Source: a virus
Lineage: Duplodnaviria; Caudoviricetes
DNA: 64,000 nucleotides
Virus record (IMG/VR): IMGVR_UViG_2731957839_000001
Location: 1,546 to 65,545 of that record
Direction: 5' to 3' (one strand)
Part shown: positions 1 through 64,000 of the stretch, one piece after another
How the letters are laid out: every line of letters begins with the position of its first letter
Position numbering within the stretch: the stretch's first letter is position 1
Translations under genes and position numbers: made by a program
The notes under the pieces: model-generated
The model's input: the letters and a program-made list of their open reading frames with translations, nothing else
Database searches by the model: none
What the model was told of the DNA's origin: nothing

Positions 1-1
1 A

Positions 2-244
2 CGCATGCCAATGCCCATTGACGATACCTCGCGGGAGGAAGGCAACAATGGGTGGAGCGTCACTGATGATCGCCGAGCTGTAGGTGATCTGCGCCCGTAC
101 CCCGTGGCGGTTGTCGGGGAACTGCCGACACCGATCCAAATAGGGGCCGAACGATCCGCGACGCGCCACCGCCATCGTCACGAAGTCAGCATCGATCGTC
201 ACTGCTCCAGAATCATTGAACGCTTTGAAGCCATAGTTACTCAT
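2..244 (-). CDS. Tail-tip accessory protein, partial (runs off the window edge)
   Basis: Read manually: MSNYGFKAFNDSGAVTIDADF..., open to position 2; ATGA overlap with the stop of 241-579; N-terminus resembles the neighbouring gene. Confidence 0.7.
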   Translation of the reverse strand, partial: MSNYGFKAFNDSGAVTIDADFVTMAVARRGSFGPYLDRCRQFPDNRHGVRAQITYSSAIISDAPPIVAFLPRGIVNGHWHA

Positions 245-579
245 GCCGATCCCACCATAATGACGTCGATGTTGGCCCGGTACGAACTGCCAGAAGACGC
301 GCTCAAGATGAGTTCGCCGTCACCAACTGTCACCGTAGGGAGACTGGCCCGCACCCCATTCTTGTACCCGGAATATGTACCCCACTGTGTGTACGACCCG
401 GGCAGCACATTCACCATCGCGTGAACCCCCGGCTTGGCCAGCGGTGTCGCTACACGCACCACGCCGGAACGATTGCCGAGACGAATCTGCACCTTGCCCA
501 GCACCCGCATGGTGAAGTCGGTCTCGCTGAAGATGAGTTTCCCGTCCTTGTCCCAAATCCGGAGCCCCATCACGCTCAT
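241..579 (-). CDS. Small tail-tip associated protein
   Basis: MGLRIWDKDGKLIF start typical of small genes downstream of central fibre/J genes; coupled to neighbours. Confidence 0.65.
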   Translation of the reverse strand: MSVMGLRIWDKDGKLIFSETDFTMRVLGKVQIRLGNRSGVVRVATPLAKPGVHAMVNVLPGSYTQWGTYSGYKNGVRASLPTVTVGDGELILSASSGSSYRANIDVIMVGSA

Positions 580-1754
580 AACGTCTGGTCCCCCAACTGG
601 ATGCGCAGCCTGGCGTTGTCGAAAAACTTCATCACGTTGTCGCGCATTTCGAAACGTCCGTTACCGTTGCTGCTGTTCATCGCCATGCCACCGTTCTTGT
701 CGAGAATCCAGCGCGGCTGGCCATTGCTCGCCACCTGATTGGAGCGGATGACCCCGGCGATGTTGGCATCAGTGATTTGGATCGAGTTCACGTCGATCAT
801 GTCGACGCGCAGCCGCCCCGCCACGGTGGTGACCGGATTGCCGGCGCCGTCGACCAACTTTCCGAAGCTGATTGGCCCTAACTTACCCTGCTGGATCGTA
901 CCGTCGCGAATCACCGCGGCGTCCAGGTAGAGCACATTGTTGTAGAGGATGAAGGGCTTGATCTTGCCAGTACTGCCGGGCGAGGCCACCCAGAAGGTGT
1001 CGGCCAAGATGGCGAACTCCGACGTGGTGCCGTTGTTGTACGAACCGAAGCCGGAGATATAGCCATTCACATCGAGGCGCACGGTGTACTGCGCCTTGAG
1101 CCCCTCAACCACCTGACTGGTCTGGGTGATGCTGGTCTTCATCCCGTTAACCGTGCCCCGGAATGACGCCGACAGGTCGCCCTCATCGATGTGCCCGGAA
1201 ATATCCGCCATCAGCTCGGCGACGTCCGCCTGCTTGGTGGCCGACACGACATTGGAAAACGGACCTTCCCGGTTGTATTCAGACAGGAAACGCACCCAGT
1301 AGTAATACTTGGTCGCGTTGCTATCCGGGATACGGTCGAAGTACAACTGCCCGCGCGAACTGTCGAGCAGCACGCGGGTGGTCGGGTCCGGCTTGTCGCT
1401 GCGCCAGATTTCCGCAAAGGCATGGACGTTGTACTGCTGGTATGGCGTGTCCCAGGTCAGCGAGATCCCGCCGAAAACACCCTCTGCCCCTAATGCCACT
1501 GGCATCGGTGGGATAATCCGCGCTTCGGCGGACTCCACCGTGACCGGTACCAGTTGGCCGTTGCCCTGCCCGCCGAGCCGCGCGATCCCGCCTTCGAGCA
1601 GGTCGCGACGGGTCACCCCTTCTTCCAGCGGATCGCCTCGGCGGCCCAGACGGACCTCCACCGCCTCTTTCATCGCCGCCAGCATTTGCCGCATCTGCGG
1701 CGAGGCATCCTTCGGCGGCTCTGGAATGGTAAACGTGACCTTCTTGCCTGCCAT
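576..1754 (-). CDS. Tail tip/central fibre protein with DUF1983-like (J C-terminal) region
   Basis: AQYTVRLDVNGYISGFG, FAILADTFWV, PFILYNNVLYLDAAVIRDGTI motifs; FN3-like segment (EIWRS...YYYWVR); start chosen at TGATG overlap at 1754. Confidence 0.75.
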   Translation of the reverse strand: MAGKKVTFTIPEPPKDASPQMRQMLAAMKEAVEVRLGRRGDPLEEGVTRRDLLEGGIARLGGQGNGQLVPVTVESAEARIIPPMPVALGAEGVFGGISLTWDTPYQQYNVHAFAEIWRSDKPDPTTRVLLDSSRGQLYFDRIPDSNATKYYYWVRFLSEYNREGPFSNVVSATKQADVAELMADISGHIDEGDLSASFRGTVNGMKTSITQTSQVVEGLKAQYTVRLDVNGYISGFGSYNNGTTSEFAILADTFWVASPGSTGKIKPFILYNNVLYLDAAVIRDGTIQQGKLGPISFGKLVDGAGNPVTTVAGRLRVDMIDVNSIQITDANIAGVIRSNQVASNGQPRWILDKNGGMAMNSSNGNGRFEMRDNVMKFFDNARLRIQLGDQTL

Positions 1755-3394
1755 CAGCGCAGCTCCTGAGTTGATTGGCACACGCCGATTTCAGTGACGC
1801 GCGCACCACTGGGTGCCGCGACTTCCAGCTGCCACTCGCAATTGAGCTGCCCGCCCGCCAAACGGAACGGTTGCCGGCCGGTAACCACGTAGCTGCGCGC
1901 CACGCCGTCGGCGGTCACCGTGAGCGTCACCGGGTAGACGGTCGAGAGCACACGGGCAAAACTGAACGACACCGGCGGCGTGGTCAGCACTTTGGACTTC
2001 CAGCGGAACGCCCCACCTGGGCCGGAGACGATGTCGAATGCCACACCAGCGCTGTTGAGCAGCACCACGGTGTCACGCATGGCGTCGTAGTAGGCTTGGC
2101 GCAAAGTGGATGGCAACACGGCGCTCAGGCCGAGCACGACAAAACCGCCGCCGGCCGGGTCGAACATCCACCACTGGTTGCCGACGCTGAACACGTAGTA
2201 GCCCTCGTGGGCAAACGCCACGATGTTGGCCGGGACGAAATCACGCAGCCAAGTCCGGCGGTCCATGAAGTCCTTGGTGATGACCTTCACATCGCTGCCG
2301 GCGACCGCTACCAGCCCGTCATGGCTGGCATAAATCACATAACCACCCATGTCGACGATGCTTTTGGCCGACAGGCACGGATGGTTGGCATCCAGTTCCA
2401 CCGGGGTGGCCGACGCTGGATCAGCACCCGAGCACCAGTACGGTTTGCCGAGGGTCGCCACCAACAACCCGTTCTGGGTCGCGGCCATTCCGACGATGGG
2501 GTACTTCAGTGGGAACCGATACGCTTCAGGCCACGCATGCGGCAGCAACGCTTCGCTGTAACACAGGTAGTTGCTGTAGAACCCGGCGACGAAGTTGGAC
2601 GCCACTGGGGTCATGCGTTGCAAACCCACCGGCGGCGGTACCCAGTCGGTGGAAACCAGCGCCTCCCCTTCGTTGCCCATCGGCACGTTGTCGGTCCAGC
2701 CGCCCAGCGCAATGGGAATGTCAGCGAGGAATTGCCACTCGGAAGAGGAACCGTCGAACGCCGCCCGATACACCCGGCGCACCGCACCAGAAATTGGAAA
2801 CTCAGGGAGCGATTCAGCCGTGAAATTCAGGTTGCAGGTGAACGGCAGGTTGTTGGGCAACTGCGCCTGGGTACTCGGCGGCGACGGCGCACCCTCGTGG
2901 CCATACTTATCGACGAAGGTGAAGATGTAGGCCACGTAGGACAGGTCCGCCGCTTGCCCAGCAGGCACGGTGAACGCCGGGGTACCCACTACTGCGGGAT
3001 ACAACGGTGTTGGTACACCCAGTTTGTAGCTGACCGGATTCAGTGACAGGCCACCCTTGAGGTAGTTGTCCGCCACGGTGTAACGCGGACCTGAGGCCGT
3101 GGTGTAGTAAACCCGCCCCCACTGATCCGACACCGACAACAGCGAGGCAAAAGCCACGCCGTTGGTTGCGGTAGTCAGTTGTAAACGGGTGTCGTCGTTG
3201 CCGGGCCGCAGAATGCTCATGCACTGCGCGGCCAATGGAGAGAACGGCAGTGAAGGCTGCGCCGTGACGATGCTCTCCCCCAGCACACCGCTGGAAAAGT
3301 CGACGTTGTACGCGTCAGTGGCCAACTTGTCGGCCAGGGCGCGCGGCTCGATGCCGGGGGCCATGCCCCCGAATTCATTCAGGGCGATTTTCAT
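1754..3394 (-). CDS. Podovirus tail stabilization / tubular protein B-like (beta-propeller)
   Basis: MKIALNEFGGMAP start, CYSEALLPHAWP and CLSAKSIVDMGGYVIYASHDGLV motifs; size ~546 aa. Confidence 0.65.
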   Translation of the reverse strand: MKIALNEFGGMAPGIEPRALADKLATDAYNVDFSSGVLGESIVTAQPSLPFSPLAAQCMSILRPGNDDTRLQLTTATNGVAFASLLSVSDQWGRVYYTTASGPRYTVADNYLKGGLSLNPVSYKLGVPTPLYPAVVGTPAFTVPAGQAADLSYVAYIFTFVDKYGHEGAPSPPSTQAQLPNNLPFTCNLNFTAESLPEFPISGAVRRVYRAAFDGSSSEWQFLADIPIALGGWTDNVPMGNEGEALVSTDWVPPPVGLQRMTPVASNFVAGFYSNYLCYSEALLPHAWPEAYRFPLKYPIVGMAATQNGLLVATLGKPYWCSGADPASATPVELDANHPCLSAKSIVDMGGYVIYASHDGLVAVAGSDVKVITKDFMDRRTWLRDFVPANIVAFAHEGYYVFSVGNQWWMFDPAGGGFVVLGLSAVLPSTLRQAYYDAMRDTVVLLNSAGVAFDIVSGPGGAFRWKSKVLTTPPVSFSFARVLSTVYPVTLTVTADGVARSYVVTGRQPFRLAGGQLNCEWQLEVAAPSGARVTEIGVCQSTQELR

Positions 3395-3728
3395 CTGCTT
3401 TCCCGGGATAGAGCCAACTGGACACGCGTTGCTCCAACAGGGCAATCGCGCGCCCACCCATGTGCCCGGAGATACCGGCAAAGGCCATCGTCAGGTACGG
3501 AGGGAAGTTGGCAGAGAGGCAGAAGTAGCCAGTGACGACACCGGCAAAACCGGAGATCGTCCACTCGCCGATCAGCTCGACGAAACTGAACGGCATCTTG
3601 GTGCGACGGACCCGGGCGATGTAGCTGGCCGTGCCGCCCCAAACGGCGAAGCACAGGACCCACACCCAACTGAGGCCGACGACATCCAACAGCGATACCG
3701 CTTTGGCGGCCAGATATGCGCCGTCCAT
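3375..3728 (-). CDS. Holin (three predicted TM helices, LydA-like)
   Basis: Hydrophobic segments and the AGISGHMGGRAI motif; directly downstream of the endolysin. Confidence 0.8.
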   Translation of the reverse strand: MDGAYLAAKAVSLLDVVGLSWVWVLCFAVWGGTASYIARVRRTKMPFSFVELIGEWTISGFAGVVTGYFCLSANFPPYLTMAFAGISGHMGGRAIALLEQRVSSWLYPGKADENRPE

Positions 3729-4144
3729 TACCAGCCACCCTTGCGCATGGCGGAGGCCAAACGATCTGCCCGATCACCCACCTGGTCTGCCCATTTGGAT
3801 TCGAGCATCTGGCGCGCAGCTTCTTCCCAATTGTTGGCGAGCACCGCGGCGATCATCTTTTTGAAGCCGGCCAACTTCGTGTAGCCCATGTTGAACATCA
3901 TGTTCACCAAGGCTTCTTGGCGAGCCTCGGCGATCGCATCAAAGTTGCGGAACATGCGGCGGCATTCACCAATCGCTTCGCTGACGTCATTGACCAACAT
4001 CAGGTCGATCTCGTCATCGCGGAAGCCGCGATCCGTCAAGTTCCGACCCACTCCGCCGGAGATTTTGCCGACCGTGTCGGTGTAGATCCGCTTGCGCCGA
4101 TCCTCATCGATGGATAGGCGCGCGTATACGCGCTGAAGATTCAT
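3728..4144 (-). CDS. Endolysin, GH24/T4-lysozyme-like
   Basis: E-x8-D-x5-S (IDEDRRKRIYTDTVGKIS), GVGRNL, NMMFNMG, SKWADQVGDRA. Confidence 0.9.
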   Translation of the reverse strand: MNLQRVYARLSIDEDRRKRIYTDTVGKISGGVGRNLTDRGFRDDEIDLMLVNDVSEAIGECRRMFRNFDAIAEARQEALVNMMFNMGYTKLAGFKKMIAAVLANNWEEAARQMLESKWADQVGDRADRLASAMRKGGW

Positions 4145-4326
4145 TTGCCCACCACGCGCTGGATTGGATTGACACGGTTGCCGAGGGCTTGACGCACGAT
4201 CGCGACAACCTGGTCATCCACGGTGTTGGTGGTGCGAGCAGCGGCCTGTTCGAGACCGATAAGGACCACCTGTTGAGTGAGGCGGTCAGAGAAGAACTTG
4301 AGTAGGAATAGAGCGAGGAATCGCAT
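4141..4326 (-). CDS. Small amphipathic lysis-cassette protein
   Basis: 61 aa, ATGA-coupled to the endolysin, hydrophobic N-terminus, TTNTVDD motif. Confidence 0.6.
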   Translation of the reverse strand: MRFLALFLLKFFSDRLTQQVVLIGLEQAAARTTNTVDDQVVAIVRQALGNRVNPIQRVVGK

Positions 4327-4363
4327 GGCTGCACCCTTGGTTGGGCGCAGCCGTGCGCGCTAG

Positions 4364-4384
4364 AATAATAGCATTGCGTTTATT
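4364..4384. promoter_or_regulatory. Palindromic operator-like site 1 (upstream of lysis cassette)
   Basis: AATAATAGCATTGCGTTTATT; minus strand contains extended -10-like TGCTATTAT. Confidence 0.75.
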
Positions 4385-4778
4385 TTACCCCAATCGAAGG
4401 AACTTGGCGCGCGATGTTGTAACTCGACCCGCCACCGATGCGCACACCCTGGTACAGCAAGATCGCTCGCATTTTCGGCACCCCTTCCGCGATCAGTGCA
4501 CGGTAGAAAACCTCATCACAAATCGCCCGGGTGTGTTTGCCATTGCGGTACAGGTAGTCATGCACCGTGGCGGCCTTGTTGCCGTACCCGACCAACAGCG
4601 CATAAAGCCAGAACAACAGTGGCGTGTTCAGGCACTGGATGCTGGCGAAGTCGGTGCCAAAGCCAGCCGGCACTTTCACCACCCCGACCAAATCATCGAG
4701 AAAGATCAATTCATCGAGCAACTTGTGGTCCCACTGCGCCACTTCTTCGGTGCGCAGGCTAGACAGGAACTTACTCAT
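4380..4778 (-). CDS. DUF1353 family protein
   Basis: VPAGFGTDFASI...AATVHDYLY...CDEVFYRAL...YQGVRIGG. Confidence 0.85.
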   Translation of the reverse strand: MSKFLSSLRTEEVAQWDHKLLDELIFLDDLVGVVKVPAGFGTDFASIQCLNTPLLFWLYALLVGYGNKAATVHDYLYRNGKHTRAICDEVFYRALIAEGVPKMRAILLYQGVRIGGGSSYNIARQVPSIGVK

Positions 4779-5347
4779 TCAGGCCACCCTTCTTCGAGCA
4801 TCGATTCGGTGTAGGTGTCGCTCTGCACTGCGGCGATTAGCTCCGCTTCCCGGTCAAAGCAGGACTGGACGTGCGCTCGCACCGCTTGTGACACAGCGGC
4901 CAAGGTGGCGGCATTCAACTCGACAAACCCCACCGGGGTTTTCCAGTTACAGACGTAGCTGGGATCGAGCACCGAAGCCAGTGTGGCCCCGGTGATCAAA
5001 CCCTGACTGTCACGTCCGGTGTCGATGGCCAAACCATTGAAGGTAATCCCTCTGGTTTCCTCGGTGTAACGGCGATCGGCGATGTCGTGCTTGAGTTGTT
5101 CGGGAGTACGTTGCAATGACGCTGCAATGGGGCCATGCACCCCCGCCATAATTGCTTCGTATAGTTCGACCCCGTGGACTTCACAGTCATGCGGGGAGGC
5201 GGTGAAAGGAATCCACCCATGCGCAACATGCTGGATTTCACAGTCAATAGCCCCCCCATTACCATGCCGTAAGTTACGAACCCCCACAAAGGTGGGTTGA
5301 GGAACTCCAACTTCCTGTGGGGGCGATACAGGTAACTCACTCATCAT
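4775..5347 (-). CDS. Tail fibre assembly protein (DUF4376-like C-terminus)
   Basis: GWIPFTASPHD N-domain; RRYTEETRGITFNGLAIDTGRDSQ...HVQSCFDRE; follows the fibre gene. Confidence 0.75.
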   Translation of the reverse strand: MMSELPVSPPQEVGVPQPTFVGVRNLRHGNGGAIDCEIQHVAHGWIPFTASPHDCEVHGVELYEAIMAGVHGPIAASLQRTPEQLKHDIADRRYTEETRGITFNGLAIDTGRDSQGLITGATLASVLDPSYVCNWKTPVGFVELNAATLAAVSQAVRAHVQSCFDREAELIAAVQSDTYTESMLEEGWPE

Positions 5348-7080
5348 GAAACCCTCAACATTATAGTACCGCAGTTGTTATTAGCTGGACCCATTGCCTT
5401 CCAACTGCCGAAGTTTGGAGTGCCATAGTTCTGGCTCTCAGCATCGGTGTAGGCGACCTGGTTACCACCGAAATAAGTACCCGCGCCATAGTTAGTACCG
5501 GTGATGTTTTTCATAAAGGCATACGCACCCACACCAAGAGGGGCAGTCTCGGAAACCTTGGTGATTACATTGCCGATTTGCATGTAATTGGCCACCAAGA
5601 AGTTACTTAGGTAACCTCCCCATACAGCACCGCTCACATTCCCATCGTTTTGGTAGACGGATGCTCCGGCCCAAAGGTGGGTTCTGGCGGCGCAGGTTCC
5701 ATCAGCTAGAATGCGGAAGTTGCTAGCGTTCCCCCCGTTATCAAAATACAGGGTGGTATCATTGACCTTCATGGTCATAGAACCACGCCAGGCATTCCCA
5801 GCCGCGTTAATAGTCCCGATACTGGTCACGCCGTCCGTGATGGCAGCTATGTTGCTGCCGTAACAAGATATGTTAGTGCCACTAAGTGCGCCTTGTGCAG
5901 AGATATTACCGAGCGCACTGATATTAACCGCAGCGCTAAGACTAGCCAGAGTAAGGTTGGCATACGCTGCTAAACCTTGGTTGTACAGCCTGAATTCGTT
6001 AGCAGCCCTTAACTGAAGACTACCTGCGTACCCGCCCGGTTGATGGAATCCAAGCGTAGGAAACACCGTGTTAGCGGCGCCGTTCCCTTGAATTTCTACC
6101 CCTCCAGTAGAGAAGTCGTTTCCTGAACCTGTCCCGATTATGTGGTTGGCGGAGATACCACCAGACACGTCACGACTTACTATCGTATTTGGGGTAGCAA
6201 CGTAAACCGCTGTAATCCTCGCCGAGTTGGCCAAGCTATTGAGCTGCCCTTGGACCTTTGCAAACGCACCCATTACCGTGTCAGTCGCTGCCACCGCCGT
6301 GTTGGTCCCGACCAGATAACCAGCAAGCACCGTCCCGCGGACATTAGTCGCAAAGTTACTGGCTACATCGCTGATCTGGCTCTGTAGCTTGCCCAGACTG
6401 GAGAGCACAGTGTCCGTTGCTGTGATGACCGCGTTAGTAGCCGTCGAAAGGCCGGTCAGCGTGATCGCACGTACGTCTGTTGGTAGGTCGCGCCAGGTCT
6501 TGGTGCCGGCATAGAACTTGTTCACCGTGTCCGCCACAACGGTCGGCTCTTTGCCGGCCAGTGCGTTGGTCACAGTGGCCGCGAAATTCGGGTCATTGCC
6601 CATGGCCGCGGCCAGTTCATTCAGCGTGTCCAGCGCCCCCGGTGCTGAGGCAATCAGGTTGGCAATCGCCGCCTGGACAAACGCTGTATTCGATGCCTGC
6701 TGGGAGTTGGTACCCAGTGCCGCTGTCGGCACCGTTGGAATCCCCGAGAACGCGGGACTAGCCAGATTGGCTTTACTGTCCAGCTGCGCCTGAAGATCAC
6801 CCGCCGTCAGCGCCTGATAGCAGAAGGCAACGCCGGACCATGCCACCGCCGCGGTGCCTTCTTGCCCGCGCGTAACGCCGGTCAGTTGAAGGCCAGCGCG
6901 CGCGGTGTAACGGATGATCTCGACCTGACTCGGTTTGGTCGGGCTGTCGGCCAGGATCAGCACACCACCAGTAGTCGGTGGCAACTGAAACGGCGCTACT
7001 GCGGCAAGCACCGTGATCTCGGTGGCGGCCGCACTCAATGGCAGCGTCAGCTGGCACTGGACGAAGTTTGCATAGCTCAT
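5344..7080 (-). CDS. Tail fibre protein
   Basis: KANLASPAFSGIPTVPT and APGALDTLNELAAAMGNDPNFA fibre motifs; start MSYANF at ATGA overlap (7080). Confidence 0.9.
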   Translation of the reverse strand: MSYANFVQCQLTLPLSAAATEITVLAAVAPFQLPPTTGGVLILADSPTKPSQVEIIRYTARAGLQLTGVTRGQEGTAAVAWSGVAFCYQALTAGDLQAQLDSKANLASPAFSGIPTVPTAALGTNSQQASNTAFVQAAIANLIASAPGALDTLNELAAAMGNDPNFAATVTNALAGKEPTVVADTVNKFYAGTKTWRDLPTDVRAITLTGLSTATNAVITATDTVLSSLGKLQSQISDVASNFATNVRGTVLAGYLVGTNTAVAATDTVMGAFAKVQGQLNSLANSARITAVYVATPNTIVSRDVSGGISANHIIGTGSGNDFSTGGVEIQGNGAANTVFPTLGFHQPGGYAGSLQLRAANEFRLYNQGLAAYANLTLASLSAAVNISALGNISAQGALSGTNISCYGSNIAAITDGVTSIGTINAAGNAWRGSMTMKVNDTTLYFDNGGNASNFRILADGTCAARTHLWAGASVYQNDGNVSGAVWGGYLSNFLVANYMQIGNVITKVSETAPLGVGAYAFMKNITGTNYGAGTYFGGNQVAYTDAESQNYGTPNFGSWKAMGPANNNCGTIMLRVS

Positions 7081-7394
7081 TTGTCGCGCACCTTCACTTT
7101 GAATTCGACTTCTTTTTGGCGGTCTTGCTCGGTCACCACCACGCAGGTCACGATGTAATCCACATACTCGGTGCCCCCTCCAAGCCAAAGCTTGAAGCGC
7201 ACCGGCTGATCCCCGAACAGGGTGTAATTCGGATGGGGGATCGGTCCGAGGATCAGTGTCGGAACGGGCTCGCTGGTGCTGCGGATCGTAATGTCCACCC
7301 GCTGGATGTCGTCGCCGGGTACATCGCTAAACCACGCCGCCATGTCCACGTCGTAGTCGAGGACATCGTTCGGCTGTTTGGTAAATGTCGTCAC
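7077..7394 (-). CDS. Fibre-tail adaptor-like protein
   Basis: FTKQPNDVLDYDVD...KLWLGGG...Y.VTCVVVT pattern; next to the fibre gene. Confidence 0.7.
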   Translation of the reverse strand: MTTFTKQPNDVLDYDVDMAAWFSDVPGDDIQRVDITIRSTSEPVPTLILGPIPHPNYTLFGDQPVRFKLWLGGGTEYVDYIVTCVVVTEQDRQKEVEFKVKVRDK

Positions 7395-7403
7395 GGGGTG
7401 TCC

Positions 7404-8651
7404 TCATGCGGCTAGCAGCCGCACCTCCGAAGAAATGATTACAAGCCGCGAGAACGGGCCTTCGTAGTGGGTCCGGCTGAGCGGCGCAGGACCGACCTCA
7501 TTAACCAGGTTGAATCCCGATGCCGTCGCGGTGCCAAGTACCGAACCGCCACCAACACGATTTCGGACGGCCTCCGTGTCGACTGCCCGCCCCGTTGCTA
7601 TCAGGGCCGCGCTGATGCGGATCTCAGCGAGTGTCTGTACTGCGGTGGCCTTGGCCATAGCTGCTGACTGCGCCCCGAAGGTATGCCGCGCATCCGCCCG
7701 CACCTTCGCGGAAGCCGATGCACTGCCACGTACATTCGCGCTCAATTTGCACTTGCCCGTCGCAGTAGCTTTCGTCTGCCCCGGGGCACCGGTGACACCG
7801 GTCGCAATCACGAGGCCGTCGCCAACCAGGACCGCTTTTGGCGTGGCCGCACCCTTGCCACCGAACTGCTGCAACGCATAGCCCGAGGCCTGTGCTGCGC
7901 AATGCAGGGTTTGCAGTTGGTAAACGGTGGTGGTGCTGACCTTGGCGGTGGCCAAGCACACTGTGTTGCCTACCGCCTCGAACTCGCGAACGCCGGCGCG
8001 GGTAATTGCAGCGTCACCAAACAACGCGGCTGTGGCCGCACCGTAGCCTTGTGCGCCCGCCGTGCGGAGAACGAAGCCGGTGACTTCCGCGGTGGCCAAA
8101 CCGGAGCTCTTGGCACCGATGAACGCCGTCGCCGTTGCTACACCAGCAGCGGATGCCAAGGTGTCGCCGACGCCGACGTGGTATGTCGTGCCCACGCCTT
8201 TGGCAATCGCCCGCGCCGGAACACCATAGGCCAGTTGGTATACAAAGCCTTCGCCCTCGCCGGTCGCGTAGGACCACGCGGCCAAAGGCCGCGCCCGGGT
8301 CTTGCGATAAGCAACAGCGACTGGAGTGAGGTACGCATGCGCTTCACCGGCGGCGAAGTAATCTGCCTTCGCATAGCCTGCAATCGAGGCAACTGCGGTG
8401 CCAAGCGCGGAACGTGCAAAGAAGCTGACATGCGCCCGACCAGTGACCGTGGCTTTCGCCGCTGCCACTTTCGCCGGTGGTACCACTGTCTTGAATGCGA
8501 GGGTAGAGCTCGTGGCACGGGCAATCGCCGCACCACTGAAAATCTTGCGAACCTCCGGGACAGCCGACGCTTGCGCGACGCACGCAGCGACGCCCGAGAC
8601 CATAATCAGTCCCGAGAGTACGCCACCAAATAACGACCGCCCGAAGACCAC
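7404..8651 (-). CDS. Ala/Gly-rich repetitive virion (fibre-like) protein
   Basis: 415 aa with repeated A-x-A-x-A/G beta-like units; in the tail module. Confidence 0.6.
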   Translation of the reverse strand: MVFGRSLFGGVLSGLIMVSGVAACVAQASAVPEVRKIFSGAAIARATSSTLAFKTVVPPAKVAAAKATVTGRAHVSFFARSALGTAVASIAGYAKADYFAAGEAHAYLTPVAVAYRKTRARPLAAWSYATGEGEGFVYQLAYGVPARAIAKGVGTTYHVGVGDTLASAAGVATATAFIGAKSSGLATAEVTGFVLRTAGAQGYGAATAALFGDAAITRAGVREFEAVGNTVCLATAKVSTTTVYQLQTLHCAAQASGYALQQFGGKGAATPKAVLVGDGLVIATGVTGAPGQTKATATGKCKLSANVRGSASASAKVRADARHTFGAQSAAMAKATAVQTLAEIRISAALIATGRAVDTEAVRNRVGGGSVLGTATASGFNLVNEVGPAPLSRTHYEGPFSRLVIISSEVRLLAA

Positions 8652-8657
8652 TGCTTA

Positions 8658-9062
8658 TTAGGCCAGGGTGACGGTGAGCGAACCGACCGGGAACGACAAC
8701 ACGTCGGTCGGATCAAGAGTTTTCGGGTTCAGCATCGGCGCGTGATAGAGCAAGTTGCCAGAGTTCTGCGCGTCGAAAATACCCCAATGGGTGATGTTGA
8801 CCTGCACGTCGACAATCGGTGGGAACACCAGGTTACGAGTATTGCTGGTCGCGCCGTTCGACGGTGCAGTAAAGCCATCCGACACCACAGTAGTGTGCGC
8901 GCGTTGGCGGACATACGAGCTGTCGTTCAGTTCGGCGCCGGTACCAGCATCGGTTGGGTCAGATTTGAACAACGCCACGTAGACGCTGCCGCCGGTGTAA
9001 GTGCCGCCGCGCAGGGTGGCACTGACCAAAGTGTTTTCGAGGTAATCAGAAAAAGCCGACAT
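8658..9062 (-). CDS. Tail fibre-associated structural protein
   Basis: MSAFSDYLEN...YVALFKSDPTDAG...ITHWGIFDA...GNLLY pattern; GGAG RBS. Confidence 0.75.
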   Translation of the reverse strand: MSAFSDYLENTLVSATLRGGTYTGGSVYVALFKSDPTDAGTGAELNDSSYVRQRAHTTVVSDGFTAPSNGATSNTRNLVFPPIVDVQVNITHWGIFDAQNSGNLLYHAPMLNPKTLDPTDVLSFPVGSLTVTLA

Positions 9063-9100
9063 CGCGCACTCCAAGTAAAGGAAGGCGCGACCGTGCGCAT

Positions 9101-9121
9101 ATTAATAGCAGTGCGTTTATT
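9101..9121. promoter_or_regulatory. Palindromic operator-like site 2
   Basis: ATTAATAGCAGTGCGTTTATT, intergenic; shares the CCGTGCGC flank with site 1. Confidence 0.75.
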
Positions 9122-9126
9122 TTAGC

Positions 9127-12100
9127 TCATTTGAGCGCCCCAAACAGCGTTTTGTTTTGGCTCCAGATCGGGATCATCTGGCGCAATTTCTCACCGTCAT
9201 CCTGCGCGCCGAACAGCATGTCCACTTTGCCCGCCACCGGAGAAATCGAGCCCCAGATACTCATGCCCCATTCCTGCTGCTGACGCAGGTTGCTCAAAAA
9301 TTCCAATGGCCCAAGGCCGCCGGCGCGGCTGAAAGTCGCACTCAGGTATTCGAGACTGTCGGCGTATTCCTCACCGGGGCGGCCGTTGAGCCGACGCAGC
9401 CAGTCACGCAGCTCCAGCGACGCAGCGGCCAGCGGCATCACTGCAATGCCGAAGATAATCGCCGGCATGGCGATCGCCACCGCCTGCCCGAACTGCTTGG
9501 GATCGAGGTGCTTCCAACGCTGACGCATTTCGCGATACATACCGCCGAGCACGGTGTCGCCATAGGTATAAAGAAAATGCTTCAGGTGCCAGGCCATCTT
9601 CAGGTAGGGATTGTTGCCCCAGTGGGTTGCCTGAAACTTGCTCGGATTAAGGGTCGCTTCGTTAACGAACTGGTTCAGCGCCTCGCCCATCTTGGCTGCT
9701 ACCGCCTGCTGATCCGGTGCCAATTCCGGACTCCAGGCCGGGCGCCCTGCTGCATCCCACGCCAGCACAGAACCGGCATCGATGTTCAACTGGTTCAGCG
9801 CTGCATTATCGTTGTTCGCTGCCGCATTCAGCAGGTAACGCACGCCGATGCTGGTGGCCAAGGTGCGCGAGGTGCGGACGATGGCTTCGTTGCCGTTGAG
9901 GCGGAAGAACCAGCTCTGCATCTTGCTGATCGTCGAGCTCTGGTACTGCTCACCCGTCATCTGCCACATGACCTGCTCCGACGCTTCGGACAGCACAATG
10001 CCCATGTCGCGGGCCAGTTGCTTGGCCTGCCGGTAGTCACCCACCGCATCGGCGATACCGACCTTTCCGCCGCCGCGAACCAGCGGCAGCGCCAGTTCCG
10101 GGATCGAGGCCACACCGGAGAATGCCAGCACGGTCATGCCGACCCAGCCGGTGATGAACTCTTGGGTGTTGCGCCACCAGCTCGGCATCGACTGCCCTGC
10201 CGGGTGACGACCCAGCGCCCCATTGACCAGCGCCATGACTTCCTGGGCCGCCGGTTCACCATGATCTTTGCGCACCTCATCGAGCAACGCGTGGAACTTG
10301 GTGTTCGGGCCGAACTTGGGCCGCACCTTACCGTCCACCGACTCGAACTCGCCCGCCACCGGGCCGCCGAACACAGACTCCCACGCCGCGCGTTTGCCCA
10401 CCCCGTCGACCCAGTGGAACAAGGCCGCATCGTGCTTTTTCAGCAGCCAGCCACCCTTCATCAACTGATCCAGGCCAACGGCCTCAACCAACTGGCGGGT
10501 CGTCTGGTGCACACCGACCGGCAGCCCCGGCGCGATCACGCCCTCCAGTACACCCGGGCCGTGCAGAATCCGGTCCACCATTTGCCGAACTTCAGTGGGC
10601 TCCAGCTTCAGCTTGTCCGCCAGCAATTGGCTGAACTCCGGCTGGCGATCGCCCACCATCTTGCGGTCGAAGGCCACCGGGGCAAAGTTTTGGCCCAGGT
10701 CTACCGAGCGCAGGCCGCTGCGCTTCGCTTCGGCCACCAGTGCATCGATGACTGTGCGGATCTTCTGGCCACCCGCCGTGGTTGGCCTGCCGGTATAGGC
10801 ATCTTCGAACGCCGCCTGCACCGCCAGATCGCGCTCCGCGCGCGAACCTTTGTGCTCCGAGTGCAGAGCGCCCAACAGGGCGTCGACCTGCGACATCATC
10901 CGGCCTTTAATCGCCCGGCTGCGCTGTTCCCAGCTCTGGCCAAGCACCGAAGGCGCGGCATTCGCTGGTTGGAACAACGCACGCGAAAGGGTCTCGTTGT
11001 AGCGAGCGATGCGGCTGTAGACCATGCTGAACAACGGCGCAGCCTGTGGCAATACCCCTTTCTTCCAGAACGCATTGGCCCGAGTCTTGAGCAATTGCGT
11101 CTGCGCTGTAGCTGCACGCACGTCCTGCGTACCAGAGGCATACCGCACCACATTCCACTGTACCGAGCGGCGCGCTTCCTGGACTGTGCCACCTACCAGC
11201 GGCCCCGGCGATTTCACCGCTTCGTATTGACCTGCGAACAGGCTCTTGGCGAAATTGCGGAACGCGGGATTGGTTTCTGCCGATGTGCCGATCAGCGTGG
11301 TCCAGACTTTTTTCAGGTGCTTGAGCAGCGAAACCAACACCTGATTGATCAGCCCGGCGTCCTCTTTGGTCAAGGTGTCGGCGTTCTCCATCACCGCCTT
11401 GGCAAATTGGTCAGCGAACCACTCGTGCTGCAAGTGCTCGTTCGCATCCACCCCCACATCTGCCTTGATCGCTGCCAACAGCTCATCGTGGTGTTCAGTT
11501 TGCAGATCGTTCCACACCGTGTCCTTCACGACGTGGCCCAGTTCGTGCGCCAGATCAGCCAACTGATGCGCGCGGGCCATCGCCCCCTGACGCTCGGCGA
11601 CCACCAGGTGCGCAACGCCGTCTTGCATGAAGTAGAACGAATCGCCACTGAGTGCACTGTCGCGTACCCGGTGCGCGGCACTGTCGTCCAGGTCCAGACG
11701 GCGGATCTCGCTGTCTACCGTGGCGCCTTTGCCCAGTACCATGACGCGCAGTTCCGGCAGCGGCACACCCACTTTGCGCAGTTGATTGATCAGGTCGCGG
11801 AAACGGGTGTCGGCCACACGATCGGGGGCCTGTTTGGCAGTGAGCACTTTCGGGCGCTCCGTCGGCGACTTGGTCGAGGCCAATGTACCGGGGGCTTTGG
11901 CTTCTGCGATCAAGGCTTCCAGTCGGGCATCCTGCATACGGTCTTCAAGATCACCGATGGCCTCATCGCCGAAGCGCGATAAAGGGCCTTGGTCGTAGAC
12001 ATTGAATTCAGGGTCGATGTCGTTCAGCGACGACGCACCACGCCCGGGAGTGTCCACGCTGTCCGGGTCCTGCTGAATGCCGGCGGTGCGCTGCCCGCCA

Positions 12101-15100
12101 CGCAGGGTATTCTCGATGGCACGCGGGGTGGCCTCATCGCCCAGCTTGGCTGCAACGATCTGCTCATCAGTCGGTGCCTCACGCTTGGCACCGTCCGCCG
12201 CGAGTTGCGCCGATTCTTTGGCCAGTCGGGAACGCTCGCCCAGCAACGCTTTGTACTGGTTGAACGCCTCATCCACGGAGCCCTTGCCCGCTTTCAAGCG
12301 ACCCAGTTGATCCACGGCGGCGCGCAGCGGCGCATTCACCTTGCGATCCGGTTTGCGGTAGTAGACCTGCCGACCCTCGGCCGTCATGTACTTTGCGCCG
12401 GTGAGCATCTGCCGCCACAAGGTGATGGCCTCACGCACCGACGGCAGGTGCATCGAGTCAGCCGCGTGGACTTCGAACTCGCTCGCCGCGTCGGCCAAGT
12501 CATCCGCCAAGGTGTCGATCTCGTTGGACAAGGTATCGAGGCGCTTCTGCACTTCGGCCTGGCGCAGCTTGGCATTGGACTCGGCACGGCGGTCGGCCAG
12601 AGCCTCACCAAAGGTCACCGCCCCGCCCGTCACCGGGTCGACGAAGATCACCAGGTCGTCCGGGATCTTGCGCACCACCGCACGCGGCGTGTCGCCCAGC
12701 GCATCGTGGGAGTTCTGTGCACCGGTCATCAGCCGCGTGATATTTTCCAGCAGGTTGGCGGCCGCTTCCGCCGGGTTGCTCGGTGGACGCTCGCCGCCTT
12801 GGGCAAAATTGGCCAGCCCCACGGCATCGATTACCCGACCGAACATGGTGCCGTCGAACATCGGCAGGGCCAGCAGGTTCTTGCCGGCAAAGCGCTGAGT
12901 GATGGTCTTGGCCAGCGCATTGCCGAATTCCAGCGCCTTCAGTTGCTCAGCCGATGGCAGCACGGCCAGTGTCCAACCGCGCACCGCCAAGGCCGACATA
13001 CGCCCGAAGAACGTCGCATCAGATCCTGCTTGCTCGCCCAGGATCATGCCTTCGTGTTCGTTGACCGCCACGCTGTCACCGCGTCCGGCATCGTGGCCTT
13101 TGGTGGTGGCCGTCAATTGACGCTCACCAGAGCTCTGGTCTTCGTACAGCGTTACCAGTGAAAGGTCATCCAGCGCCGTGGTGCTGGCCATACGCTGCAA
13201 GGTGTCTACCAGCCCACGGATCGCACCGTCAGGGTTGGTGGCCAAGGCCTTCATGGTCGCCTGCAAATTCTCCTGATCGGTCGCCGCGAGATCATTCTGC
13301 CGGGACAGCACAGTCAGCAGCCCACGCGCGGCACGCCCATCGGTGTTTTTCACCAGTTGCTGCATGCCCCGCGCGACATCCAGCGACTGGCCGGCGGCCT
13401 TGGTCATCAGCTCATCAGTCACGCCGGCGGCTTTTGCCACGGCATTAATCAGCGGCCCAGCTTCCATACGCGGGTCCAACTGCACCGCCGCATTGATCAG
13501 GCCGCCCAGTTGCCGCGCCGTGCGCAAGGTACTCGACTCTTGCTCGGACAAAACCGGCACTGCCTCCGGCTCACCGGCCTTGACGATTTTGGCCAGCGCT
13601 TCCATGTACAGTGACACACCCGAAGGCCAGCCATTCTTGGCCTTATCGCTCAGTGGGGTCGCAGCCACCAACTGGAGCAGGCGAGCGTCTTCGGAATCGA
13701 GCACGGACGGATCAAACTCAACGGTGCCGACGGTCTCGTGGGTGCCCTCCTCGTCACTGTCATCCATACGGCTCTTGCCAATACCGTAAGCGGCTTTTTC
13801 TGCCACAGCGTCATGCAACAAGGACAGGAACGATTCGCGGTTTTTGCCACCGACATCGATGTCCATGTTCTTCAGCGTCTGCTCCAGCAGAACGCGCTCG
13901 CCGTTTGGTTGTTTCTCGATGGCGCTCTCGATGTGATCCCGGTTGCCGACCTCGCCCTCGGGGGTGGCAATCAACCGGCGCAGCAACGGTGTGTTGAACA
14001 CGGCATCACGAATCACATCAGGCTGCGCTTTCTGTGCAGCAGCTGGTGGTGCGGAATCCAGATCCACCGCCGGGGTGGGAAGCGCTGTCGGGGTAGAGCT
14101 GCGGGTCTTAATCGCCTCGCGCAAAGCACCCAAGGCCACGCCGCCCTCGTGCTTCAGCTCGAAGGCGCGCTGGATCTTCTGCGCCTCAGTTGCTGGCAAC
14201 TGATCCACGGCTTTGGCAAACGCCGCCGGGCTGCCAAACTTGTCGGTCACCAGCTCGTTGAAGCGATCGTGCAGCAGGTCGCGGCCACGGATCACACTGC
14301 GCGAGTCATAGTATTCACGGGTCAGTTCCGCCGGCGGGACATCCAGCAGCTCGGCCAGCGGTTCCAGCGAATCGAGCCGGCGCTGTTTGTTGCCGGGTAC
14401 CGATGCTTTCAACCCGCCTTTGGCACGGTCGAGCACTGCCTCGCCCAAACCGGTTTTGACGTAGTGCTTGAGGTCGATGCCGAGCTCTGCCGCTTGGGCC
14501 AGATCCTCGCTCATGTCGCGCGGTGCCGCTTTGGCTTTCGCGGCCTGCTCGATCTTGCCCTCTTCGGTCCGACGCGCGATCACCTGCTCCGGAGTGGTTT
14601 CAACGATGCTGGCTTCGGGAAACTGCTGTTTGTAGCGCTCAGCAACCTGGGCGGCCATGGATTTGCCGACCAATTGCTCACCGACCACCGCGCCATCGGC
14701 GGTATGGGCCTGGACGACCACTGCCCCAGCTGGGTCGGCCATCGCCTCTGCCTTGGTCTGGGCAAACCCCAGCAGGCGCTGGTTGTCGGCTTCAGTCGGT
14801 GCCACCGGCGCAGCATCGAGCTCAGCCTGGGTATTGGCGACCTGTACATGCCCGCCATCGATGACCCGGGCCACTTTGCCCGCTTTCTGTGCCACCTGCA
14901 TTGCGGCGTCGGCGTTCTCCGCCGTGAAGTGGCGCAGCTGGCCCTCGGGAATCTGCTGGATCTGCGCATGCAGGTCTTTCAGCGGCTCGGCGGCCGTAGC
15001 AGTCACATTGTCATTCGCCTGGCCGGTGTAATCCGCCGCCGATGCTACACCTCCCACGGTGCTCACGGCGCCTTTGACACCCGCACCCGCCACCGCACCT

Positions 15101-16431
15101 TTGAGGCCCGCGTCGATGATGTTGGTCTCGCTGATTTCGTAATCCGGCTTGTGGTGCTGCTTGGCCATTTCATCCATGAGGGTCTGGGCCATTTCGGTGG
15201 TGCCTTCGGTGGCAGCACCTTCAGCCACTGCCTTGCCCACCCCGGCCAAGGTCGGGAGTAAGCCAGCAGCGGCTTTGCCAGTCGCGGCCTTGGTCACACC
15301 ACTCAGCAGGGAGTGCAAACCGGCGTATTCCAGCGCCGACTTGCCCGCACCGACCAAAAACGCGGTCTCCGGCGCATCGATGCCCTGTGACTGCAATTCC
15401 ATCTGAGTCTCACCGGTGGACTGCGCGTAGATGCTGCCCAGTGCCCCCAGTTTGGCCGCGTCTGCAAAGCCGAAGTTGGTAGCAGCGCCCGCCATGCCGC
15501 GCGCGGCCATCTGCCGGGCCTGCCCAACGGCCAACGAGCCGCCCATGTTGCGCATGGCTGCCTTGCCAATGCCTGCCAGGACTTCTTTGCCGAGCAGCGC
15601 CACACCGCCGGTGCCCAGTGCGGTCACACCGTCGATCGCCAATTGCGGAGCGAACTCACCCAGCGCCTCGATGGCGTACAGGCCTGCGTCTGCCAAGCCA
15701 TGCACGTCTTCGTAGGTACCTACGGTGGCTGGGTTGCGCATCGCTTCCACGAGGTTGCTGGCAATCCCCTCCTCGCCATACTTGGCTACTGCATCGATGC
15801 CGGTCAGCTCGCCGAACGCGTTGATGAAGCCGAAGAAGGTTGCCTGCGTGTTGTCGGTGCCACGGCCAACCGCCCGACCAACGAGTTCGTGATCGAGTAC
15901 CTGGTCGCCGAAGCCCCGTTCGTTTTTGTCGCCCCGCGGGTCACGGATGGCCTTCAGGGCATCGATTCGCGAACCCAGCGTGCCGTTGCGCAGGCCATCG
16001 TTCAGCCGTTCCAGTCGCTGAAAACGGGCATCGTCGGCGGCCTGGAGGAACTCGGGATGGTTGGACAAGGCAGTGCCTTGGTTCCCGGTCAGTGCTCGCG
16101 CGCCGGCCAGATACTCCGCCTGCCCGGTGCCGCCGGCAATCTTCGAGGACATGCCGGATGCCAGCCCTGCCCCCAACAGCTCGGCTTCGAACGAAGGGCC
16201 GGTGCCCTTTGGATCACGCATCGGCTGGATCTGCCGGCCGTAGGTTTCGCGGGGGTCTGCCTCGCCGAGCTTGTAGCCTTCCGCGCTCGCCAACTCGGTC
16301 GCGTCCAAGGCCTGCGACCAACCCGGCTGGTTGGCTTTCTTCTCAGGGGCATCCGCGCCGTACAGACGATGGCCGACGCCATGCTCGTCATAGAAGGTAT
16401 CCGCGTCGTACCACTCATTTCTGTTAGGCAT
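9127..16431 (-). CDS. Giant internal virion / DNA-ejection (polyvalent-type) protein with zincin motif
   Basis: 2434 aa; last of the ejection-protein run; Ala/Gly-rich N-region (EGAATEGTTE); AHELGH...HEWFAD motif; hydrophobic C-terminus. Confidence 0.7.
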   Translation of the reverse strand: MPNRNEWYDADTFYDEHGVGHRLYGADAPEKKANQPGWSQALDATELASAEGYKLGEADPRETYGRQIQPMRDPKGTGPSFEAELLGAGLASGMSSKIAGGTGQAEYLAGARALTGNQGTALSNHPEFLQAADDARFQRLERLNDGLRNGTLGSRIDALKAIRDPRGDKNERGFGDQVLDHELVGRAVGRGTDNTQATFFGFINAFGELTGIDAVAKYGEEGIASNLVEAMRNPATVGTYEDVHGLADAGLYAIEALGEFAPQLAIDGVTALGTGGVALLGKEVLAGIGKAAMRNMGGSLAVGQARQMAARGMAGAATNFGFADAAKLGALGSIYAQSTGETQMELQSQGIDAPETAFLVGAGKSALEYAGLHSLLSGVTKAATGKAAAGLLPTLAGVGKAVAEGAATEGTTEMAQTLMDEMAKQHHKPDYEISETNIIDAGLKGAVAGAGVKGAVSTVGGVASAADYTGQANDNVTATAAEPLKDLHAQIQQIPEGQLRHFTAENADAAMQVAQKAGKVARVIDGGHVQVANTQAELDAAPVAPTEADNQRLLGFAQTKAEAMADPAGAVVVQAHTADGAVVGEQLVGKSMAAQVAERYKQQFPEASIVETTPEQVIARRTEEGKIEQAAKAKAAPRDMSEDLAQAAELGIDLKHYVKTGLGEAVLDRAKGGLKASVPGNKQRRLDSLEPLAELLDVPPAELTREYYDSRSVIRGRDLLHDRFNELVTDKFGSPAAFAKAVDQLPATEAQKIQRAFELKHEGGVALGALREAIKTRSSTPTALPTPAVDLDSAPPAAAQKAQPDVIRDAVFNTPLLRRLIATPEGEVGNRDHIESAIEKQPNGERVLLEQTLKNMDIDVGGKNRESFLSLLHDAVAEKAAYGIGKSRMDDSDEEGTHETVGTVEFDPSVLDSEDARLLQLVAATPLSDKAKNGWPSGVSLYMEALAKIVKAGEPEAVPVLSEQESSTLRTARQLGGLINAAVQLDPRMEAGPLINAVAKAAGVTDELMTKAAGQSLDVARGMQQLVKNTDGRAARGLLTVLSRQNDLAATDQENLQATMKALATNPDGAIRGLVDTLQRMASTTALDDLSLVTLYEDQSSGERQLTATTKGHDAGRGDSVAVNEHEGMILGEQAGSDATFFGRMSALAVRGWTLAVLPSAEQLKALEFGNALAKTITQRFAGKNLLALPMFDGTMFGRVIDAVGLANFAQGGERPPSNPAEAAANLLENITRLMTGAQNSHDALGDTPRAVVRKIPDDLVIFVDPVTGGAVTFGEALADRRAESNAKLRQAEVQKRLDTLSNEIDTLADDLADAASEFEVHAADSMHLPSVREAITLWRQMLTGAKYMTAEGRQVYYRKPDRKVNAPLRAAVDQLGRLKAGKGSVDEAFNQYKALLGERSRLAKESAQLAADGAKREAPTDEQIVAAKLGDEATPRAIENTLRGGQRTAGIQQDPDSVDTPGRGASSLNDIDPEFNVYDQGPLSRFGDEAIGDLEDRMQDARLEALIAEAKAPGTLASTKSPTERPKVLTAKQAPDRVADTRFRDLINQLRKVGVPLPELRVMVLGKGATVDSEIRRLDLDDSAAHRVRDSALSGDSFYFMQDGVAHLVVAERQGAMARAHQLADLAHELGHVVKDTVWNDLQTEHHDELLAAIKADVGVDANEHLQHEWFADQFAKAVMENADTLTKEDAGLINQVLVSLLKHLKKVWTTLIGTSAETNPAFRNFAKSLFAGQYEAVKSPGPLVGGTVQEARRSVQWNVVRYASGTQDVRAATAQTQLLKTRANAFWKKGVLPQAAPLFSMVYSRIARYNETLSRALFQPANAAPSVLGQSWEQRSRAIKGRMMSQVDALLGALHSEHKGSRAERDLAVQAAFEDAYTGRPTTAGGQKIRTVIDALVAEAKRSGLRSVDLGQNFAPVAFDRKMVGDRQPEFSQLLADKLKLEPTEVRQMVDRILHGPGVLEGVIAPGLPVGVHQTTRQLVEAVGLDQLMKGGWLLKKHDAALFHWVDGVGKRAAWESVFGGPVAGEFESVDGKVRPKFGPNTKFHALLDEVRKDHGEPAAQEVMALVNGALGRHPAGQSMPSWWRNTQEFITGWVGMTVLAFSGVASIPELALPLVRGGGKVGIADAVGDYRQAKQLARDMGIVLSEASEQVMWQMTGEQYQSSTISKMQSWFFRLNGNEAIVRTSRTLATSIGVRYLLNAAANNDNAALNQLNIDAGSVLAWDAAGRPAWSPELAPDQQAVAAKMGEALNQFVNEATLNPSKFQATHWGNNPYLKMAWHLKHFLYTYGDTVLGGMYREMRQRWKHLDPKQFGQAVAIAMPAIIFGIAVMPLAAASLELRDWLRRLNGRPGEEYADSLEYLSATFSRAGGLGPLEFLSNLRQQQEWGMSIWGSISPVAGKVDMLFGAQDDGEKLRQMIPIWSQNKTLFGALK

Positions 16432-16480
16432 GAAAAAACCCCGTGTTAGATGCTGGTCAGTATATCACCGGCACACGGGG

Positions 16481-16501
16481 TTTAATCGCATTGCGTTTAC
16501 C
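16481..16501. promoter_or_regulatory. Palindromic operator-like site 3 (upstream of giant protein)
   Basis: TTTAATCGCATTGCGTTTACC; followed on the minus strand by extended -10 TGATATACT. Confidence 0.75.
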
Positions 16502-18218
16502 TTGGCATAGTACGCCCCAGCGACATGGCCGAGCTTTCGCCAAGCTCGCGTTGCTGCACTGCGTTGATAGCCCACTGGTGCCGCTGATCGTCCGTCATCA
16601 CCTGCCCGTTGGCCCCGCTGCTCATCGCCGGGTCATTGACCAGCTTGGAGTACAGCTCCAGGTCGTCGATCTTCGAGGCGGCATCGGCGAAACGTGCCAG
16701 CCCGGTGGACTGCCCGTTATTAGCCATGGTCTGCAAGGTCGACATCAACGCCGCCTGCGCTCGCGGATCGCTGGCCACCCGAGCCTTGATCTCCGGCGGC
16801 AGGTTACGCAACTGGGCCGTCAAATGGGCCTTGGTGACCGGCATGTCCGTCTTGCCGGTCTTGGAATTCTTGATCTTCGGCAGCTCAACAACGCCGGTTG
16901 CGTCTTTCTCGAATGCGTCCCACGCCTTTTGGCTGGCCTCCTGGGCTTTCACCTGCGCGGCCGGCGCACCAGCCGCGTTGCTCAGGTACTGCGCACCGGA
17001 CTGGGTACTACGCGACCGCTCGATCGCATCGGCTTGCGCGCCGAACATGGCGTTGCCGCGTGCCTGATAGCCCGGTTTGACCGACGCTGTGGCACGCATC
17101 TTCTCGTGTAGGCCGCCGGGACCGTCCAGCCCTTGGCTCAGGGATTTGATCTCCTTATCCAACCGCTGTGCTTCTTTCTGATCCGCCAACGAAACCCCGC
17201 CTTGGGCACCGCCGAGGCTGGCATTGGGCGTCGTCAGCCAGTCGCCAAATGACTGCTCTTTGGGTGCTTGGGTATCGAGCCCGGCGGTCAATGCTTCGCG
17301 TTGGGTTTTCAGTTCGGTGAGACGGGCTTCGGATTTGCTCAGCTCATTGCTGAGCGCCGCAACGTCCGCATCGGTGCCTTTGGCGGCACGAACACCGCTG
17401 TCGACATAGCCGCGGGTGTCGGTGGCCGCCTTTTCGGTCTGCGTTTTGGCCAGGAAATCAGCCTGGCGTTCGGAGATCAGGTGTGGATTCAACAGGGCCA
17501 AGGCCGCGTTGTCGAAGCTGATAGCCGTGACATCGGTGTCTTTCGCCGAGCCGTTCGCCGTCGCCGGTGCACCGCCAGCTTTGATCGGCTGGCCTTCCAT
17601 GTCATGGCCGTCAACCAACGGAACAAGGCCCTTCGGCGTGGCTACCGCACGCACGTCGGTGTAGTTGCCTTTGCCGTACCGCTCAGGCGCCAGATAGGCC
17701 AGCAACTTACCGGCATCCTTGTCCAGCCCAGAGTCGCGCAGACGCTGGTTGATCTCCTCGGGAGTGCCCCGCAGTTGCCCATCTGGACTGTACATGGCAG
17801 TCATGACTGCTTGCTGGGTACGCTGCATCTGTGCGGCCAACTTCGAGTCTTTGTAGGTTTCTTCAGAAATATTGATCCGGCGAGTGTCGTTGGCTACCGA
17901 TGCCGCCTGATTGGCGAGCGCGCCACGCTGGTAGCGATCCCGTGAGGCCAGTTCATTTTTAGCCTGCGTCGAATTGACATCGAACTGACGTTGGTTCTCC
18001 CCCAGCGTTGCGTTGTACTGGCGTTTTTCCTCACCAAATTTGTCTTGGTTAAACGAGTACATGCTGTCCCACTGGCTGTCTGCCTTGGCGTCACGCTCGC
18101 GCTGGTAATCTTCCTGCCGGCGGGCACGCTTCTCGCCCTCCACGGTTTTGTAGAGGTCGAGCCCCGACTGAACACCTTGGTTCAGCCCGGCGAGCAACCC
18201 ACTTAACGAATCAGACAT
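16497..18218 (-). CDS. Internal virion/ejection protein
   Basis: 573 aa, GLLAGLNQG N-terminus and charged coiled segments; module position. Confidence 0.6.
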   Translation of the reverse strand: MSDSLSGLLAGLNQGVQSGLDLYKTVEGEKRARRQEDYQRERDAKADSQWDSMYSFNQDKFGEEKRQYNATLGENQRQFDVNSTQAKNELASRDRYQRGALANQAASVANDTRRINISEETYKDSKLAAQMQRTQQAVMTAMYSPDGQLRGTPEEINQRLRDSGLDKDAGKLLAYLAPERYGKGNYTDVRAVATPKGLVPLVDGHDMEGQPIKAGGAPATANGSAKDTDVTAISFDNAALALLNPHLISERQADFLAKTQTEKAATDTRGYVDSGVRAAKGTDADVAALSNELSKSEARLTELKTQREALTAGLDTQAPKEQSFGDWLTTPNASLGGAQGGVSLADQKEAQRLDKEIKSLSQGLDGPGGLHEKMRATASVKPGYQARGNAMFGAQADAIERSRSTQSGAQYLSNAAGAPAAQVKAQEASQKAWDAFEKDATGVVELPKIKNSKTGKTDMPVTKAHLTAQLRNLPPEIKARVASDPRAQAALMSTLQTMANNGQSTGLARFADAASKIDDLELYSKLVNDPAMSSGANGQVMTDDQRHQWAINAVQQRELGESSAMSLGRTMPR

Positions 18219-18231
18219 GTCGTACCCCTAA

Positions 18232-18765
18232 TCACATCATCATGGCGGCAATTGCCGCCGTGGCAGCCAGGGACGCGCCCGCCTGCATGTTGTTGTTCTT
18301 CGTCGTGGCCTTCTGCTGCGTGTACACGCTCTGGTTCGCCGTATCCGCGCTGGTTCGCGCACTTTCCAGTCCGGAAGCCGAACTGTAGGTGCCCAGTGCC
18401 TGCTTGCGGATCGTGCCACCGACGTTCATCAAACCCGCCAAGGTCTGGGTACGGTTGTCCCGGTCCGTCACGATGGCGTTGTTGCCCGCCGACAGCTGAG
18501 ACAGCGAGCCCGACAACGCATTCTGGCGAGCTTCGCCTGCCGCCTGATCAGGTGTGGTCGTGGTGCCATAGCGCTCGCGCATTCGTGACAACGAAGCTCG
18601 TGCGGACACCGCATCCGTCCCCGCGCGATCCATGGCCTGGCCAACGGTCGAATCACTCAGCGAGGCAATCGTGGTCTGTTCCAACGGGCGAAACTGCTGG
18701 AGGTAGCGGTCGAACTCCTCTTTGGAGATCGTCGCCAGCTCGTCGGCAAGGGGTGTGGTACTCAT
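18232..18765 (-). CDS. Small internal virion/ejection protein
   Basis: Ala/Ser/Gln-rich with hydrophobic C-terminal tail. Confidence 0.55.
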   Translation of the reverse strand: MSTTPLADELATISKEEFDRYLQQFRPLEQTTIASLSDSTVGQAMDRAGTDAVSARASLSRMRERYGTTTTPDQAAGEARQNALSGSLSQLSAGNNAIVTDRDNRTQTLAGLMNVGGTIRKQALGTYSSASGLESARTSADTANQSVYTQQKATTKNNNMQAGASLAATAAIAAMMM

Positions 18766-18775
18766 GGGCTACTCC

Positions 18776-19432
18776 TTACCGAAACATGGGTTGGACGCGG
18801 CTGGCCAGGAACCGCTGCGTGTTGTTCAAGCTGGCCGGAGACTGCTGCGTGTTGCCAGCAGGCGACTGCTGTGGAGTAGTGGTCACCGGAGTTGCGCCGC
18901 CTTTCGACATCCCGTAATACGTCAGTCCTGCTCCCGCCAAGGTGCCCGCAGCACCGGCATACGCCGCCTGATTGCTCAACTCGGCCTCTTGCTTCGTCAT
19001 CTGCGTGCGGACGGTGTCAATCGCTGCACTGGTTTGGCTGCGCGCGGCGGTGGACAAGCTGGTGCCCGCATCCGCGGTGACCCCAAGACCCACACCAAGC
19101 GCACTCAGGCGTCCGTCATCGCGGGTGCGCACCGCTTTGGCCGTTGCATCGTTGCGCGCCGAAGCCACCGCGCCGCCAATCGCGGCCGTGTCCACCGGGG
19201 CAGAACTCAGGGCCATACGCTGGAGGCCTGGAGTGGCTTCACGCATACCGGCACTGCCCGCCTGCGCGGACAGTCGGGACGAATAATCACGGCCTGCTTC
19301 GTCGGCAAACTGGCCTTCAAGCGGCGCGTACGTCGAGCGGTAGTAGTTGATCTGGTCCTTGGCCAACGCCGTCTGGATTTTTTCCCCTTCAGACACCTCA
19401 ACGGCATCGGGTTTATCGGGTTCGCTGCTCAT
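18776..19432 (-). CDS. Small internal virion/ejection protein
   Basis: Ala-rich with GAAGTLAGAGL hydrophobic segment. Confidence 0.55.
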   Translation of the reverse strand: MSSEPDKPDAVEVSEGEKIQTALAKDQINYYRSTYAPLEGQFADEAGRDYSSRLSAQAGSAGMREATPGLQRMALSSAPVDTAAIGGAVASARNDATAKAVRTRDDGRLSALGVGLGVTADAGTSLSTAARSQTSAAIDTVRTQMTKQEAELSNQAAYAGAAGTLAGAGLTYYGMSKGGATPVTTTPQQSPAGNTQQSPASLNNTQRFLASRVQPMFR

Positions 19433-19845
19433 GACCGGACCTCTTTGGTGAACTTGAACTCGGCTAATTCATAGCCGAGCATGGGGGCCAGTCGGAGCCA
19501 GCCACGGCGTTGGGTGCCGAAGGTCAGGCGGGTACAGCCCCGCTCGCCAGCTTGCAGTTCGCACTCGGCCAGCCCACGCTGCAAGGTGTCGCGGGCAGCT
19601 CCGGGGCGCACATAGGCATGCCATACGTGCAGGGCATCACCGTTGACTTTGGTGGTGAACAGTCCCACCAGTTGCTGGTCCTCGACCATGACCGTCATCT
19701 GGGCATCGCCGCGCATCAAGGTGCCGTAAATATCCGGGGCGAAGTGCAAACGACCCTCGCGGGCCGTCAGTCGTTCGCAGGCTTCTTCCAGGAGCCAGTA
19801 ATGCTCACGCAGCGCCTCGGCGCTGGTGACTTTTGCCACCTCCAT
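19429..19845 (-). CDS. GNAT-fold-like virion assembly protein
   Basis: Start MEVAKV at TGATG overlap; LHVWHAY...GCTRLTFGTQRRGW...LGY; usual position before ejection proteins. Confidence 0.55.
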   Translation of the reverse strand: MEVAKVTSAEALREHYWLLEEACERLTAREGRLHFAPDIYGTLMRGDAQMTVMVEDQQLVGLFTTKVNGDALHVWHAYVRPGAARDTLQRGLAECELQAGERGCTRLTFGTQRRGWLRLAPMLGYELAEFKFTKEVRS

Positions 19846-20462
19846 CAGATCCCCCCATAACGTACTTTGCGCACCACCGGCGATTGCTGGGCCTTCGAGG
19901 TGCGCATCGCCTGGGCTTTTTCTGCGTTGGCCATGCTGGAATACACCGAGGCCAGTTGCAGGTCGCCCCACGACACATTAGGCATGGCCAGCAATACCGC
20001 CTGCGCACCAAACAAAATGCCGTTGCGGTGCATGGCGAACAGCTCGTCCGGCAGTTCAGTCAGTTCATTACCCGGGGCCACGGCGACGTGCATCACCAGG
20101 CCGTTGCGCAGGTAGGTTTCAGTCGGGATCACATCGAGCTGGGCAACCGCCGAAGCACCAAGAATCGCATAGCCACGTGGGGTGCCAGTGCCATCAGTGA
20201 TGTTGCGCTCGCTGATCGCTTCCAGCACCTTGCCGTCCAGTCGCGCCCAGAAGGTGCGGACAGGGAACGTACCTGCCGGGTATTCCAGCTCCACGTCGCG
20301 TTGGCCCTTGATCACCGGGGCCGGGTCGAGGGTCACTCGCCACGACTCGCTGTCGCGGTAGAACTCGGTGGCAGAGACGCGCAGTGCGCGCTCCACCAGA
20401 GTTTCCGGGCAACCCGGCGCCGCGATGAGGGTTTCGGCCAGTAGGCTTTCGAGGTAATTCAT
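19845..20462 (-). CDS. Head-tail adaptor / tail tubular protein A-like
   Basis: APGCPETLVERALRVSATEFYRDS; position after the capsid. Confidence 0.6.
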   Translation of the reverse strand: MNYLESLLAETLIAAPGCPETLVERALRVSATEFYRDSESWRVTLDPAPVIKGQRDVELEYPAGTFPVRTFWARLDGKVLEAISERNITDGTGTPRGYAILGASAVAQLDVIPTETYLRNGLVMHVAVAPGNELTELPDELFAMHRNGILFGAQAVLLAMPNVSWGDLQLASVYSSMANAEKAQAMRTSKAQQSPVVRKVRYGGI

Positions 20463-21157
20463 GCCTTGGCCCGCACGTTCGGATTGACCACCGCTTCGTT
20501 CTGCGCCTTGGCGGCCAGCGAACCGGCAAACAAGGTGTAATGCGCGCTACTGCGTTCGCCGTTGCCGGCAAAATCGGCATCTTTCGAGTACGCCCGGAAC
20601 AGCACGTAATCGAGCAGGACGTTGGAATAGATGTCCGGGATGGAGATTGCCTGGCGATACGACGTCAGCACGTTCGGGTCACCCACGGCCACGACATCCG
20701 CCGGCGCACGGGAGATCACTGCCTCGATGGCACCGGTGCCGTCGTTACCTGGGAAAACATAGAAATTGGTCGGGTCCACGTCATCGAAACAGAAGTGCTT
20801 GACCTCTTTGGCGTAAGTAAACACCGACGGGTCATGCCACGACGGGTGCTGCGAATCGAGGACCTCACGGTCCACTACCCGAGCCGCCCGGGTACCCACA
20901 CGAGGCGTGGTGACTGGGGTTTTCAGGTTGCGCATCACCCGCAGCAGCGCCAAGCCACCGGCACCAATACTCTGGAGCGTGCCTTGTGTGAGGGTCAGTG
21001 CCACGTTGACGGCGGTTGCGCTCGGCTTATAGATCGCCACTTCGCGCTGGCCGTCATTCAGCCACTGGAGCATTTCACTGAACGGCCAACGAACGCCCGT
21101 GGTGTCCTGCACAATCGTCTGTGCTCGGGTGATGATGTCGCTGGCCAGAATAGTCAT
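20459..21157 (-). CDS. Head-tail adaptor (DUF6682-like)
   Basis: VRWPFSEMLQWLNDGQREVA...LLDYVLFRAYSKDAD. Confidence 0.7.
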   Translation of the reverse strand: MTILASDIITRAQTIVQDTTGVRWPFSEMLQWLNDGQREVAIYKPSATAVNVALTLTQGTLQSIGAGGLALLRVMRNLKTPVTTPRVGTRAARVVDREVLDSQHPSWHDPSVFTYAKEVKHFCFDDVDPTNFYVFPGNDGTGAIEAVISRAPADVVAVGDPNVLTSYRQAISIPDIYSNVLLDYVLFRAYSKDADFAGNGERSSAHYTLFAGSLAAKAQNEAVVNPNVRAKA

Positions 21158-21159
21158 GC

Positions 21160-21543
21160 TTAGACCTCAGGTTCTGCTTGGATCAATGCCCAAGCTTCGT
21201 CGCGCAGGGCTTCGGTCACGCCTTTGCCGGCTTTGCCGCGCAACGGGGTCAGTTTCGGCTCGCCGGTCACCGCGAACAGTTTCGCGTCACCTTCGACCAT
21301 CAATTCTTTGATTGCAGCGACCACCAGCTCAAGCGCCGGGGCTTCCACAAGTTCTTTAACGAGCTCTTTCACCGGCTCTTTGGCAGCGCCGGTTTCGGCA
21401 GCTTCGTCATACAGGCGAGCGCCACGGGTCAAAGCAGGGCCGATCAGCGACTCTCGGATCGGTCGCGGGACACCGGGCTGGAACAGTGCGGAAACGCCGT
21501 TGTTGGCAATCACCATCTGCTCATCGGAAACGTAAAGGTCCAT
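21160..21543 (-). CDS. Hypothetical head-associated protein
   Basis: Strong AGGAG RBS; between the capsid and adaptor genes. Confidence 0.65.
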   Translation of the reverse strand: MDLYVSDEQMVIANNGVSALFQPGVPRPIRESLIGPALTRGARLYDEAAETGAAKEPVKELVKELVEAPALELVVAAIKELMVEGDAKLFAVTGEPKLTPLRGKAGKGVTEALRDEAWALIQAEPEV

Positions 21544-21554
21544 CTGTTTCTCCT

Positions 21555-21581
21555 AAAAAGGAGTGGTCCCGAAGGACCACC
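21555..21581 (-). terminator. Probable (leaky) intrinsic terminator after the major capsid gene
   Basis: Minus strand GTGGTCC-TTCG-GGACCAC then TCCTTTTT. Confidence 0.6.
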
Positions 21582-21595
21582 CAAACCCCGTTTCG

Positions 21596-22744
21596 TTAGT
21601 TGTAGAAGGACAGCGCGGTGTCCAGCGTGATGACGCCGAAGTCTTCCTTGGAAGTCGGGCTGGACAGGTTGCCCTTGAACTGTGGCTTCAGGAAGCCAAC
21701 CATCTTGGCGATCGAGACACCGTTTTCGGAACCGTAGTCGAAGTCACGTTCGACCCACTCAGCGCTACCAATGTCAGCCATACCCAGTGCCTGAGCACCG
21801 CAGAGCATTGCGCGCTGGCCTTTACCGTTACCGGTGACCGCACCGAAGCCTTCACCCGCTGCTGCACCGACGGTGTTGAACACATGGCGGTACTCGGTGA
21901 CGATCAGGCCATCCACGTTGACCGAATCCACGCCTGCGAACAGCGGGTTACTGTCACCGCGCACGCCGGCATTACGGATGTTGGCCAGGAAGTCCGGGTC
22001 GAGGCGCAAGTCGGCCATGCCCTGAGGCGTGACGAAGACCTGGTAGGTTTCAGAGCCGCCGGCACCTTTCAGTGGGCGGATGTAGTTGTCCTTGGCCAGC
22101 GCTTTCAGGCGAACCAGAGCGGCGTAGTCCATCGGGACCAGCGAGCCGTCGGCCGCGTCAAAACCGGTACCGGAAGTGATACCCGAGGACTTAAGGTGGT
22201 AGCCGCGACGCGCAGATGGCGCAACGGTGCCTGCATCGGGTGCAAACTCCAGGTCGTTGAAGTTCTTGCCTGCGGCCAGAACCGGGCGCTTGGAACCGTT
22301 GGTGTTCAGGGTGTACGGCATGGAAGCCAGCGACAGGAACGCCAGTTGGTCCATACGATCGGAGAGCCAGTAGCCCAGTGCGTCTTTGGAAGCGTTACGG
22401 AAGTTGACGATCGAACGTTGATCCGCCATGCGACCTTCAAGACGGTTTGCGTTACGCATCTGGTCGAAGGTGATCACGGTGTCGTAGCTGTTCAGCGCTT
22501 CTTCGTTGTCTTCCAGACGGGCGTCACCGACCACACCGTCACCGGTCATGTCAGCGAGCAGGGTCATCACGGCGCGGACGCCTTTTTTGCTCTTGGTGAG
22601 CTCAGTGATGTGCTGGATCAGTGCGTTCGGGCCGGTGCCCATATAGCGGGAAATGAAAGCGTTGTTGCGAGCGTGGTGCCAGAAGGCCATACCCCACGCG
22701 GTGTATTGTTCGTCGGTCAGGGCCGCGAAATTGGTCTTAGCCAT
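21596..22744 (-). CDS. Major capsid protein (N4-gp56/DUF4043-like)
   Basis: GDARLEDNEEAL...DQMRNA, MLCGAQAL, DFGVITLD; size and position. Confidence 0.88.
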   Translation of the reverse strand: MAKTNFAALTDEQYTAWGMAFWHHARNNAFISRYMGTGPNALIQHITELTKSKKGVRAVMTLLADMTGDGVVGDARLEDNEEALNSYDTVITFDQMRNANRLEGRMADQRSIVNFRNASKDALGYWLSDRMDQLAFLSLASMPYTLNTNGSKRPVLAAGKNFNDLEFAPDAGTVAPSARRGYHLKSSGITSGTGFDAADGSLVPMDYAALVRLKALAKDNYIRPLKGAGGSETYQVFVTPQGMADLRLDPDFLANIRNAGVRGDSNPLFAGVDSVNVDGLIVTEYRHVFNTVGAAAGEGFGAVTGNGKGQRAMLCGAQALGMADIGSAEWVERDFDYGSENGVSIAKMVGFLKPQFKGNLSSPTSKEDFGVITLDTALSFYN

Positions 22745-22900
22745 GGTGGCTGTGTCCCCTTATTCGCCGCACCTCGGGCGCGGCTAGTCGAATGGTGTGT
22801 TCATCGATTGCCTTGCCCCGTGTCGTGGGAGCGCCGAAGGTAAAACCGCTGTTGAAGGGGACGACCCTGTGCTTCATGTCGCAGAAGCGAGCGATGCCCA

Positions 22901-22930
22901 ATTATACGCATTGCGTTTATTTATAGGCAA
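22901..22930 (-). promoter_or_regulatory. Capsid promoter TTGCCT-N18-TATAAT containing operator-like site 4
   Basis: Palindrome ATTATACGCATTGCGTTTATT (22901-22921) fills the spacer and overlaps the -10. Confidence 0.8.
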
Positions 22931-23030
22931 GGAAAAGTCCTTCGGGCGATGCCATTTTCAAACCCATGCCATACGCGTAAGGTTCATGCGCCCAGCGTAG
23001 CCCTGGAAAACCACCTAAGTAAGAAGTGAA

Positions 23031-24149
23031 ATGGAAAATCAGACAGATTCATTAAAAAAGTGCATTTATTGTTGGTATCCGAAGGCCGTTTCGGAAATGA
23101 CTCTCGAACATGCGATACCGCAATGTCTCGGTGGGGCTCATGCTCCGGACAACTATAAAATTCGAAACGCCTGCAAGCAATGCAACAGTAATTTGGGTCT
23201 GTTTGTAGATGCCAGCTTTGAAAAATCGTGGATAACATCGCTGGCGCTGGCTCAAGCAACACGATTTTTAGCCGAGTCCAACCCTGAGATAATTTCCCCT
23301 CTCGTTAGCATGGGGAACGTACAAATTTCCCCGCCAGGCATGATTGACACAGAGCTTTGTGAATGGTGGATGGGGTCGCAAGGCGAGCACGTGATTTTGA
23401 TACGGCCCGCGGACGAAAATCTCTATTGGTATATGGGTGGCAACCCAAGGACTATGAAAGAAAAATCGGCCAATGCACGGGCGTACTTTTTTCTCATGGA
23501 CGGCGCCGACCACGGCAAATCACTATCGGAATTCAAAGCATCTTTTCGAGACAGGAAAGTTCGCAAGGTCATGGCTACGACCGTTACTGGTGTAGATGTC
23601 ACACAGCACGGTTTTACATCGCCTGATGCTAGTGACGCCCTCACGATCGAGTACCTTTGGGCGAATGCGATGTCTGGGGTCGAACTCAACAGTAAGCTTG
23701 CAAACCGCCAAGACTTCGACACAAGGTTCATGTGCAAACTCGCGCTAGGGGTTTCTTATGCATTGTTTGGAGACAGGGTTTTTGACAGCCCTCATGCAAG
23801 GGAATTGAAAGAAGGCATGTGGTACAGAGGTGAGGGAGAACCGCCAGCAATAAGCGGGGCGCGCCCGTATAATTCTGAACCGGAACCAATGCTGTCAGAG
23901 TTTCTCTGCGAACCAGGTGCTGTATCCGTAGTGGTAATGCCAAACTATGACAAGCTATCGCTAAACCTGTGCATACATCAGAAGCACTTTTGGAGCATCG
24001 AAATGGCTCCAATGGCGGAGCTAACCGACGCCGACAAGGCCAAAATCGGGGAAGGCAAGGTGATAACACTCTTCAAGTCCTTGAACAAGGGACAAGAATA
24101 CGCAATTGAAGACTACATGCTAGCGCGAGTAACCGCGCGGCGAGGCTAA
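23031..24149 (+). CDS. HNH endonuclease (HNH_5-like N-terminus) moron, antisense within the head module
   Basis: CIYC...TLEHAIPQCLGG...ACKQCNSNLG; AT-richer than flanks; own terminator. Confidence 0.8.
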   Translation: MENQTDSLKKCIYCWYPKAVSEMTLEHAIPQCLGGAHAPDNYKIRNACKQCNSNLGLFVDASFEKSWITSLALAQATRFLAESNPEIISPLVSMGNVQISPPGMIDTELCEWWMGSQGEHVILIRPADENLYWYMGGNPRTMKEKSANARAYFFLMDGADHGKSLSEFKASFRDRKVRKVMATTVTGVDVTQHGFTSPDASDALTIEYLWANAMSGVELNSKLANRQDFDTRFMCKLALGVSYALFGDRVFDSPHARELKEGMWYRGEGEPPAISGARPYNSEPEPMLSEFLCEPGAVSVVVMPNYDKLSLNLCIHQKHFWSIEMAPMAELTDADKAKIGEGKVITLFKSLNKGQEYAIEDYMLARVTARRG

Positions 24150-24150
24150 G

Positions 24151-24179
24151 TAAAAAGCCCCTGAAAAAGGGGCTTTTTA
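24151..24179. terminator. Bidirectional intrinsic terminator
   Basis: TAAAAAGCCCCT-GAAAA-AGGGGCTTTTTA between convergent genes. Confidence 0.85.
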
Positions 24180-24184
24180 TGGAT

Positions 24185-24694
24185 TCACGTGATGATTTGC
24201 CAATCATCCGCCAGCATATCGGTTTGCGAGGCTAGCCAACCGGGCAGCATTGCTCGACGCCCTTCGGCATTCGTTGTCCACATATCGATATGGGGCAGGA
24301 TCTCGCACGATTCCATGTTCAGCGCAGTATGGTAGGGACTGCCATCACGAAGCTGTGCTTCGCGTGTTCCTGGAATCAGTACTAACCACATACCTTTGCC
24401 ATTCCATCCGGCGCGGGCCACTTTGGCACCGGATTTCAGGGCCTCGATGGCCAGGCCGAACGGCAGGCCTTCGGTGTCGCGGTAGGATTTGTCGAACACG
24501 TCCGCCGGTGACCAGCTGATGTAGCCGTCATGGCCCGGGTGGTTGCTCTGGCCGCCATCGAGGTACTCAACGAGGAAACCCTCGTCGGCGCCGTTCTCAT
24601 CGGCCGGGAGCTCCCAGCCGCGGTAGTGGTTGTAGTCGATGCGGCTCATGGGCGTGCCGACGACTAGCTTGGTGCCAATATAGGTGCGGCTCAT
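24185..24694 (-). CDS. DUF2829 / Tad2-like protein with an extra N-terminal domain
   Basis: FGLAIEALKSGAKVARAGWNGKGMWL...WLASQTDMLADDW; N-domain YIGTK...YISWSPADVF. Confidence 0.8.
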   Translation of the reverse strand: MSRTYIGTKLVVGTPMSRIDYNHYRGWELPADENGADEGFLVEYLDGGQSNHPGHDGYISWSPADVFDKSYRDTEGLPFGLAIEALKSGAKVARAGWNGKGMWLVLIPGTREAQLRDGSPYHTALNMESCEILPHIDMWTTNAEGRRAMLPGWLASQTDMLADDWQIIT

Positions 24695-25731
24695 ACCGAG
24701 TTCCCCAGCATTTTGTCGATGACGGACTGTGGTAGGGCCATGAATTCGTCAGGGCTCAGTTCGTTGATGTTCACTTTGTCGCTGCCCTCGCCGTTGGCCT
24801 TGCCGGACAGCACCGGCGGTGCTTTCGTCGCTTTGGCCACTTTGGCAGCGGTTTTGGTCGCCTGAAGGGCCTTTTCACGGTTTGGTACAGGCGTTGGTTC
24901 CTTCTCAGCCTGCTGATCCTCCAGGTCGTGCAGCTTGGCCACGGCTTCGGCAGCCTTGCGGGTCGCTTCAACCATCGTGAAGCCACGCTTCATGTAGCTC
25001 TTTTGCAGCTCGACCGACTCGCTGCCCAGCTCCTCGTTGAACGACTCATGGTTCTCGTCCAGCTCAGGGAAACGGGCGTACAGCTCCTTGATCGTGGCGC
25101 GGAACTCAAGGCGCTCCTCGACCTGCGACGCCAGATCCACCGGTTCGGACTCGACCGGTACTTCGGCGGGCTGTGGGGTCAAGGCGCTGAACACTTCGGC
25201 TTGCAGCGCGGCAGCAAGGTCGGTGTCACCACCGATCAGGGCGTTATTCGCCTCGATCATCTTCGCCTTGATCTGCTCGCCGGTCAGTGGCTTCGGACGT
25301 GCTGCCTCGGCGGTGCTGCGGCGCAATGCGTTGAGTTCGGTCTCCAGCTCGGCGGCGCGCTGTTCGGCCAAACGCTGCTTGCGAATCGACTGGTCTAGGC
25401 GAGACTTTGGGATTTTAGGTTCTTTCGAGCCCTTTTCTTTTGGAGCCGGCGTTGGTTCCGGGTCGGCGTCATCTGCATCGGCGTCGTCAGCTTCGTCGGC
25501 TGCTTCGTCACCGTCAGCGGCGTCATCCAGTTCAGCCCCATCAGTACCGTCGCCATCACCGGCATCATCAGCGGCATCACTATCAACGTCTGGAAGATCC
25601 GCCACATCCGTTGCATCGCTTTCATCTTCCGTCTCCGAAAAGTCATTACCAAAATCGAGTCCGTCGGGTAGAGCTTCCAGTGAGCTAGGGGCGCCTGTGT
25701 ATTCGTCCAGGCTTAGTTCACCGCGGGGCAT
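24691..25731 (-). CDS. Capsid scaffolding protein
   Basis: Very acidic N-terminus, IPKSRL coiled coil, C-terminal INELSPDEFMALP; between portal and capsid. Confidence 0.75.
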   Translation of the reverse strand: MPRGELSLDEYTGAPSSLEALPDGLDFGNDFSETEDESDATDVADLPDVDSDAADDAGDGDGTDGAELDDAADGDEAADEADDADADDADPEPTPAPKEKGSKEPKIPKSRLDQSIRKQRLAEQRAAELETELNALRRSTAEAARPKPLTGEQIKAKMIEANNALIGGDTDLAAALQAEVFSALTPQPAEVPVESEPVDLASQVEERLEFRATIKELYARFPELDENHESFNEELGSESVELQKSYMKRGFTMVEATRKAAEAVAKLHDLEDQQAEKEPTPVPNREKALQATKTAAKVAKATKAPPVLSGKANGEGSDKVNINELSPDEFMALPQSVIDKMLGNSV

Positions 25732-25736
25732 GTGGA

Positions 25737-27899
25737 TTACTCCTGATTTTTACGGGGGGTAGGTTTGGTTTTGTTGTCCCGGGTCGCTTTGTGTTGCGAC
25801 GACTCCAGCTGGACCTCACCCTGGAAGCGGGTGCGGGCCAAATCAGTGGCAGTGCGCAGCTGCTCGCCCTGCGCGCGGGCCTGATGCGTGAGCTGGGCCA
25901 AAGCGATACGGGTTTGCAGTTCTTCGCGCTTGAGGGCGATCTGGGATTCGAGGCGGTCGCGCTCCAGATCCATGGTCGGCGCACGCTCGCCGCCGGCCAG
26001 TTGGCTGGCCTTGGCGACGTTGAGTGCGGTGGCGGACTGGAAGTTTTCGGCCTGGGCCATGAGTTTTTGCAGCTCGGCCTGCGTGGTCTGGATCGCCAGC
26101 TGCTGCTGCATTTGCATCATCTGCACTTCTTGCTCGGACGGCTCGGCCTGACCCAGCAGTTTCTCCACGGCGTCGGCAATGCTGTCGCGCTCGGCCAGGT
26201 TGCTGTGGCGGATGATCACGGTGTCCGGAATGGCGATACCGTTCTCGCGCATACCCATCAGGTCGGCAAACTGTGATTCGTCGAAGTTGTCGCGGTTCGG
26301 CAAGGTGGTGATGACCACATCGTAAGCACCGCGGGTCACGTCGTTGACCAGTTGGCCGGCGGCATTCATGGTGTTGATCAGTACCTGCTCATCCGCTTTC
26401 TTCGGGTCCTGGTCATAAGTGATGTGGACCACGCGCTCCTCGGTGTAGAAGTCCTGAATGAGCTCCAGAATCTTCTCGGCGACGATGCGACGCGTGAGTT
26501 CCATGTTCTTGGTCGGCACCTGGAGCTGCACCGAACCTTGCGCCGTTTGGCGATCGATCGCGACGCCCGATACCGTAGAGGCCACCTGACCGAGCATGCC
26601 ATTGTTGACGCCGGAGATTTCGCGGATAGAAACCGCTGCCTTCTCGCTGATGCGGTCGAGACCGCTCGGGACTTGGTTGGGCTGGATCTTTTGCGGTGGT
26701 TTCGAATTACGGGCATGCACCAGCACGAGGCCGGTTTCGGCACCGCGCTCCTCCAGGTCGTCTTCGGTCATGTTGGTCAGGGTGCCCTCTTCAACCGTCC
26801 AGCCGCTGTTGGCCGTGGTGTTGACGATGTGCAGCTCCTGACTACGGGTCTTGTTCAGGTATTCCTGCGGGCTGATCAGGTTACGGACCATGCCGAACGG
26901 CTTGCCACGGCGGAAGTACGGGAAAAACGGGACGATGCTGAAGGTACGGTACAACGACCAGTCGTCATACAGCGTCACCGAGTCGGCACTCACGGTCCAG
27001 CGCACGCGGCGACCCGGGCGCTTGTGGATCGACAGCTGCATCTTCTCGGCAAACGCGATCATCTTGGCGTCGTCCCAGCCGCTCGGCACTTCGGCCATGT
27101 CGCCGGTCGCTGGGTCGACAAACATGCGCTCGTTGACCCATTTGTAATACTGACGTTCGACGACCCGGATCGACTTGATGTCGCGGTTGTCCGCGTCCGA
27201 GCCACCATAGGCATACGGCGCACCGGCGCCGTTCTTGCCGCCGAAGGTGGTTTCCTCGAAGCGCACCGAGTCGTAGCGGATGTTGTCGCCGGCACTGGTG
27301 GCGCTGCGCAGCTGGTCCGCCTTGTCCTTGCCGTACATGCCCTCGATTTCGTCCAGGCTCAGCCATTCGCTGGTCATCACCTCGGACCAGGTGTTCGGGT
27401 CGTATTCTTTGGCGTCCGGATCGAGGACCACCGAGCGCGGGTCTAGAGACCTGATCTTGACCTCGCCCTGCATGTGGTCACTGAAATCCATGCGCACGTC
27501 GAAGAAGCCGCGGTCTTGGATCAGGCCGTCCGCCAAGACGCTCATTTCCACGTAGCGGTATCGGTTGGCGTGCATGATCTGCATCGTCAGCTTGTTGAGG
27601 GTGAACGCCACCTCACGACTGGCATCGCGGCGTGGTTTGAACGCCACCTGCACTTCGCGGCTGAGCTGATCGCCCAGCGCCGTGTTGATCACGGCCAGGA
27701 TCATGTTGAAGGTCAAAGCCGGACGGCCCTCGGCCTCCAGCTTCGCCATGGTCTTCTCGTCCCACTGTTTCTCGCCGGTGTAAAAACCGTCGAATTTGTC
27801 GGCCTGTACGACGTAGGCAGAGTGCCCATTGTCTCGGGCGCGCACATACCGGGCATGGTTGAGCCGGGCAGCAGAAGCGGGATCTTTGGCGGCGGACAC
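25737..27899 (-). CDS. Portal protein (P22/N4-like)
   Basis: FYTGEKQW...GRPALTFN, GMVRNLISPQEYLNK, SGVAI; Gln-rich C-terminal barrel. Confidence 0.9.
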   Translation of the reverse strand: MSAAKDPASAARLNHARYVRARDNGHSAYVVQADKFDGFYTGEKQWDEKTMAKLEAEGRPALTFNMILAVINTALGDQLSREVQVAFKPRRDASREVAFTLNKLTMQIMHANRYRYVEMSVLADGLIQDRGFFDVRMDFSDHMQGEVKIRSLDPRSVVLDPDAKEYDPNTWSEVMTSEWLSLDEIEGMYGKDKADQLRSATSAGDNIRYDSVRFEETTFGGKNGAGAPYAYGGSDADNRDIKSIRVVERQYYKWVNERMFVDPATGDMAEVPSGWDDAKMIAFAEKMQLSIHKRPGRRVRWTVSADSVTLYDDWSLYRTFSIVPFFPYFRRGKPFGMVRNLISPQEYLNKTRSQELHIVNTTANSGWTVEEGTLTNMTEDDLEERGAETGLVLVHARNSKPPQKIQPNQVPSGLDRISEKAAVSIREISGVNNGMLGQVASTVSGVAIDRQTAQGSVQLQVPTKNMELTRRIVAEKILELIQDFYTEERVVHITYDQDPKKADEQVLINTMNAAGQLVNDVTRGAYDVVITTLPNRDNFDESQFADLMGMRENGIAIPDTVIIRHSNLAERDSIADAVEKLLGQAEPSEQEVQMMQMQQQLAIQTTQAELQKLMAQAENFQSATALNVAKASQLAGGERAPTMDLERDRLESQIALKREELQTRIALAQLTHQARAQGEQLRTATDLARTRFQGEVQLESSQHKATRDNKTKPTPRKNQE

Positions 27900-27917
27900 G
27901 GGCGGTTGAACCTCATT

Positions 27918-27938
27918 AATACACGCAATGCGTTTATT
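27918..27938. promoter_or_regulatory. Palindromic operator-like site 5 (terL-portal gap)
   Basis: AATACACGCAATGCGTTTATT. Confidence 0.8.
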
Positions 27939-27946
27939 CTATCCCA

Positions 27947-29731
27947 TCATGAAGCCAAGTGCGACTTTCGCCCGCCCCCCTTCACCAATTTACCCAGCTT
28001 GTCCTTCCAACTCTTCTTCGGCGGCGCTTTGGACTCACGCGGGCGCACCAGCAGCGAGAGCATCTGGCCGATCCAGCTCATGGCATCAACGCCATCGTCG
28101 TGCAGGCCGTTGGGGAAGCGCATCATTTCCGCGACCAGTGCTGCCGTGGCGTTGCAATTCTTGCGGAAGAACACCAGACCCTGCTGCATCCTGCCCTGAA
28201 TCGAGCGGGCGCGGGCGACCTTGTCACGTTTGCCCGGGTTGAGCTCCTCGATATAGAAGCTGGTCAGACGCTCCTCGCGAATACGCGCATCGAGGAACGG
28301 CCGCAGGGTCATTTCGATGTGCCCACGCTCCAGGCCGGTGATCGATGGACGCCAGGTTTTGTAGACCTCCAGCACCTTGTCCACCAGTTCCATCGTCCCC
28401 CAGTGCCCGCGCTGGATGTCGACCACGTAGGTGTTGTCGTTCTTGTCCACGCCCACGGTGATGCCGACCGAGAAGTCGTTCTGCTCTTTCTGGCCGATCG
28501 CAAAGTCCCACGCGGTGTAGAAGTTCAGCTCCGAGTAGGCCGGGATGTCCTGAGGGCCGTACCACTGGAACATGGTTTTCTCGAAGTAGTCACCGTCGTC
28601 CGGGGTCGGGTTCTGCTGGTACAGGGCCTGCCAGTCACGCGGGCCGACGGCGCGCTTGATCCGCTCCAGGGCGTCGTTGTCATAGCGCTCGGCGTGCAGC
28701 GGGTCGTCCTTCTTGCGAAACAGCTCGTCACTGATGGCCTGCGCCGGGTACTCAACCACCACCCACTCATCGCCCTCGCCTTCGGCCTGCTTTTTCAGCA
28801 GTCGGCCAGCCAGATCATCGTCGTGCCAGCGGGTCAGAATCACCAGCACACCACCACCTGGTGCAAGACGGGTGTACGCCGTCGAGGTGTACCAGTCCCA
28901 GATCGCTTCACGGTTGGTCGCGGACTCAGCGTCCGTGCGGTTTTTGATGGGGTCATCGATGGTAAGTACGTGCGCCCCCTTACCTGTGATCGGCCCCCCT
29001 ACACCGGCTGCGGAATAGCCGCCGCCGGCCGTGGTCAGCCATTGCTCGACCGACTGGCTGTCCTTGTTTACCGCGCAGTCCGGGAACACCGCCGTGTACG
29101 ACGTGTCCTTGACCACATCACGGACTTTGCGTGAAAAGCCGTTGGCCAGGTCCTGACCGTAGGAACAACCGATGATTTCATGATCTGGATAGTTGCCCAG
29201 GTGCCAAGCTGGGAACGACCGAGAGCCGATTTCGCTTTTCCCGTGTCGCGGAGGCATAAACACCATCAACCGCGGCGATTGTTTGGCCGCCACTGCCGCG
29301 CTGAACCATTCGAGTTTGTCGCACAGGTCTTTATGGACCCAGCCGGCCTCGTATTTGTCGTTGAATCGCAGGATGAACGCCAACAGGTGCTTTTTCGCCA
29401 ATTCACGGCGAGCTAGCTCCTGTTTGGCCGCCGAAACAGCGTCCATCGCCTCATTGAGCGCAGTTTTTTCGAGCTTGGCCGCCTCGACCCTGCCCAGCGC
29501 CTTGGCTTTTTCGCTGCGGATGCGCTGCATTTCACGGCGTTTGGCCCGTAACGGGTCGTCTTTCTGCGCCTCCGCCTGCCCCCGGGGCGCTGCCGCGAGT
29601 TGGCGGGCCAAGGCCTCGCCCTGCTGGCAATAAACGCAGGTGCCGGCGGCGTTGAAGAGTGTCGCGGGATGTTCTTTGGAGCATTTGGCGCATTTGCGCA
29701 GGATCAGCGGTTTGGACCGGGCATTGATCAA
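27947..29731 (-). CDS. terL: Terminase large subunit
   Basis: MPPRHGKS Walker A, IDDPIK Walker B, TRWHDDDLAG, WDFA and HDDGVDA nuclease motifs. Confidence 0.95.
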   Translation of the reverse strand: MINARSKPLILRKCAKCSKEHPATLFNAAGTCVYCQQGEALARQLAAAPRGQAEAQKDDPLRAKRREMQRIRSEKAKALGRVEAAKLEKTALNEAMDAVSAAKQELARRELAKKHLLAFILRFNDKYEAGWVHKDLCDKLEWFSAAVAAKQSPRLMVFMPPRHGKSEIGSRSFPAWHLGNYPDHEIIGCSYGQDLANGFSRKVRDVVKDTSYTAVFPDCAVNKDSQSVEQWLTTAGGGYSAAGVGGPITGKGAHVLTIDDPIKNRTDAESATNREAIWDWYTSTAYTRLAPGGGVLVILTRWHDDDLAGRLLKKQAEGEGDEWVVVEYPAQAISDELFRKKDDPLHAERYDNDALERIKRAVGPRDWQALYQQNPTPDDGDYFEKTMFQWYGPQDIPAYSELNFYTAWDFAIGQKEQNDFSVGITVGVDKNDNTYVVDIQRGHWGTMELVDKVLEVYKTWRPSITGLERGHIEMTLRPFLDARIREERLTSFYIEELNPGKRDKVARARSIQGRMQQGLVFFRKNCNATAALVAEMMRFPNGLHDDGVDAMSWIGQMLSLLVRPRESKAPPKKSWKDKLGKLVKGGGRKSHLAS

Positions 29732-30252
29732 GGGTGAACTTCCTCAAATTCACCGTCGATGGCGCCAGGGGCGAGCTGATCCACTTTCAGCCCGGCAAGT
29801 CGGAGCAATTCAGCCACCGGCAGGTCCGCCAACTGGCGAGCCGTCACCGATTTCGGCACCTCAACCACTGGCGCCTCATTCACCCGGTGCAATTTCACCA
29901 GTGAGTCCGTGGCCTTGGTCATTTCCGCCGAGGTGCCGGCCATGTGATACGCCTGCATGTACATCGCATGGGCGTCATCGATGCCGAACTTCACTCGCTG
30001 GAGCGAACGGCCCATTTCGGCCTCGTATTTCTCCCGGTAGCCGACGATCACCTCGTCTTTGGCCCACAAAAGGCCTGTGTTGTAGCTGCATCCGGCCTGT
30101 TCACTGGCCCCGCGCACTGGCAGTCCGCCCACCAAGGCGGCGACAAACATCTTCTGCTGACTGGTAATTCGCGGTAGGTCGAGCGCCCCCGTGCGCTCAT
30201 CCGCGTCGATCGATGCAACTTGGGCATCGAGGTCCATCAAGGGGCGTGTCAT
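29728..30252 (-). CDS. terS: Terminase small subunit (probable)
   Basis: ITSQQKMFV...ASEQAGCS HTH-like; directly upstream of terL. Confidence 0.7.
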   Translation of the reverse strand: MTRPLMDLDAQVASIDADERTGALDLPRITSQQKMFVAALVGGLPVRGASEQAGCSYNTGLLWAKDEVIVGYREKYEAEMGRSLQRVKFGIDDAHAMYMQAYHMAGTSAEMTKATDSLVKLHRVNEAPVVEVPKSVTARQLADLPVAELLRLAGLKVDQLAPGAIDGEFEEVHP

Positions 30253-30280
30253 GGCAGTTCCGGGATAGAGAGATACTGCA

Positions 30281-30310
30281 ATTATACGCAATGCGATTAT
30301 TTAATCACAA
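30281..30310 (-). promoter_or_regulatory. terS promoter TTGTGA-N18-TATAAT containing operator-like site 6
   Basis: Palindrome ATTATACGCAATGCGATTATT (30281-30301) in the spacer/-10. Confidence 0.8.
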
Positions 30311-30331
30311 AAAGAAGCCCCGTTAAGGGCT
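30309..30331 (-). terminator. Intrinsic terminator insulating the terS operon
   Basis: Minus strand AGCCCTTAACGGGGCTTCTTTTT. Confidence 0.7.
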
Positions 30332-30645
30332 CAGTAGTCGTGGTGGTCGTGATAGTCGGCGTCGTAGCCGCTGTAGTCGTAGTACTCGACCCCGCCTTTG
30401 CCATCCCCGTAGGTCTCTTGGAACTGAAGCTCGCCGTTGCCCATGTTGTAGATGCCCAGGGTCTTTTGGTCAGGGCCAGGGGTCATGTCTTCCATCGACG
30501 GCAGCGGTGTGTAAGTCGCCATCTGAGGCATCGGGGCGTATTCGATCGCCCTCGGAGTTGGTAGTCCCACCGTCATGGGAATGGGGCCTGCGGCGTTCGC
30601 CAGCGGAGCCAGGGCCAGTGCGGCGAGCAGTGCGATCCTATTCAT
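30331..30645 (-). CDS. Secreted hypothetical protein
   Basis: Signal peptide MNRIALLAALALAPLANA; AGGAGG RBS; Tyr/Asp/His-rich tail. Confidence 0.65.
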   Translation of the reverse strand: MNRIALLAALALAPLANAAGPIPMTVGLPTPRAIEYAPMPQMATYTPLPSMEDMTPGPDQKTLGIYNMGNGELQFQETYGDGKGGVEYYDYSGYDADYHDHHDY

Positions 30646-30653
30646 ACGGCCTC

Positions 30654-30833
30654 CTAATGAGCGCGCTTCAAGCTTTCAGCTATGTCGAATTCGACGCCAT
30701 CGGGCGAATCGACATCCTCCAGACCTAGTTGGTCACGGAGCCAGGTTTCTCTGTCGACGCCATCAGGCGCCCGTTCGAGTAACTCGTCAATGCGCTTTTG
30801 CGCCCTCTCCCTGCGTTCCTTCATCGACGTCAT
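30654..30833 (-). CDS. Small hypothetical protein (59 aa, not in ORF track)
   Basis: Read manually: MTSMKERRERAQKRIDELLERAPDGVDRETWLRDQLG...; its stop overlaps the next RBS. Confidence 0.55.
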   Translation of the reverse strand: MTSMKERRERAQKRIDELLERAPDGVDRETWLRDQLGLEDVDSPDGVEFDIAESLKRAH

Positions 30834-31089
30834 AGCTCGCGCACCTAGCTCCTGAATTTTATAGAAATTTTTTCCTTTCGCTTTTTAGCGAGTGGCGCTT
30901 TGCCATGCGCGAAAGGTAGCGGGACAAAAGCCCAATGGCAAGTGACACAGGTCGAGGGTGGCAGGGGGGTATGGGGGGCTCGCGGTCAGGGACTCCCAAA
31001 GGGATTCGGTTTTCTGTTCCGGCCGACTCCAGTTTCAAACCCAAGGAACCTTGTTTAACCCCCCACCGGGGGGCTTCGGAGACGTACCC

Positions 31090-31449
31090 ATGATCGACTA
31101 CATCCTCGCTCTCATCAGCACCGTCATCAGCTTCAACGCTGAGTACAACGCAACGCACCTGCTACCCCTGTCGATGGCCCTGTTCATGGCATTCATCTTC
31201 ATGGTGCTCATGCCATTCATGATGTACGTGATGCGGGAGACACCAGAGCAGACCATCGAGCGTGTCACGCCCATCGTTGGTATCTACGACAACGCCTTGG
31301 CATTGGCTGCACGGCAGCATGCGGCAGGCAACTACGCACAGGCACGGTATGAGGCACGGGTGGCTGAACTGCACGCCATGCGTCAACCGTTCCTCGATGA
31401 GCTCGCTGTTGCCCAGGCCGCAGTCGCTGCCAAAGGGGCCAAACAATGA
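31090..31449 (+). CDS. Membrane-anchored hypothetical early protein
   Basis: GGAG RBS; two hydrophobic segments then helical C-terminus. Confidence 0.65.
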   Translation: MIDYILALISTVISFNAEYNATHLLPLSMALFMAFIFMVLMPFMMYVMRETPEQTIERVTPIVGIYDNALALAARQHAAGNYAQARYEARVAELHAMRQPFLDELAVAQAAVAAKGAKQ

Positions 31450-31592
31450 GCCTTGAAGCCCTGCTGTTCCAGGTGCTCTGCATCTTGACTACATGCGCCT
31501 TCGTCCTTGCATGGATCGAACGCGCACGCAATAAAAAGCCCACTCACGGTTGCACCCGTGAGCAGGCCACTCGCAATAACCCAATCCGCTAA
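31446..31592 (+). CDS. Small membrane peptide (48 aa, not in ORF track)
   Basis: MSLEALLFQVLCILTTCAFVLAWIER...; ATGA overlap with the upstream gene. Confidence 0.45.
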   Translation: MSLEALLFQVLCILTTCAFVLAWIERARNKKPTHGCTREQATRNNPIR

Positions 31593-31609
31593 GAAAAGGA
31601 AACTACACC

Positions 31610-33001
31610 ATGAAAACTATCACCATCAAAGACATCGTTGCAACCGCTCGTGGCACCGAGATCCTGCTACCGCTGCTCAATGGCGAAACCAGCATCACTG
31701 AGTGGGCGCAGTCCATTGCACTGGACAGCGTGACCACCAAGAACGGTCGCGAAATCAGCGCTGCCCGTTCGGCACTCAACGGTGCTCAGTTCGCTATGAC
31801 CAACGTGGCGATGGCGCTGCGATCAGCCACTGAGCTGGGCAAGGTGCCGTACACCCGCGCGGTGCAGGAGACCAACCGTATCTACAACATGCTCGATGGT
31901 CTGCGCAGTGCGTTCGCCGGCGTGCGTAACGAGGCGCACCGTGAGCTGACCGTGGCCGAGGTCACCCTGGCCGTTAAGGACGGTGTGTTCGACGAGCTGC
32001 AATCGACCAGCGATGCCTATACCCGCGAGGAGCTGGAGGAGCTGGCCCGCGAAGGCAGTCTGTCGTGGGAATCGATCGACGAGATCATGGACATGCAGGA
32101 GGCCAAGCAGGCCACCGGGCAGGCCGACATGATGGACAGTGACGGTAGCTGGTCGGAGAGCGAGGGCGAGTTCCGCACCTCAGTGCACACTGCGAGCCAG
32201 CTGTGGGACATGGAGCTGGTCGACATCAAGTACAGCGAATCCAGCGCCGCCAGCGTAGCCCTGATCGGGATGCAATGGCCGGTCAACAACCCACTGTGGG
32301 ATGCCCTGCTCGACCGCCTCGCCGATAGCTGGGAAGCCGGCATCGAGTACGCCGATGACAAGGAGGCCGCGGCCAAGAAAGTCGAGCGTCGTGAAGCGGT
32401 GATCGAGGACCTGCACGCCAAGCCGATGATGGCTCGCTGGGTCATCAACCACGTCACCCGTCGCGTGTTCCGTGACCAAGCGATGCTGGCCATCCGTGCC
32501 GAAGAGATCAGCGATCGCCTCGCGCACCTGGAGCGCCAGGCCATGAACGAAGAACGCTACGGTGTGCCCGCCAGCCTGACCCGCATGGGTACCGGTGAAG
32601 AAAGCGAGTACGACCGCAAGTCGTTCCTCTACTACGCCGAGCTGCTGGAAGCGGAGGCCGCCGGCAAAGCCATCCACGACACACAGATCGAGCGCGAGCG
32701 CAGCTGGGCCACCGCTCAGTTGGAAACCATCGAGTCCCTGCTGCACGGGTTGAAGTCGCTGTACACCGAGCTGCGGATGATGGACCTGGAGCTGTTCAAG
32801 CTGTGGGAGCTGTTCGCCACCGACACCATGCCGGCTCAGCCGCCGGTGTACTGGAACAAGCAAGGGCCGATCTTCGACGAAGCTGATGCCCTCGCTGCCA
32901 TCCGTGTCGAGGCCGCCATGGCCAAGCAACGTATGCGTGAAGCTGAAGGTGATGCGCTGGTCAAAGCAGCTGCCTTGGTCGAGGCCATGTTGGGCCTGTA
33001 A
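31610..33001 (+). CDS. Acidic helical hypothetical early protein
   Basis: 463 aa, AAGGA RBS, phage-like codon bias; no recognisable motif. Confidence 0.8.
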   Translation: MKTITIKDIVATARGTEILLPLLNGETSITEWAQSIALDSVTTKNGREISAARSALNGAQFAMTNVAMALRSATELGKVPYTRAVQETNRIYNMLDGLRSAFAGVRNEAHRELTVAEVTLAVKDGVFDELQSTSDAYTREELEELAREGSLSWESIDEIMDMQEAKQATGQADMMDSDGSWSESEGEFRTSVHTASQLWDMELVDIKYSESSAASVALIGMQWPVNNPLWDALLDRLADSWEAGIEYADDKEAAAKKVERREAVIEDLHAKPMMARWVINHVTRRVFRDQAMLAIRAEEISDRLAHLERQAMNEERYGVPASLTRMGTGEESEYDRKSFLYYAELLEAEAAGKAIHDTQIERERSWATAQLETIESLLHGLKSLYTELRMMDLELFKLWELFATDTMPAQPPVYWNKQGPIFDEADALAAIRVEAAMAKQRMREAEGDALVKAAALVEAMLGL

Positions 33002-33065
33002 GACCAAGTAAATTCAAACCACATCAGCCCGGGGCATTTGCCCCGGGCACTATGGAGAACTAGCC

Positions 33066-33455
33066 ATGAAAATGTCCGAACGTCGCGCTGCCTCGGCACT
33101 GCGCATCAAAGCCCTCGCCACTCAGGTTGAGGCCCCTGCCACTGCACCAAAACCACGCCTGCGTGTGTACATGGGCGGGCTGGTCACTGCCCTCGCCATG
33201 AAGATCGCCATGGGCTTGGAAACAGCCGCCGTCACCCTCGCCCGCTGGACCGAGTCCAAGGCTGAGCAACACAGCAACGGTAGCGCCTGCCCGCATTGCT
33301 CGGGCACCGGGCGCTACCGTTTCCACACTGACAGCACGCGCAACGAGCGTTGCTTTCGCTGCAACGGCAAAGGCACTTTGGATCTCAAGGACCTGGGCTT
33401 CCTGAATAAACGCCTGAGCGGCGCCGGGCCGGTGTGCTGGGTCGTCACGGCCTGA
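33066..33455 (+). CDS. DnaJ-type zinc-finger protein
   Basis: CPHCSGTG and CFRCNGKG repeats. Confidence 0.75.
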   Translation: MKMSERRAASALRIKALATQVEAPATAPKPRLRVYMGGLVTALAMKIAMGLETAAVTLARWTESKAEQHSNGSACPHCSGTGRYRFHTDSTRNERCFRCNGKGTLDLKDLGFLNKRLSGAGPVCWVVTA

Positions 33456-33715
33456 TTAACCCCGCCGAATAACCTCTGAAAGCTGCGTCTGCGGCTACCC
33501 CTGCGTCCGCGACCGCTTCTGCGTCTGCGTCGTGGTGTGGGTGTTGGGTCTTCAAAGAGCTATCAGTCGTGAGTGGTCGTGTGTGGTCGGACCAATGACG
33601 AGTGATTGCACGCTGTGAGGTGTCGAAGGTCGAAGGTCAATCGACACAGGTCAAGGGCACTGAGCAAAAGCCCTAAGTCGGCCGTTACTGGACACGAGCC
33701 GAGGTGGGTGGGAAA

Positions 33716-33736
33716 GTTACTCGCAATGCGATTCAA
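33716..33736. promoter_or_regulatory. Palindromic operator-like site 7 (abuts RBS)
   Basis: GTTACTCGCAATGCGATTCAA followed by AGGAGGA-TTT-ATG. Confidence 0.6.
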
Positions 33737-33746
33737 AGGAGGATTT

Positions 33747-34118
33747 ATGCGCTTCAACGACATTCGCTGGGAGCACTTGGCGGCAATACACAAGGCATTG
33801 CGCCATGGGGCCAGTGTCCCGGATGCCTTGACCGAGGTCGGGCTGACCCCGGCGCTGTGGCGCAGGTTGCGCGGCGATTGGCACGCGACGTGTGCTCACC
33901 TGGCATCGGTCGATCCTACCGGGCACCCGGTCGAGGTGGCCGACATCGACGTGCTGATCAGCGAGCGACGTGGGTTGGGTGGCCGCCTGCCCGGCTCCCT
34001 GGACCTGCGACCTCGTGCCCCTCGTCACACCAAAGGGCGGCCTTTGCCCACGCTCCAGGTCCAAGACAGCTCGTTCTGTGTCGAAGGTGGGGTGTTCTAC
34101 ATCGAGGACGAGGGCTAG
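33747..34118 (+). CDS. Hypothetical protein
   Basis: Strong RBS before MRFNDIRW. Confidence 0.55.
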   Translation: MRFNDIRWEHLAAIHKALRHGASVPDALTEVGLTPALWRRLRGDWHATCAHLASVDPTGHPVEVADIDVLISERRGLGGRLPGSLDLRPRAPRHTKGRPLPTLQVQDSSFCVEGGVFYIEDEG

Positions 34119-34173
34119 CCGTCGGGGTAAAAAGTCGCATGGCGAGTGACGAAGGGCGGTCGGCAGGGGGTTT

Positions 34174-34554
34174 TGTCCCGATCTTTAAACGCTGTCCCAA
34201 TCTTGTTTTTCGACCAAATCGGCTACAGGCCACGTAATCCGTGGCTTCCAGCCATTTTAAGGCGCTGTCCCGATCTTGAGTTCCGCTCTGCACCTATAAA
34301 ATGATTTGTTAATGTTTTGTGATTATTTGCGCCCTAAACCACGGGCTCGGTAGGCGGTAGCACCCTGTGCCCTATTGCATGCTACAAATACACAAATCAT
34401 TTTATAAACTCTGACCCCCCCTAAAAAGAACGGGACAACGGGACAAGAAAGCTACAAGCCATGGAACACGCGGCCTCCAGCTGTCCCGATCTTCAAAACG
34501 GTTCACCTCAAGATCGGGACACCCCCCAAAGTACGGGACAACTGTCCCGATCTT
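34174..34554. repeat. Iteron-like repeat cluster, candidate replication origin
   Basis: TGTCCCGATCTT at 34174, 34193 (1 mismatch), 34266, 34482, 34543, inverted at 34510; CGGGACA at 34431, 34439, 34534; perfect 15-bp IR TATAAAATGATTTGT (34295-34309 / 34392-34406). Confidence 0.75.
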
Positions 34555-34614
34555 AAGGTTATTGGAAGCCAGTCGAGGATCATTTGCCCTCCGATCCAGT
34601 AAGGAAGTCCTACC

Positions 34615-35010
34615 ATGACTCGCATCAACATCACTACCCCACACGCCCGCTTCTATCTCAATTATCCATCCGACGGAAGCATCGGTCCCATCACCGAATG
34701 GCTCGACCGCTATGTGTCCTCGCACCCGATGCACAGCGTCTTCGCGTGCGTTGGAGAGGGCATCTATTTCGAAGAAGGCCCCGAGGGCATCACCCCAGGT
34801 ATCTGGACGCATACTCCATTGCCCCTCGGCATGGACATTCTGGCAACCCAAGAGCGCTTTGAAAATCGGGCCATGATACTGCTCAGCAAGGAAAATGGCG
34901 CCGTGGACCTCGCGAAAGACCCGAGTGATGGACGCTACTTTTCCGCTGCTATGAATGCCGCGTGGATAATGTACGTCGACCTGGATGTTGAACACTTCAT
35001 CCGTCGCTAA
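34615..35010 (+). CDS. Hypothetical protein
   Basis: AAGGA RBS; 131 aa. Confidence 0.65.
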   Translation: MTRINITTPHARFYLNYPSDGSIGPITEWLDRYVSSHPMHSVFACVGEGIYFEEGPEGITPGIWTHTPLPLGMDILATQERFENRAMILLSKENGAVDLAKDPSDGRYFSAAMNAAWIMYVDLDVEHFIRR

Positions 35011-35058
35011 CACGCTCTGCATCCGCCCGGTTACTCACTAGGCGGCTCCACGCAAAAT

Positions 35059-35097
35059 AAAACACGCATTGCGTATTAATCGCTGTGCGAGTACGAT
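35059..35097 (+). promoter_or_regulatory. Early promoter TTGCGT-N17-TACGAT with operator-like site 8 over the -35
   Basis: AAAACACGCATTGCGTATTAA (35059-35079). Confidence 0.75.
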
Positions 35098-35128
35098 CGC
35101 CTCCGCTTCAAACTCAAGGAATCGACGA

Positions 35129-35482
35129 ATGCAATCACAGACCCTGATTAACCTGACCCCTCACCCGCTTGTCCTGCTGTGTGTCACCGGCACGCAGCGC
35201 GTGCACCAGTCCGGCAACATCGCTCGCGTGCGCCACGAACAGGTGGCCCTCGACCCGGTCGGCGGCATCCCCGTCTACACCACCGCGTACAAGGAAATTG
35301 AAGGCCTGCCCGAGCCCCAGGACGGTGTGACCTTCATCGTCAGCTCCCTGATCCAGCACGCCCTCAAGCAGCAAGGCATTGAGCGCCCCGATGTGCTTTC
35401 CCCTGGCACCGGCCCAAACGACTCCGCGGTGAAAGAAAACAACCGCATCGTCGCCGTCACTCGCTTGGTGAAGATTCAATGA
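35129..35482 (+). CDS. Conserved phage hypothetical (INLTPH family)
   Basis: LINLTPHPL...GLPEPQDGVTFIVSS...RPDVLSPGTG. Confidence 0.75.
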   Translation: MQSQTLINLTPHPLVLLCVTGTQRVHQSGNIARVRHEQVALDPVGGIPVYTTAYKEIEGLPEPQDGVTFIVSSLIQHALKQQGIERPDVLSPGTGPNDSAVKENNRIVAVTRLVKIQ

Positions 35483-35781
35483 GCCTGCCCCCGATCTACA
35501 TCGCTTATGACCTGATGACCCGTCAGTTCTATCACGACGACGGCGGTGACAGCCGCGACAGTGAACGCCTGCTGATCGCCAGCACCGACCTCGACCTGCT
35601 GCGCAGCACGATCAACGCGCACTATGCCGAGCCTGATCGGGTCCGCAGCCACTACGGCACCACGTTGTTCATCCCCACCGGCAAGATGAAATCCAATCGC
35701 TGGTCTGGAAGCGGCGGCGGCTGTATGGCCAGCGGCCACATCGAGATCCGCAAACTCAACCAACTGGCGTTCGCATCATGA
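35479..35781 (+). CDS. Hypothetical protein
   Basis: ATGA-coupled on both sides. Confidence 0.65.
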   Translation: MSLPPIYIAYDLMTRQFYHDDGGDSRDSERLLIASTDLDLLRSTINAHYAEPDRVRSHYGTTLFIPTGKMKSNRWSGSGGGCMASGHIEIRKLNQLAFAS

Positions 35782-36191
35782 CCCTCGTCACTCGGCCGAC
35801 CGCCGAGCTCGAAGGCCCCGCGCTGGATTGGGCAGTGGCCAGAGTCGAGGGGCATTCATTGCCACCGTTCCCGGGCCGATCCGGCATCAAACAGTGCTGG
35901 ATCAACGTAGGCCCAGCGACTCACGACGTGTTTGCCCCGTCCACCGACTGGCAGCAAGGTGGTCCGCTGATCGAGAAACACAACCTGACCATCGAACGCC
36001 CGATCGAGATGCGCGGTTGTGCAGTGACCGGCTTCCACGACTGGCGCGCGGACCACCCGAAGAACTTCGGCGGGCTAATTCGCTACTCCGGTAGGGGGAA
36101 AACCGCATTGATCGCCGCCTGTCGCGCCATCGTTGCCAGCAAGCTGGGCGACACGGTGCAGGTGCCAGAGGAGTTGCTCACGTGCGCGTGA
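35778..36191 (+). CDS. NinX-family (DUF2591) protein
   Basis: ELEGPALDWAVA...PSTDWQQGGPLIEK...TALIAACRAIVASKLG. Confidence 0.85.
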   Translation: MTLVTRPTAELEGPALDWAVARVEGHSLPPFPGRSGIKQCWINVGPATHDVFAPSTDWQQGGPLIEKHNLTIERPIEMRGCAVTGFHDWRADHPKNFGGLIRYSGRGKTALIAACRAIVASKLGDTVQVPEELLTCA

Positions 36192-36373
36192 TCATCACCC
36201 TTGATCGCTACGACGGCGCCCAAGGCAAGCAGCTCACCCTCGACCTCGCCGAGATCAGCCTAAACCAACTGACTTTCTACCTCATGGAAGCCAGCGTGTG
36301 CGGCGTGACCATCACCAAGGACAAACCGCTCGCTACGGTGTGCGAACGGCTCATGAAAGAGGACACCAAGTAA
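36182..36373 (+). CDS. Hypothetical protein
   Basis: GAGGAG RBS with GTG start; tight packing. Confidence 0.55.
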   Translation: MRVIITLDRYDGAQGKQLTLDLAEISLNQLTFYLMEASVCGVTITKDKPLATVCERLMKEDTK

Positions 36374-36718
36374 ATGAATTTCTCCACCCAGCTCCAGGAC
36401 ATCCGTCAATCGGCCGAGGCCATTGGCCAACGCATCACCGCCTTGCAAGCCCGGGGCGAGCTCGATCGTCGCGGCTCGATGAACCCGAACGAACCGCTGC
36501 GCCACCACAAACGCGGGCCACTGCTTGCGATCAAGCCGCACGCGTATCGCTTCAGCTTCAGCACCACCCCAACCAGCAACAGCACGGATCGGCCGGTGTA
36601 CGCCTGCAAGATCATGGGCGGGCTCAATGAGCTCGATGCCGAAACACACCTGCGCCAGTTCTTGCGCACCCAGGGCCTGCACCTGCGATCGATCCTCGCC
36701 ACGGAGAAATTGCGATGA
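36374..36718 (+). CDS. Hypothetical protein
   Basis: Operon packing. Confidence 0.6.
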   Translation: MNFSTQLQDIRQSAEAIGQRITALQARGELDRRGSMNPNEPLRHHKRGPLLAIKPHAYRFSFSTTPTSNSTDRPVYACKIMGGLNELDAETHLRQFLRTQGLHLRSILATEKLR

Positions 36719-37227
36719 ACGAAAGCAGACAACAACAGCTCCTCGCCAGCCAATCCGGTTTGGCCCGCAAGGTGTATGAGGCGGTACCGATCCAGGCCTG
36801 TTGGAGCGAGACCACCATCCTCAACGCTGCACGCCTGACCGGGGTAAACACCGCCCCGCATGTCATTCGTGCCTGCCTGCGCGACATGAAAGACAGCGGC
36901 CTGATCCGTGAACCCACTCGCGGCGAGTTCCAGCGTGAAACGGTCACCATCAAAGCACCCAAGCCTACTAAGCCAATATTGAGCAAACCTGCTATGACCA
37001 CCAAGCAACCTGAAACCGTGAAATCTCCAGTCTCGCCCATCGATCTGCTGTCCGAGGTCTCCACTGAGTTGGCCAGCATCGGTACCGAGTTCCTCCTGCG
37101 CATGCAGCTGCTGTCCACCCGCGTCGACGAGTTGGCCCTGTCGATCGAAGCGCAGCGCGAGACCGATGCCACCGCCATGGCCAAGGCGCACCAGCTCCAG
37201 GCCTTGCTCAAAGAGTTCGCAGCGTGA
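36715..37227 (+). CDS. Winged-helix-like hypothetical protein with coiled coil
   Basis: ARKVYEAVPIQACWS...CLRDMKDSGLIRE. Confidence 0.7.
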   Translation: MNESRQQQLLASQSGLARKVYEAVPIQACWSETTILNAARLTGVNTAPHVIRACLRDMKDSGLIREPTRGEFQRETVTIKAPKPTKPILSKPAMTTKQPETVKSPVSPIDLLSEVSTELASIGTEFLLRMQLLSTRVDELALSIEAQRETDATAMAKAHQLQALLKEFAA

Positions 37228-37303
37228 TCAACGTCGACACCGTAATCACGCTGCTGGTGATTCTGGTGATCGCCATACTGTTTCCGCCCCCGAGACCTCG
37301 GCC

Positions 37304-37465
37304 ATGAAGACCGCCCTGTTCACCCTGTTCATCCACTACTGCGTCAACCAGCAGTGCGAAACAAAGCCGCTCAGCAATGCCTGGGAAACGATCGAAGAAT
37401 GCCAGGCGCAGATCCCGATCTACTACGCCATGGTGCCCGGCGATTACCTGATGGAGTGCAAGTAA
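37304..37465 (+). CDS. Small Cys-containing hypothetical protein
   Basis: MKTALFTLFIHYCVNQQC...; TAATG overlap with the next gene. Confidence 0.5.
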   Translation: MKTALFTLFIHYCVNQQCETKPLSNAWETIEECQAQIPIYYAMVPGDYLMECK

Positions 37466-37932
37466 TGCAGACCCTGAAACCCGAGCTGCTGGCCATCGTC
37501 GACACCATGTCGGCCCACCTCGCCCAGCAACGCGCCCGTGCCTACGCCGATGGCTGCAAGTACCGCGACAACGACGGCCGCATGTGCGCCGTGGGTTGTC
37601 TGATCCCCGACGAGCTCTACGCCCGAGAGATCGAGGGCGGCATCACCACCATGTTCCACAGCGTCGACATGGAGTACGCCTCCACTCACCGCCCCCCGGT
37701 GGTATCCCATCTGTGCAGCCTTGCGCCGTCCCTTGAAAGGAACTCGCTGAAGCTTTTCCTCGACCGTACGCAGATTTTTCACGACGAAGATCACGGCATC
37801 GATAAGAACAGTTACGTCGGCATCCTCAACGCTGCGCCACCCGACATCAGCAACGATGACCTCGCCGCTGTGATCAAGACCGAGTTGGTCCGCCGCCTGA
37901 GCACCAGTCCACTCGACACGTGGCTGGAATAA
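37465..37932 (+). CDS. Hypothetical protein (CxYR...CAVGCLIPD family)
   Basis: CKYRDNDGRMCAVGCLIPDELY...QIFHD motif. Confidence 0.7.
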   Translation: MQTLKPELLAIVDTMSAHLAQQRARAYADGCKYRDNDGRMCAVGCLIPDELYAREIEGGITTMFHSVDMEYASTHRPPVVSHLCSLAPSLERNSLKLFLDRTQIFHDEDHGIDKNSYVGILNAAPPDISNDDLAAVIKTELVRRLSTSPLDTWLE

Positions 37933-37949
37933 CACGCATTGCAATTATT
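37929..37949. promoter_or_regulatory. Palindromic operator-like site 9
   Basis: ATAACACGCATTGCAATTATT at a gene boundary. Confidence 0.65.
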
Positions 37950-37972
37950 TCCACCCACAAGGAACGCGCACC

Positions 37973-38395
37973 ATGGCCACTGAAACAACTGAAATCGCCC
38001 TCGACAAACGCCCGATGAAAGTCGTGTTGGTCACCTTCGACAACCCGGAGAAATCCTACAACTACTGGGCGCCGGCTGACGCCAGGACCGGCGACTACGC
38101 AGTGGTCCCATCGGTGTCGCAGATCATCCAGAACCGCAACATGCCGTTCACCATCGGCCAGATCGTCCAGGACGAGGTGATCGACACCAGCAAAGCGACC
38201 AAGGCAATCCTCGGCACCTTCAACGAGGACTTCTCCAAGCATGTGCAGGCTCGCATCGAGCACATGCAGCGGGTCAAGGCCAAGCTCGCGGTGAAGAAAA
38301 AGCAGTACGAAGACGCCGCCTTCTACGAGCTGCTCGCCAAGACCGACCCGGAAGCCGCGGCGCTGCTCGACGAGCTCAAGAGCTTCAACCTGTAA
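37973..38395 (+). CDS. Hypothetical protein
   Basis: AAGGA RBS; KSYNY...GDYAVV; C-terminal LAKTDPEAAALLDEL. Confidence 0.75.
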   Translation: MATETTEIALDKRPMKVVLVTFDNPEKSYNYWAPADARTGDYAVVPSVSQIIQNRNMPFTIGQIVQDEVIDTSKATKAILGTFNEDFSKHVQARIEHMQRVKAKLAVKKKQYEDAAFYELLAKTDPEAAALLDELKSFNL

Positions 38396-38432
38396 CACCC
38401 CCCAACCGCTGCACTTAACTGAGTACATCGCT

Positions 38433-38783
38433 ATGTCTAAAGCTCAAGTCAATCCGCTCCAGGCCATCGTCAACGCTGCCGCTGTCAAGGTCGCCGAAGC
38501 GCAGTACCGTTTGGCCAACCTGTTCACGCCCTACTCCTTCGACCCGGAGCGCGTGGATTTCGACCGCGTCGGCGCTTTCCTCGGCAACGTCAACGCTGCG
38601 TTCCCACAGCCAAGCGAAGCGGTGAAATTGTCCCTCGATCGCACCGCCGCGACGCTGGTGGAACAGCAGGCGATCCTCGCTGCGTTCAAGGCCCAGGGCA
38701 CCGAGCCGACGCTGAGCGCCGACGAGTTGTTCGACGCCGCCCGCAACAGCATCGCTGGCAACCGCCTGCAACGCGCTGCCTGA
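38433..38783 (+). CDS. Hypothetical protein
   Basis: Phage codon bias; 116 aa. Confidence 0.65.
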   Translation: MSKAQVNPLQAIVNAAAVKVAEAQYRLANLFTPYSFDPERVDFDRVGAFLGNVNAAFPQPSEAVKLSLDRTAATLVEQQAILAAFKAQGTEPTLSADELFDAARNSIAGNRLQRAA

Positions 38784-38798
38784 CGGTTGAACCACGCC

Positions 38799-38827
38799 CG
38801 CAGTTACACGCACTGCGTGTAACTGCG
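38799..38827. promoter_or_regulatory. Operator-like site 10: perfect 29-bp palindrome
   Basis: CGCAGTTACACGCA-C-TGCGTGTAACTGCG just before the AAGGAG RBS of 38847. Confidence 0.8.
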
Positions 38828-38846
38828 CCTTTCAAGGAGAAGACCG

Positions 38847-40820
38847 ATGCACCAAGTAACCGAAACCACGATCCAGGATTTGATTGACCGCGGTGTGGCC
38901 TTCGCCCACACCGCTTATGAGGTGGCACGCAAGTTCACCAAGTTCAACTACATCGACCTTGATACTCCGATCGGCGACGACCACCAACGCAACCGAGTCG
39001 ACCCGCTGTATCCGGTAGCCATCACGCTGTACAACCGCACCGCAGGTGGCACCATCATGTCGCTAGTCGACAAGGACGGTAATCCAGCGAAGGCCAGCAC
39101 TCACGTCGAAGCGCCTTACAACTACTCGACCTACAGCGACTACCTCATCCTGCGCGTGCCGCTGTTCATGCTGACCTTCGCCGGCGGAGTCAGGGATCTG
39201 ATGTCACTGATCGAAGACCCGGCGAACGGCAACCAGACGTGTTCGTACACCCGCGCCGCGATAAACGAGCTGCCAGGTATGCCCGAAACCATGCGCGACT
39301 TTAGCGACTGCTCCTGGTTCCAGAGCACGGCACAGAGCGCCACCGCGGGCGACCACCTCATCCCAGAACTGCGCATCACGCCCGGGGCCTTTCATTGCTT
39401 TGCGCACGCCCACCCATACCCGGAATATTTCCGCGCTGATCGCCCTTTGTGGCAGGTACGTGAAGAAGCGCGCATCCGCTATAGCGCCTACGACCAGCTG
39501 CCAGCCCCGGTACTGGATGCACTCGACCCGGAAAAGATCCAGCACTTGTATCCGCACCTGCCGACCAAACCGGGCAACGCGGGGCTGATCGCCTACACCC
39601 AGAACGCCACCGCCGGGGTCATGGATCGTCAGGCGGTGATGCGTGCCGGCCGCTTCATTCGCCAGTTCGCCAAAGAAGGCACCAGCGACGAAGCCGTCAA
39701 GCAACTGACCGCACACGCCGCCTCGCACCTGGGCAGTCAGTACAAGCACAGCTGCGAACGCGAGGACTACAAGCGCGTGTACATCAGTGGCCCGAGCAGT
39801 TGCATGTCCTACGACGAAACCGGCAAGAGCTTCGGCAAATTGATGGTCAATGGCGAATTCGTGCACCCGACCGAGGTGTACGCGCACCCAGAGAACGACC
39901 TGGAACTGGTGTGGATGGAGGTCAACGAGAACATCGTGGCCCGCACCATCGTTAACAAAGAGCGCATGCAGTATCCGCGTATCTACGCCAAGGAAAGTGT
40001 GGCGAATGCCTTGAACCGGTTGCAGAACTATCTCGAAGACCTCGGTTACGCCCAGCACGACAGCGCCTTGGTCGATCAGAAACTGCTGAAGATCTCGCCC
40101 GACCGTTACCCGCACGCGATCCTCTGCCCGTACATCGATAGCGGCAACCTCGGCGTCTACGTTCGGGACGATCACCTGCTCACCGGCGGCTGCGAGAACG
40201 CCGACCACGAATCCGGGTGCCTGATCGACTACAACACTAGCCGCAGTAGCGACTGGTGCTGCGAGTGCTGCGACACCGATTACGACGATGACGATGGCTA
40301 CGAGATCAACGACTGCGGCGATCGCATCTGCCAGTCATGCGCCGACAACGATCACACCCGCGCTTACTGCACCAACCAGCAGGAAGAGCGCTACGTCCAC
40401 GAAGACGAAACTGTCTACGAGCTGGTGAGCGTCAACCGCGGCACGCTGCGCTACTACAGCCACATCTTCTTCAACAGCGACTTCCGCGACATGGGCCACT
40501 ACGGCCTGGTGGAGCTCGACACCAGTTACTACGACAGCAACTGCGTGGCGCTGATCGATGACTGCACACGCACCGAAGACGGCAATTGGTTGCTGACCAA
40601 CGACCTCGCCGATCACGACCTGTTCTTCAACCACGAAACCGACGAAGCCTGCCAGATCAACGACTACGCCGTGTGCGTCGACGCTGACGGCAACGACGAG
40701 TTGGTTGAGGTCAGCGACATCGACGAGGAGCTGTTTGAGTGCGCCCCGACTGAACTCGACAGCACCTACCCGATGCTCCGCGTCTACACCGCGATCATCC
40801 AGGGCGAAGAAGCCGCATAA
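38847..40820 (+). CDS. Large hypothetical protein with SCMS motif and Cys/Asp-rich zinc-ribbon-like C-terminus
   Basis: IAYTQ...DRQ, GPSSCMS, VARTIV, PRIY, PYID; CCECCD...ICQSC. Confidence 0.8.
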   Translation: MHQVTETTIQDLIDRGVAFAHTAYEVARKFTKFNYIDLDTPIGDDHQRNRVDPLYPVAITLYNRTAGGTIMSLVDKDGNPAKASTHVEAPYNYSTYSDYLILRVPLFMLTFAGGVRDLMSLIEDPANGNQTCSYTRAAINELPGMPETMRDFSDCSWFQSTAQSATAGDHLIPELRITPGAFHCFAHAHPYPEYFRADRPLWQVREEARIRYSAYDQLPAPVLDALDPEKIQHLYPHLPTKPGNAGLIAYTQNATAGVMDRQAVMRAGRFIRQFAKEGTSDEAVKQLTAHAASHLGSQYKHSCEREDYKRVYISGPSSCMSYDETGKSFGKLMVNGEFVHPTEVYAHPENDLELVWMEVNENIVARTIVNKERMQYPRIYAKESVANALNRLQNYLEDLGYAQHDSALVDQKLLKISPDRYPHAILCPYIDSGNLGVYVRDDHLLTGGCENADHESGCLIDYNTSRSSDWCCECCDTDYDDDDGYEINDCGDRICQSCADNDHTRAYCTNQQEERYVHEDETVYELVSVNRGTLRYYSHIFFNSDFRDMGHYGLVELDTSYYDSNCVALIDDCTRTEDGNWLLTNDLADHDLFFNHETDEACQINDYAVCVDADGNDELVEVSDIDEELFECAPTELDSTYPMLRVYTAIIQGEEAA

Positions 40821-40855
40821 GCGGCTTCATCCCTCCCCCCCAAGGAATTCACGAA

Positions 40856-41932
40856 ATGAGTAAGCAAACCGTGACCAATATTCGTCCGTCGCACAAAGTC
40901 GTTCCGCCATCCCACGCCGCCTTCGCCGACACTGCCGTGGGCACTCCGATCGCTGTCGAAGTGCTGTATGACATCGTCCGTCGTCCGCGCTTCGCCGACT
41001 CCGAAGGCGAGGCCTACGTCATCGACACCTACATCCAGGGTTTGCCCGGGATGCAGAAGGACTCCTTCGGCAACTTCTGGCTGCGCATCCAGCAGGCCGA
41101 CGGCTCCAACCCGACCACCCTGTTCAGCGCGCACACCGACACGGTGCACAAGGCCAAGGCCACCGGCACCTACGCCCTGACCGTCGACGAGCAAATCCTC
41201 AGCGTCAAGGCCGGCGGTGTACTGGGTGCCGACGACGGTACCGGGATCTGGATTCTGCTCAACCTGATCGAAGCCAAGGTACCCGGCCTGTACATCTTCC
41301 ACCGTGAAGAAGAGATCGGTGGCAATGGCTCGACCTTCATCGCCAAGAACTTCGCCGACGAGCTCGAAACGTACAACCGCGCCATCGCCTTTGACCGCAA
41401 GGGCACCCGCGACATCATCACCCACCAAGGTGGCGAGCGTTGCTGCTCGGATGCCTTCGCCGACGCCTTCGCCGACCAATTGAACATGACCGAGGGCTTC
41501 GTATTTACCGGCGACGACAGCGGCTCGTTCACCGACACCAAGAACTACACGCTGCTGATCCCCGAATGCACCAACCTCGCCGTGGGTTACTACGACCAGC
41601 ACACGATGTTCGAGTGCCAGGACATGTCGTTTGTCACCCGGCTGGTCAACCGCCTGATCGCCGTCGATTGGGAAGCGCTGCCGACCGAACGCGACAAGAC
41701 CGTCGTCGAGGACATGTGGGCCGACTGGAACAACCGCTGGGGCAACTACGGCAACTACAGCACCACCAGCCGGAAAATGGAAAAGAGCGCCGAGGCCGAC
41801 GACCTCGAAGCCATGAGCGACCTGATCCTCGATTACTCGATGGAGATCGCCCTCGCGTGGCGGGACCGCGGCTTTGACGCGCACAGCCTCGAAGAACTGA
41901 TCATCGGCTACATGTCGGACGAGGAGCGCTAA
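40856..41932 (+). CDS. Zn-dependent peptidase (M20/M28 clan)
   Basis: SAHTDTVH, LGADDGTG, REEEIG, AFDRKG, YYDQHT metal-ligand motifs. Confidence 0.88.
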   Translation: MSKQTVTNIRPSHKVVPPSHAAFADTAVGTPIAVEVLYDIVRRPRFADSEGEAYVIDTYIQGLPGMQKDSFGNFWLRIQQADGSNPTTLFSAHTDTVHKAKATGTYALTVDEQILSVKAGGVLGADDGTGIWILLNLIEAKVPGLYIFHREEEIGGNGSTFIAKNFADELETYNRAIAFDRKGTRDIITHQGGERCCSDAFADAFADQLNMTEGFVFTGDDSGSFTDTKNYTLLIPECTNLAVGYYDQHTMFECQDMSFVTRLVNRLIAVDWEALPTERDKTVVEDMWADWNNRWGNYGNYSTTSRKMEKSAEADDLEAMSDLILDYSMEIALAWRDRGFDAHSLEELIIGYMSDEER

Positions 41933-42291
41933 TGTCCTTCCCGCCCAAAACCCAGCACATCCTCTCGACCTTCATCCAGGTCCACAAGGCCGGCAAAGCC
42001 GTGCGCGTGCCAATCGAAAAGGTCTCGCACTTCGTATCCGAGGACAAGTACATCACCGCCTACACCGACCAAGGCGAGCTGCTGCTGGTCACCTCGCTGC
42101 GCAAACTGGAAGCGATCTACGGCACCAAGGTCGCCCTGCTGCACCGCAAGCTGCTGGTGTTTCGCGATCGCATCGCCAAGGTCGAGCGGCCCCCACGCCA
42201 CTCAGGCGGCTACGCGATCCTGAGCGACGGCCGAGAAGTGGCGACCAGCTTCCGCGGTGCGCACGCCTACCTCAACTCGCTGGCCGGGTAA
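41932..42291 (+). CDS. Stand-alone LytTR-like DNA-binding protein
   Basis: IEKVSHFVSEDKY...SLRKLE...LHRKLLV. Confidence 0.75.
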   Translation: MSFPPKTQHILSTFIQVHKAGKAVRVPIEKVSHFVSEDKYITAYTDQGELLLVTSLRKLEAIYGTKVALLHRKLLVFRDRIAKVERPPRHSGGYAILSDGREVATSFRGAHAYLNSLAG

Positions 42292-42297
42292 GTCGTC

Positions 42298-42795
42298 ATG
42301 GCCCGAGCCTACAAACGCGACCAGATCGAGACCCGTTGGGGCATGCCGTTCTGGGACCTGGTGCGCGACTTCGCCGAACAGGACCTGAGCCGTCACGACA
42401 CCGCGCGAGCGCTCGGCTACAACCGCGACTACTTCTACCTGCTCCTGGCCAAGCACCCGGAGAACGACCCGTTCCCACGCTACGGCTTGGTACCGGATTA
42501 CACCCTGGACACCGGTGAGGGTTTTCGCGAAGCCCTGCAACGGATGATCGCCGACGGCATGCACGTCAGTCTGATCGCCACCACGATGGGCTTCGGTCGC
42601 ACTGATCGCCTGCGCTACGCCATGGCCGTGCGCGGCATCAAGCTGGTGTTCCCGCTCCCGACGCTCAAAGCCCGCAAGAAACGAGACCGCACCAACCAGA
42701 AACGCAAACCACGACCACCACGCATTGGCCCGCGCAAGGTGAAGCGCCCCGGCGCCAACCATCCGTGGCGCTGCTCCCAAAAACAGGACAAGTAA
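42298..42795 (+). CDS. HTH-like basic protein
   Basis: LSRHDTARALGY; Arg/Lys-rich tail ending ANHPWR. Confidence 0.6.
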   Translation: MARAYKRDQIETRWGMPFWDLVRDFAEQDLSRHDTARALGYNRDYFYLLLAKHPENDPFPRYGLVPDYTLDTGEGFREALQRMIADGMHVSLIATTMGFGRTDRLRYAMAVRGIKLVFPLPTLKARKKRDRTNQKRKPRPPRIGPRKVKRPGANHPWRCSQKQDK

Positions 42796-42797
42796 AT

Positions 42798-43238
42798 ATG
42801 AACACCGTACTCATTCAAGGCGGCCGCACCTTGGACCTCGAACGCCTCGTCGACCTGTACCAGCGCCAAGGTCGCTCGGCAGAGAACATCGCCAGGGAGA
42901 TAGGCCACAGTCCCAACACGGTGCGCCGCCATCTGCGCGCGGCTGGCGTCGAGCTCGGCCCACAAGGCCAGCACCGGCTGATCACCGACGAATACGTGTC
43001 GCTCACCTTGAAGATGCGCGCCGAAGGCACGAACTGGGAGGACATCGCCGAGAAGATCGGTTTCTCAACCCGGGCACTGCAACGCGCGGTCGCCAAGTAC
43101 GCCCTGAGCGCCTCGATGGCCCGCGAAACGGCGCTGCAAGCCCGACTGAACAGCGCGGATCAGGAGATCGATGACCTGCGCCAACGCATCGACAAACTTT
43201 CGGTGGCGCCCGTAATGTCCCATTCGGGACGTCAGTGA
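42798..43238 (+). CDS. Tandem HTH protein
   Basis: SAENIAREIGHSPNTVRRHL and NWEDIAEKIGFSTRALQR. Confidence 0.75.
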   Translation: MNTVLIQGGRTLDLERLVDLYQRQGRSAENIAREIGHSPNTVRRHLRAAGVELGPQGQHRLITDEYVSLTLKMRAEGTNWEDIAEKIGFSTRALQRAVAKYALSASMARETALQARLNSADQEIDDLRQRIDKLSVAPVMSHSGRQ

Positions 43239-43323
43239 CAGGGGAAGCAGTGATAGCACTGAGCCATAGCATCCCATTATCCAACCATGTACCTTACGTT
43301 TTCCTCTATAACCCGAACGTTTT

Positions 43324-43977
43324 ATGAACATCATTACGCGCGAGCTCACACAGCAAGACCTACAGCCTGTAATCAAATTAGCCGTGGCCAACCACATCGA
43401 CCTCACTTCGTACGCGGTAAGAAGAGACGGTCCGATCAGCGGTTTGAGTAAAGGCACGCTTGAGATCGAGGTTCGCACATACCTCCAGCAAGTCCTTTCG
43501 GCAAAACCAATGCTGCCAGTGGAAGTTGTCTTGGCAAAGGACCCAGAGGGCGCCGTCATCGGTTTCATGCTGGTGATCCGGGCAGCGAATGGTGCCTGCG
43601 GACTGAGCTATGGGGCGGTTGCCCAGAGTCACAGGCAACAGGGTGTATTACGATTGATGCTCGACGACATCAAATCGAGGCACCAATCAATCGTGCTTAC
43701 ATGCCATCTAGGCACCGTCCACATCTACGAGCGCTTGGGTTTTAAAGTATCTGGCCAAAAAGATGCTCAAGTAGAAATGAGCTGGGGTCCCTATGATCCT
43801 CTCACGCCGATGAACCATCTTGGTTTCGAAAGTCACGTGGAATTTCAAGCTCTTCATGCCGCTTTCAAAAGGACACATGGAACCAAGGCTATCAGCATTC
43901 GTCGCGCTGCTAACGCTTTTCAAGCCGCCCGTGTACGAGAAGTGGCGGCTTTCGTGGCCCAAAAGCTGCAAAACTGA
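43324..43977 (+). CDS. GNAT acetyltransferase (moron)
   Basis: AVAQSHRQQGV motif A, IYERLGF motif B; AT-richer than flanks. Confidence 0.8.
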   Translation: MNIITRELTQQDLQPVIKLAVANHIDLTSYAVRRDGPISGLSKGTLEIEVRTYLQQVLSAKPMLPVEVVLAKDPEGAVIGFMLVIRAANGACGLSYGAVAQSHRQQGVLRLMLDDIKSRHQSIVLTCHLGTVHIYERLGFKVSGQKDAQVEMSWGPYDPLTPMNHLGFESHVEFQALHAAFKRTHGTKAISIRRAANAFQAARVREVAAFVAQKLQN

Positions 43978-44077
43978 TGTTGATTGTCGCTGGGAACGGT
44001 AGTCCAGCGCCCATGCCCTAGACACTACGACGACTAAATAGTAGCGTTGAGTAAAACTTTTAAGTGCTGAGACGAAT

Positions 44078-45196
44078 ATGGATGACGAAAGTTTAATCGA
44101 AAGGCTGCTCTACAGCGGCGAAGGCGTAACTCTAGACTATAAAGTTCAACAGTATCCTCATGACGGCGCAAGTAACGACGACAAATCTGAATTACTCAAA
44201 GACATTCTTGCTTTTTCGAACGCGTGGCGAGACGAAACAGCCTATATTCTAATCGGCGTAAGTAACGACACCCAAGATTTAGTCGAACTGGACAAGGATC
44301 TTGATGACTCTCGCCTACAACAATTTATTAACGGAAAGACCAACGTACCTGTTCACTTTTCCTACCGCTCGCTTACATACCTGGGAGTGAAACTGGGGCT
44401 ATATACTATCCCAGTTCAGGATCGACCAATCTATGCGAAGCAACAGTATGGCAAAGTTTCACCTGACGTCGTATATGTCCGTCGCGGCTCAGCTACCGCT
44501 ATTGCCAAACCTGACGAAATTGCTAGGATGGGAGCAGCAGTTCGAGAAAAAACATTTGCTCCAAAACTGCAAGTACAACTTGTTGAGCTAGATGAAAACG
44601 CCACTCCAGTCACGTCAATCGATGTTGCGTACAAAAATTATCAGCTAGAGAGCTATCCGGAGTACATAGACCGAAAATCTAATACATTCGGTATACCGGC
44701 ACTTACCCAAGCCAACTCCAGTTATTTTCGAGAACTCGCAAAATATACGAAATTTAAAAACAGCACTTTTGCATTCAGATTCGAGATATCTAACTTAGGT
44801 GATCACTTTGCTGATGACGTGCGAATTCAAATCAGCGCACCATCTTCGCCTGGATTCGAATTTCTTACCGAAACTCAACTTCCATCAAAGCCCAATAAAA
44901 CAATCGATTTATTTGGGCATATTCATCGCAAAATACAAAAATTAAGTAATATTGAAATCACCTCAGAACGAAATACCGTTGCCGCAACCTTTCCAGTGGG
45001 CAAGATTCAGTCGGGTGAAACGTTATATACTGAAGTCGCTTACTTCACCCAGCCGTCCGAAAGACTGCAATCCTTCAAAATCAGGGTATTCTCAGATCAA
45101 CTCAGAGGCCCAATAGAATTTGAGATTCCAACTCGATTCAAGGTGGAATCTACATCTTTGCCCATCGGCGTATTGCAAATGATTTCACACCACTGA
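44078..45196 (+). CDS. Schlafen/AlbA_2 domain protein with C-terminal Ig-like domain (moron)
   Basis: GEGVTLDYK...KDILAFSNA...YILIGV...YVRRGSAT; C-terminal FEISNLG...DDVRI...GKIQSGE; markedly AT-rich. Confidence 0.82.
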   Translation: MDDESLIERLLYSGEGVTLDYKVQQYPHDGASNDDKSELLKDILAFSNAWRDETAYILIGVSNDTQDLVELDKDLDDSRLQQFINGKTNVPVHFSYRSLTYLGVKLGLYTIPVQDRPIYAKQQYGKVSPDVVYVRRGSATAIAKPDEIARMGAAVREKTFAPKLQVQLVELDENATPVTSIDVAYKNYQLESYPEYIDRKSNTFGIPALTQANSSYFRELAKYTKFKNSTFAFRFEISNLGDHFADDVRIQISAPSSPGFEFLTETQLPSKPNKTIDLFGHIHRKIQKLSNIEITSERNTVAATFPVGKIQSGETLYTEVAYFTQPSERLQSFKIRVFSDQLRGPIEFEIPTRFKVESTSLPIGVLQMISHH

Positions 45197-45265
45197 CTTT
45201 CAGATGCACGCCGACTTACTCGTGGGTCGGCGACTGATGCCTATTACCTTATCATACCGCTTCCA

Positions 45266-45286
45266 AATAAACGCATTGCGTGTATC
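45266..45286. promoter_or_regulatory. Palindromic operator-like site 11
   Basis: AATAAACGCATTGCGTGTATC, overlapping TATCAT -10-like hexamer. Confidence 0.75.
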
Positions 45287-45312
45287 ATGCAGACCATTGA
45301 GGGACCATCGAC

Positions 45313-45729
45313 ATGAAAGCACCTGTGAAGCACTACACCATCCAACCCGGGCAGTCGGTGCACAGCACGTACTGCTCAACCCTGATTGTTGACAGTCAGG
45401 AAGGCCCTATCACACATCCCGGAAGCTTTTCTGTCCGTGGGGACAACTTAAAAGTGCACCTTTTCCATGGCCGCTCGTCGATTGGCGAGGACATGGAAGA
45501 CTGGGGTTTTGACGGCCCCACCTTCAACTGCTTGAGCGTCGCTCACGACCCTGATCTGGTCCTCTTGCAAAGTGCCTGCGGCCCCAGCCTAGAGCTTGCG
45601 AAGCGTATGGGGCTGTCCATCCACGACGACACAATCAGTATTCCCTACACCGAGGATTTGTTGTCGATCCCACGCTTCCGAGACGATAACCCTGCATTTT
45701 TTGGGGATTTTTCGATCAACGGCATCTAG
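45313..45729 (+). CDS. Hypothetical protein
   Basis: LHLFHGR...MEDWGFDGP-type motif; followed by hairpin 45733-45753. Confidence 0.65.
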   Translation: MKAPVKHYTIQPGQSVHSTYCSTLIVDSQEGPITHPGSFSVRGDNLKVHLFHGRSSIGEDMEDWGFDGPTFNCLSVAHDPDLVLLQSACGPSLELAKRMGLSIHDDTISIPYTEDLLSIPRFRDDNPAFFGDFSINGI

Positions 45730-45846
45730 CCCTATGCCCGGCTTTCGGGCATAAGCCCCGCGATTGTCTACACGCTGTGAAAAAATTGTTAATTGACCAT
45801 CCCATAAAATCGAAGCTCGCATGATGCGTATCAAAAAGGAAGTCGA

Positions 45847-46035
45847 ATGAACGTTGTACCAGCCCGCTTAGTTCTGTCCCGTAAAGCCGGTGAGACCATC
45901 CACATTGGTGACAACATCATCATTGATGTTCGTGTCGACCCGGACCGCCCGAAGTTCATCAAGGTGGGCATCACCGCCCCCCGCGAAGTGAAGATTCTCC
46001 GGTCGGAGCTTATTGCCGATGGCGAAAGCGCATAA
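45847..46035 (+). CDS. csrA: CsrA/RsmA-family RNA-binding protein (phage copy)
   Basis: LVLSRKAGETIHIGDNI...KVGITAPREVKILRSEL. Confidence 0.85.
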   Translation: MNVVPARLVLSRKAGETIHIGDNIIIDVRVDPDRPKFIKVGITAPREVKILRSELIADGESA

Positions 46036-46243
46036 GAAACGCATCTACGACCTTACCGACGTCCTGTTGGTTATGAGCCTGGCGGCTCGGATACACCAAT
46101 CCAACGCCGCCGTGCGCAAATCCGCAATCTCGATGTACCCCAACGCCAATCAACGCGCCCGGATCGCTTTGGTCCTGGTGCGTGATTCGCAACACCCGAT
46201 AAACGTGCTCGACCTATTTCTCAAGGAACTCACAGATGAGTAA
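46019..46243 (+). CDS. Hypothetical protein
   Basis: GGAG RBS; overlaps neighbours. Confidence 0.55.
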   Translation: MAKAHKKRIYDLTDVLLVMSLAARIHQSNAAVRKSAISMYPNANQRARIALVLVRDSQHPINVLDLFLKELTDE

Positions 46244-46850
46244 GCCCCGCGCTGAAGTGGCCATTGACCTCGAAACACTGTCCACCTCCCCTGCTGCCAA
46301 ACTGCTGTCGATCGGCGCCGTCGCCGTCTGCGCTGCCACTGGCCAAACGATCAAGTTCTACACCGCCACCAGCGTTGCCTCGCAACCTGTTCGCAAGACC
46401 GACGCCTCGACCCTCGACTGGTGGTCCACGCAAAGCCCCGATGCACGCAAAGCCTTCGACTATGCCCACAGCGACGAATGCCCAACCCTCGCCGAAGGCC
46501 TAACTCAACTGACCGACTGGCTCGGCAAACTGGGCGAGACCCATGACGTGCACGTATGGGGCAACGGCGCGGACTTCGACATCGGCATCCTGAACCACGC
46601 CTACAAGGAAATCAGCCCGTTCGTGCCGTGGTATTTCCGCAACGTCCGCGACATGCGCACGCTGTACGACATCACCAAGCGCTTCGGCCTGGAGATCAAA
46701 GTCCCTCGCGTCGGTACCCACCACAACGCACTGGACGATGCCCAGTTCCAGGCCGATGTGATCATGGAGTCGCTGCGCCAGCTGGACGACCTCGCCTCTC
46801 AACTCCGTGCTGCCGACGCTTTGGCTGCTGAACTGGTCGGGAGCGCGTAA
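46236..46850 (+). CDS. DEDDh 3'-5' exonuclease (DUF5051/Rv2179c-like)
   Basis: IDLETL, WGNGADFD, RDMRTL, HNALDDA. Confidence 0.9.
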   Translation: MSKPRAEVAIDLETLSTSPAAKLLSIGAVAVCAATGQTIKFYTATSVASQPVRKTDASTLDWWSTQSPDARKAFDYAHSDECPTLAEGLTQLTDWLGKLGETHDVHVWGNGADFDIGILNHAYKEISPFVPWYFRNVRDMRTLYDITKRFGLEIKVPRVGTHHNALDDAQFQADVIMESLRQLDDLASQLRAADALAAELVGSA

Positions 46851-47407
46851 TGAACCTGATCGGCCTGATCGGCAAAGCCCGGGTCGGCAAGGACACTGCG
46901 GCCGAGCACCTGCACATGTGGCATATGTTCAACCGTTACGCGTTCGCCGCACCACTCAAGGATATGCTCAGCGCTGCCTTTGGCCACGATATTGGTGAAG
47001 CAGACGGCGCCGCCAAGGAACAAGTGATCGACTGGCTGGGCAAAAGCCCGCGCCAACTGACGCAGCTCCTCGGTACTGAATGGGGTCGCAACTGCGTCCA
47101 CCCCCAACTGTGGACACTACTTGCCGAACAACAGTGGATTCACTGCCAACGTGGCCTTTCCCACGGCCTGGTGATCAGCGACGTTCGCTTCGACAACGAG
47201 GCCGAATGGATTCTCCAGCAGGGCGGCACCCTGATCGAGATCACCCGCGGCACCGCCGCCCCAGTGAACGCCCACGCCAGCGAAGCCGGCGTCCACTTAC
47301 GCTATCCCCGGTTCATGGTCAGCAACGACGGCACCCTCGACGAGCTGTATAGCGAACTCGATCGCATCGTTTTTCTGCTGCCCACCAATACACGCATTGC
47401 GTCTTAA
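46850..47407 (+). CDS. Deoxynucleoside monophosphate kinase
   Basis: GKARVGKDT P-loop, FAAPLK, RQLTQLLGTEWGR, ISDVRFDNE, HASE. Confidence 0.9.
   Translation: MNLIGLIGKARVGKDTAAEHLHMWHMFNRYAFAAPLKDMLSAAFGHDIGEADGAAKEQVIDWLGKSPRQLTQLLGTEWGRNCVHPQLWTLLAEQQWIHCQRGLSHGLVISDVRFDNEAEWILQQGGTLIEITRGTAAPVNAHASEAGVHLRYPRFMVSNDGTLDELYSELDRIVFLLPTNTRIAS
47387..47407. promoter_or_regulatory. Palindromic operator-like site 12
   Basis: AATACACGCATTGCGTCTTAA in the last codons of the kinase, next to the GGAG RBS. Confidence 0.75.
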
Positions 47408-47419
47408 ATGGAGACCTGC

Positions 47420-48310
47420 ATGAAATCGAAAGCATTGTTGATCATCGCCCTGTTGGGCGCTTCGGCTCTGGCCCACGCGGCTGCCCCGGCCTCCCTGAAC
47501 TTCTGCTCCGGCGGCAAGGGCGGTTTCTACGAATCGTTGGCCGAGACAATCGGCAAGAAGATCGTCAAGGACACCCCCACTGAACTGCACGTCCTCAACA
47601 CCGGCGGCTCGGTGGAGAACGCGCAGAAGATGAAGGCCGGCAAGTGCGACATCGCCGTCATTCAGGCCGACGTAGTCAGCTCCGGCGTGTTGCCCAATGA
47701 CGTCAAGGTCACTGACGCACACACCGAAGTGGTCTATTGGCTGCACGGCAAGAGCGGTGTCGACGACTTCGGCAAGATGGAAAAGGACTCGATCGCTGCC
47801 AAGTACGCCTTCGCCTCGGTGCAGGGCTCCGGCGCCCTTACCACGGTGAAGAACTGGATCAAGACCGACAAGGATTACGAGGGCGCCCGCGTCATCGAGT
47901 TCGACAACTGGTACAGCGCGGCGGAAGCCGTGGCCCAGGGCTTCACCACCACCGAAGCCGGTGTGCGCATCGAGATCGCCGGCATGCTGTACATCGGCCG
48001 CGCCGGCAAGATCAGCTCGGACATCACCGAGGACTTCGGTACCCAGATCCTGATCGGTGAGGTCAACGACGATTCCTTCGCCAATAGCAAGGACATCAAC
48101 GGCAACCCGCTGTACAGCCATTGCGACATCGACAAGCTCGGCATGTCCGGCTTGGAGAGTTCGACCATGGGCAAGCCCGATACCTACTGCGTCCGCGCCC
48201 AGCTGGTCTACAACAACGCCTGGCACCAAGGCCTTTCGGCGGATGACCAACGTGACGTGCGCCGAGCCGTCGACAAAGGCATCAACAGCACCGTGAAAGC
48301 GGTTCGCTGA
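47420..48310 (+). CDS. TAXI-type periplasmic solute-binding-like protein
   Basis: Signal peptide; SGGKGGFY, NTGGSVEN, CDIAVIQAD, HTEVVY, GSGALTT. Confidence 0.75.
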   Translation: MKSKALLIIALLGASALAHAAAPASLNFCSGGKGGFYESLAETIGKKIVKDTPTELHVLNTGGSVENAQKMKAGKCDIAVIQADVVSSGVLPNDVKVTDAHTEVVYWLHGKSGVDDFGKMEKDSIAAKYAFASVQGSGALTTVKNWIKTDKDYEGARVIEFDNWYSAAEAVAQGFTTTEAGVRIEIAGMLYIGRAGKISSDITEDFGTQILIGEVNDDSFANSKDINGNPLYSHCDIDKLGMSGLESSTMGKPDTYCVRAQLVYNNAWHQGLSADDQRDVRRAVDKGINSTVKAVR

Positions 48311-48311
48311 C

Positions 48312-48467
48312 ATGTGGCGCCTCTACACGCTGCTGCTGATCGTGGGCCTGTCACTGGGCGCCTCGATCGCGCTGCATGTGATCTCGATCTTGTACGGCGC
48401 CGGCGTCGTCACCGGCCTGCTCCTCGCCGCCCTGATCTGGTTTCGCGCCGCCCGCCACCGACGATAA
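48312..48467 (+). CDS. Small two-TM membrane protein (51 aa, not in ORF track)
   Basis: Read manually: MWRLYTLLLIVGLSLGASIALHVISILYGAGVVTGLLLAALIWFRAARHRR. Confidence 0.6.
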   Translation: MWRLYTLLLIVGLSLGASIALHVISILYGAGVVTGLLLAALIWFRAARHRR

Positions 48468-48510
48468 CCCCGACCGGGGCCACGCGCCCCGGTGTCTTTT
48501 GGAGATCCAC

Positions 48511-48813
48511 ATGGACAAGCAAATCAACCACCTCATGGCGTTTGCCGAACGACTCCTGCTGCGCGACGACATCAACGAACTGACCCAGGCTCTGGAACAC
48601 GGTGTGCTCGCCGAGTGCGAATGCGACGCCGATGCCATCGCCGTCCTGTCCGTCAACTTCGCCTCCTTCGTCATGAGCCTGGGCAAATCGCCTCGGGAAC
48701 TCAACAGCATCACCGCCCTGGTCGGCCAGCTCGTCAACGGCATTGCCCAGAACCGCCACCGCCAACTCATGGGCCAGTGCGACTACGTCATGCCCTCCGC
48801 GACGGTGCACTGA
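48511..48813 (+). CDS. Hypothetical protein
   Basis: GGAG RBS; 100 aa. Confidence 0.6.
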   Translation: MDKQINHLMAFAERLLLRDDINELTQALEHGVLAECECDADAIAVLSVNFASFVMSLGKSPRELNSITALVGQLVNGIAQNRHRQLMGQCDYVMPSATVH

Positions 48814-48814
48814 T

Positions 48815-49966
48815 ATGAAGATCCTTGGCGAAGACTACCTGCTGGTGACCTTGGACTTCGAGTCCTACTACGGCACCGGCTGCACCCTGACCAGCCTCAA
48901 CACGTTCCAGTACCTGAACCACCCCGAGTTCACCATCCACGGCGTGGGTGTGCAGCTCGACGATGGCCCAAGGCAATGGTTCCGCGACACGGCTGATGCC
49001 ATCGCCTACATCGAGGACGAGGCCTGCGACACGCTGATCGCGCTGCTGTGCCAGAACACCCAGTTCGACGGCATGATCCTCCACCACTTCTACGACTGGC
49101 ACCCCGACCTGTACCTGGACACCCAGTGCATGTCCAAAGGCCTGTTCCCGACCGAGTCGGCCAGCCTGGAGAAACTCTGCGAGCGGCTATGGCCCAACGA
49201 CCTGTCGATGCGCAAGGGCAAGGAGCTGGTGCAGTTCCGTAACGTCACGACTCAACAGTTGTATGCCAGCGAAGCGATGCTCGCGGCGATGATCAAATAT
49301 TGCATAGGAAACGACAAGAAAGACCAAGGCGACGTAGGGCTGACCTACGAGGCTTTTCTGCGCATGGAGCCTCATTATCCCGATGATGAGCTGCGCTTGA
49401 TCGACCTGCACATCCGGATGATGTGCAACCCAATTTTCACACTCAACAAGGACCTGGTCCAAGAGTGTTACGACGAAGGCGTGGAGAAACGCAACGCGCT
49501 TCTCAAAGCCGCCGGCGTCGCCACCACCACCCTGAGCTCCGACACCAAGTTCGCCGCCTACGTGCGCGACAAGTTGGGCATCACTCTGCCGATGAAGCCG
49601 TCACCCACAGTCAAGATCAAAGTCCTCGATGCCGAGGGCCGCGAGACCGGTGAGGAAGTGCCGAAGATGATCCCGGCATTGGGCAAAGCTGACATGGGCT
49701 TTCAGGAAATGCGCGCGCACCACAAGGAGCACGAGCACATCTGGGCAGGACGTGTGGCGGCCAAGTCCACCGGCGAGATCACCCGTGCCGAACGCTTCCT
49801 GGAAACCGCCGACCAGTGCCACGGGATGATGCCGGTGTGCCTGAACTACTATGGCGCCCACACCGGTCGCAGCTCAGGTACCGAGAAACTCAACCAGCAG
49901 AACCTGCGCCGCGGCTCCAAGCTGCGCCGGTCGCTCAGCGTACGCACAAGGCAGGTGGCGGTATGA
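48815..49966 (+). CDS. Family A DNA polymerase, N-terminal part (3'-5' exonuclease + thumb)
   Basis: LDFESYY ExoI, QNTQFD ExoII, YC...DV ExoIII; YYGAHTGRSSG...NQQNL. Confidence 0.85.
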   Translation: MKILGEDYLLVTLDFESYYGTGCTLTSLNTFQYLNHPEFTIHGVGVQLDDGPRQWFRDTADAIAYIEDEACDTLIALLCQNTQFDGMILHHFYDWHPDLYLDTQCMSKGLFPTESASLEKLCERLWPNDLSMRKGKELVQFRNVTTQQLYASEAMLAAMIKYCIGNDKKDQGDVGLTYEAFLRMEPHYPDDELRLIDLHIRMMCNPIFTLNKDLVQECYDEGVEKRNALLKAAGVATTTLSSDTKFAAYVRDKLGITLPMKPSPTVKIKVLDAEGRETGEEVPKMIPALGKADMGFQEMRAHHKEHEHIWAGRVAAKSTGEITRAERFLETADQCHGMMPVCLNYYGAHTGRSSGTEKLNQQNLRRGSKLRRSLSVRTRQVAV

Positions 49967-50883
49967 CCGTTCAATTCGATCCCACATTGGTAGCCGACGC
50001 CACCCGCACCGCCATTACCGGCGACCAGCTGGTGTACGTGGTCGACTCCTCTAACATCGAGGCACGGGTATTGGCTTGGGTGGCCGGTCACCAGACCCTA
50101 CTCCAGCAGTTCCGCGACAAGGAAGACGTGTACATCAACTTCGCCACGAAGGTGTACCAGCGTCCGCTGACCAAGAAACTCAACCCGCTGGAACGCCACG
50201 TCGGCAAAACCTGCGTACTTGGCCTGGGCTTTCAGGTCGGCTGGAAAAAGCTGCAATCGTCCCTGGCCACCAACGACCAGTTCCCGATGTACATCGAGGA
50301 GCCGGACTGCCGGCACATGGTCAACCTGTACCGGGCTGACAACGCGCCCATCGTCAATTACTGGGCAGAGGCCGAGCTCGCGATCTTCGACATGTTCATG
50401 GGCAACGAGCGCCAATGGGGTGCCCTGCGTATCTACAAGAACGCGCTGATCATGCCTAACGGCATGGCGTTGCAGTATCCGCACCTGCGCCACTCCGAAC
50501 CGGATGAACAGGGTCGCATCGGCTGGGAATACTGGAACGGCAAGTTCTTCACCAACCTCTACGGCGGCAAGCTGACGGAAAACATCGTGCAGGCGCTGTC
50601 GCGCATTGTGCTGTTCCGCCAGATGCTCAAGATCGACACCCTGCTCATGTCCCGCGGCGGTCGCGTCGCGCTATCAGTGCACGACGAAGTGGTCGGGGTC
50701 GGCCCGAGCTTCGGTGCCCTTTACCTGGGCGTCGGTGCCGATGGCAAAGAGATCTGGTACGACACCAAAGGCGCCGATGAAGTGTTCGCCGACATGGTCG
50801 GCATCATGCGTACCCCTGAACCCTGGTGCCTCGACCTGCCGCTGGATGGTGAAGGCGGCTACGCCTTCGAATACAGCAAATAG
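49963..50883 (+). CDS. Family A DNA polymerase, C-terminal part (palm/fingers)
   Basis: DSSNIEARVLAW motif A, RHVGKTCVLGLGF motif B, ENIVQA, VHDEV motif C; own RBS and ATGA overlap. Confidence 0.85.
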   Translation: MTVQFDPTLVADATRTAITGDQLVYVVDSSNIEARVLAWVAGHQTLLQQFRDKEDVYINFATKVYQRPLTKKLNPLERHVGKTCVLGLGFQVGWKKLQSSLATNDQFPMYIEEPDCRHMVNLYRADNAPIVNYWAEAELAIFDMFMGNERQWGALRIYKNALIMPNGMALQYPHLRHSEPDEQGRIGWEYWNGKFFTNLYGGKLTENIVQALSRIVLFRQMLKIDTLLMSRGGRVALSVHDEVVGVGPSFGALYLGVGADGKEIWYDTKGADEVFADMVGIMRTPEPWCLDLPLDGEGGYAFEYSK

Positions 50884-50921
50884 TTCTCACGGGCGGTGGA
50901 CTTGGGCAGCCGCCGCTCGTA

Positions 50922-50942
50922 TATACTCGCACTGCGATTAAT
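50922..50942. promoter_or_regulatory. Palindromic operator-like site 13 (before primase-helicase)
   Basis: TATACTCGCACTGCGATTAAT between TATACT and the GGAG RBS. Confidence 0.7.
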
Positions 50943-50952
50943 TGGAGCCCCC

Positions 50953-53451
50953 ATGACAATTCCACTGACCTTCCTTGAGCCCGCGCCAGGACTGCGACTC
51001 GCCAAGGTGATTTCCCAGGATGGCTCAACTCCGTACCCGAAAGCCCGCGTCTTCACCAGCCACACTCACTACCTCGCCCCCAACGAGGACGGTGTGCGCG
51101 AAGCTTTCGAGCACTTTCAGGCCCACGCCCTACGCGGCCACGCACTGATCAAAGGAATTCTCAAGACTGCGCTGATCAACGAACCGCGCCGGGGGCAAAC
51201 CGACACCAACGCCCCAACCAATCTGCTGGTGATCGACCTCGATGACTACATCCCCGAGGTCCTGCTGCCGGCCAACGTTACCACTGCGGATCTCGCCGCC
51301 ACTGCCCGTGCCGTGCGTGCCCTGCTTCCAGCGCCGCTGAACACCACCGCGTGCATTGCCAACGCCTCTGCATCCACCGGCCACAAGCCGGGTGGCGTCA
51401 TCGGCCTGCACCTGTTCTTCCTGCTCGACAAGCCGGTGCCACCGAGCCAGCTCAGCCACTGGCTGACCGGCTTGAACTTCGGCATCGAATCGTTCCGCGG
51501 TCAGACCAAGCTCAACCGCTCGGGCATTTCCGTGAAGTGGGTCTGCGATCCGGTGGTCTCGCGCAACGCCCAGATCGTCTACATCGCCCCGCCTGAATTG
51601 CGCGGCGTCAGTGATCCGTTCGCCACCCCTGCTGACCGCTGGGCGGTGATCGATGGCGAGCAATGGACCTGCGACATCCAGCCGCTGCTGCTCGACACCG
51701 TGCCGAGCGTGATCCAGCAGCACGCCGAGCGCCTGCTCAATGACCTGCGTAAAACCGCCGGCCTGAAGAAGATGACCCCCAACTACCGCCGCATGGTGGT
51801 GAACGGGGAAACCCTGCAAGTGCTGACCAATCCGGACCAGATGCAATTGGTCCTGACCCGGCACACCGACACCCACGCCTACTGGAACATCAACGGCGGC
51901 GACAGCAACGCCTACTGGAACCCGATCGGCAACCCCGAGATCATCTACAACTTCAAGGGCGAGCCACCGTTCGAGCTGCGTCGGGCCAACGAGGAGACCT
52001 ACAACTGGTACTGCGAGAAATTCAAGACGCAGATCCGCGAAGTCAGCGACCCTCGCCCTTTGGCCTTCCGCGACCAGGCCACCGACCAGCACTACGCCGT
52101 TGAGTACAACCCACGCGACGATCGCCTGCTTCGTTGCAACAAGATCCAGAAGCAGAACATCGCCGACTGGTGCGCCGGTTACGGCATGCCGATGCCCGAC
52201 CCGATCCCCAACTGGGACATCGAGTTCAACCCACAGTCGACGACGGTGATCGACTGGGATAACCAGCGCCTCAACCAGTTCCAGGCCACCGACCTGCTGC
52301 GCAACCCGCCGCCCGTCATGCCCGCCTACGCCGGTCGCAAGATTGGTGAGGCGCAAGCTGCTCTGCGTCAGTTGTGCCCGGCCATCCACCGCGTGCTGTT
52401 CCACATCTGTGGCAGTGCCGAGACCGAGTTCGAATGGTTCGTCAACTGGTTGGCCTACACCATCCAGACGCGCGAGAAAGCCATGACCGCTTGGATCTTC
52501 AGCGGCGTCCCGGGCACCGGTAAGGGCATTTTCTTCGAGCGCATCCTGCGCCCGCTGATCGGCGCCGCTTACGCCACGCGCAAGCGCCTCGATCACCTGG
52601 AGGAGCAGTTCAACGCCTACCTGCAACAGACGCTGTTTCTGGTCTACGACGAGTTCCGCCTCAACGACTCGGCGCAGAGCGGCAAGCTGCTCAACAAGCT
52701 CAAGGACGAAATCACCGGGGCCACTTCCAACATCCGCGCCATGCGCACCGACACGGCTGAAGTGGCGAACTACACCAACTACATCTTCTTCTCCAACCAT
52801 CTGGACGTGATCCGAATCGAAGAAGGTGACCGGCGCTTCAATATCGCTCCACCGCAGTTGCTCCCCTTGCGTTCCATCTGGCCGGAAATCACTGCCCAGT
52901 TGGGTCGCATCGACGATGAAATCGGTACCTTCGCCGGGTTCCTGATGTCCTACGCCGCCTGTGAAAACAGCGCCAAGACCTGCATCGAGAACCAAGCCAA
53001 AGCCACGATGAAACGCTCGGCGATGCAATACAACGAGCGCTTCTGCATGGCTGCCAAGCACGGCGAATTCGATTACTTCCTCGATGTACTCGACCTCGAT
53101 ATTGCCAACGACCTGACCCGCTCAACGCAGATCACCACCGCACAGAAGTACATCAAGCACTGGGCCAAACAGATCGGCCAAGGCCCGTGCCGGGTGCCGA
53201 TCAGCGACCTGCTCACTGTGTACCTAGCCCTCGGCGACATCCAGGCCAACAAGATGAGCCAGAAGAAACTCACCCTGCTGCTCGGACGCAACGACCTGCA
53301 CGTCGAGCGCGTGCGCGTCGGCGGCGAACGCACTCCCTGCATCACCACCACCTGGTACTCCAGCGAACTCAGCGCTGACGAGATCCAGGACGTGATTGGT
53401 CCGCAGAACACCCCCGCGCATGAACAGTTCGCCACGCCCACTCACCATTAA
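50953..53451 (+). CDS. Primase-helicase (AEP-like N-terminus, DUF5906/SF3-type helicase)
   Basis: VIDLDD and GLHLFF primase motifs; GVPGTGKG, LVYDE, FFSN, DRRF. Confidence 0.85.
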   Translation: MTIPLTFLEPAPGLRLAKVISQDGSTPYPKARVFTSHTHYLAPNEDGVREAFEHFQAHALRGHALIKGILKTALINEPRRGQTDTNAPTNLLVIDLDDYIPEVLLPANVTTADLAATARAVRALLPAPLNTTACIANASASTGHKPGGVIGLHLFFLLDKPVPPSQLSHWLTGLNFGIESFRGQTKLNRSGISVKWVCDPVVSRNAQIVYIAPPELRGVSDPFATPADRWAVIDGEQWTCDIQPLLLDTVPSVIQQHAERLLNDLRKTAGLKKMTPNYRRMVVNGETLQVLTNPDQMQLVLTRHTDTHAYWNINGGDSNAYWNPIGNPEIIYNFKGEPPFELRRANEETYNWYCEKFKTQIREVSDPRPLAFRDQATDQHYAVEYNPRDDRLLRCNKIQKQNIADWCAGYGMPMPDPIPNWDIEFNPQSTTVIDWDNQRLNQFQATDLLRNPPPVMPAYAGRKIGEAQAALRQLCPAIHRVLFHICGSAETEFEWFVNWLAYTIQTREKAMTAWIFSGVPGTGKGIFFERILRPLIGAAYATRKRLDHLEEQFNAYLQQTLFLVYDEFRLNDSAQSGKLLNKLKDEITGATSNIRAMRTDTAEVANYTNYIFFSNHLDVIRIEEGDRRFNIAPPQLLPLRSIWPEITAQLGRIDDEIGTFAGFLMSYAACENSAKTCIENQAKATMKRSAMQYNERFCMAAKHGEFDYFLDVLDLDIANDLTRSTQITTAQKYIKHWAKQIGQGPCRVPISDLLTVYLALGDIQANKMSQKKLTLLLGRNDLHVERVRVGGERTPCITTTWYSSELSADEIQDVIGPQNTPAHEQFATPTHH

Positions 53452-53461
53452 GGAATTCACC

Positions 53462-53632
53462 ATGGAACGCCAACTGACGGAAGAAGCGCAGGACGAGCGC
53501 GACGACTACGAGCGGTACCGCCGCGATTACGGTGGCTGCTCTTGCCACCTCAACCCACCGTGTGGCTGCTGCACCCATCCGGGCAACCCGCTGAATCAGG
53601 AAGACGATTCCTGCTGGATCGAGGTGGACTGA
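53462..53632 (+). CDS. Small Cys-rich protein
   Basis: GCSCHLNPPCGCC motif; AAGGA RBS. Confidence 0.65.
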   Translation: MERQLTEEAQDERDDYERYRRDYGGCSCHLNPPCGCCTHPGNPLNQEDDSCWIEVD

Positions 53633-53633
53633 C

Positions 53634-54503
53634 ATGACCGAAAAAGTCGCGTTTAACCCCGCGGCTTTCGGCGCTTCGCGCGTCGAGAAGCCTGCACCTG
53701 CGGTCCATGTCCCGGACACCTTGGCCTTCAACCCGCAAGCGATCAATCAGCGCCTGCAAGTCGAGCGCCAGTCGATCGTTGATCTACGCACCGCACCACT
53801 CGGCCCGGTCGGGCAGTGGTCGATGAGCCGGCTGTTCGAGTTCGAGAACTGCCCGCATGCCGTGTACCTGGGCAAAGTCATGAAGATGCCAACGCCCAGC
53901 GGCCCGGCAGCGGATCGCGGCACCCAAGTGCACAACCACATCGAAGGCTACATCCAAGGCGAACACGCCGACGTCATCAAGGAAATGAACGGCTTCATCA
54001 AGCTGATCGACCTGTTGCGCGACGAGTTCATCGAGGGTCGGGTGGAAGTTGAAGGCGACTGGGCCTACGACCGCAACTGGACAACCACCGGCTGGACCGA
54101 CAAGGACTGCTGGGCACGGATGAAGCTCGATGCCCTGTGGCATGAGTCGGACACCAGTGCCGACATCATCGACTGGAAGACCGGCCGCAAGTTCGGCAAC
54201 GAACTCAAGCACAACCAACAGGGCATGGGCTACGCCATCGGTGCATTCCACCGCTATCCCAACCTGCAATTCGTCAACGTCAAGTTCGCCTACCTCGACA
54301 AGAGTGACGAACTGATCGGCAGCTACACCCGCAAACAGGCCGAGCTGCTCCAGCCGATGCTCACCGAGCGTGCCGACAAGATGACCACCTGCACTGACTT
54401 CGCGCCCAAGCCGAGCTTCAGCGCCTGCCGTTGGTGTGCGCACAAAAACGTCCAGGAAGGCTTCGACGAGCCGGCCTGCAAATACAGCTACGAGGGAATC
54501 TGA
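53634..54503 (+). CDS. PD-(D/E)xK exonuclease (RecB/Cas4-like)
   Basis: WSMSRLFEFENCP, RGTQVH, KLD...IIDWKTG, CRWC. Confidence 0.88.
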   Translation: MTEKVAFNPAAFGASRVEKPAPAVHVPDTLAFNPQAINQRLQVERQSIVDLRTAPLGPVGQWSMSRLFEFENCPHAVYLGKVMKMPTPSGPAADRGTQVHNHIEGYIQGEHADVIKEMNGFIKLIDLLRDEFIEGRVEVEGDWAYDRNWTTTGWTDKDCWARMKLDALWHESDTSADIIDWKTGRKFGNELKHNQQGMGYAIGAFHRYPNLQFVNVKFAYLDKSDELIGSYTRKQAELLQPMLTERADKMTTCTDFAPKPSFSACRWCAHKNVQEGFDEPACKYSYEGI

Positions 54504-54505
54504 TC

Positions 54506-54946
54506 ATGAAAACGTTCACCCCGAACGACAGCGACGCGATGTGTGACGCCACCAACGGAATCTTCCGAACGCTCGCAATAGCGGCGGAAGGCTACGTCTT
54601 CCACACCGCTGGCAAAAACTCCGACGAGTACCGGGGTGGCAGCTGGGCCTTCACCACCAACGACAACGACACCCTCGGCTTCTGGTATCCGCTCGATCAG
54701 GCCACTTATCCGGTGGCCTGCGAGAACTACTACGAAAACCTCGCCATGGACGCCAAGTCGTTCGGCGCCGCCTGCACGCTGATCGCCATCAACCGACTGG
54801 CGTGGAAGTTCCACGAGGCTGGCCAGCCCGCGTTATCCAAAGAGGCCAGCAACCTGTACCACGCCCTGCGCAACTGGATCTTCGATCTGGGCGAAGGCGA
54901 CACCCCTTTCATCAACTCCGCAGCCGTTGCCGGCTTCATTGACTGA
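54506..54946 (+). CDS. Antirestriction protein, ArdB/KlcA family
   Basis: EGYVF...YRGGSWAF...GFWYP...SFGAACTL...YHALR...FID C-terminus. Confidence 0.8.
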   Translation: MKTFTPNDSDAMCDATNGIFRTLAIAAEGYVFHTAGKNSDEYRGGSWAFTTNDNDTLGFWYPLDQATYPVACENYYENLAMDAKSFGAACTLIAINRLAWKFHEAGQPALSKEASNLYHALRNWIFDLGEGDTPFINSAAVAGFID

Positions 54947-54956
54947 GACCCCCACT

Positions 54957-55505
54957 ATGCAAAGCACTTACCTTTCGCTCGCCATGCGCACCAACAGCAC
55001 TGTTGTCGGCACCCACGGCCTTGTTTCCGCCGACCTGCTGCACGCCGCGCTGGGCTTGGCCGATGAGCACCACGAATACCACACCGCCAGCTCCTGGCTG
55101 AATGCCGTCGAGGAGCTGGGCGACCTGTGCTGGTTCATCGCCTTGGCCGCCAAGGAACTGAACTGCGATCCGTTCGAGAGCCTGGAGCGCTTCAGTCGTT
55201 TCAACCCACAGCTGCCGGTGCTGGCCGAGACCGTGGGCGAATTCATTTCCTTGGTGAAGAAGTCCTTCGCCTACGGCGCACCGCTGGACGCCACCCGCCT
55301 GCGCTACCTGCTGTCCTCGATGGTCGTACGGATTCAGGCCATTGCCGAGGCCAAGAGCGATCGCACCCTCGACGAGCTGCTGGCCGGCAACATCGCCAAG
55401 CTGCAAGCGCGCTACCCGGACAAGTTCACCGCCGATGCGGCCCTGAACCGCAGCGTGCGTACCGAGGCGAGCGCCCTACGCACCGAGCTGGGGACGATGC
55501 TGTGA
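54957..55505 (+). CDS. MazG-like nucleotide pyrophosphohydrolase
   Basis: LLHAALGLADE, EELGDLCWF, NIAKLQARYPDKF. Confidence 0.82.
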   Translation: MQSTYLSLAMRTNSTVVGTHGLVSADLLHAALGLADEHHEYHTASSWLNAVEELGDLCWFIALAAKELNCDPFESLERFSRFNPQLPVLAETVGEFISLVKKSFAYGAPLDATRLRYLLSSMVVRIQAIAEAKSDRTLDELLAGNIAKLQARYPDKFTADAALNRSVRTEASALRTELGTML

Positions 55506-55720
55506 TCGACCCTAACAACATCCCCGGCGACCTGGTGGTCGCCGTCCAGCTGCTCACCCAAGTATGGAACGACCATCAGGTGCCAACCGGCACCATCATC
55601 GGCGGCTTCATGACCGTTGAAACCGCGCAGATGCACGCCCAACGCCGGCTGGACAAGTTCATTGCCCAGCTCGAAGCCGCCGGCGTCCACATCGAAATGG
55701 CCCCGAAGGAGGCGACATGA
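55502..55720 (+). CDS. Hypothetical protein
   Basis: GTGA and ATGA overlaps on both sides. Confidence 0.5.
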   Translation: MIDPNNIPGDLVVAVQLLTQVWNDHQVPTGTIIGGFMTVETAQMHAQRRLDKFIAQLEAAGVHIEMAPKEAT

Positions 55721-57081
55721 TCCCGCCACTCTTTGCTCACCAAGAAGCCAACGCCGCCTTTAAGGTGGCCAACCCACGGATGCTCGATGGCTCCGACCCT
55801 GGCACCGGCAAGACCCGCAGCACCATCGAGGCCTTTTCACGCCTCAAGGAAGCCGGGCTGATCGATCACATGCTGGTGTTGGCCCCGTTGTCGATCCTGC
55901 GCCCAAGCTGGTCGGCTGACTGCCACAAATTCGCCCCGCACCTGGAAGTGTCAGTCGCCACTGCCAAGGACAAGGCCACCGCGATGTGGCCTGCCACGCA
56001 AGCCGACATCTATATCACCAACCACGACAGCGTGAAGTGGTTGAAGGACATCAAGTTCACCGGCCGCTGGGCCTTGTGTGTCGACGAATTCCCGGCGTTC
56101 AAGAACCGCACCAGTCAGCGCAGCAAAGCCCTGGCCACGATGCGCAAGTTCTTCGAATTCCGCTGGCTGCTCTCCGGCACGATGAACAGCAACGGAGCCT
56201 GTGACATCTGGCACCCGATGTTCCTCTGCGACGACGGCGAGCGCCTTGGCAAACAGTTCTGGGGCTACCGCTCGCAAGTCTGCGAGCCAAAGGCCACCGG
56301 CCCCGGCGGACAGTACGTCGAGTGGGTGGACAAGCCATTCGCCCCGACGATTATCGCCGACCGCCTGAAGGACATCACCTTCCGGGTGAAGCTCGAAGAC
56401 TGCCTCGACATGCCCGAGCATGTGCAGACGACGATGCTGGTCGACATCCCGAAAAAGCTCATGGGCCAGTACCGTCAGCTCCAGCGCGAAGCGGTGCTGG
56501 AACACGCCAGCGGCAGCCGCATCACCGCCGTACACGCCAGTGCCAAGACCCAGAAACTATTGCAGCTGTGCTCCGGCGCAGTCTACGACGGGCAAGGCGG
56601 TTATCAGGTGTTCGACACCAGCCGCACCGATCTGGCGATGGAGCTGGTGATGCAGCGCGATCAATCGGTGGTGGCTTTCCTCTGGAAACACCAGAAGGAA
56701 GCACTGGTCGCGGCGGCCGAAGCCCTTGGCATTACCTACGCGGTGATTGACGGCGAGACCAAGCTGATCGACCGTGAGATTGCGGTCAACCGCTATCAAG
56801 CAGGCCAGATCAAGGTGATCTTTGCCCATCCGCAAAGCGCCGGCCACGGCCTGACCCTCACCAACGGCACTGCCACTATCTGGCCGAGCCCGACCTACAA
56901 CGCCGAGCACTTCGTCCAGTTCAACCACCGGATCTACCGCGCCGGTCAGACCCAACGCACCGAGACCATCTGCATTGCCGCCGCCGGCACTGCCGAGGAA
57001 CAGGTGTACGAGAAACTCAATGGCAAAGTAGGCCGCATGGATGAGCTGATGGGCATGCTCGTCGGGCTTCAAGCTGCTTGA
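55717..57081 (+). CDS. SNF2-like SF2 helicase
   Basis: PGTGKT, VDE, LSGT, SAGHGLTL, QFNHRIYRAGQ. Confidence 0.9.
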   Translation: MIPPLFAHQEANAAFKVANPRMLDGSDPGTGKTRSTIEAFSRLKEAGLIDHMLVLAPLSILRPSWSADCHKFAPHLEVSVATAKDKATAMWPATQADIYITNHDSVKWLKDIKFTGRWALCVDEFPAFKNRTSQRSKALATMRKFFEFRWLLSGTMNSNGACDIWHPMFLCDDGERLGKQFWGYRSQVCEPKATGPGGQYVEWVDKPFAPTIIADRLKDITFRVKLEDCLDMPEHVQTTMLVDIPKKLMGQYRQLQREAVLEHASGSRITAVHASAKTQKLLQLCSGAVYDGQGGYQVFDTSRTDLAMELVMQRDQSVVAFLWKHQKEALVAAAEALGITYAVIDGETKLIDREIAVNRYQAGQIKVIFAHPQSAGHGLTLTNGTATIWPSPTYNAEHFVQFNHRIYRAGQTQRTETICIAAAGTAEEQVYEKLNGKVGRMDELMGMLVGLQAA

Positions 57082-57105
57082 CATAACACGCAATGCGATT
57101 ACCGT
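57078..57105 (+). promoter_or_regulatory. Promoter TTGACA-N16-TACCGT containing operator-like site 14
   Basis: ATAACACGCAATGCGATTACC (57083-57103) in the spacer. Confidence 0.75.
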
Positions 57106-57146
57106 GGCAACCCCACACCCTAACCTTAAATCCTGGAGCACCTGAT

Positions 57147-57533
57147 ATGAACGATCTGACCCTGAACACCGAAAACGCTACCGAAATCGACACCGACGCT
57201 ACAACCACTGCTGTGGTTCTCGCCCCGTCCGACCGCCTGCTGCTGGCCGCCAAGCTGGTGAGCAAGTCGCTGGCCAAGGTGATGCTGCTCGACGAGCAAT
57301 TGGCTGACCAGACCATCGCGGTGTCCACCGCCAAGCAACGCGTGACCGAAACGCTTGCCAACGGCGGTACCGGTTTCGACGAAGCCGGTCGCGTCTTCAA
57401 AGCCGCGAACAACAAACTCGACAAGCTGCTGGAATCCCGCGAAGCCGTGGTCCGCACTGCCCAACTCGACCTCGATGCGACGCGCGACTCCATCGCAGGT
57501 GTGCAAGCCCTGCTGCACAGCCTGGAGGCGTAA
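57147..57533 (+). CDS. Coiled-coil hypothetical protein
   Basis: GGAG RBS; heptad pattern. Confidence 0.65.
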   Translation: MNDLTLNTENATEIDTDATTTAVVLAPSDRLLLAAKLVSKSLAKVMLLDEQLADQTIAVSTAKQRVTETLANGGTGFDEAGRVFKAANNKLDKLLESREAVVRTAQLDLDATRDSIAGVQALLHSLEA

Positions 57534-57746
57534 ATGGAAGCGACAGTCGAAAAAGCCCCGGTCATCGATCCAGCTGACTTCGCACTGGACGTCTCTCAGC
57601 TCCAGACCAAATACGACCCCAAATACAAGCAGGACCGGGGTCACCCGTACTTCACGGCCTACGCCCACTACAAAAGCGGCACCTCCCTGCCGTATTGGAA
57701 CTGGGTCGAGGCCGAACTTAGCCGCTTTCAGGAGACCTACCCATGA
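57534..57746 (+). CDS. Hypothetical protein
   Basis: GGAGG RBS; HP...T.LPYWNWV motif. Confidence 0.6.
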   Translation: MEATVEKAPVIDPADFALDVSQLQTKYDPKYKQDRGHPYFTAYAHYKSGTSLPYWNWVEAELSRFQETYP

Positions 57747-58129
57747 CCACAACCACCAAACAACGCCTGGACGATCTGGCCACCACCCGCGACACCCTGC
57801 GTGAACAAAAGCGCGCGCTGGAAGCCCAGGTCAAGGACATCGATGCCGCACTCGCCGGCAACGAAACCGACATCATCGAGATCGCCGATGAAATGGGCCT
57901 CGATCGCTTCGCCGTAGGCAAGCTGACCTTCTCGATCAGCAGCCAGATCGTCGGCAACGTCGAGGACTGGGACGCCGTGCACGCCTATATAAAGAAAAAC
58001 GACGCCTTCTACCTGTTGCAACGGCGTCTGTCGAACGCCCCTTACAAGGAAATCCTCGACAGCGGTGACTCACTCCCGGGCGTAGTGCCGTTCACCAAGC
58101 GCAGTTTGAACATGCGCAAATCCGCCTGA
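57743..58129 (+). CDS. Conserved replication-module protein
   Basis: VEDWDAVHAYI...LLQRRLS...LPGV pattern typical of genes preceding phage SSBs. Confidence 0.7.
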   Translation: MTTTTKQRLDDLATTRDTLREQKRALEAQVKDIDAALAGNETDIIEIADEMGLDRFAVGKLTFSISSQIVGNVEDWDAVHAYIKKNDAFYLLQRRLSNAPYKEILDSGDSLPGVVPFTKRSLNMRKSA

Positions 58130-58137
58130 TCTGTCGC

Positions 58138-58165
58138 TTCACAATACACGCAATGCGTTTACACT
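58138..58165 (+). promoter_or_regulatory. Promoter TTCACA-N16-TACACT containing operator-like site 15
   Basis: AATACACGCAATGCGTTTACA (58143-58163). Confidence 0.75.
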
Positions 58166-58238
58166 GCCCCCGAGCACTTCGCAACGGGGCGCTCCAATTG
58201 CCCGCTTCGGGCCTGACTAAATAGAGAGAACAGCCACC

Positions 58239-58955
58239 ATGGCCAAAGACGTAGCCGCAGTAGAAACCACCAAATCCGTTTTGGGCTTCCTCGCCGCTGA
58301 CACCCTGCCCGCTCACTTGCAGCAAGGTACCGGTGCCGGTAATGAGAACGTGTCATCCGACGACATGACCATCCCACGACTGGATGTCCTGCAACAACTC
58401 TCCCCACAGCTGGACCCAAGCAACGCCAAGTTCATCGAAGGCGCCAAGCTCGGCCAGATGTTCAACAGCCTGTCGAGCGAGCTGTACAACCACTGCTTCG
58501 TGCTCAACCTGCACTTCGAAATCAAGTGGCAAGTGTTCAAGAAGCGCAAGTTCGGTGGCGGCTTCGAAGGCTCGTTCAACCATGAGGCGGAAGCCCTGGC
58601 TCACCTGGATGCGCAAAACCTGCCACGCGATCAGTACGACGTGTCGGAAACCGCCATCCACAAGTGCATGCTGCTCGACGACAACGGTCTGCCCGATCAG
58701 CCAGTGTTGATCTACATGTCCGGCTCGAAGATGAAGGTGTCGAAGGAGTGGAACAGTCAGATCCGCTTGAAAGACCCACGTGCGGATCGCTTCGCTTCGG
58801 TCTGGACCCTGTCCAGCGTCGGTGAGAAGAACCGCCAAGGCCAGCCGTACCAGAACATCAAGGTCGACTTCGCTGGCTGGGCGGGTGAAGACCTGTACGC
58901 CACGGCGAAAGAGGCCTACCAAGGCCTGATCGGCTCCAGCGCTACCCAGCATTAA
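58239..58955 (+). CDS. Putative single-stranded DNA-binding protein
   Basis: GNENVSSDDMTIPRLDVLQQLSPQ...SKMKVSKEWNS; position in a PolA module. Confidence 0.65.
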   Translation: MAKDVAAVETTKSVLGFLAADTLPAHLQQGTGAGNENVSSDDMTIPRLDVLQQLSPQLDPSNAKFIEGAKLGQMFNSLSSELYNHCFVLNLHFEIKWQVFKKRKFGGGFEGSFNHEAEALAHLDAQNLPRDQYDVSETAIHKCMLLDDNGLPDQPVLIYMSGSKMKVSKEWNSQIRLKDPRADRFASVWTLSSVGEKNRQGQPYQNIKVDFAGWAGEDLYATAKEAYQGLIGSSATQH

Positions 58956-59039
58956 TGTAGCGATGCAGTGACCCCGCAGGATGCGGGGTTCATCGGAAAG
59001 CCCCCGGCTTTACCCATGAACCCCATGCGTGGCCCCCTC

Positions 59040-59450
59040 ATGAACGAACACAGTTTCATTCGCAGCATCCACAAAAAACTCCCCATCGATGTGTACGTCT
59101 GGAAGATCAACGACAACTACCAGGGCGGGGTAGCCGACGCCTACTACTCTCGGCTAATGGGCGGCGACATGTGGATCGAGTACAAGTACCTTAAGGCGCT
59201 ACCCAAACGCCCCGACACCGTGGTGCAGTTCGGCCTCAGTGAGTTGCAAAAGGAATGGCTGAACGGAAGACTACTGGACGGACGTACAGTATCTGTTATA
59301 GTGGGCAGCCCCGACGGTGCTCTGATTCTTACTGATGGGGATTGGAACAAACCGATGACTGCCTGTATTTTTAAACGCAATGCGGTTGAGACTCCGGCGA
59401 TTGTGGCTTATATTCTCTCCACATTAAGTAAATACTTAATTGAAGATTGA
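59040..59450 (+). CDS. VRR-NUC / Holliday junction resolvase-like nuclease
   Basis: MNE...GVAD...WIEYK...LSELQKEWL. Confidence 0.8.
   Translation: MNEHSFIRSIHKKLPIDVYVWKINDNYQGGVADAYYSRLMGGDMWIEYKYLKALPKRPDTVVQFGLSELQKEWLNGRLLDGRTVSVIVGSPDGALILTDGDWNKPMTACIFKRNAVETPAIVAYILSTLSKYLIED
59370..59414 (+). promoter_or_regulatory. Repressor promoter TTGAGA-N17-TATATT with operator-like site 16 centred just upstream of the -35
   Basis: TTTAAACGCAATGCGGTTGAG (59370-59390); -35 at 59386-59391, -10 at 59409-59414. Confidence 0.7.
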
Positions 59451-59465
59451 ATAAGGTACTACCGG

Positions 59466-60143
59466 ATGGCTACCCCACGCAGAACGATCACGCCGCACGA
59501 TTTGGATAATGCAGCTCGGCTGAAATCGAAATGGCTCGCTTATAAAGAAGCCACAAAAACAACACAAGCGGACCTGGCGGAGTATCTGGGTTTTGCGGGT
59601 CAAGGGGTGGTGACGCAGTACCTGAACGGTCTCATCGCCCTCAACACTGATGCCATTATCCGCTTCGCGCGGGTGCTTGGTGTCAAACCCGAAGAAATTA
59701 ACCCGGATCTCGCCGGCATCAGTATCACCCCGACAGACATGCGTTTAGTCCGTATCCATATACTGGCAAACCTGTCAGGCGCACCGCCGGGGCGACACGC
59801 TGGCATCGAGATCGCGACAACAATGGATATGAAGCTTTACGCAGTAGCTGTAGACATCGACGGTTCCGAACCTTTTGCACGTAAAGGCTCGACCCTGATC
59901 GTGAGCCAGGATGAAGAACCAGTCTCGGGGGACGAAGTCTTCATGAAGTATCGCGTGGGGGACACTGACCTCCATGCGATTCGCATCTACGTCACCACGG
60001 ACTTGGAACGCGGCGTTGCAATCACTCGGGGCCTGGACTCGAAAGAGTTCCTTGAAACGAACCTCTCTGACATCGAGTTGCTTGACCCGATCATCAGCGT
60101 GGAACGCCCTAAAGTGGCACGACAGAAGCGTGAAGTAGTTTAA
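59466..60143 (+). CDS. CI-like repressor (XRE HTH + degenerate S24-like domain)
   Basis: TQADLAEYLGFAGQGVVTQYLNGLIALN...FARVLGVKPEEINP. Confidence 0.88.
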   Translation: MATPRRTITPHDLDNAARLKSKWLAYKEATKTTQADLAEYLGFAGQGVVTQYLNGLIALNTDAIIRFARVLGVKPEEINPDLAGISITPTDMRLVRIHILANLSGAPPGRHAGIEIATTMDMKLYAVAVDIDGSEPFARKGSTLIVSQDEEPVSGDEVFMKYRVGDTDLHAIRIYVTTDLERGVAITRGLDSKEFLETNLSDIELLDPIISVERPKVARQKREVV

Positions 60144-60158
60144 CCCGCATTAGAAGTC

Positions 60159-60184
60159 AGCCCGGGTCACGCCGGGCTTTCTTT
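60159..60184 (+). terminator. Intrinsic terminator after the repressor
   Basis: AGCCCGG-GTCACG-CCGGGCT-TTCTTT. Confidence 0.75.
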
Positions 60185-60192
60185 CGCCTCCA

Positions 60193-60213
60193 TAAACACG
60201 CATTGCGAGTATT
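60193..60213. promoter_or_regulatory. Palindromic operator-like site 17 (before the xis/int operon)
   Basis: TAAACACGCATTGCGAGTATT. Confidence 0.75.
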
Positions 60214-60217
60214 TGAT

Positions 60218-60454
60218 ATGAAAATCCTCTTCCCTCTCAATCGCTTCTTCACCCGCACGGCTAAAGCCGAACCGACCCCTGTGGTCGTCGACGTGGATGC
60301 CCTACAAGAAAAACTGCGCCTGGCACAGTCCGCACACGTGGCTTCCGCCCGCCGTATCTCGGCCTTTGCCCTGGAGCATCCTGACCTCTACCGCCTGTAT
60401 TTCACCAAGGCCGGCGATAAGCGTCGTCAGGAGGCGCGTCATGCAGCTGCGTGA
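60218..60454 (+). CDS. Hypothetical protein
   Basis: 78 aa, first gene after site 17. Confidence 0.6.
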   Translation: MKILFPLNRFFTRTAKAEPTPVVVDVDALQEKLRLAQSAHVASARRISAFALEHPDLYRLYFTKAGDKRRQEARHAAA

Positions 60455-60608
60455 AGCGGTGGAGTCATTCTCAGGCGAGCCCTGCCCCAAAGAATGCACC
60501 TGCGATCACAAGCTTCAGAACACCGGTGCGGTCTTCTTCCAGAGTGTTGGCCTACTACACTGCTCCGTGTGTAACGGGTGGCAATTGATCAGGAAGCCAG
60601 TGAAATGA
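60441..60608 (+). CDS. Small zinc-finger-like protein
   Basis: GGAGG RBS; C-x-C...CxxC. Confidence 0.55.
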   Translation: MQLREAVESFSGEPCPKECTCDHKLQNTGAVFFQSVGLLHCSVCNGWQLIRKPVK

Positions 60609-60967
60609 ACACAATCGAAATGCTCGTGGTCGAGCATGACTTCGTTCTCGAAGACCAGATGTCACGCCTGATCGGCTATCCCGAAGGCAGCCGGGCACTG
60701 GAGACCAAACGACAGCGCGGGATCATCCCCGCCGGGGTATACGCCACTATCGATGGCCGAATCACCTACAGCATTAAGCGATATAACGCATGGATGGAAA
60801 GCCTGTGGCCACGAGAAAAACTGATGGGCTCCCGACGGGAGTTGAATTCGTTGGAGAAAGCGTCCGCATTCGATTCATGCGGGACAAGCGCCGCTGCTGC
60901 GAAACCCTCGCCTTCCCGCAAACCCCGCAGGGCATCCAAGCCGCAGCCGGTCTTAGAGCTCAGGTAG
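60605..60967 (+). CDS. Excisionase-like protein overlapping int
   Basis: RALETKRQRGIIPAGVYATIDGRITYSIKRYNAW wHTH-like; overlaps the integrase start. Confidence 0.6.
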   Translation: MNTIEMLVVEHDFVLEDQMSRLIGYPEGSRALETKRQRGIIPAGVYATIDGRITYSIKRYNAWMESLWPREKLMGSRRELNSLEKASAFDSCGTSAAAAKPSPSRKPRRASKPQPVLELR

Positions 60968-62028
60968 TCCAGCTGGCCAAACTCGGCATGCTCTCCGACG
61001 AGAAGTACGCCGAGCTGTTCCCCAGCTCCAGCTACACGACTACCAACCTCTGCCCCCTGTTCGGTGAGTACGCCCAAGCATGGATCGATAGCCGCGAGAT
61101 TGTGCGCGGCACTCGATGCAACTACCTCTCGATGTTCAACCTGTACTGGATGCCAGCGCTGGCACGCGAACCCCTCGATCGGATCACCTCGATGACGCTG
61201 CGCAAAATCATCAGCGCCACACCGTGGAAAACCACTTCGATCAAGCGGTCCGCAATCTCAGTGCTTGGCAGCCTTTTCAAGACCGCCGTGACCGATGAAT
61301 TGATAGAGCGCAGTCCGACTGCGTCTATTGAGAAACCCGCCAAAAACAAGAAGGTCGTCGACCCCTTTTCGGCGCAAGAAGCTGACGCCATCATCGAATG
61401 GATGTACGCCAACTTCACCAACCCGCGGTTGCAGATGTACGCCCCCTATTTCGAGTTCGCGTTCTACACCGGAATGCGCACGGGCGAAATCGCTGGCTTG
61501 CGCTGGGACGAAGTAGACCGCAACAAACGGATTGCCCACATTTGCCGGATCGTCGTTGACGGGAAAATTGAGGAGCGTACCAAGACCCGGAACACACGCG
61601 CGGTGATGCTCAACAGTCGAGCGCTGCACGCACTGGAGAAAATGGAGGAGCTGACAGCACGGCGCGTAGCGCGTGCAGTGAAGGGGCATCGACCTGTTCG
61701 CCCTTCCGACCATGTGTTCTCGCCCACCGGCGTCGCTGGATTCATTGCCAAACCCAACACCACGAACTTCCAATTCGCCAAAGCAACCCGCGCCCTGGGA
61801 ATGAGGACGCGCCGGCAGTACAACTGCCGACACACCTACGCGACGATGTGCCTGATGGCAGGAATGAATCCCGCCTTCATCGCGCGTCAACTCGGCCACA
61901 GTGTGCAAATGCTGTTGACCACCTACACAAAGTGGCTCGATTCAACGACGGATTGGACGGAGCTCGACAAGCTCGAAAACGTGATGATTGGTACGAAAGT
62001 GGTACAAGAAAATCCACAGCTTGCTTAA
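60790..62028 (+). CDS. int: Tyrosine integrase with N-terminal arm-binding domain
   Basis: TGMRTGEIAGLRW, TKT, YNCRHTYAT, QLGHS...TYTKW. Confidence 0.95.
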   Translation: MDGKPVATRKTDGLPTGVEFVGESVRIRFMRDKRRCCETLAFPQTPQGIQAAAGLRAQVVQLAKLGMLSDEKYAELFPSSSYTTTNLCPLFGEYAQAWIDSREIVRGTRCNYLSMFNLYWMPALAREPLDRITSMTLRKIISATPWKTTSIKRSAISVLGSLFKTAVTDELIERSPTASIEKPAKNKKVVDPFSAQEADAIIEWMYANFTNPRLQMYAPYFEFAFYTGMRTGEIAGLRWDEVDRNKRIAHICRIVVDGKIEERTKTRNTRAVMLNSRALHALEKMEELTARRVARAVKGHRPVRPSDHVFSPTGVAGFIAKPNTTNFQFAKATRALGMRTRRQYNCRHTYATMCLMAGMNPAFIARQLGHSVQMLLTTYTKWLDSTTDWTELDKLENVMIGTKVVQENPQLA

Positions 62029-62081
62029 AGACCTTTGAAATCATGCTGTTGCCGAATTTCTTTCACATAACAACAGCATGA
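61989..62081. other. Probable attR region
   Basis: TGGTAC direct repeats (61989, 62000; arm-type) and an 11-bp IR TCATGCTGTTG / CAACAGCATGA (62041-62051 / 62071-62081) at the phage-host boundary. Confidence 0.55.
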
Positions 62082-62182
62082 GCCTGGGTGGCTCTCAATA
62101 TCGCCAGGCCATCGAGGGCTTGATGCGAGCCAAACCGCAGATCGCCGGGCCGACGGGCTCTCGGGGCAGTCAGGACTCCTGA
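62066..62182 (+). pseudogene. Displaced 3' end of a host gene (alpha/beta hydrolase-like C-terminus)
   Basis: Frame reads HNNSMSLGGSQYRQAIEGLMRAKPQ...QDS-stop, converging on the ABC gene with a 3-bp gap. Confidence 0.5.
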
Positions 62183-62185
62183 GGC

Positions 62186-64000
62186 TTATCGATAACCGCG
62201 CGCCTGCAGGTCAAACAGCTGCGCGTAGCGCCCACCCGCCGCGACCAGACTGGCATGATCGCCGCGCTCCAGGATTGCGCCTTGGTCCAGCACGATAATG
62301 TGATCGGCGTTGCGCACACTGGAAAAACGATGGGAAATCAGCAAGGTCATGCGGTCTTGGGTGTGCTGGCTGAAATGCTCGAACACCGCCGCTTCCGCCG
62401 CTGGATCGAGTGCCGAAGTCGGTTCGTCCAGGATCAGGATATCCGCGTCGCGCCGCATGTACGCGCGGGATAACGCGATCTTCTGCCACTGCCCGCCAGA
62501 CAGCTCCTGCCCACCGGCAAACCAGCGCCCCAACTGCGTGGCATAGCCGCGATCCAGACGCTCGATAAAAGGTGCAGCCATGCCCTCGGCGGCGGCCTCG
62601 TGCCAGCGTTGTTCATCGTTGAACGCCAGGGTGTCACCCACGCCGATGTTCTCGCCGACGGAAAACTGGTAACGAATGTAATCCTGGAAAATCACGCCGA
62701 TACGCCGACGCAACGCGTCCTCCTCCCAGCTCTGCAAATCGCTGCCATCCAGCAGGATGCGCCCCTGATCGGGACGGTACAGACGGGTCAGCAACTTGAT
62801 CAACGTAGTCTTGCCCGAGCCGTTTTCGCCCACCAGTGCCACGCTGTGGCCCGGCACAAGATGCAGATCGATGCCTTCAAGTGCAGCGCGGTTGGCACCC
62901 GGATAACGGAAACCGACGTTCTCGAAACGCAAACCGTCGCCGGGCACTGCACCGACGGTGAGATGACCGGTATCGGTCACCACGGGTTCGGCCAAATATT
63001 CATACAGGCTGGACAGATAGAGGCCATCTTCATAGAGACCACTGATCGCGCTCAGGCTGCTGCTCACCGCCGTTTGCCCCTGCTTGAACAGCACCAGGTA
63101 CATGGTCATTTGACCGAGCGTGATGCTGCCGTGAACCGTATCGACCACCACCCAGGCATAGGCCAGGTAAAATGCACTAGTGCCCAACAGGCCAAGAACG
63201 AATCCCCAACTGTCCCGGCGCAGGGTCAGTCGCCGGTCTTCGGCATAGAGCCGGGCGAACGTTTCGCGGTAGCGTTTCAACAACAGCGGCGCGAAACCGA
63301 ACAGCTTGACCTCTTTGATGTAGGCCTCGTGGGACAACAACGTCTCGATGTATGTCTGCTGCCGACTTTCCGGGGCGCGACGGGTAAACAAGCGGAAGGC
63401 ATCCCCGGAAAAATGCGCTTCGGCGAAAAACACCGGCAACGCCCCCACCACTAAAAGCACCAGCGCCCACGGCGAAAAGTGCACCAGCAATACGCCGAAG
63501 CTGATCAGCACGATCAGGTTCTGAATCAGCCCCAGCGACTTCATCACCAACGCCAGCGGTCGGGTCGAGGCTTCACGGCGCACCCGCACCAACTTGTCGT
63601 AGAACTCGGAATTCTCGAATTGCACCAGCGACAACGTCTGGGCCTTTTCCAGAATCATCGTGTTGACCTTCTGCCCCAACTGCACCCGCAACAGCGACTG
63701 CTGGACCGACAGCGCACGTTGGGTGCCAGACAGCAACGCCAGCACCCCGGCTTCGAACAACACGTAACGCACCACCGGCCACAACGGCGCACTGCCCTGC
63801 TGCGCGTGCAGCTGCATGGCAAACACCACGGCATCGACAATGCGCTGGCCCAACCATGCCGCCAGCGCCGGCAGCACCCCGGCAATCAGCGTTGCCAGCA
63901 CCAGGCCGAGAAACAAACCGCGCGAGGTGCCCCAGACGAGCAGCAGGGCGCGACGGGATTGGTCGAGAAGCGTGGTGAACCGACTGAAAACCGCGGGCAT
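62186..64000 (-). CDS. Host ABC transporter, fused permease/ATP-binding protein
   Basis: GENGSGKT, LSGGQWQ, ILDEPT, ISHR; N-terminal TM domain. Confidence 0.95.
   Translation of the reverse strand: MPAVFSRFTTLLDQSRRALLLVWGTSRGLFLGLVLATLIAGVLPALAAWLGQRIVDAVVFAMQLHAQQGSAPLWPVVRYVLFEAGVLALLSGTQRALSVQQSLLRVQLGQKVNTMILEKAQTLSLVQFENSEFYDKLVRVRREASTRPLALVMKSLGLIQNLIVLISFGVLLVHFSPWALVLLVVGALPVFFAEAHFSGDAFRLFTRRAPESRQQTYIETLLSHEAYIKEVKLFGFAPLLLKRYRETFARLYAEDRRLTLRRDSWGFVLGLLGTSAFYLAYAWVVVDTVHGSITLGQMTMYLVLFKQGQTAVSSSLSAISGLYEDGLYLSSLYEYLAEPVVTDTGHLTVGAVPGDGLRFENVGFRYPGANRAALEGIDLHLVPGHSVALVGENGSGKTTLIKLLTRLYRPDQGRILLDGSDLQSWEEDALRRRIGVIFQDYIRYQFSVGENIGVGDTLAFNDEQRWHEAAAEGMAAPFIERLDRGYATQLGRWFAGGQELSGGQWQKIALSRAYMRRDADILILDEPTSALDPAAEAAVFEHFSQHTQDRMTLLISHRFSSVRNADHIIVLDQGAILERGDHASLVAAGGRYAQLFDLQARGYR

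Follow-up and report, generated by a model that had tools for sequence, protein, structure and literature searches.

Dispersed palindromes as probable operators of a lambda CI-like repressor in a prophage of a Pseudomonas-like bacterium

Introduction

What is the role of a palindrome that recurs over an entire prophage, beside lysis, structural, replication and integration genes alike? The question is raised by a 64-kb stretch of phage DNA (64,000 nt, the window), in which an earlier note had listed 17 such palindromes and had proposed that one repressor directly silences many host-polymerase promoters from them, including late ones, an interpretation that is partly supported by the present analysis. 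Judged from sequence, the palindromes probably serve as operators for a 225-aa repressor that the prophage itself encodes (59466-60143). The most likely meaning of the arrangement is that one lambda-like repressor would keep the whole integrated phage of a Pseudomonas-like bacterium silent, a design which is known from other phages and is not described for this phage group.

Palindromic sites of the prophage

All 17 palindromes are present at the centres first listed, each with the core GCA-N-TGC (17/17) and with 10 to 20 of 20 symmetric positions matched per site; the functional core is given as 17 bp, TAMACGCA-N-TGCGTKTA (Table 1). The exact core ACGCANTGCGT occurs seven times in the window versus 0.21 expected from shuffles, and the 21-mer, with up to three mismatches, eight times versus 0.00 expected. 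Two weak extra copies were found, one centred at 35085 (score 15.7, 16 bp from 35069) and one at C62:19782, left of the window, and about 18-19 sites are dispersed over the prophage of about 62.8 kb. Their reported placement at gene boundaries holds as well: by our own gene list, non-coding DNA makes up 6.5% of the prophage, yet it contains 16 of 18 site centres.

The sites are specific to the phage, and their expected enrichment in phage over host DNA is borne out in the 6.42-Mb genome. The 17-mer TAMACGCANTGCGTKTA, with up to two mismatches, is found at 16 genomic places, of which 14 are in the window, one is in the same prophage 675 bp left of the window and one is elsewhere. The 17 sites are also the genome's 17 best matches to a weight matrix (scores 19.6-33.4; best match elsewhere 19.2); this matrix was made from the sites themselves, so that the rank is circular, while the absence of comparable host copies is still informative. 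It is thus extremely improbable that the sites belong to a host regulator and were borrowed by the prophage. Some other genomes of the genus do have the exact core AACGCAATGCGTT, scattered over 4-5 places, but the present genome has 17 exact cores, seven of them in the window, and the 10 outside the prophage are about as many as those of a reversed-pattern control (8 genome-wide). No full site was found outside the prophage in this genome, and in relatives the site sequence follows the phage repressor.

The sites also have a polarity: the half lying upstream relative to the genes is the better conserved, at 14.5 versus 11.9 bits (2 of 2000 random flips). A symmetric dimer by itself would not need such polarity. 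A weak TG signal is seen at -18/-17.

Table 1. Coordinates in the window of the palindromic sites and associated features, with their counterparts in related phages.
Feature	Position	Strand	Context	Counterparts in relatives
Operator copy	4364..4384		48 nt upstream of 61-aa holin-like ORF and endolysin-like gene; overlapped by TTGGGG-17-TATTAT	Class II: G402 5076, G401 43170
61-aa holin-like ORF	4141-4326	minus		
Operator copy	9101..9121		Between 2434-aa gene and head-protein gene 8658-9074	G402 10166, G401 38796; start-codon distances 37/37/38 nt
Operator copy	16481..16501		Upstream of 2434-aa gene (9127-16431, minus)	G402 18419
Operator copy	22901..22921		Spacer and -10 of TTGCCT-18-TATAAT (22930-22901, minus; 10/12 match), upstream of major head protein gene	G403 38963, TTGCCC-18-TATAAT
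Operator copy, best-scoring (33.4)	27918..27938		Between terL and portal	G403 34052, G402 27660, L049 5970
Operator copy	30281..30301		Spacer and -10 of TTGTGA-18-TATAAT (30310-30281, minus), upstream of putative terS; preceded by terminator-like hairpin 30332-30315	Order hairpin, TTGCCx, palindrome, GATAAT/TATAAT kept in G403, G402, G401, L049
Operator copy	33716..33736		Ends 1 nt before AGGAGG-N5-ATG of gene 33746-34237; no promoter-like context	
Operator copy, first of tandem pair	35059..35079		Head of rightward early arm	Tandem pairs G402 35789/35806, G401 30672/30690
Weak second copy (15.7)	35075..35095		Spacer of TTGCGT-17-TACGAT; failed strict promoter scan	
Operator copy	37929..37949		Upstream of gene 37973-38395	
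Operator copy, most symmetric (20/20)	38803..38823		Upstream of 657-aa gene 38847-40820	G403 22082, G402 39486
Operator copy	45266..45286		Upstream of gene 45313-45729	G403 15849, G402 45845, G401 20378; at 37/35/44 nt
Operator copy	47387..47407		Overlaps end of dNMP-kinase-like gene; RBS of gene 47408-48310 immediately after	
Operator copy	50922..50942		22 nt before primase start codon, adjoining its RBS	G403 10710, G402 52100, G401 12969; at 22/24/22 nt
Operator copy	57083..57103		After helicase gene, within TTGACA-16-TACCGT; failed strict promoter scan	G403 4746
Operator copy	58143..58163		Spacer of TTCACA-16-TACACT (58138-58165, plus); 9/12	TTGTAA-16-TAAAAT (G403), TTGCGA-16-TACACT (G402), TTGAGA-16-TACAAT (G401)
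Operator copy, weakest of the 17 (19.6)	59370..59390		Abuts -35 of repressor-gene promoter; centre about -41 from predicted start	Same layout with repressor promoter in G403, G402, G401
Predicted repressor-gene promoter	59386..59414	+	TTGAGA-17-TATATT, 10/12	TTGCGA-17-TATATT (G403), TTGATA-17-TATATT (G402, G401)
Lambda-CI-like repressor, 225 aa, proposed palindrome binder	59466..60143	+		
Terminator-like hairpin with T-run	60159..60178	+	After repressor gene	Conserved in G403, G402, G401
Operator copy	60193..60213		Heads unit of orf78, excisionase-like ORF and integrase (60218-62028)	G403 1849, G402 61331, G401 2747

The candidate repressor

The best candidate for the binder, as the earlier note had supposed, is the 225-aa protein encoded at 59466-60143, which matches Pfam HTH_3 and a PHROG annotated as transcriptional repressor. 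A profile of 22 homologues finds the N-terminal domain of lambda CI (E = 2e-13, residues 1-83), and the AlphaFold model (pLDDT 82) superposes on chains of that domain with TM scores of 0.75-0.87 (chain-normalised) and an rmsd of 1.3-2.5 Å; it also matches the full-length lambda repressor, LexA and the lambda C-terminal domain. The N-terminal domain is thus clearly homologous to the DNA-binding domain of lambda CI, and homologues of it in the phage collection carry CI or DicA repressor annotations. The C-terminal domain is LexA/CI-like and beta-rich; the protein has no match to Pfam S24, and no invariant Lys is found in this domain across the 22 homologues. With regard to the induction route, the window also contains no CTGT-N8-ACAG box. 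No Cro-like partner was found. In lambda, Gln44 contacts adenine; its equivalent here is invariant, and operator position 2 (A/T, at ±7) is an invariant base pair in both of the site classes described below.

Comparison with related phages

The relatives provide the evidence which we consider decisive, namely that the site sequence switches with the repressor while the positions stay. The relative G403, whose repressor is 84% identical, has 13 sites of the sequence described above (class I) and none of a second class, whereas class II sites number 19 in G402 and 14 in G401, whose repressors are 48% identical, and take the form of the 17-bp palindrome TATCAGC-N3-GCTGATA. Class I matches in G402 and G401 number only two and one, each with three mismatches (controls all 0), and class II sites are also found in L027, L029, L030, L031, L049 and L050. 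The recognition helix GQGVVTQYLNG is invariant in all eight class I proteins, and that of class II reads SQSM[VI]S... The orthologous junctions hold a class I site in 12 of 17 cases in G403 and a class II site in 13 of 17 in G402, a complete relative, and 9 of 17 in G401, with near-identical distances to the start codons. Class II sites show a similar polarity (17 of 2000 random flips). In an unbiased dyad count the motif is the top dyad in four of four temperate relatives, and phiA008 and KPP25, which lack a repressor homologue, have no dyad above shuffles; a strict palindrome screen found nothing in L026 (a class I repressor on 1.9 kb) or L028.

This co-variation covers two specificity classes only, which differ also through the rest of the genome, and it is therefore also compatible with another conserved binder. 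Another regulator of the lineage, such as a Cro-like or timing factor, might be the main binder, or the two proteins might use the sites jointly, in the manner of lambda CI and Cro; we regard this as unlikely. All four phages share many proteins whose divergence parallels that of the site class, among them proteins without a family assignment (e.g. 35129-35482, 38433-38783, 45313-45729 and 58968-59450), and a second factor could account for the site polarity, but no DNA-binding domain was found in those conserved proteins with Pfam or PHROGs. The CI-like protein, in contrast, has the right domain, and the sites resemble lambda operators in geometry and in starting with TA (PMC10742460); sites also flank the CI-like gene itself together with its promoter. 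A LytTR protein (41932-42291) and a dual-HTH protein (42765-43238) were rejected, since neither has a homologue in the three relatives and neither can thus be the common binder.

A further question is whether the palindromes act as nucleic-acid hairpins, be it as terminators, as RNase sites or in the manner of the hairpin promoters of phage N4. A stem of up to 9 bp with a 3-nt loop is possible, the sites sit at gene ends, and two of the 17 (35077-35061 and 58167-58150) are terminator-like because a T-rich tail follows; the other 15, however, have no T-run. Among 30 class I and 38 class II sites no compensatory arm change is seen: arm pairing in class I amounts to 216 cells versus 213.7 with shuffled right arms (677 of 2000 shuffles reach the observed value), and in class II to 250 versus 257. 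Neither the mismatches in the cores at 4374, 9111 and 37939 nor any other core deviation is compensated. The conserved feature is the sequence and not the pairing, and since the arms do not co-vary, a role as hairpins is very improbable; moreover, an RNA-polymerase-like domain was not found in the 2434-aa protein.

Promoters and the proposed mode of repression

The promoter hexamers quoted earlier are all in the sequence, yet only three pairs (TTGCCT-18-TATAAT, TTGTGA-18-TATAAT and TTCACA-16-TACACT) pass a stricter sigma70 rule. Four sites pass the strict scan: three of 18 overlap promoter-like elements (terS, capsid and 58153) and a fourth abuts one, and the proposal of direct repression at many promoters is to that extent not supported. 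Of the promoter-like matches in the window, all three that score 10/12 coincide with sites (30291 and 22911, with the third abutting 59380), and one 9/12 match lies at 58153. The promoter-like score is higher in gene direction at 49 of 69 sites versus 20. Promoter-like matches window-wide are not above chance (13 found versus shuffle means totalling about 17). The reading of the late operons is supported to the extent that good sigma70-like promoters precede terS and the capsid gene, the palindrome lying in their spacers, a layout kept in relatives. At least three sites (33726, 47397 and 50932), on the other hand, end at the RBS of the next gene and cannot be that gene's ordinary promoters.

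An opposite role, in which the palindrome would activate or define promoters during lytic growth, acting from the spacer like MerR or from -41 like CI at PRM, appears improbable. It would suit the two best late promoters, whose over-long 18-nt spacers contain the site, and the activator-like -41 position at 59380; the polarity tracks gene direction, with the weak TG noted above, and a late activator was not found. The site centre, however, varies relative to the predicted -35/-10 (about -17, about -19, over the start, or -41), which is typical of operators and unlike a promoter element. Several sites adjoin RBSs and have no promoter-like context, and the annotated homologues of the N-terminal domain are repressors.

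For the proposed operators of the 225-aa repressor we infer binding, dimer stoichiometry, repression, and roadblock and autoregulatory roles as follows. The repressor would bind each site as a dimer, one subunit per half-site, and with sites spread over the whole prophage nearly every transcription unit would start with one. At terS, capsid and 58153, and probably at the lysis genes, 57093 and 35085, a sigma70-type promoter has the site in its spacer, -10 or -35, where bound repressor would keep host RNA polymerase off. At 33726, 47397 and 50932 a stoperator-like block of readthrough seems more likely, or else the operator may cover an internal start site. The site at 60203 would gate the excisionase-integrase unit. 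At 59380 the silencing formerly proposed does not fit: the site, centred at about -41 relative to the promoter of the repressor gene, may serve autoregulation, like lambda OR2 at PRM.

Comparison with known systems

The earlier note knew only asymmetric precedents, yet the Streptomyces phage phiC31 provides a symmetric one, with conserved inverted repeats of about 17 bp at about 18 dispersed intergenic positions that are bound by the phage repressor. The present sites are likewise symmetric, dispersed and intergenic; phiC31 is a siphovirus of an actinobacterial host, and its repressor family is not known to be related to the one here. In phage P1, of a Gram-negative host, the single repressor C1 acts on many operators scattered over the phage genome, but these are asymmetric 17-mers and C1 is not known to be CI-like.

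The repeat SPBRE, present in different intergenic promoter regions of the Bacillus prophage SPbeta, had been an in silico prediction for a long time when ChAP-seq found the master repressor MrpR bound to it at about 10 promoters (PMC10516654). Its sites are dispersed as here, but the element is 15 bp, the sites are fewer, the genes are mostly of unknown function and the MrpR fold resembles tyrosine recombinases and not CI. Cluster A mycobacteriophages (L5 gp71, Bxb1) have 20-30 repressor sites genome-wide in short intergenic gaps, some in promoters and most not, and heteroimmune relatives have their own consensus matched to their repressor (PMC6550527). The 18-19 sites here, some in promoters and some not, and the two site classes matched to two repressor classes follow the same pattern. 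Stoperators, however, are asymmetric and oriented with transcription, whereas the present sites are palindromic with a merely quantitative polarity; in addition, the repressor in the present prophage is of the lambda CI type, its host is Gram-negative and its virion genes look podovirus-like.

Lambda itself shares the homologous N-terminal DNA-binding domain (structures 1LMB and 3BDN), but in the C-terminal domain the present protein departs from it, as noted for Pfam S24 and the invariant Lys. In lambda the operators number six and form two clusters next to a divergent cI/cro pair, with N and Q controlling the late genes, whereas here the sites are dispersed over both arms, including the late operons, and the repressor gene is a neighbour of int, at a distance of 24 kb from the tandem early operators. 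As at lambda PRM, the promoter of the repressor gene has a site adjoining its -35. The lambda operator consensus TAtCACCGCcaGTGaTA (PMC10742460) is 17 bp, twofold symmetric and begins with TA, as do the present sites, and the class II site has TATCA...TGATA in common with it.

Site distribution and phage specificity

Contig C62 of the 6.42-Mb genome contains the window, and one prophage makes up almost the entire window. The earlier note had reported 17 palindromes, named here by their centres (from 4374 to 60203), and all 17 are present where it had placed them. Their core, ACGCANTGCGT, occurs seven times in the window against 0.21 expected, and the 21-mer with up to three mismatches occurs eight times against 0.00 expected. 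The genome as a whole has 17 exact cores, seven of them in the window (1% of the genome), and the reversed-pattern control gives 8. The 17-mer TAMACGCANTGCGTKTA is found with at most two mismatches at 16 places in the genome, 15 of which lie inside the prophage; such matches are concentrated there, in line with the enrichment in phage over host DNA that the earlier note had expected. At three mismatches the host background dominates, with 56 places against 77 for the control. A weight matrix built from the 17 sites returns the same sites as the top 17 of the genome and additionally detects two weak copies, one at 35085 and one just within the left prophage end, so that 17 strong and two weak sites are dispersed over 62 kb. 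Non-coding DNA constitutes 6.5% of the prophage, a figure that depends on the gene list and start codons chosen in this analysis, yet it holds 16 of 18 site centres.

Features of the prophage and best promoter-like matches at its sites
Feature	Position	Strand	Remarks
Left arm		minus	virion and lysis genes
Endolysin-like gene	3728-4144	minus	61-aa holin-like ORF also in left arm
2434-aa protein	9127-16431	minus	virion region; no Pfam match
Major head protein	21596-22744	minus	
Portal	25737-27899	minus	
terL	27947-29731	minus	
Putative terS	left arm	minus	assigned from position alone; no PHROG match
Tail fibres	left arm	minus	
Right arm		plus	early and replication genes
Family A DNA polymerase	48743-49966 and 49816-50883	plus	two overlapping ORFs, both matching PHROG 17
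Primase, exonuclease, helicase	right arm	plus	
HTH protein, 225 aa	59466-60143	plus	followed by excisionase-like ORF
Tyrosine integrase	60790-62028	plus	
TTGTGA-18-TATAAT	site 30291		before terS; 10/12
TTGCCT-18-TATAAT	site 22911		before capsid gene; 10/12
TTGAGA-17-TATATT	abuts site 59380		before repressor gene; 10/12
TTCACA-16-TACACT	contains site 58153		9/12

The core was also surveyed in 401 genomes of the genus, a tally which includes the unpublished G374, G151, G099 and G371 for background only. Its background is about seven per genome, like that of the control. An excess over the reversed control is seen in several genomes, such as G343 (16 versus 2), G211 (14 versus 1) and G301 (11 versus 1). 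Neither a portal homologue nor a full-length repressor homologue was found in these three or in the two further excess-core genomes, G203 and G165; G165 has only a match resembling the N-terminal domain of the repressor. The cores of G165, G343 and G211, the three listed, are spread over the chromosome and unclustered. Because they are unclustered and the portal and full-length repressor homologues are missing, the excess cores do not mark related prophages. These genomes of the genus may have a host-level site that reads AACGCAATGCGTT. As owner of the palindromes in the prophage, a host regulator is rejected on the near-control number of cores, the top-17 ranking and the location of 15 of the 16 matches to the 17-mer.

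Palindromes as probable protein-binding sites

The symmetry of the sites could reflect a hairpin in the nucleic acid, acting as a terminator or as a hairpin promoter of the N4 type, or the binding of a protein. Among 30 sites of the form TAMACGCA-N-TGCGTKTA (class I), the number of paired positions is 216, compared with 213.7 when right arms are shuffled among sites; as many or more pairs occur in 677 of the 2000 shuffles. The 38 sites of the second form, found in relatives (class II), have 250 paired positions, lower than the 257 of the shuffled arms. Deviations from the core at 4374, 9111 and 37939 are not compensated in the other arm. The arms do not co-vary, and each half-site therefore behaves like a protein-binding sequence in its own right, present twice per site. 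The lack of arm compensation, together with T-rich tails at only two of the 17 sites, led to rejection of the hairpin, the terminator and the N4-like promoter, the last of which is also disfavoured by the lack of a Pfam match in the 2434-aa protein.

Both classes are 17 bp long and symmetric about the central base, and in both the half-site lying upstream relative to the genes is the better conserved one. In class I the upstream half carries 14.5 bits and the downstream one 11.9 (2 of 2000 random flips).

The candidate repressor

The proposed binder of the palindromes is the 225-aa HTH protein, which matches Pfam HTH_3 and the PHROG category "transcriptional repressor"; the 36 homologues in a large protein collection come nearly all from metagenomic assemblies. 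Its N-terminal HTH domain is homologous to that of lambda CI: a profile of 22 homologues matches the PDB entries 1rio_A (E = 2.3e-13), 1lmb_3 (1.1e-12) and 3bdn_A (1e-11) over residues 1-83, and Foldseek aligns lambda CI N-terminal-domain chains with chain-normalised TM scores of 0.75-0.87, an rmsd of 1.3-2.5 Å and 32-33% identity. At the fold level, the AlphaFold model (mean pLDDT 82) matches the full-length lambda repressor (3bdn_A, E = 2.9e-8) and LexA (3k2z, 3jsp), and its chain-normalised TM scores against the lambda C-terminal domain (2ho0, 2hnf, 8gmu) are 0.56-0.59. Lambda CI and LexA are the best structural and sequence relatives found for the repressor, and the phage collection contributes relatives of the N-terminal domain only, annotated CI or DicA.

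The protein has no Pfam Peptidase_S24 match, its PDB profile alignment spans the N-terminal domain only, and past residue 100 no Lys is invariant or nearly invariant in the alignment of 22 homologues. The window contains no CTGT-N8-ACAG, the pattern that we take to represent an SOS-like box. Induction of the prophage may proceed by a route other than RecA-driven self-cleavage. No Cro-like gene was found adjoining the repressor gene, which is co-directional with int and located 24 kb from the tandem pair 35069/35085.

When genome contigs were scanned with the repressor, the outcome was either no match or distant proteins alone, from Endozoicomonas, Rouxiella and Yersinia. Of these five distant loci, L007, L009 and L010 match the N-terminal domain only (43-51% identity), while the matches in L006 and L008 (31-35%) extend to residue 164; a clear site array is present in none of the five. 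The early arm also encodes a small LytTR-domain protein (41932-42291) and a protein with two HTH motifs (42765-43238; HTH_23, HTH_38 and sigma70 region 4-like). Both were rejected as the binder, since the three related phages lack homologues of either.

Joint change of site and repressor in related phages

In G403, an IMG/VR provirus fragment of 42.7 kb, the repressor is 84% identical and all 13 sites belong to class I (control 0); class II is absent. The repressors of two other viral contigs, the 64.6-kb G402 (rated complete) and the 47.9-kb G401, are 48% identical. These contigs carry the class II site, TATCAGC-N3-GCTGATA, in 19 and 14 copies, respectively (controls 0), and the class I pattern at three mismatches has only two matches in G402 and one in G401. 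When the central triplet is left free, the site counts are 24 in G402, 17 in G401 and 13 in G403. The class II site also appears in the metagenome contigs L027, L029, L030 and L031, whose repressors are 47-51% identical, and beside 71%-identical portal genes in L049 and L050; a strict palindrome screen of L026 and L028 found no site.

The positions of the sites are conserved. G402 and the window are collinear, and a class II site stands at the orthologous gene junction for 13 of the 17 window sites in G402 and for 9 of the 17 in G401. The G403 contig, which lacks the left third, has a class I site at 12 of the 17 junctions. Distances from site to start codon agree closely across the phages (37/37/38, 22/24/22 and 85/87/87 nt). 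All eight class I proteins share one recognition helix, GQGVVTQYLNG, and that of class II reads SQSM[VI]S... As judged from these sequences, the site consensus differs between relatives in step with the repressor, in a comparison that spans two specificity classes only. In an unbiased dyad count, the motif ranks first in each of the four phages.

The nearest isolated phages are far off, namely Aeromonas phage phiA008 (TerL 47% identical) and the KPP25/phiR18 group (TerL 39% identical, capsid gene DNA ~78% identical). Neither a dyad above shuffles nor a repressor homologue was found in the lytic phages phiA008 and KPP25, a contrast that adds little weight because these phages are so distant. 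Scans of viral contigs with P0016, P0018 and P0036, from a set of repressors of intermediate identity (51-60%), for a third operator class found nothing. A tblastn search of G401 (L020-L022) with the portal, terL and major head protein of the window gave no match; with the class II palindrome retained in 14-17 copies, the contig may be a decaying prophage which still carries its operator set.

Sites relative to promoters and ribosome-binding sites

A strict promoter scan of the window yields 13 promoter-like matches, which is not above chance, and its three best (10/12) are all at sites 30291, 22911 and 59380. The location of sites in sigma70-like promoters, as proposed in the earlier note, holds for a minority of them: 3 of 18 overlap a strict match and one abuts such a match, and the remainder do neither. 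The promoter layouts are kept in relatives despite the changed palindrome inside. Before terS, the order in relatives is a T-run hairpin, TTGCCx, the palindrome and GATAAT or TATAAT; at the position of 58153, TTGTAA, TTGCGA or TTGAGA is followed by a 16-nt spacer and TAAAAT, TACACT or TACAAT. With a looser score, promoter-likeness is greater in the gene direction at 49 of 69 sites versus 20, these sites being orthologous and hence not independent. When the sites are averaged, a weak TG signal shows up at -18/-17 and is confined to the upstream side. A promoter-like TGGCCA-17-TAGTAT, with its -10 within the upstream arm, is located 5' of the primase gene in both G402 and G401, and the centre of site 59380 lies ~41 nt upstream of the predicted repressor transcript start in all four phages.

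Sites 33726, 47397 and 50932 and their orthologues cannot be the promoter of the next gene, because the site end touches its ribosome-binding site. They may serve as roadblocks or cover a start site.

Comparison with known systems

Lambda-type repressors exert their textbook control from two operator clusters, and most experimental work on the dispersed-site layout comes from actinobacteriophages (stoperators), P1, phiC31 and SPbeta. Further close systems are presumably the inverted repeats of phiC31 and the operators of P1 C1. In lambda the operators form two tripartite clusters flanking the divergent cI/cro pair, whereas here 18-19 sites are dispersed, with a single tandem pair (35069/35085). 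The site geometry is lambda-like, as both classes are 17-bp operators with twofold symmetry that start with TA. The Gln aligned to lambda Gln44 is invariant, and operator position 2 (±7) has an invariant base pair in both classes. At the residue aligned to lambda Ser45, class II keeps Ser and class I has Gly; at operator position 4, class II has C and class I has A. In lambda, the 1LMB literature assigns position 2 to Gln44 and position 4 to Ser45, and by this analogy the correspondence would be a fitting lead. The consensus of the six lambda operators, given in PMC10742460 as TAtCACCGCcaGTGaTA, shares TATCA...TGATA with class II.

Cluster A mycobacteriophages have ~20-30 repressor sites (stoperators) through the genome, according to PMC6550527, the supplement of which lists them. 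The count here is comparable (17 plus 2, with 19, 14 and 13 in relatives), and in those systems too the consensus differs between relatives with the repressor, as it does between class I and class II. In that source (PMC6550527), stoperators are asymmetric by definition, lie mostly outside promoters and block elongation; here the sites are palindromes with a quantitative bias only, of which 3 of 18 overlap and one abuts a strict promoter match and three abut ribosome-binding sites. The network is neither of the stoperator family as defined (asymmetric sites) nor of the lambda layout (clustered operators, divergent cI/cro). The closest systems are the Cluster A operator/stoperator networks (PMC6550527), SPbeta MrpR/SPBRE (PMC10516654) and, as regards protein and site geometry, lambda CI. 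The literature search found neither the class I nor the class II motif in any paper, and no Pseudomonas phage with stoperators, judged by the matches as listed (PMC4916379 among them).

Interpretation of the network

The palindromes are most likely a dispersed operator network of the lambda-type repressor, predicted to work partly by promoter occlusion, probably partly through roadblocks, and probably with one autoregulatory site. In this 62.8-kb prophage of a Gram-negative host, almost all transcription units appear to be tied to a homologue of the lambda DNA-binding domain. A broader proposal is speculative and rather doubtful at present. It holds that this single repressor would be the only dedicated transcription regulator of this lineage of temperate, podovirus-like phages, that all operons, including the late and lysis ones, would be expressed from host sigma70 promoters or junctions that it gates directly, without late control of the N, Q or activator type, and that new immunity types would arise by joint replacement of the recognition helix and ~19 dispersed operators while each site keeps its junction. 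If true, the lineage would constitute a natural experiment on an operator network and a repressor switching specificity in step.

The two site classes at identical junctions provide a clean testable pair for the joint change of immunity specificity and of a ~19-site network, and the pair also bears on roadblock action by palindromic sites and on late-gene control without a late activator. The two 17-mers and the repressor family allow related prophages to be assigned to immunity groups by sequence alone.

Candidate prophage ends and other genes

A candidate att core is a 12-bp direct repeat with one copy at 62069-62080, just past the integrase gene, and the other at C62:19753-19764, in the far left part and 704 bp outside the window. 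It would give a prophage of ~62.8 kb; the assignment is tentative, because a 12-bp repeat is expected ~0.3 times by chance in that comparison. The weak palindrome copy at C62:19772-19792 is 18 bp inward of the left repeat.

First among the early genes is 35129-35482, also considered as a binder; it matches no family and has unnamed viral look-alikes only, and the ORF at 34402-35022 (minus strand), which overlaps a repeat-rich stretch, matched no family either. The split of the family A DNA polymerase into two ORFs appears to be kept in relatives. Only ~28% of the 2434-aa protein aligns to G402 and G401. The start codon of its gene and site 16491 are separated by 16432-16480 (minus strand), which contains a GC-rich inverted repeat of 8 bp around a long loop, then TTTTTT immediately 5' of the ATG; the equivalent position of G402 has a different hairpin. 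Two genes on the plus strand, 23031-24149 and 44078-45196, are low in GC (0.54 and 0.47 in the enclosing 2-kb windows versus ~0.60) and look like acquired cargo. The former lies within the head operon on the opposite strand, its N-terminus being weakly HNH-like, and the latter is followed by site 45276.
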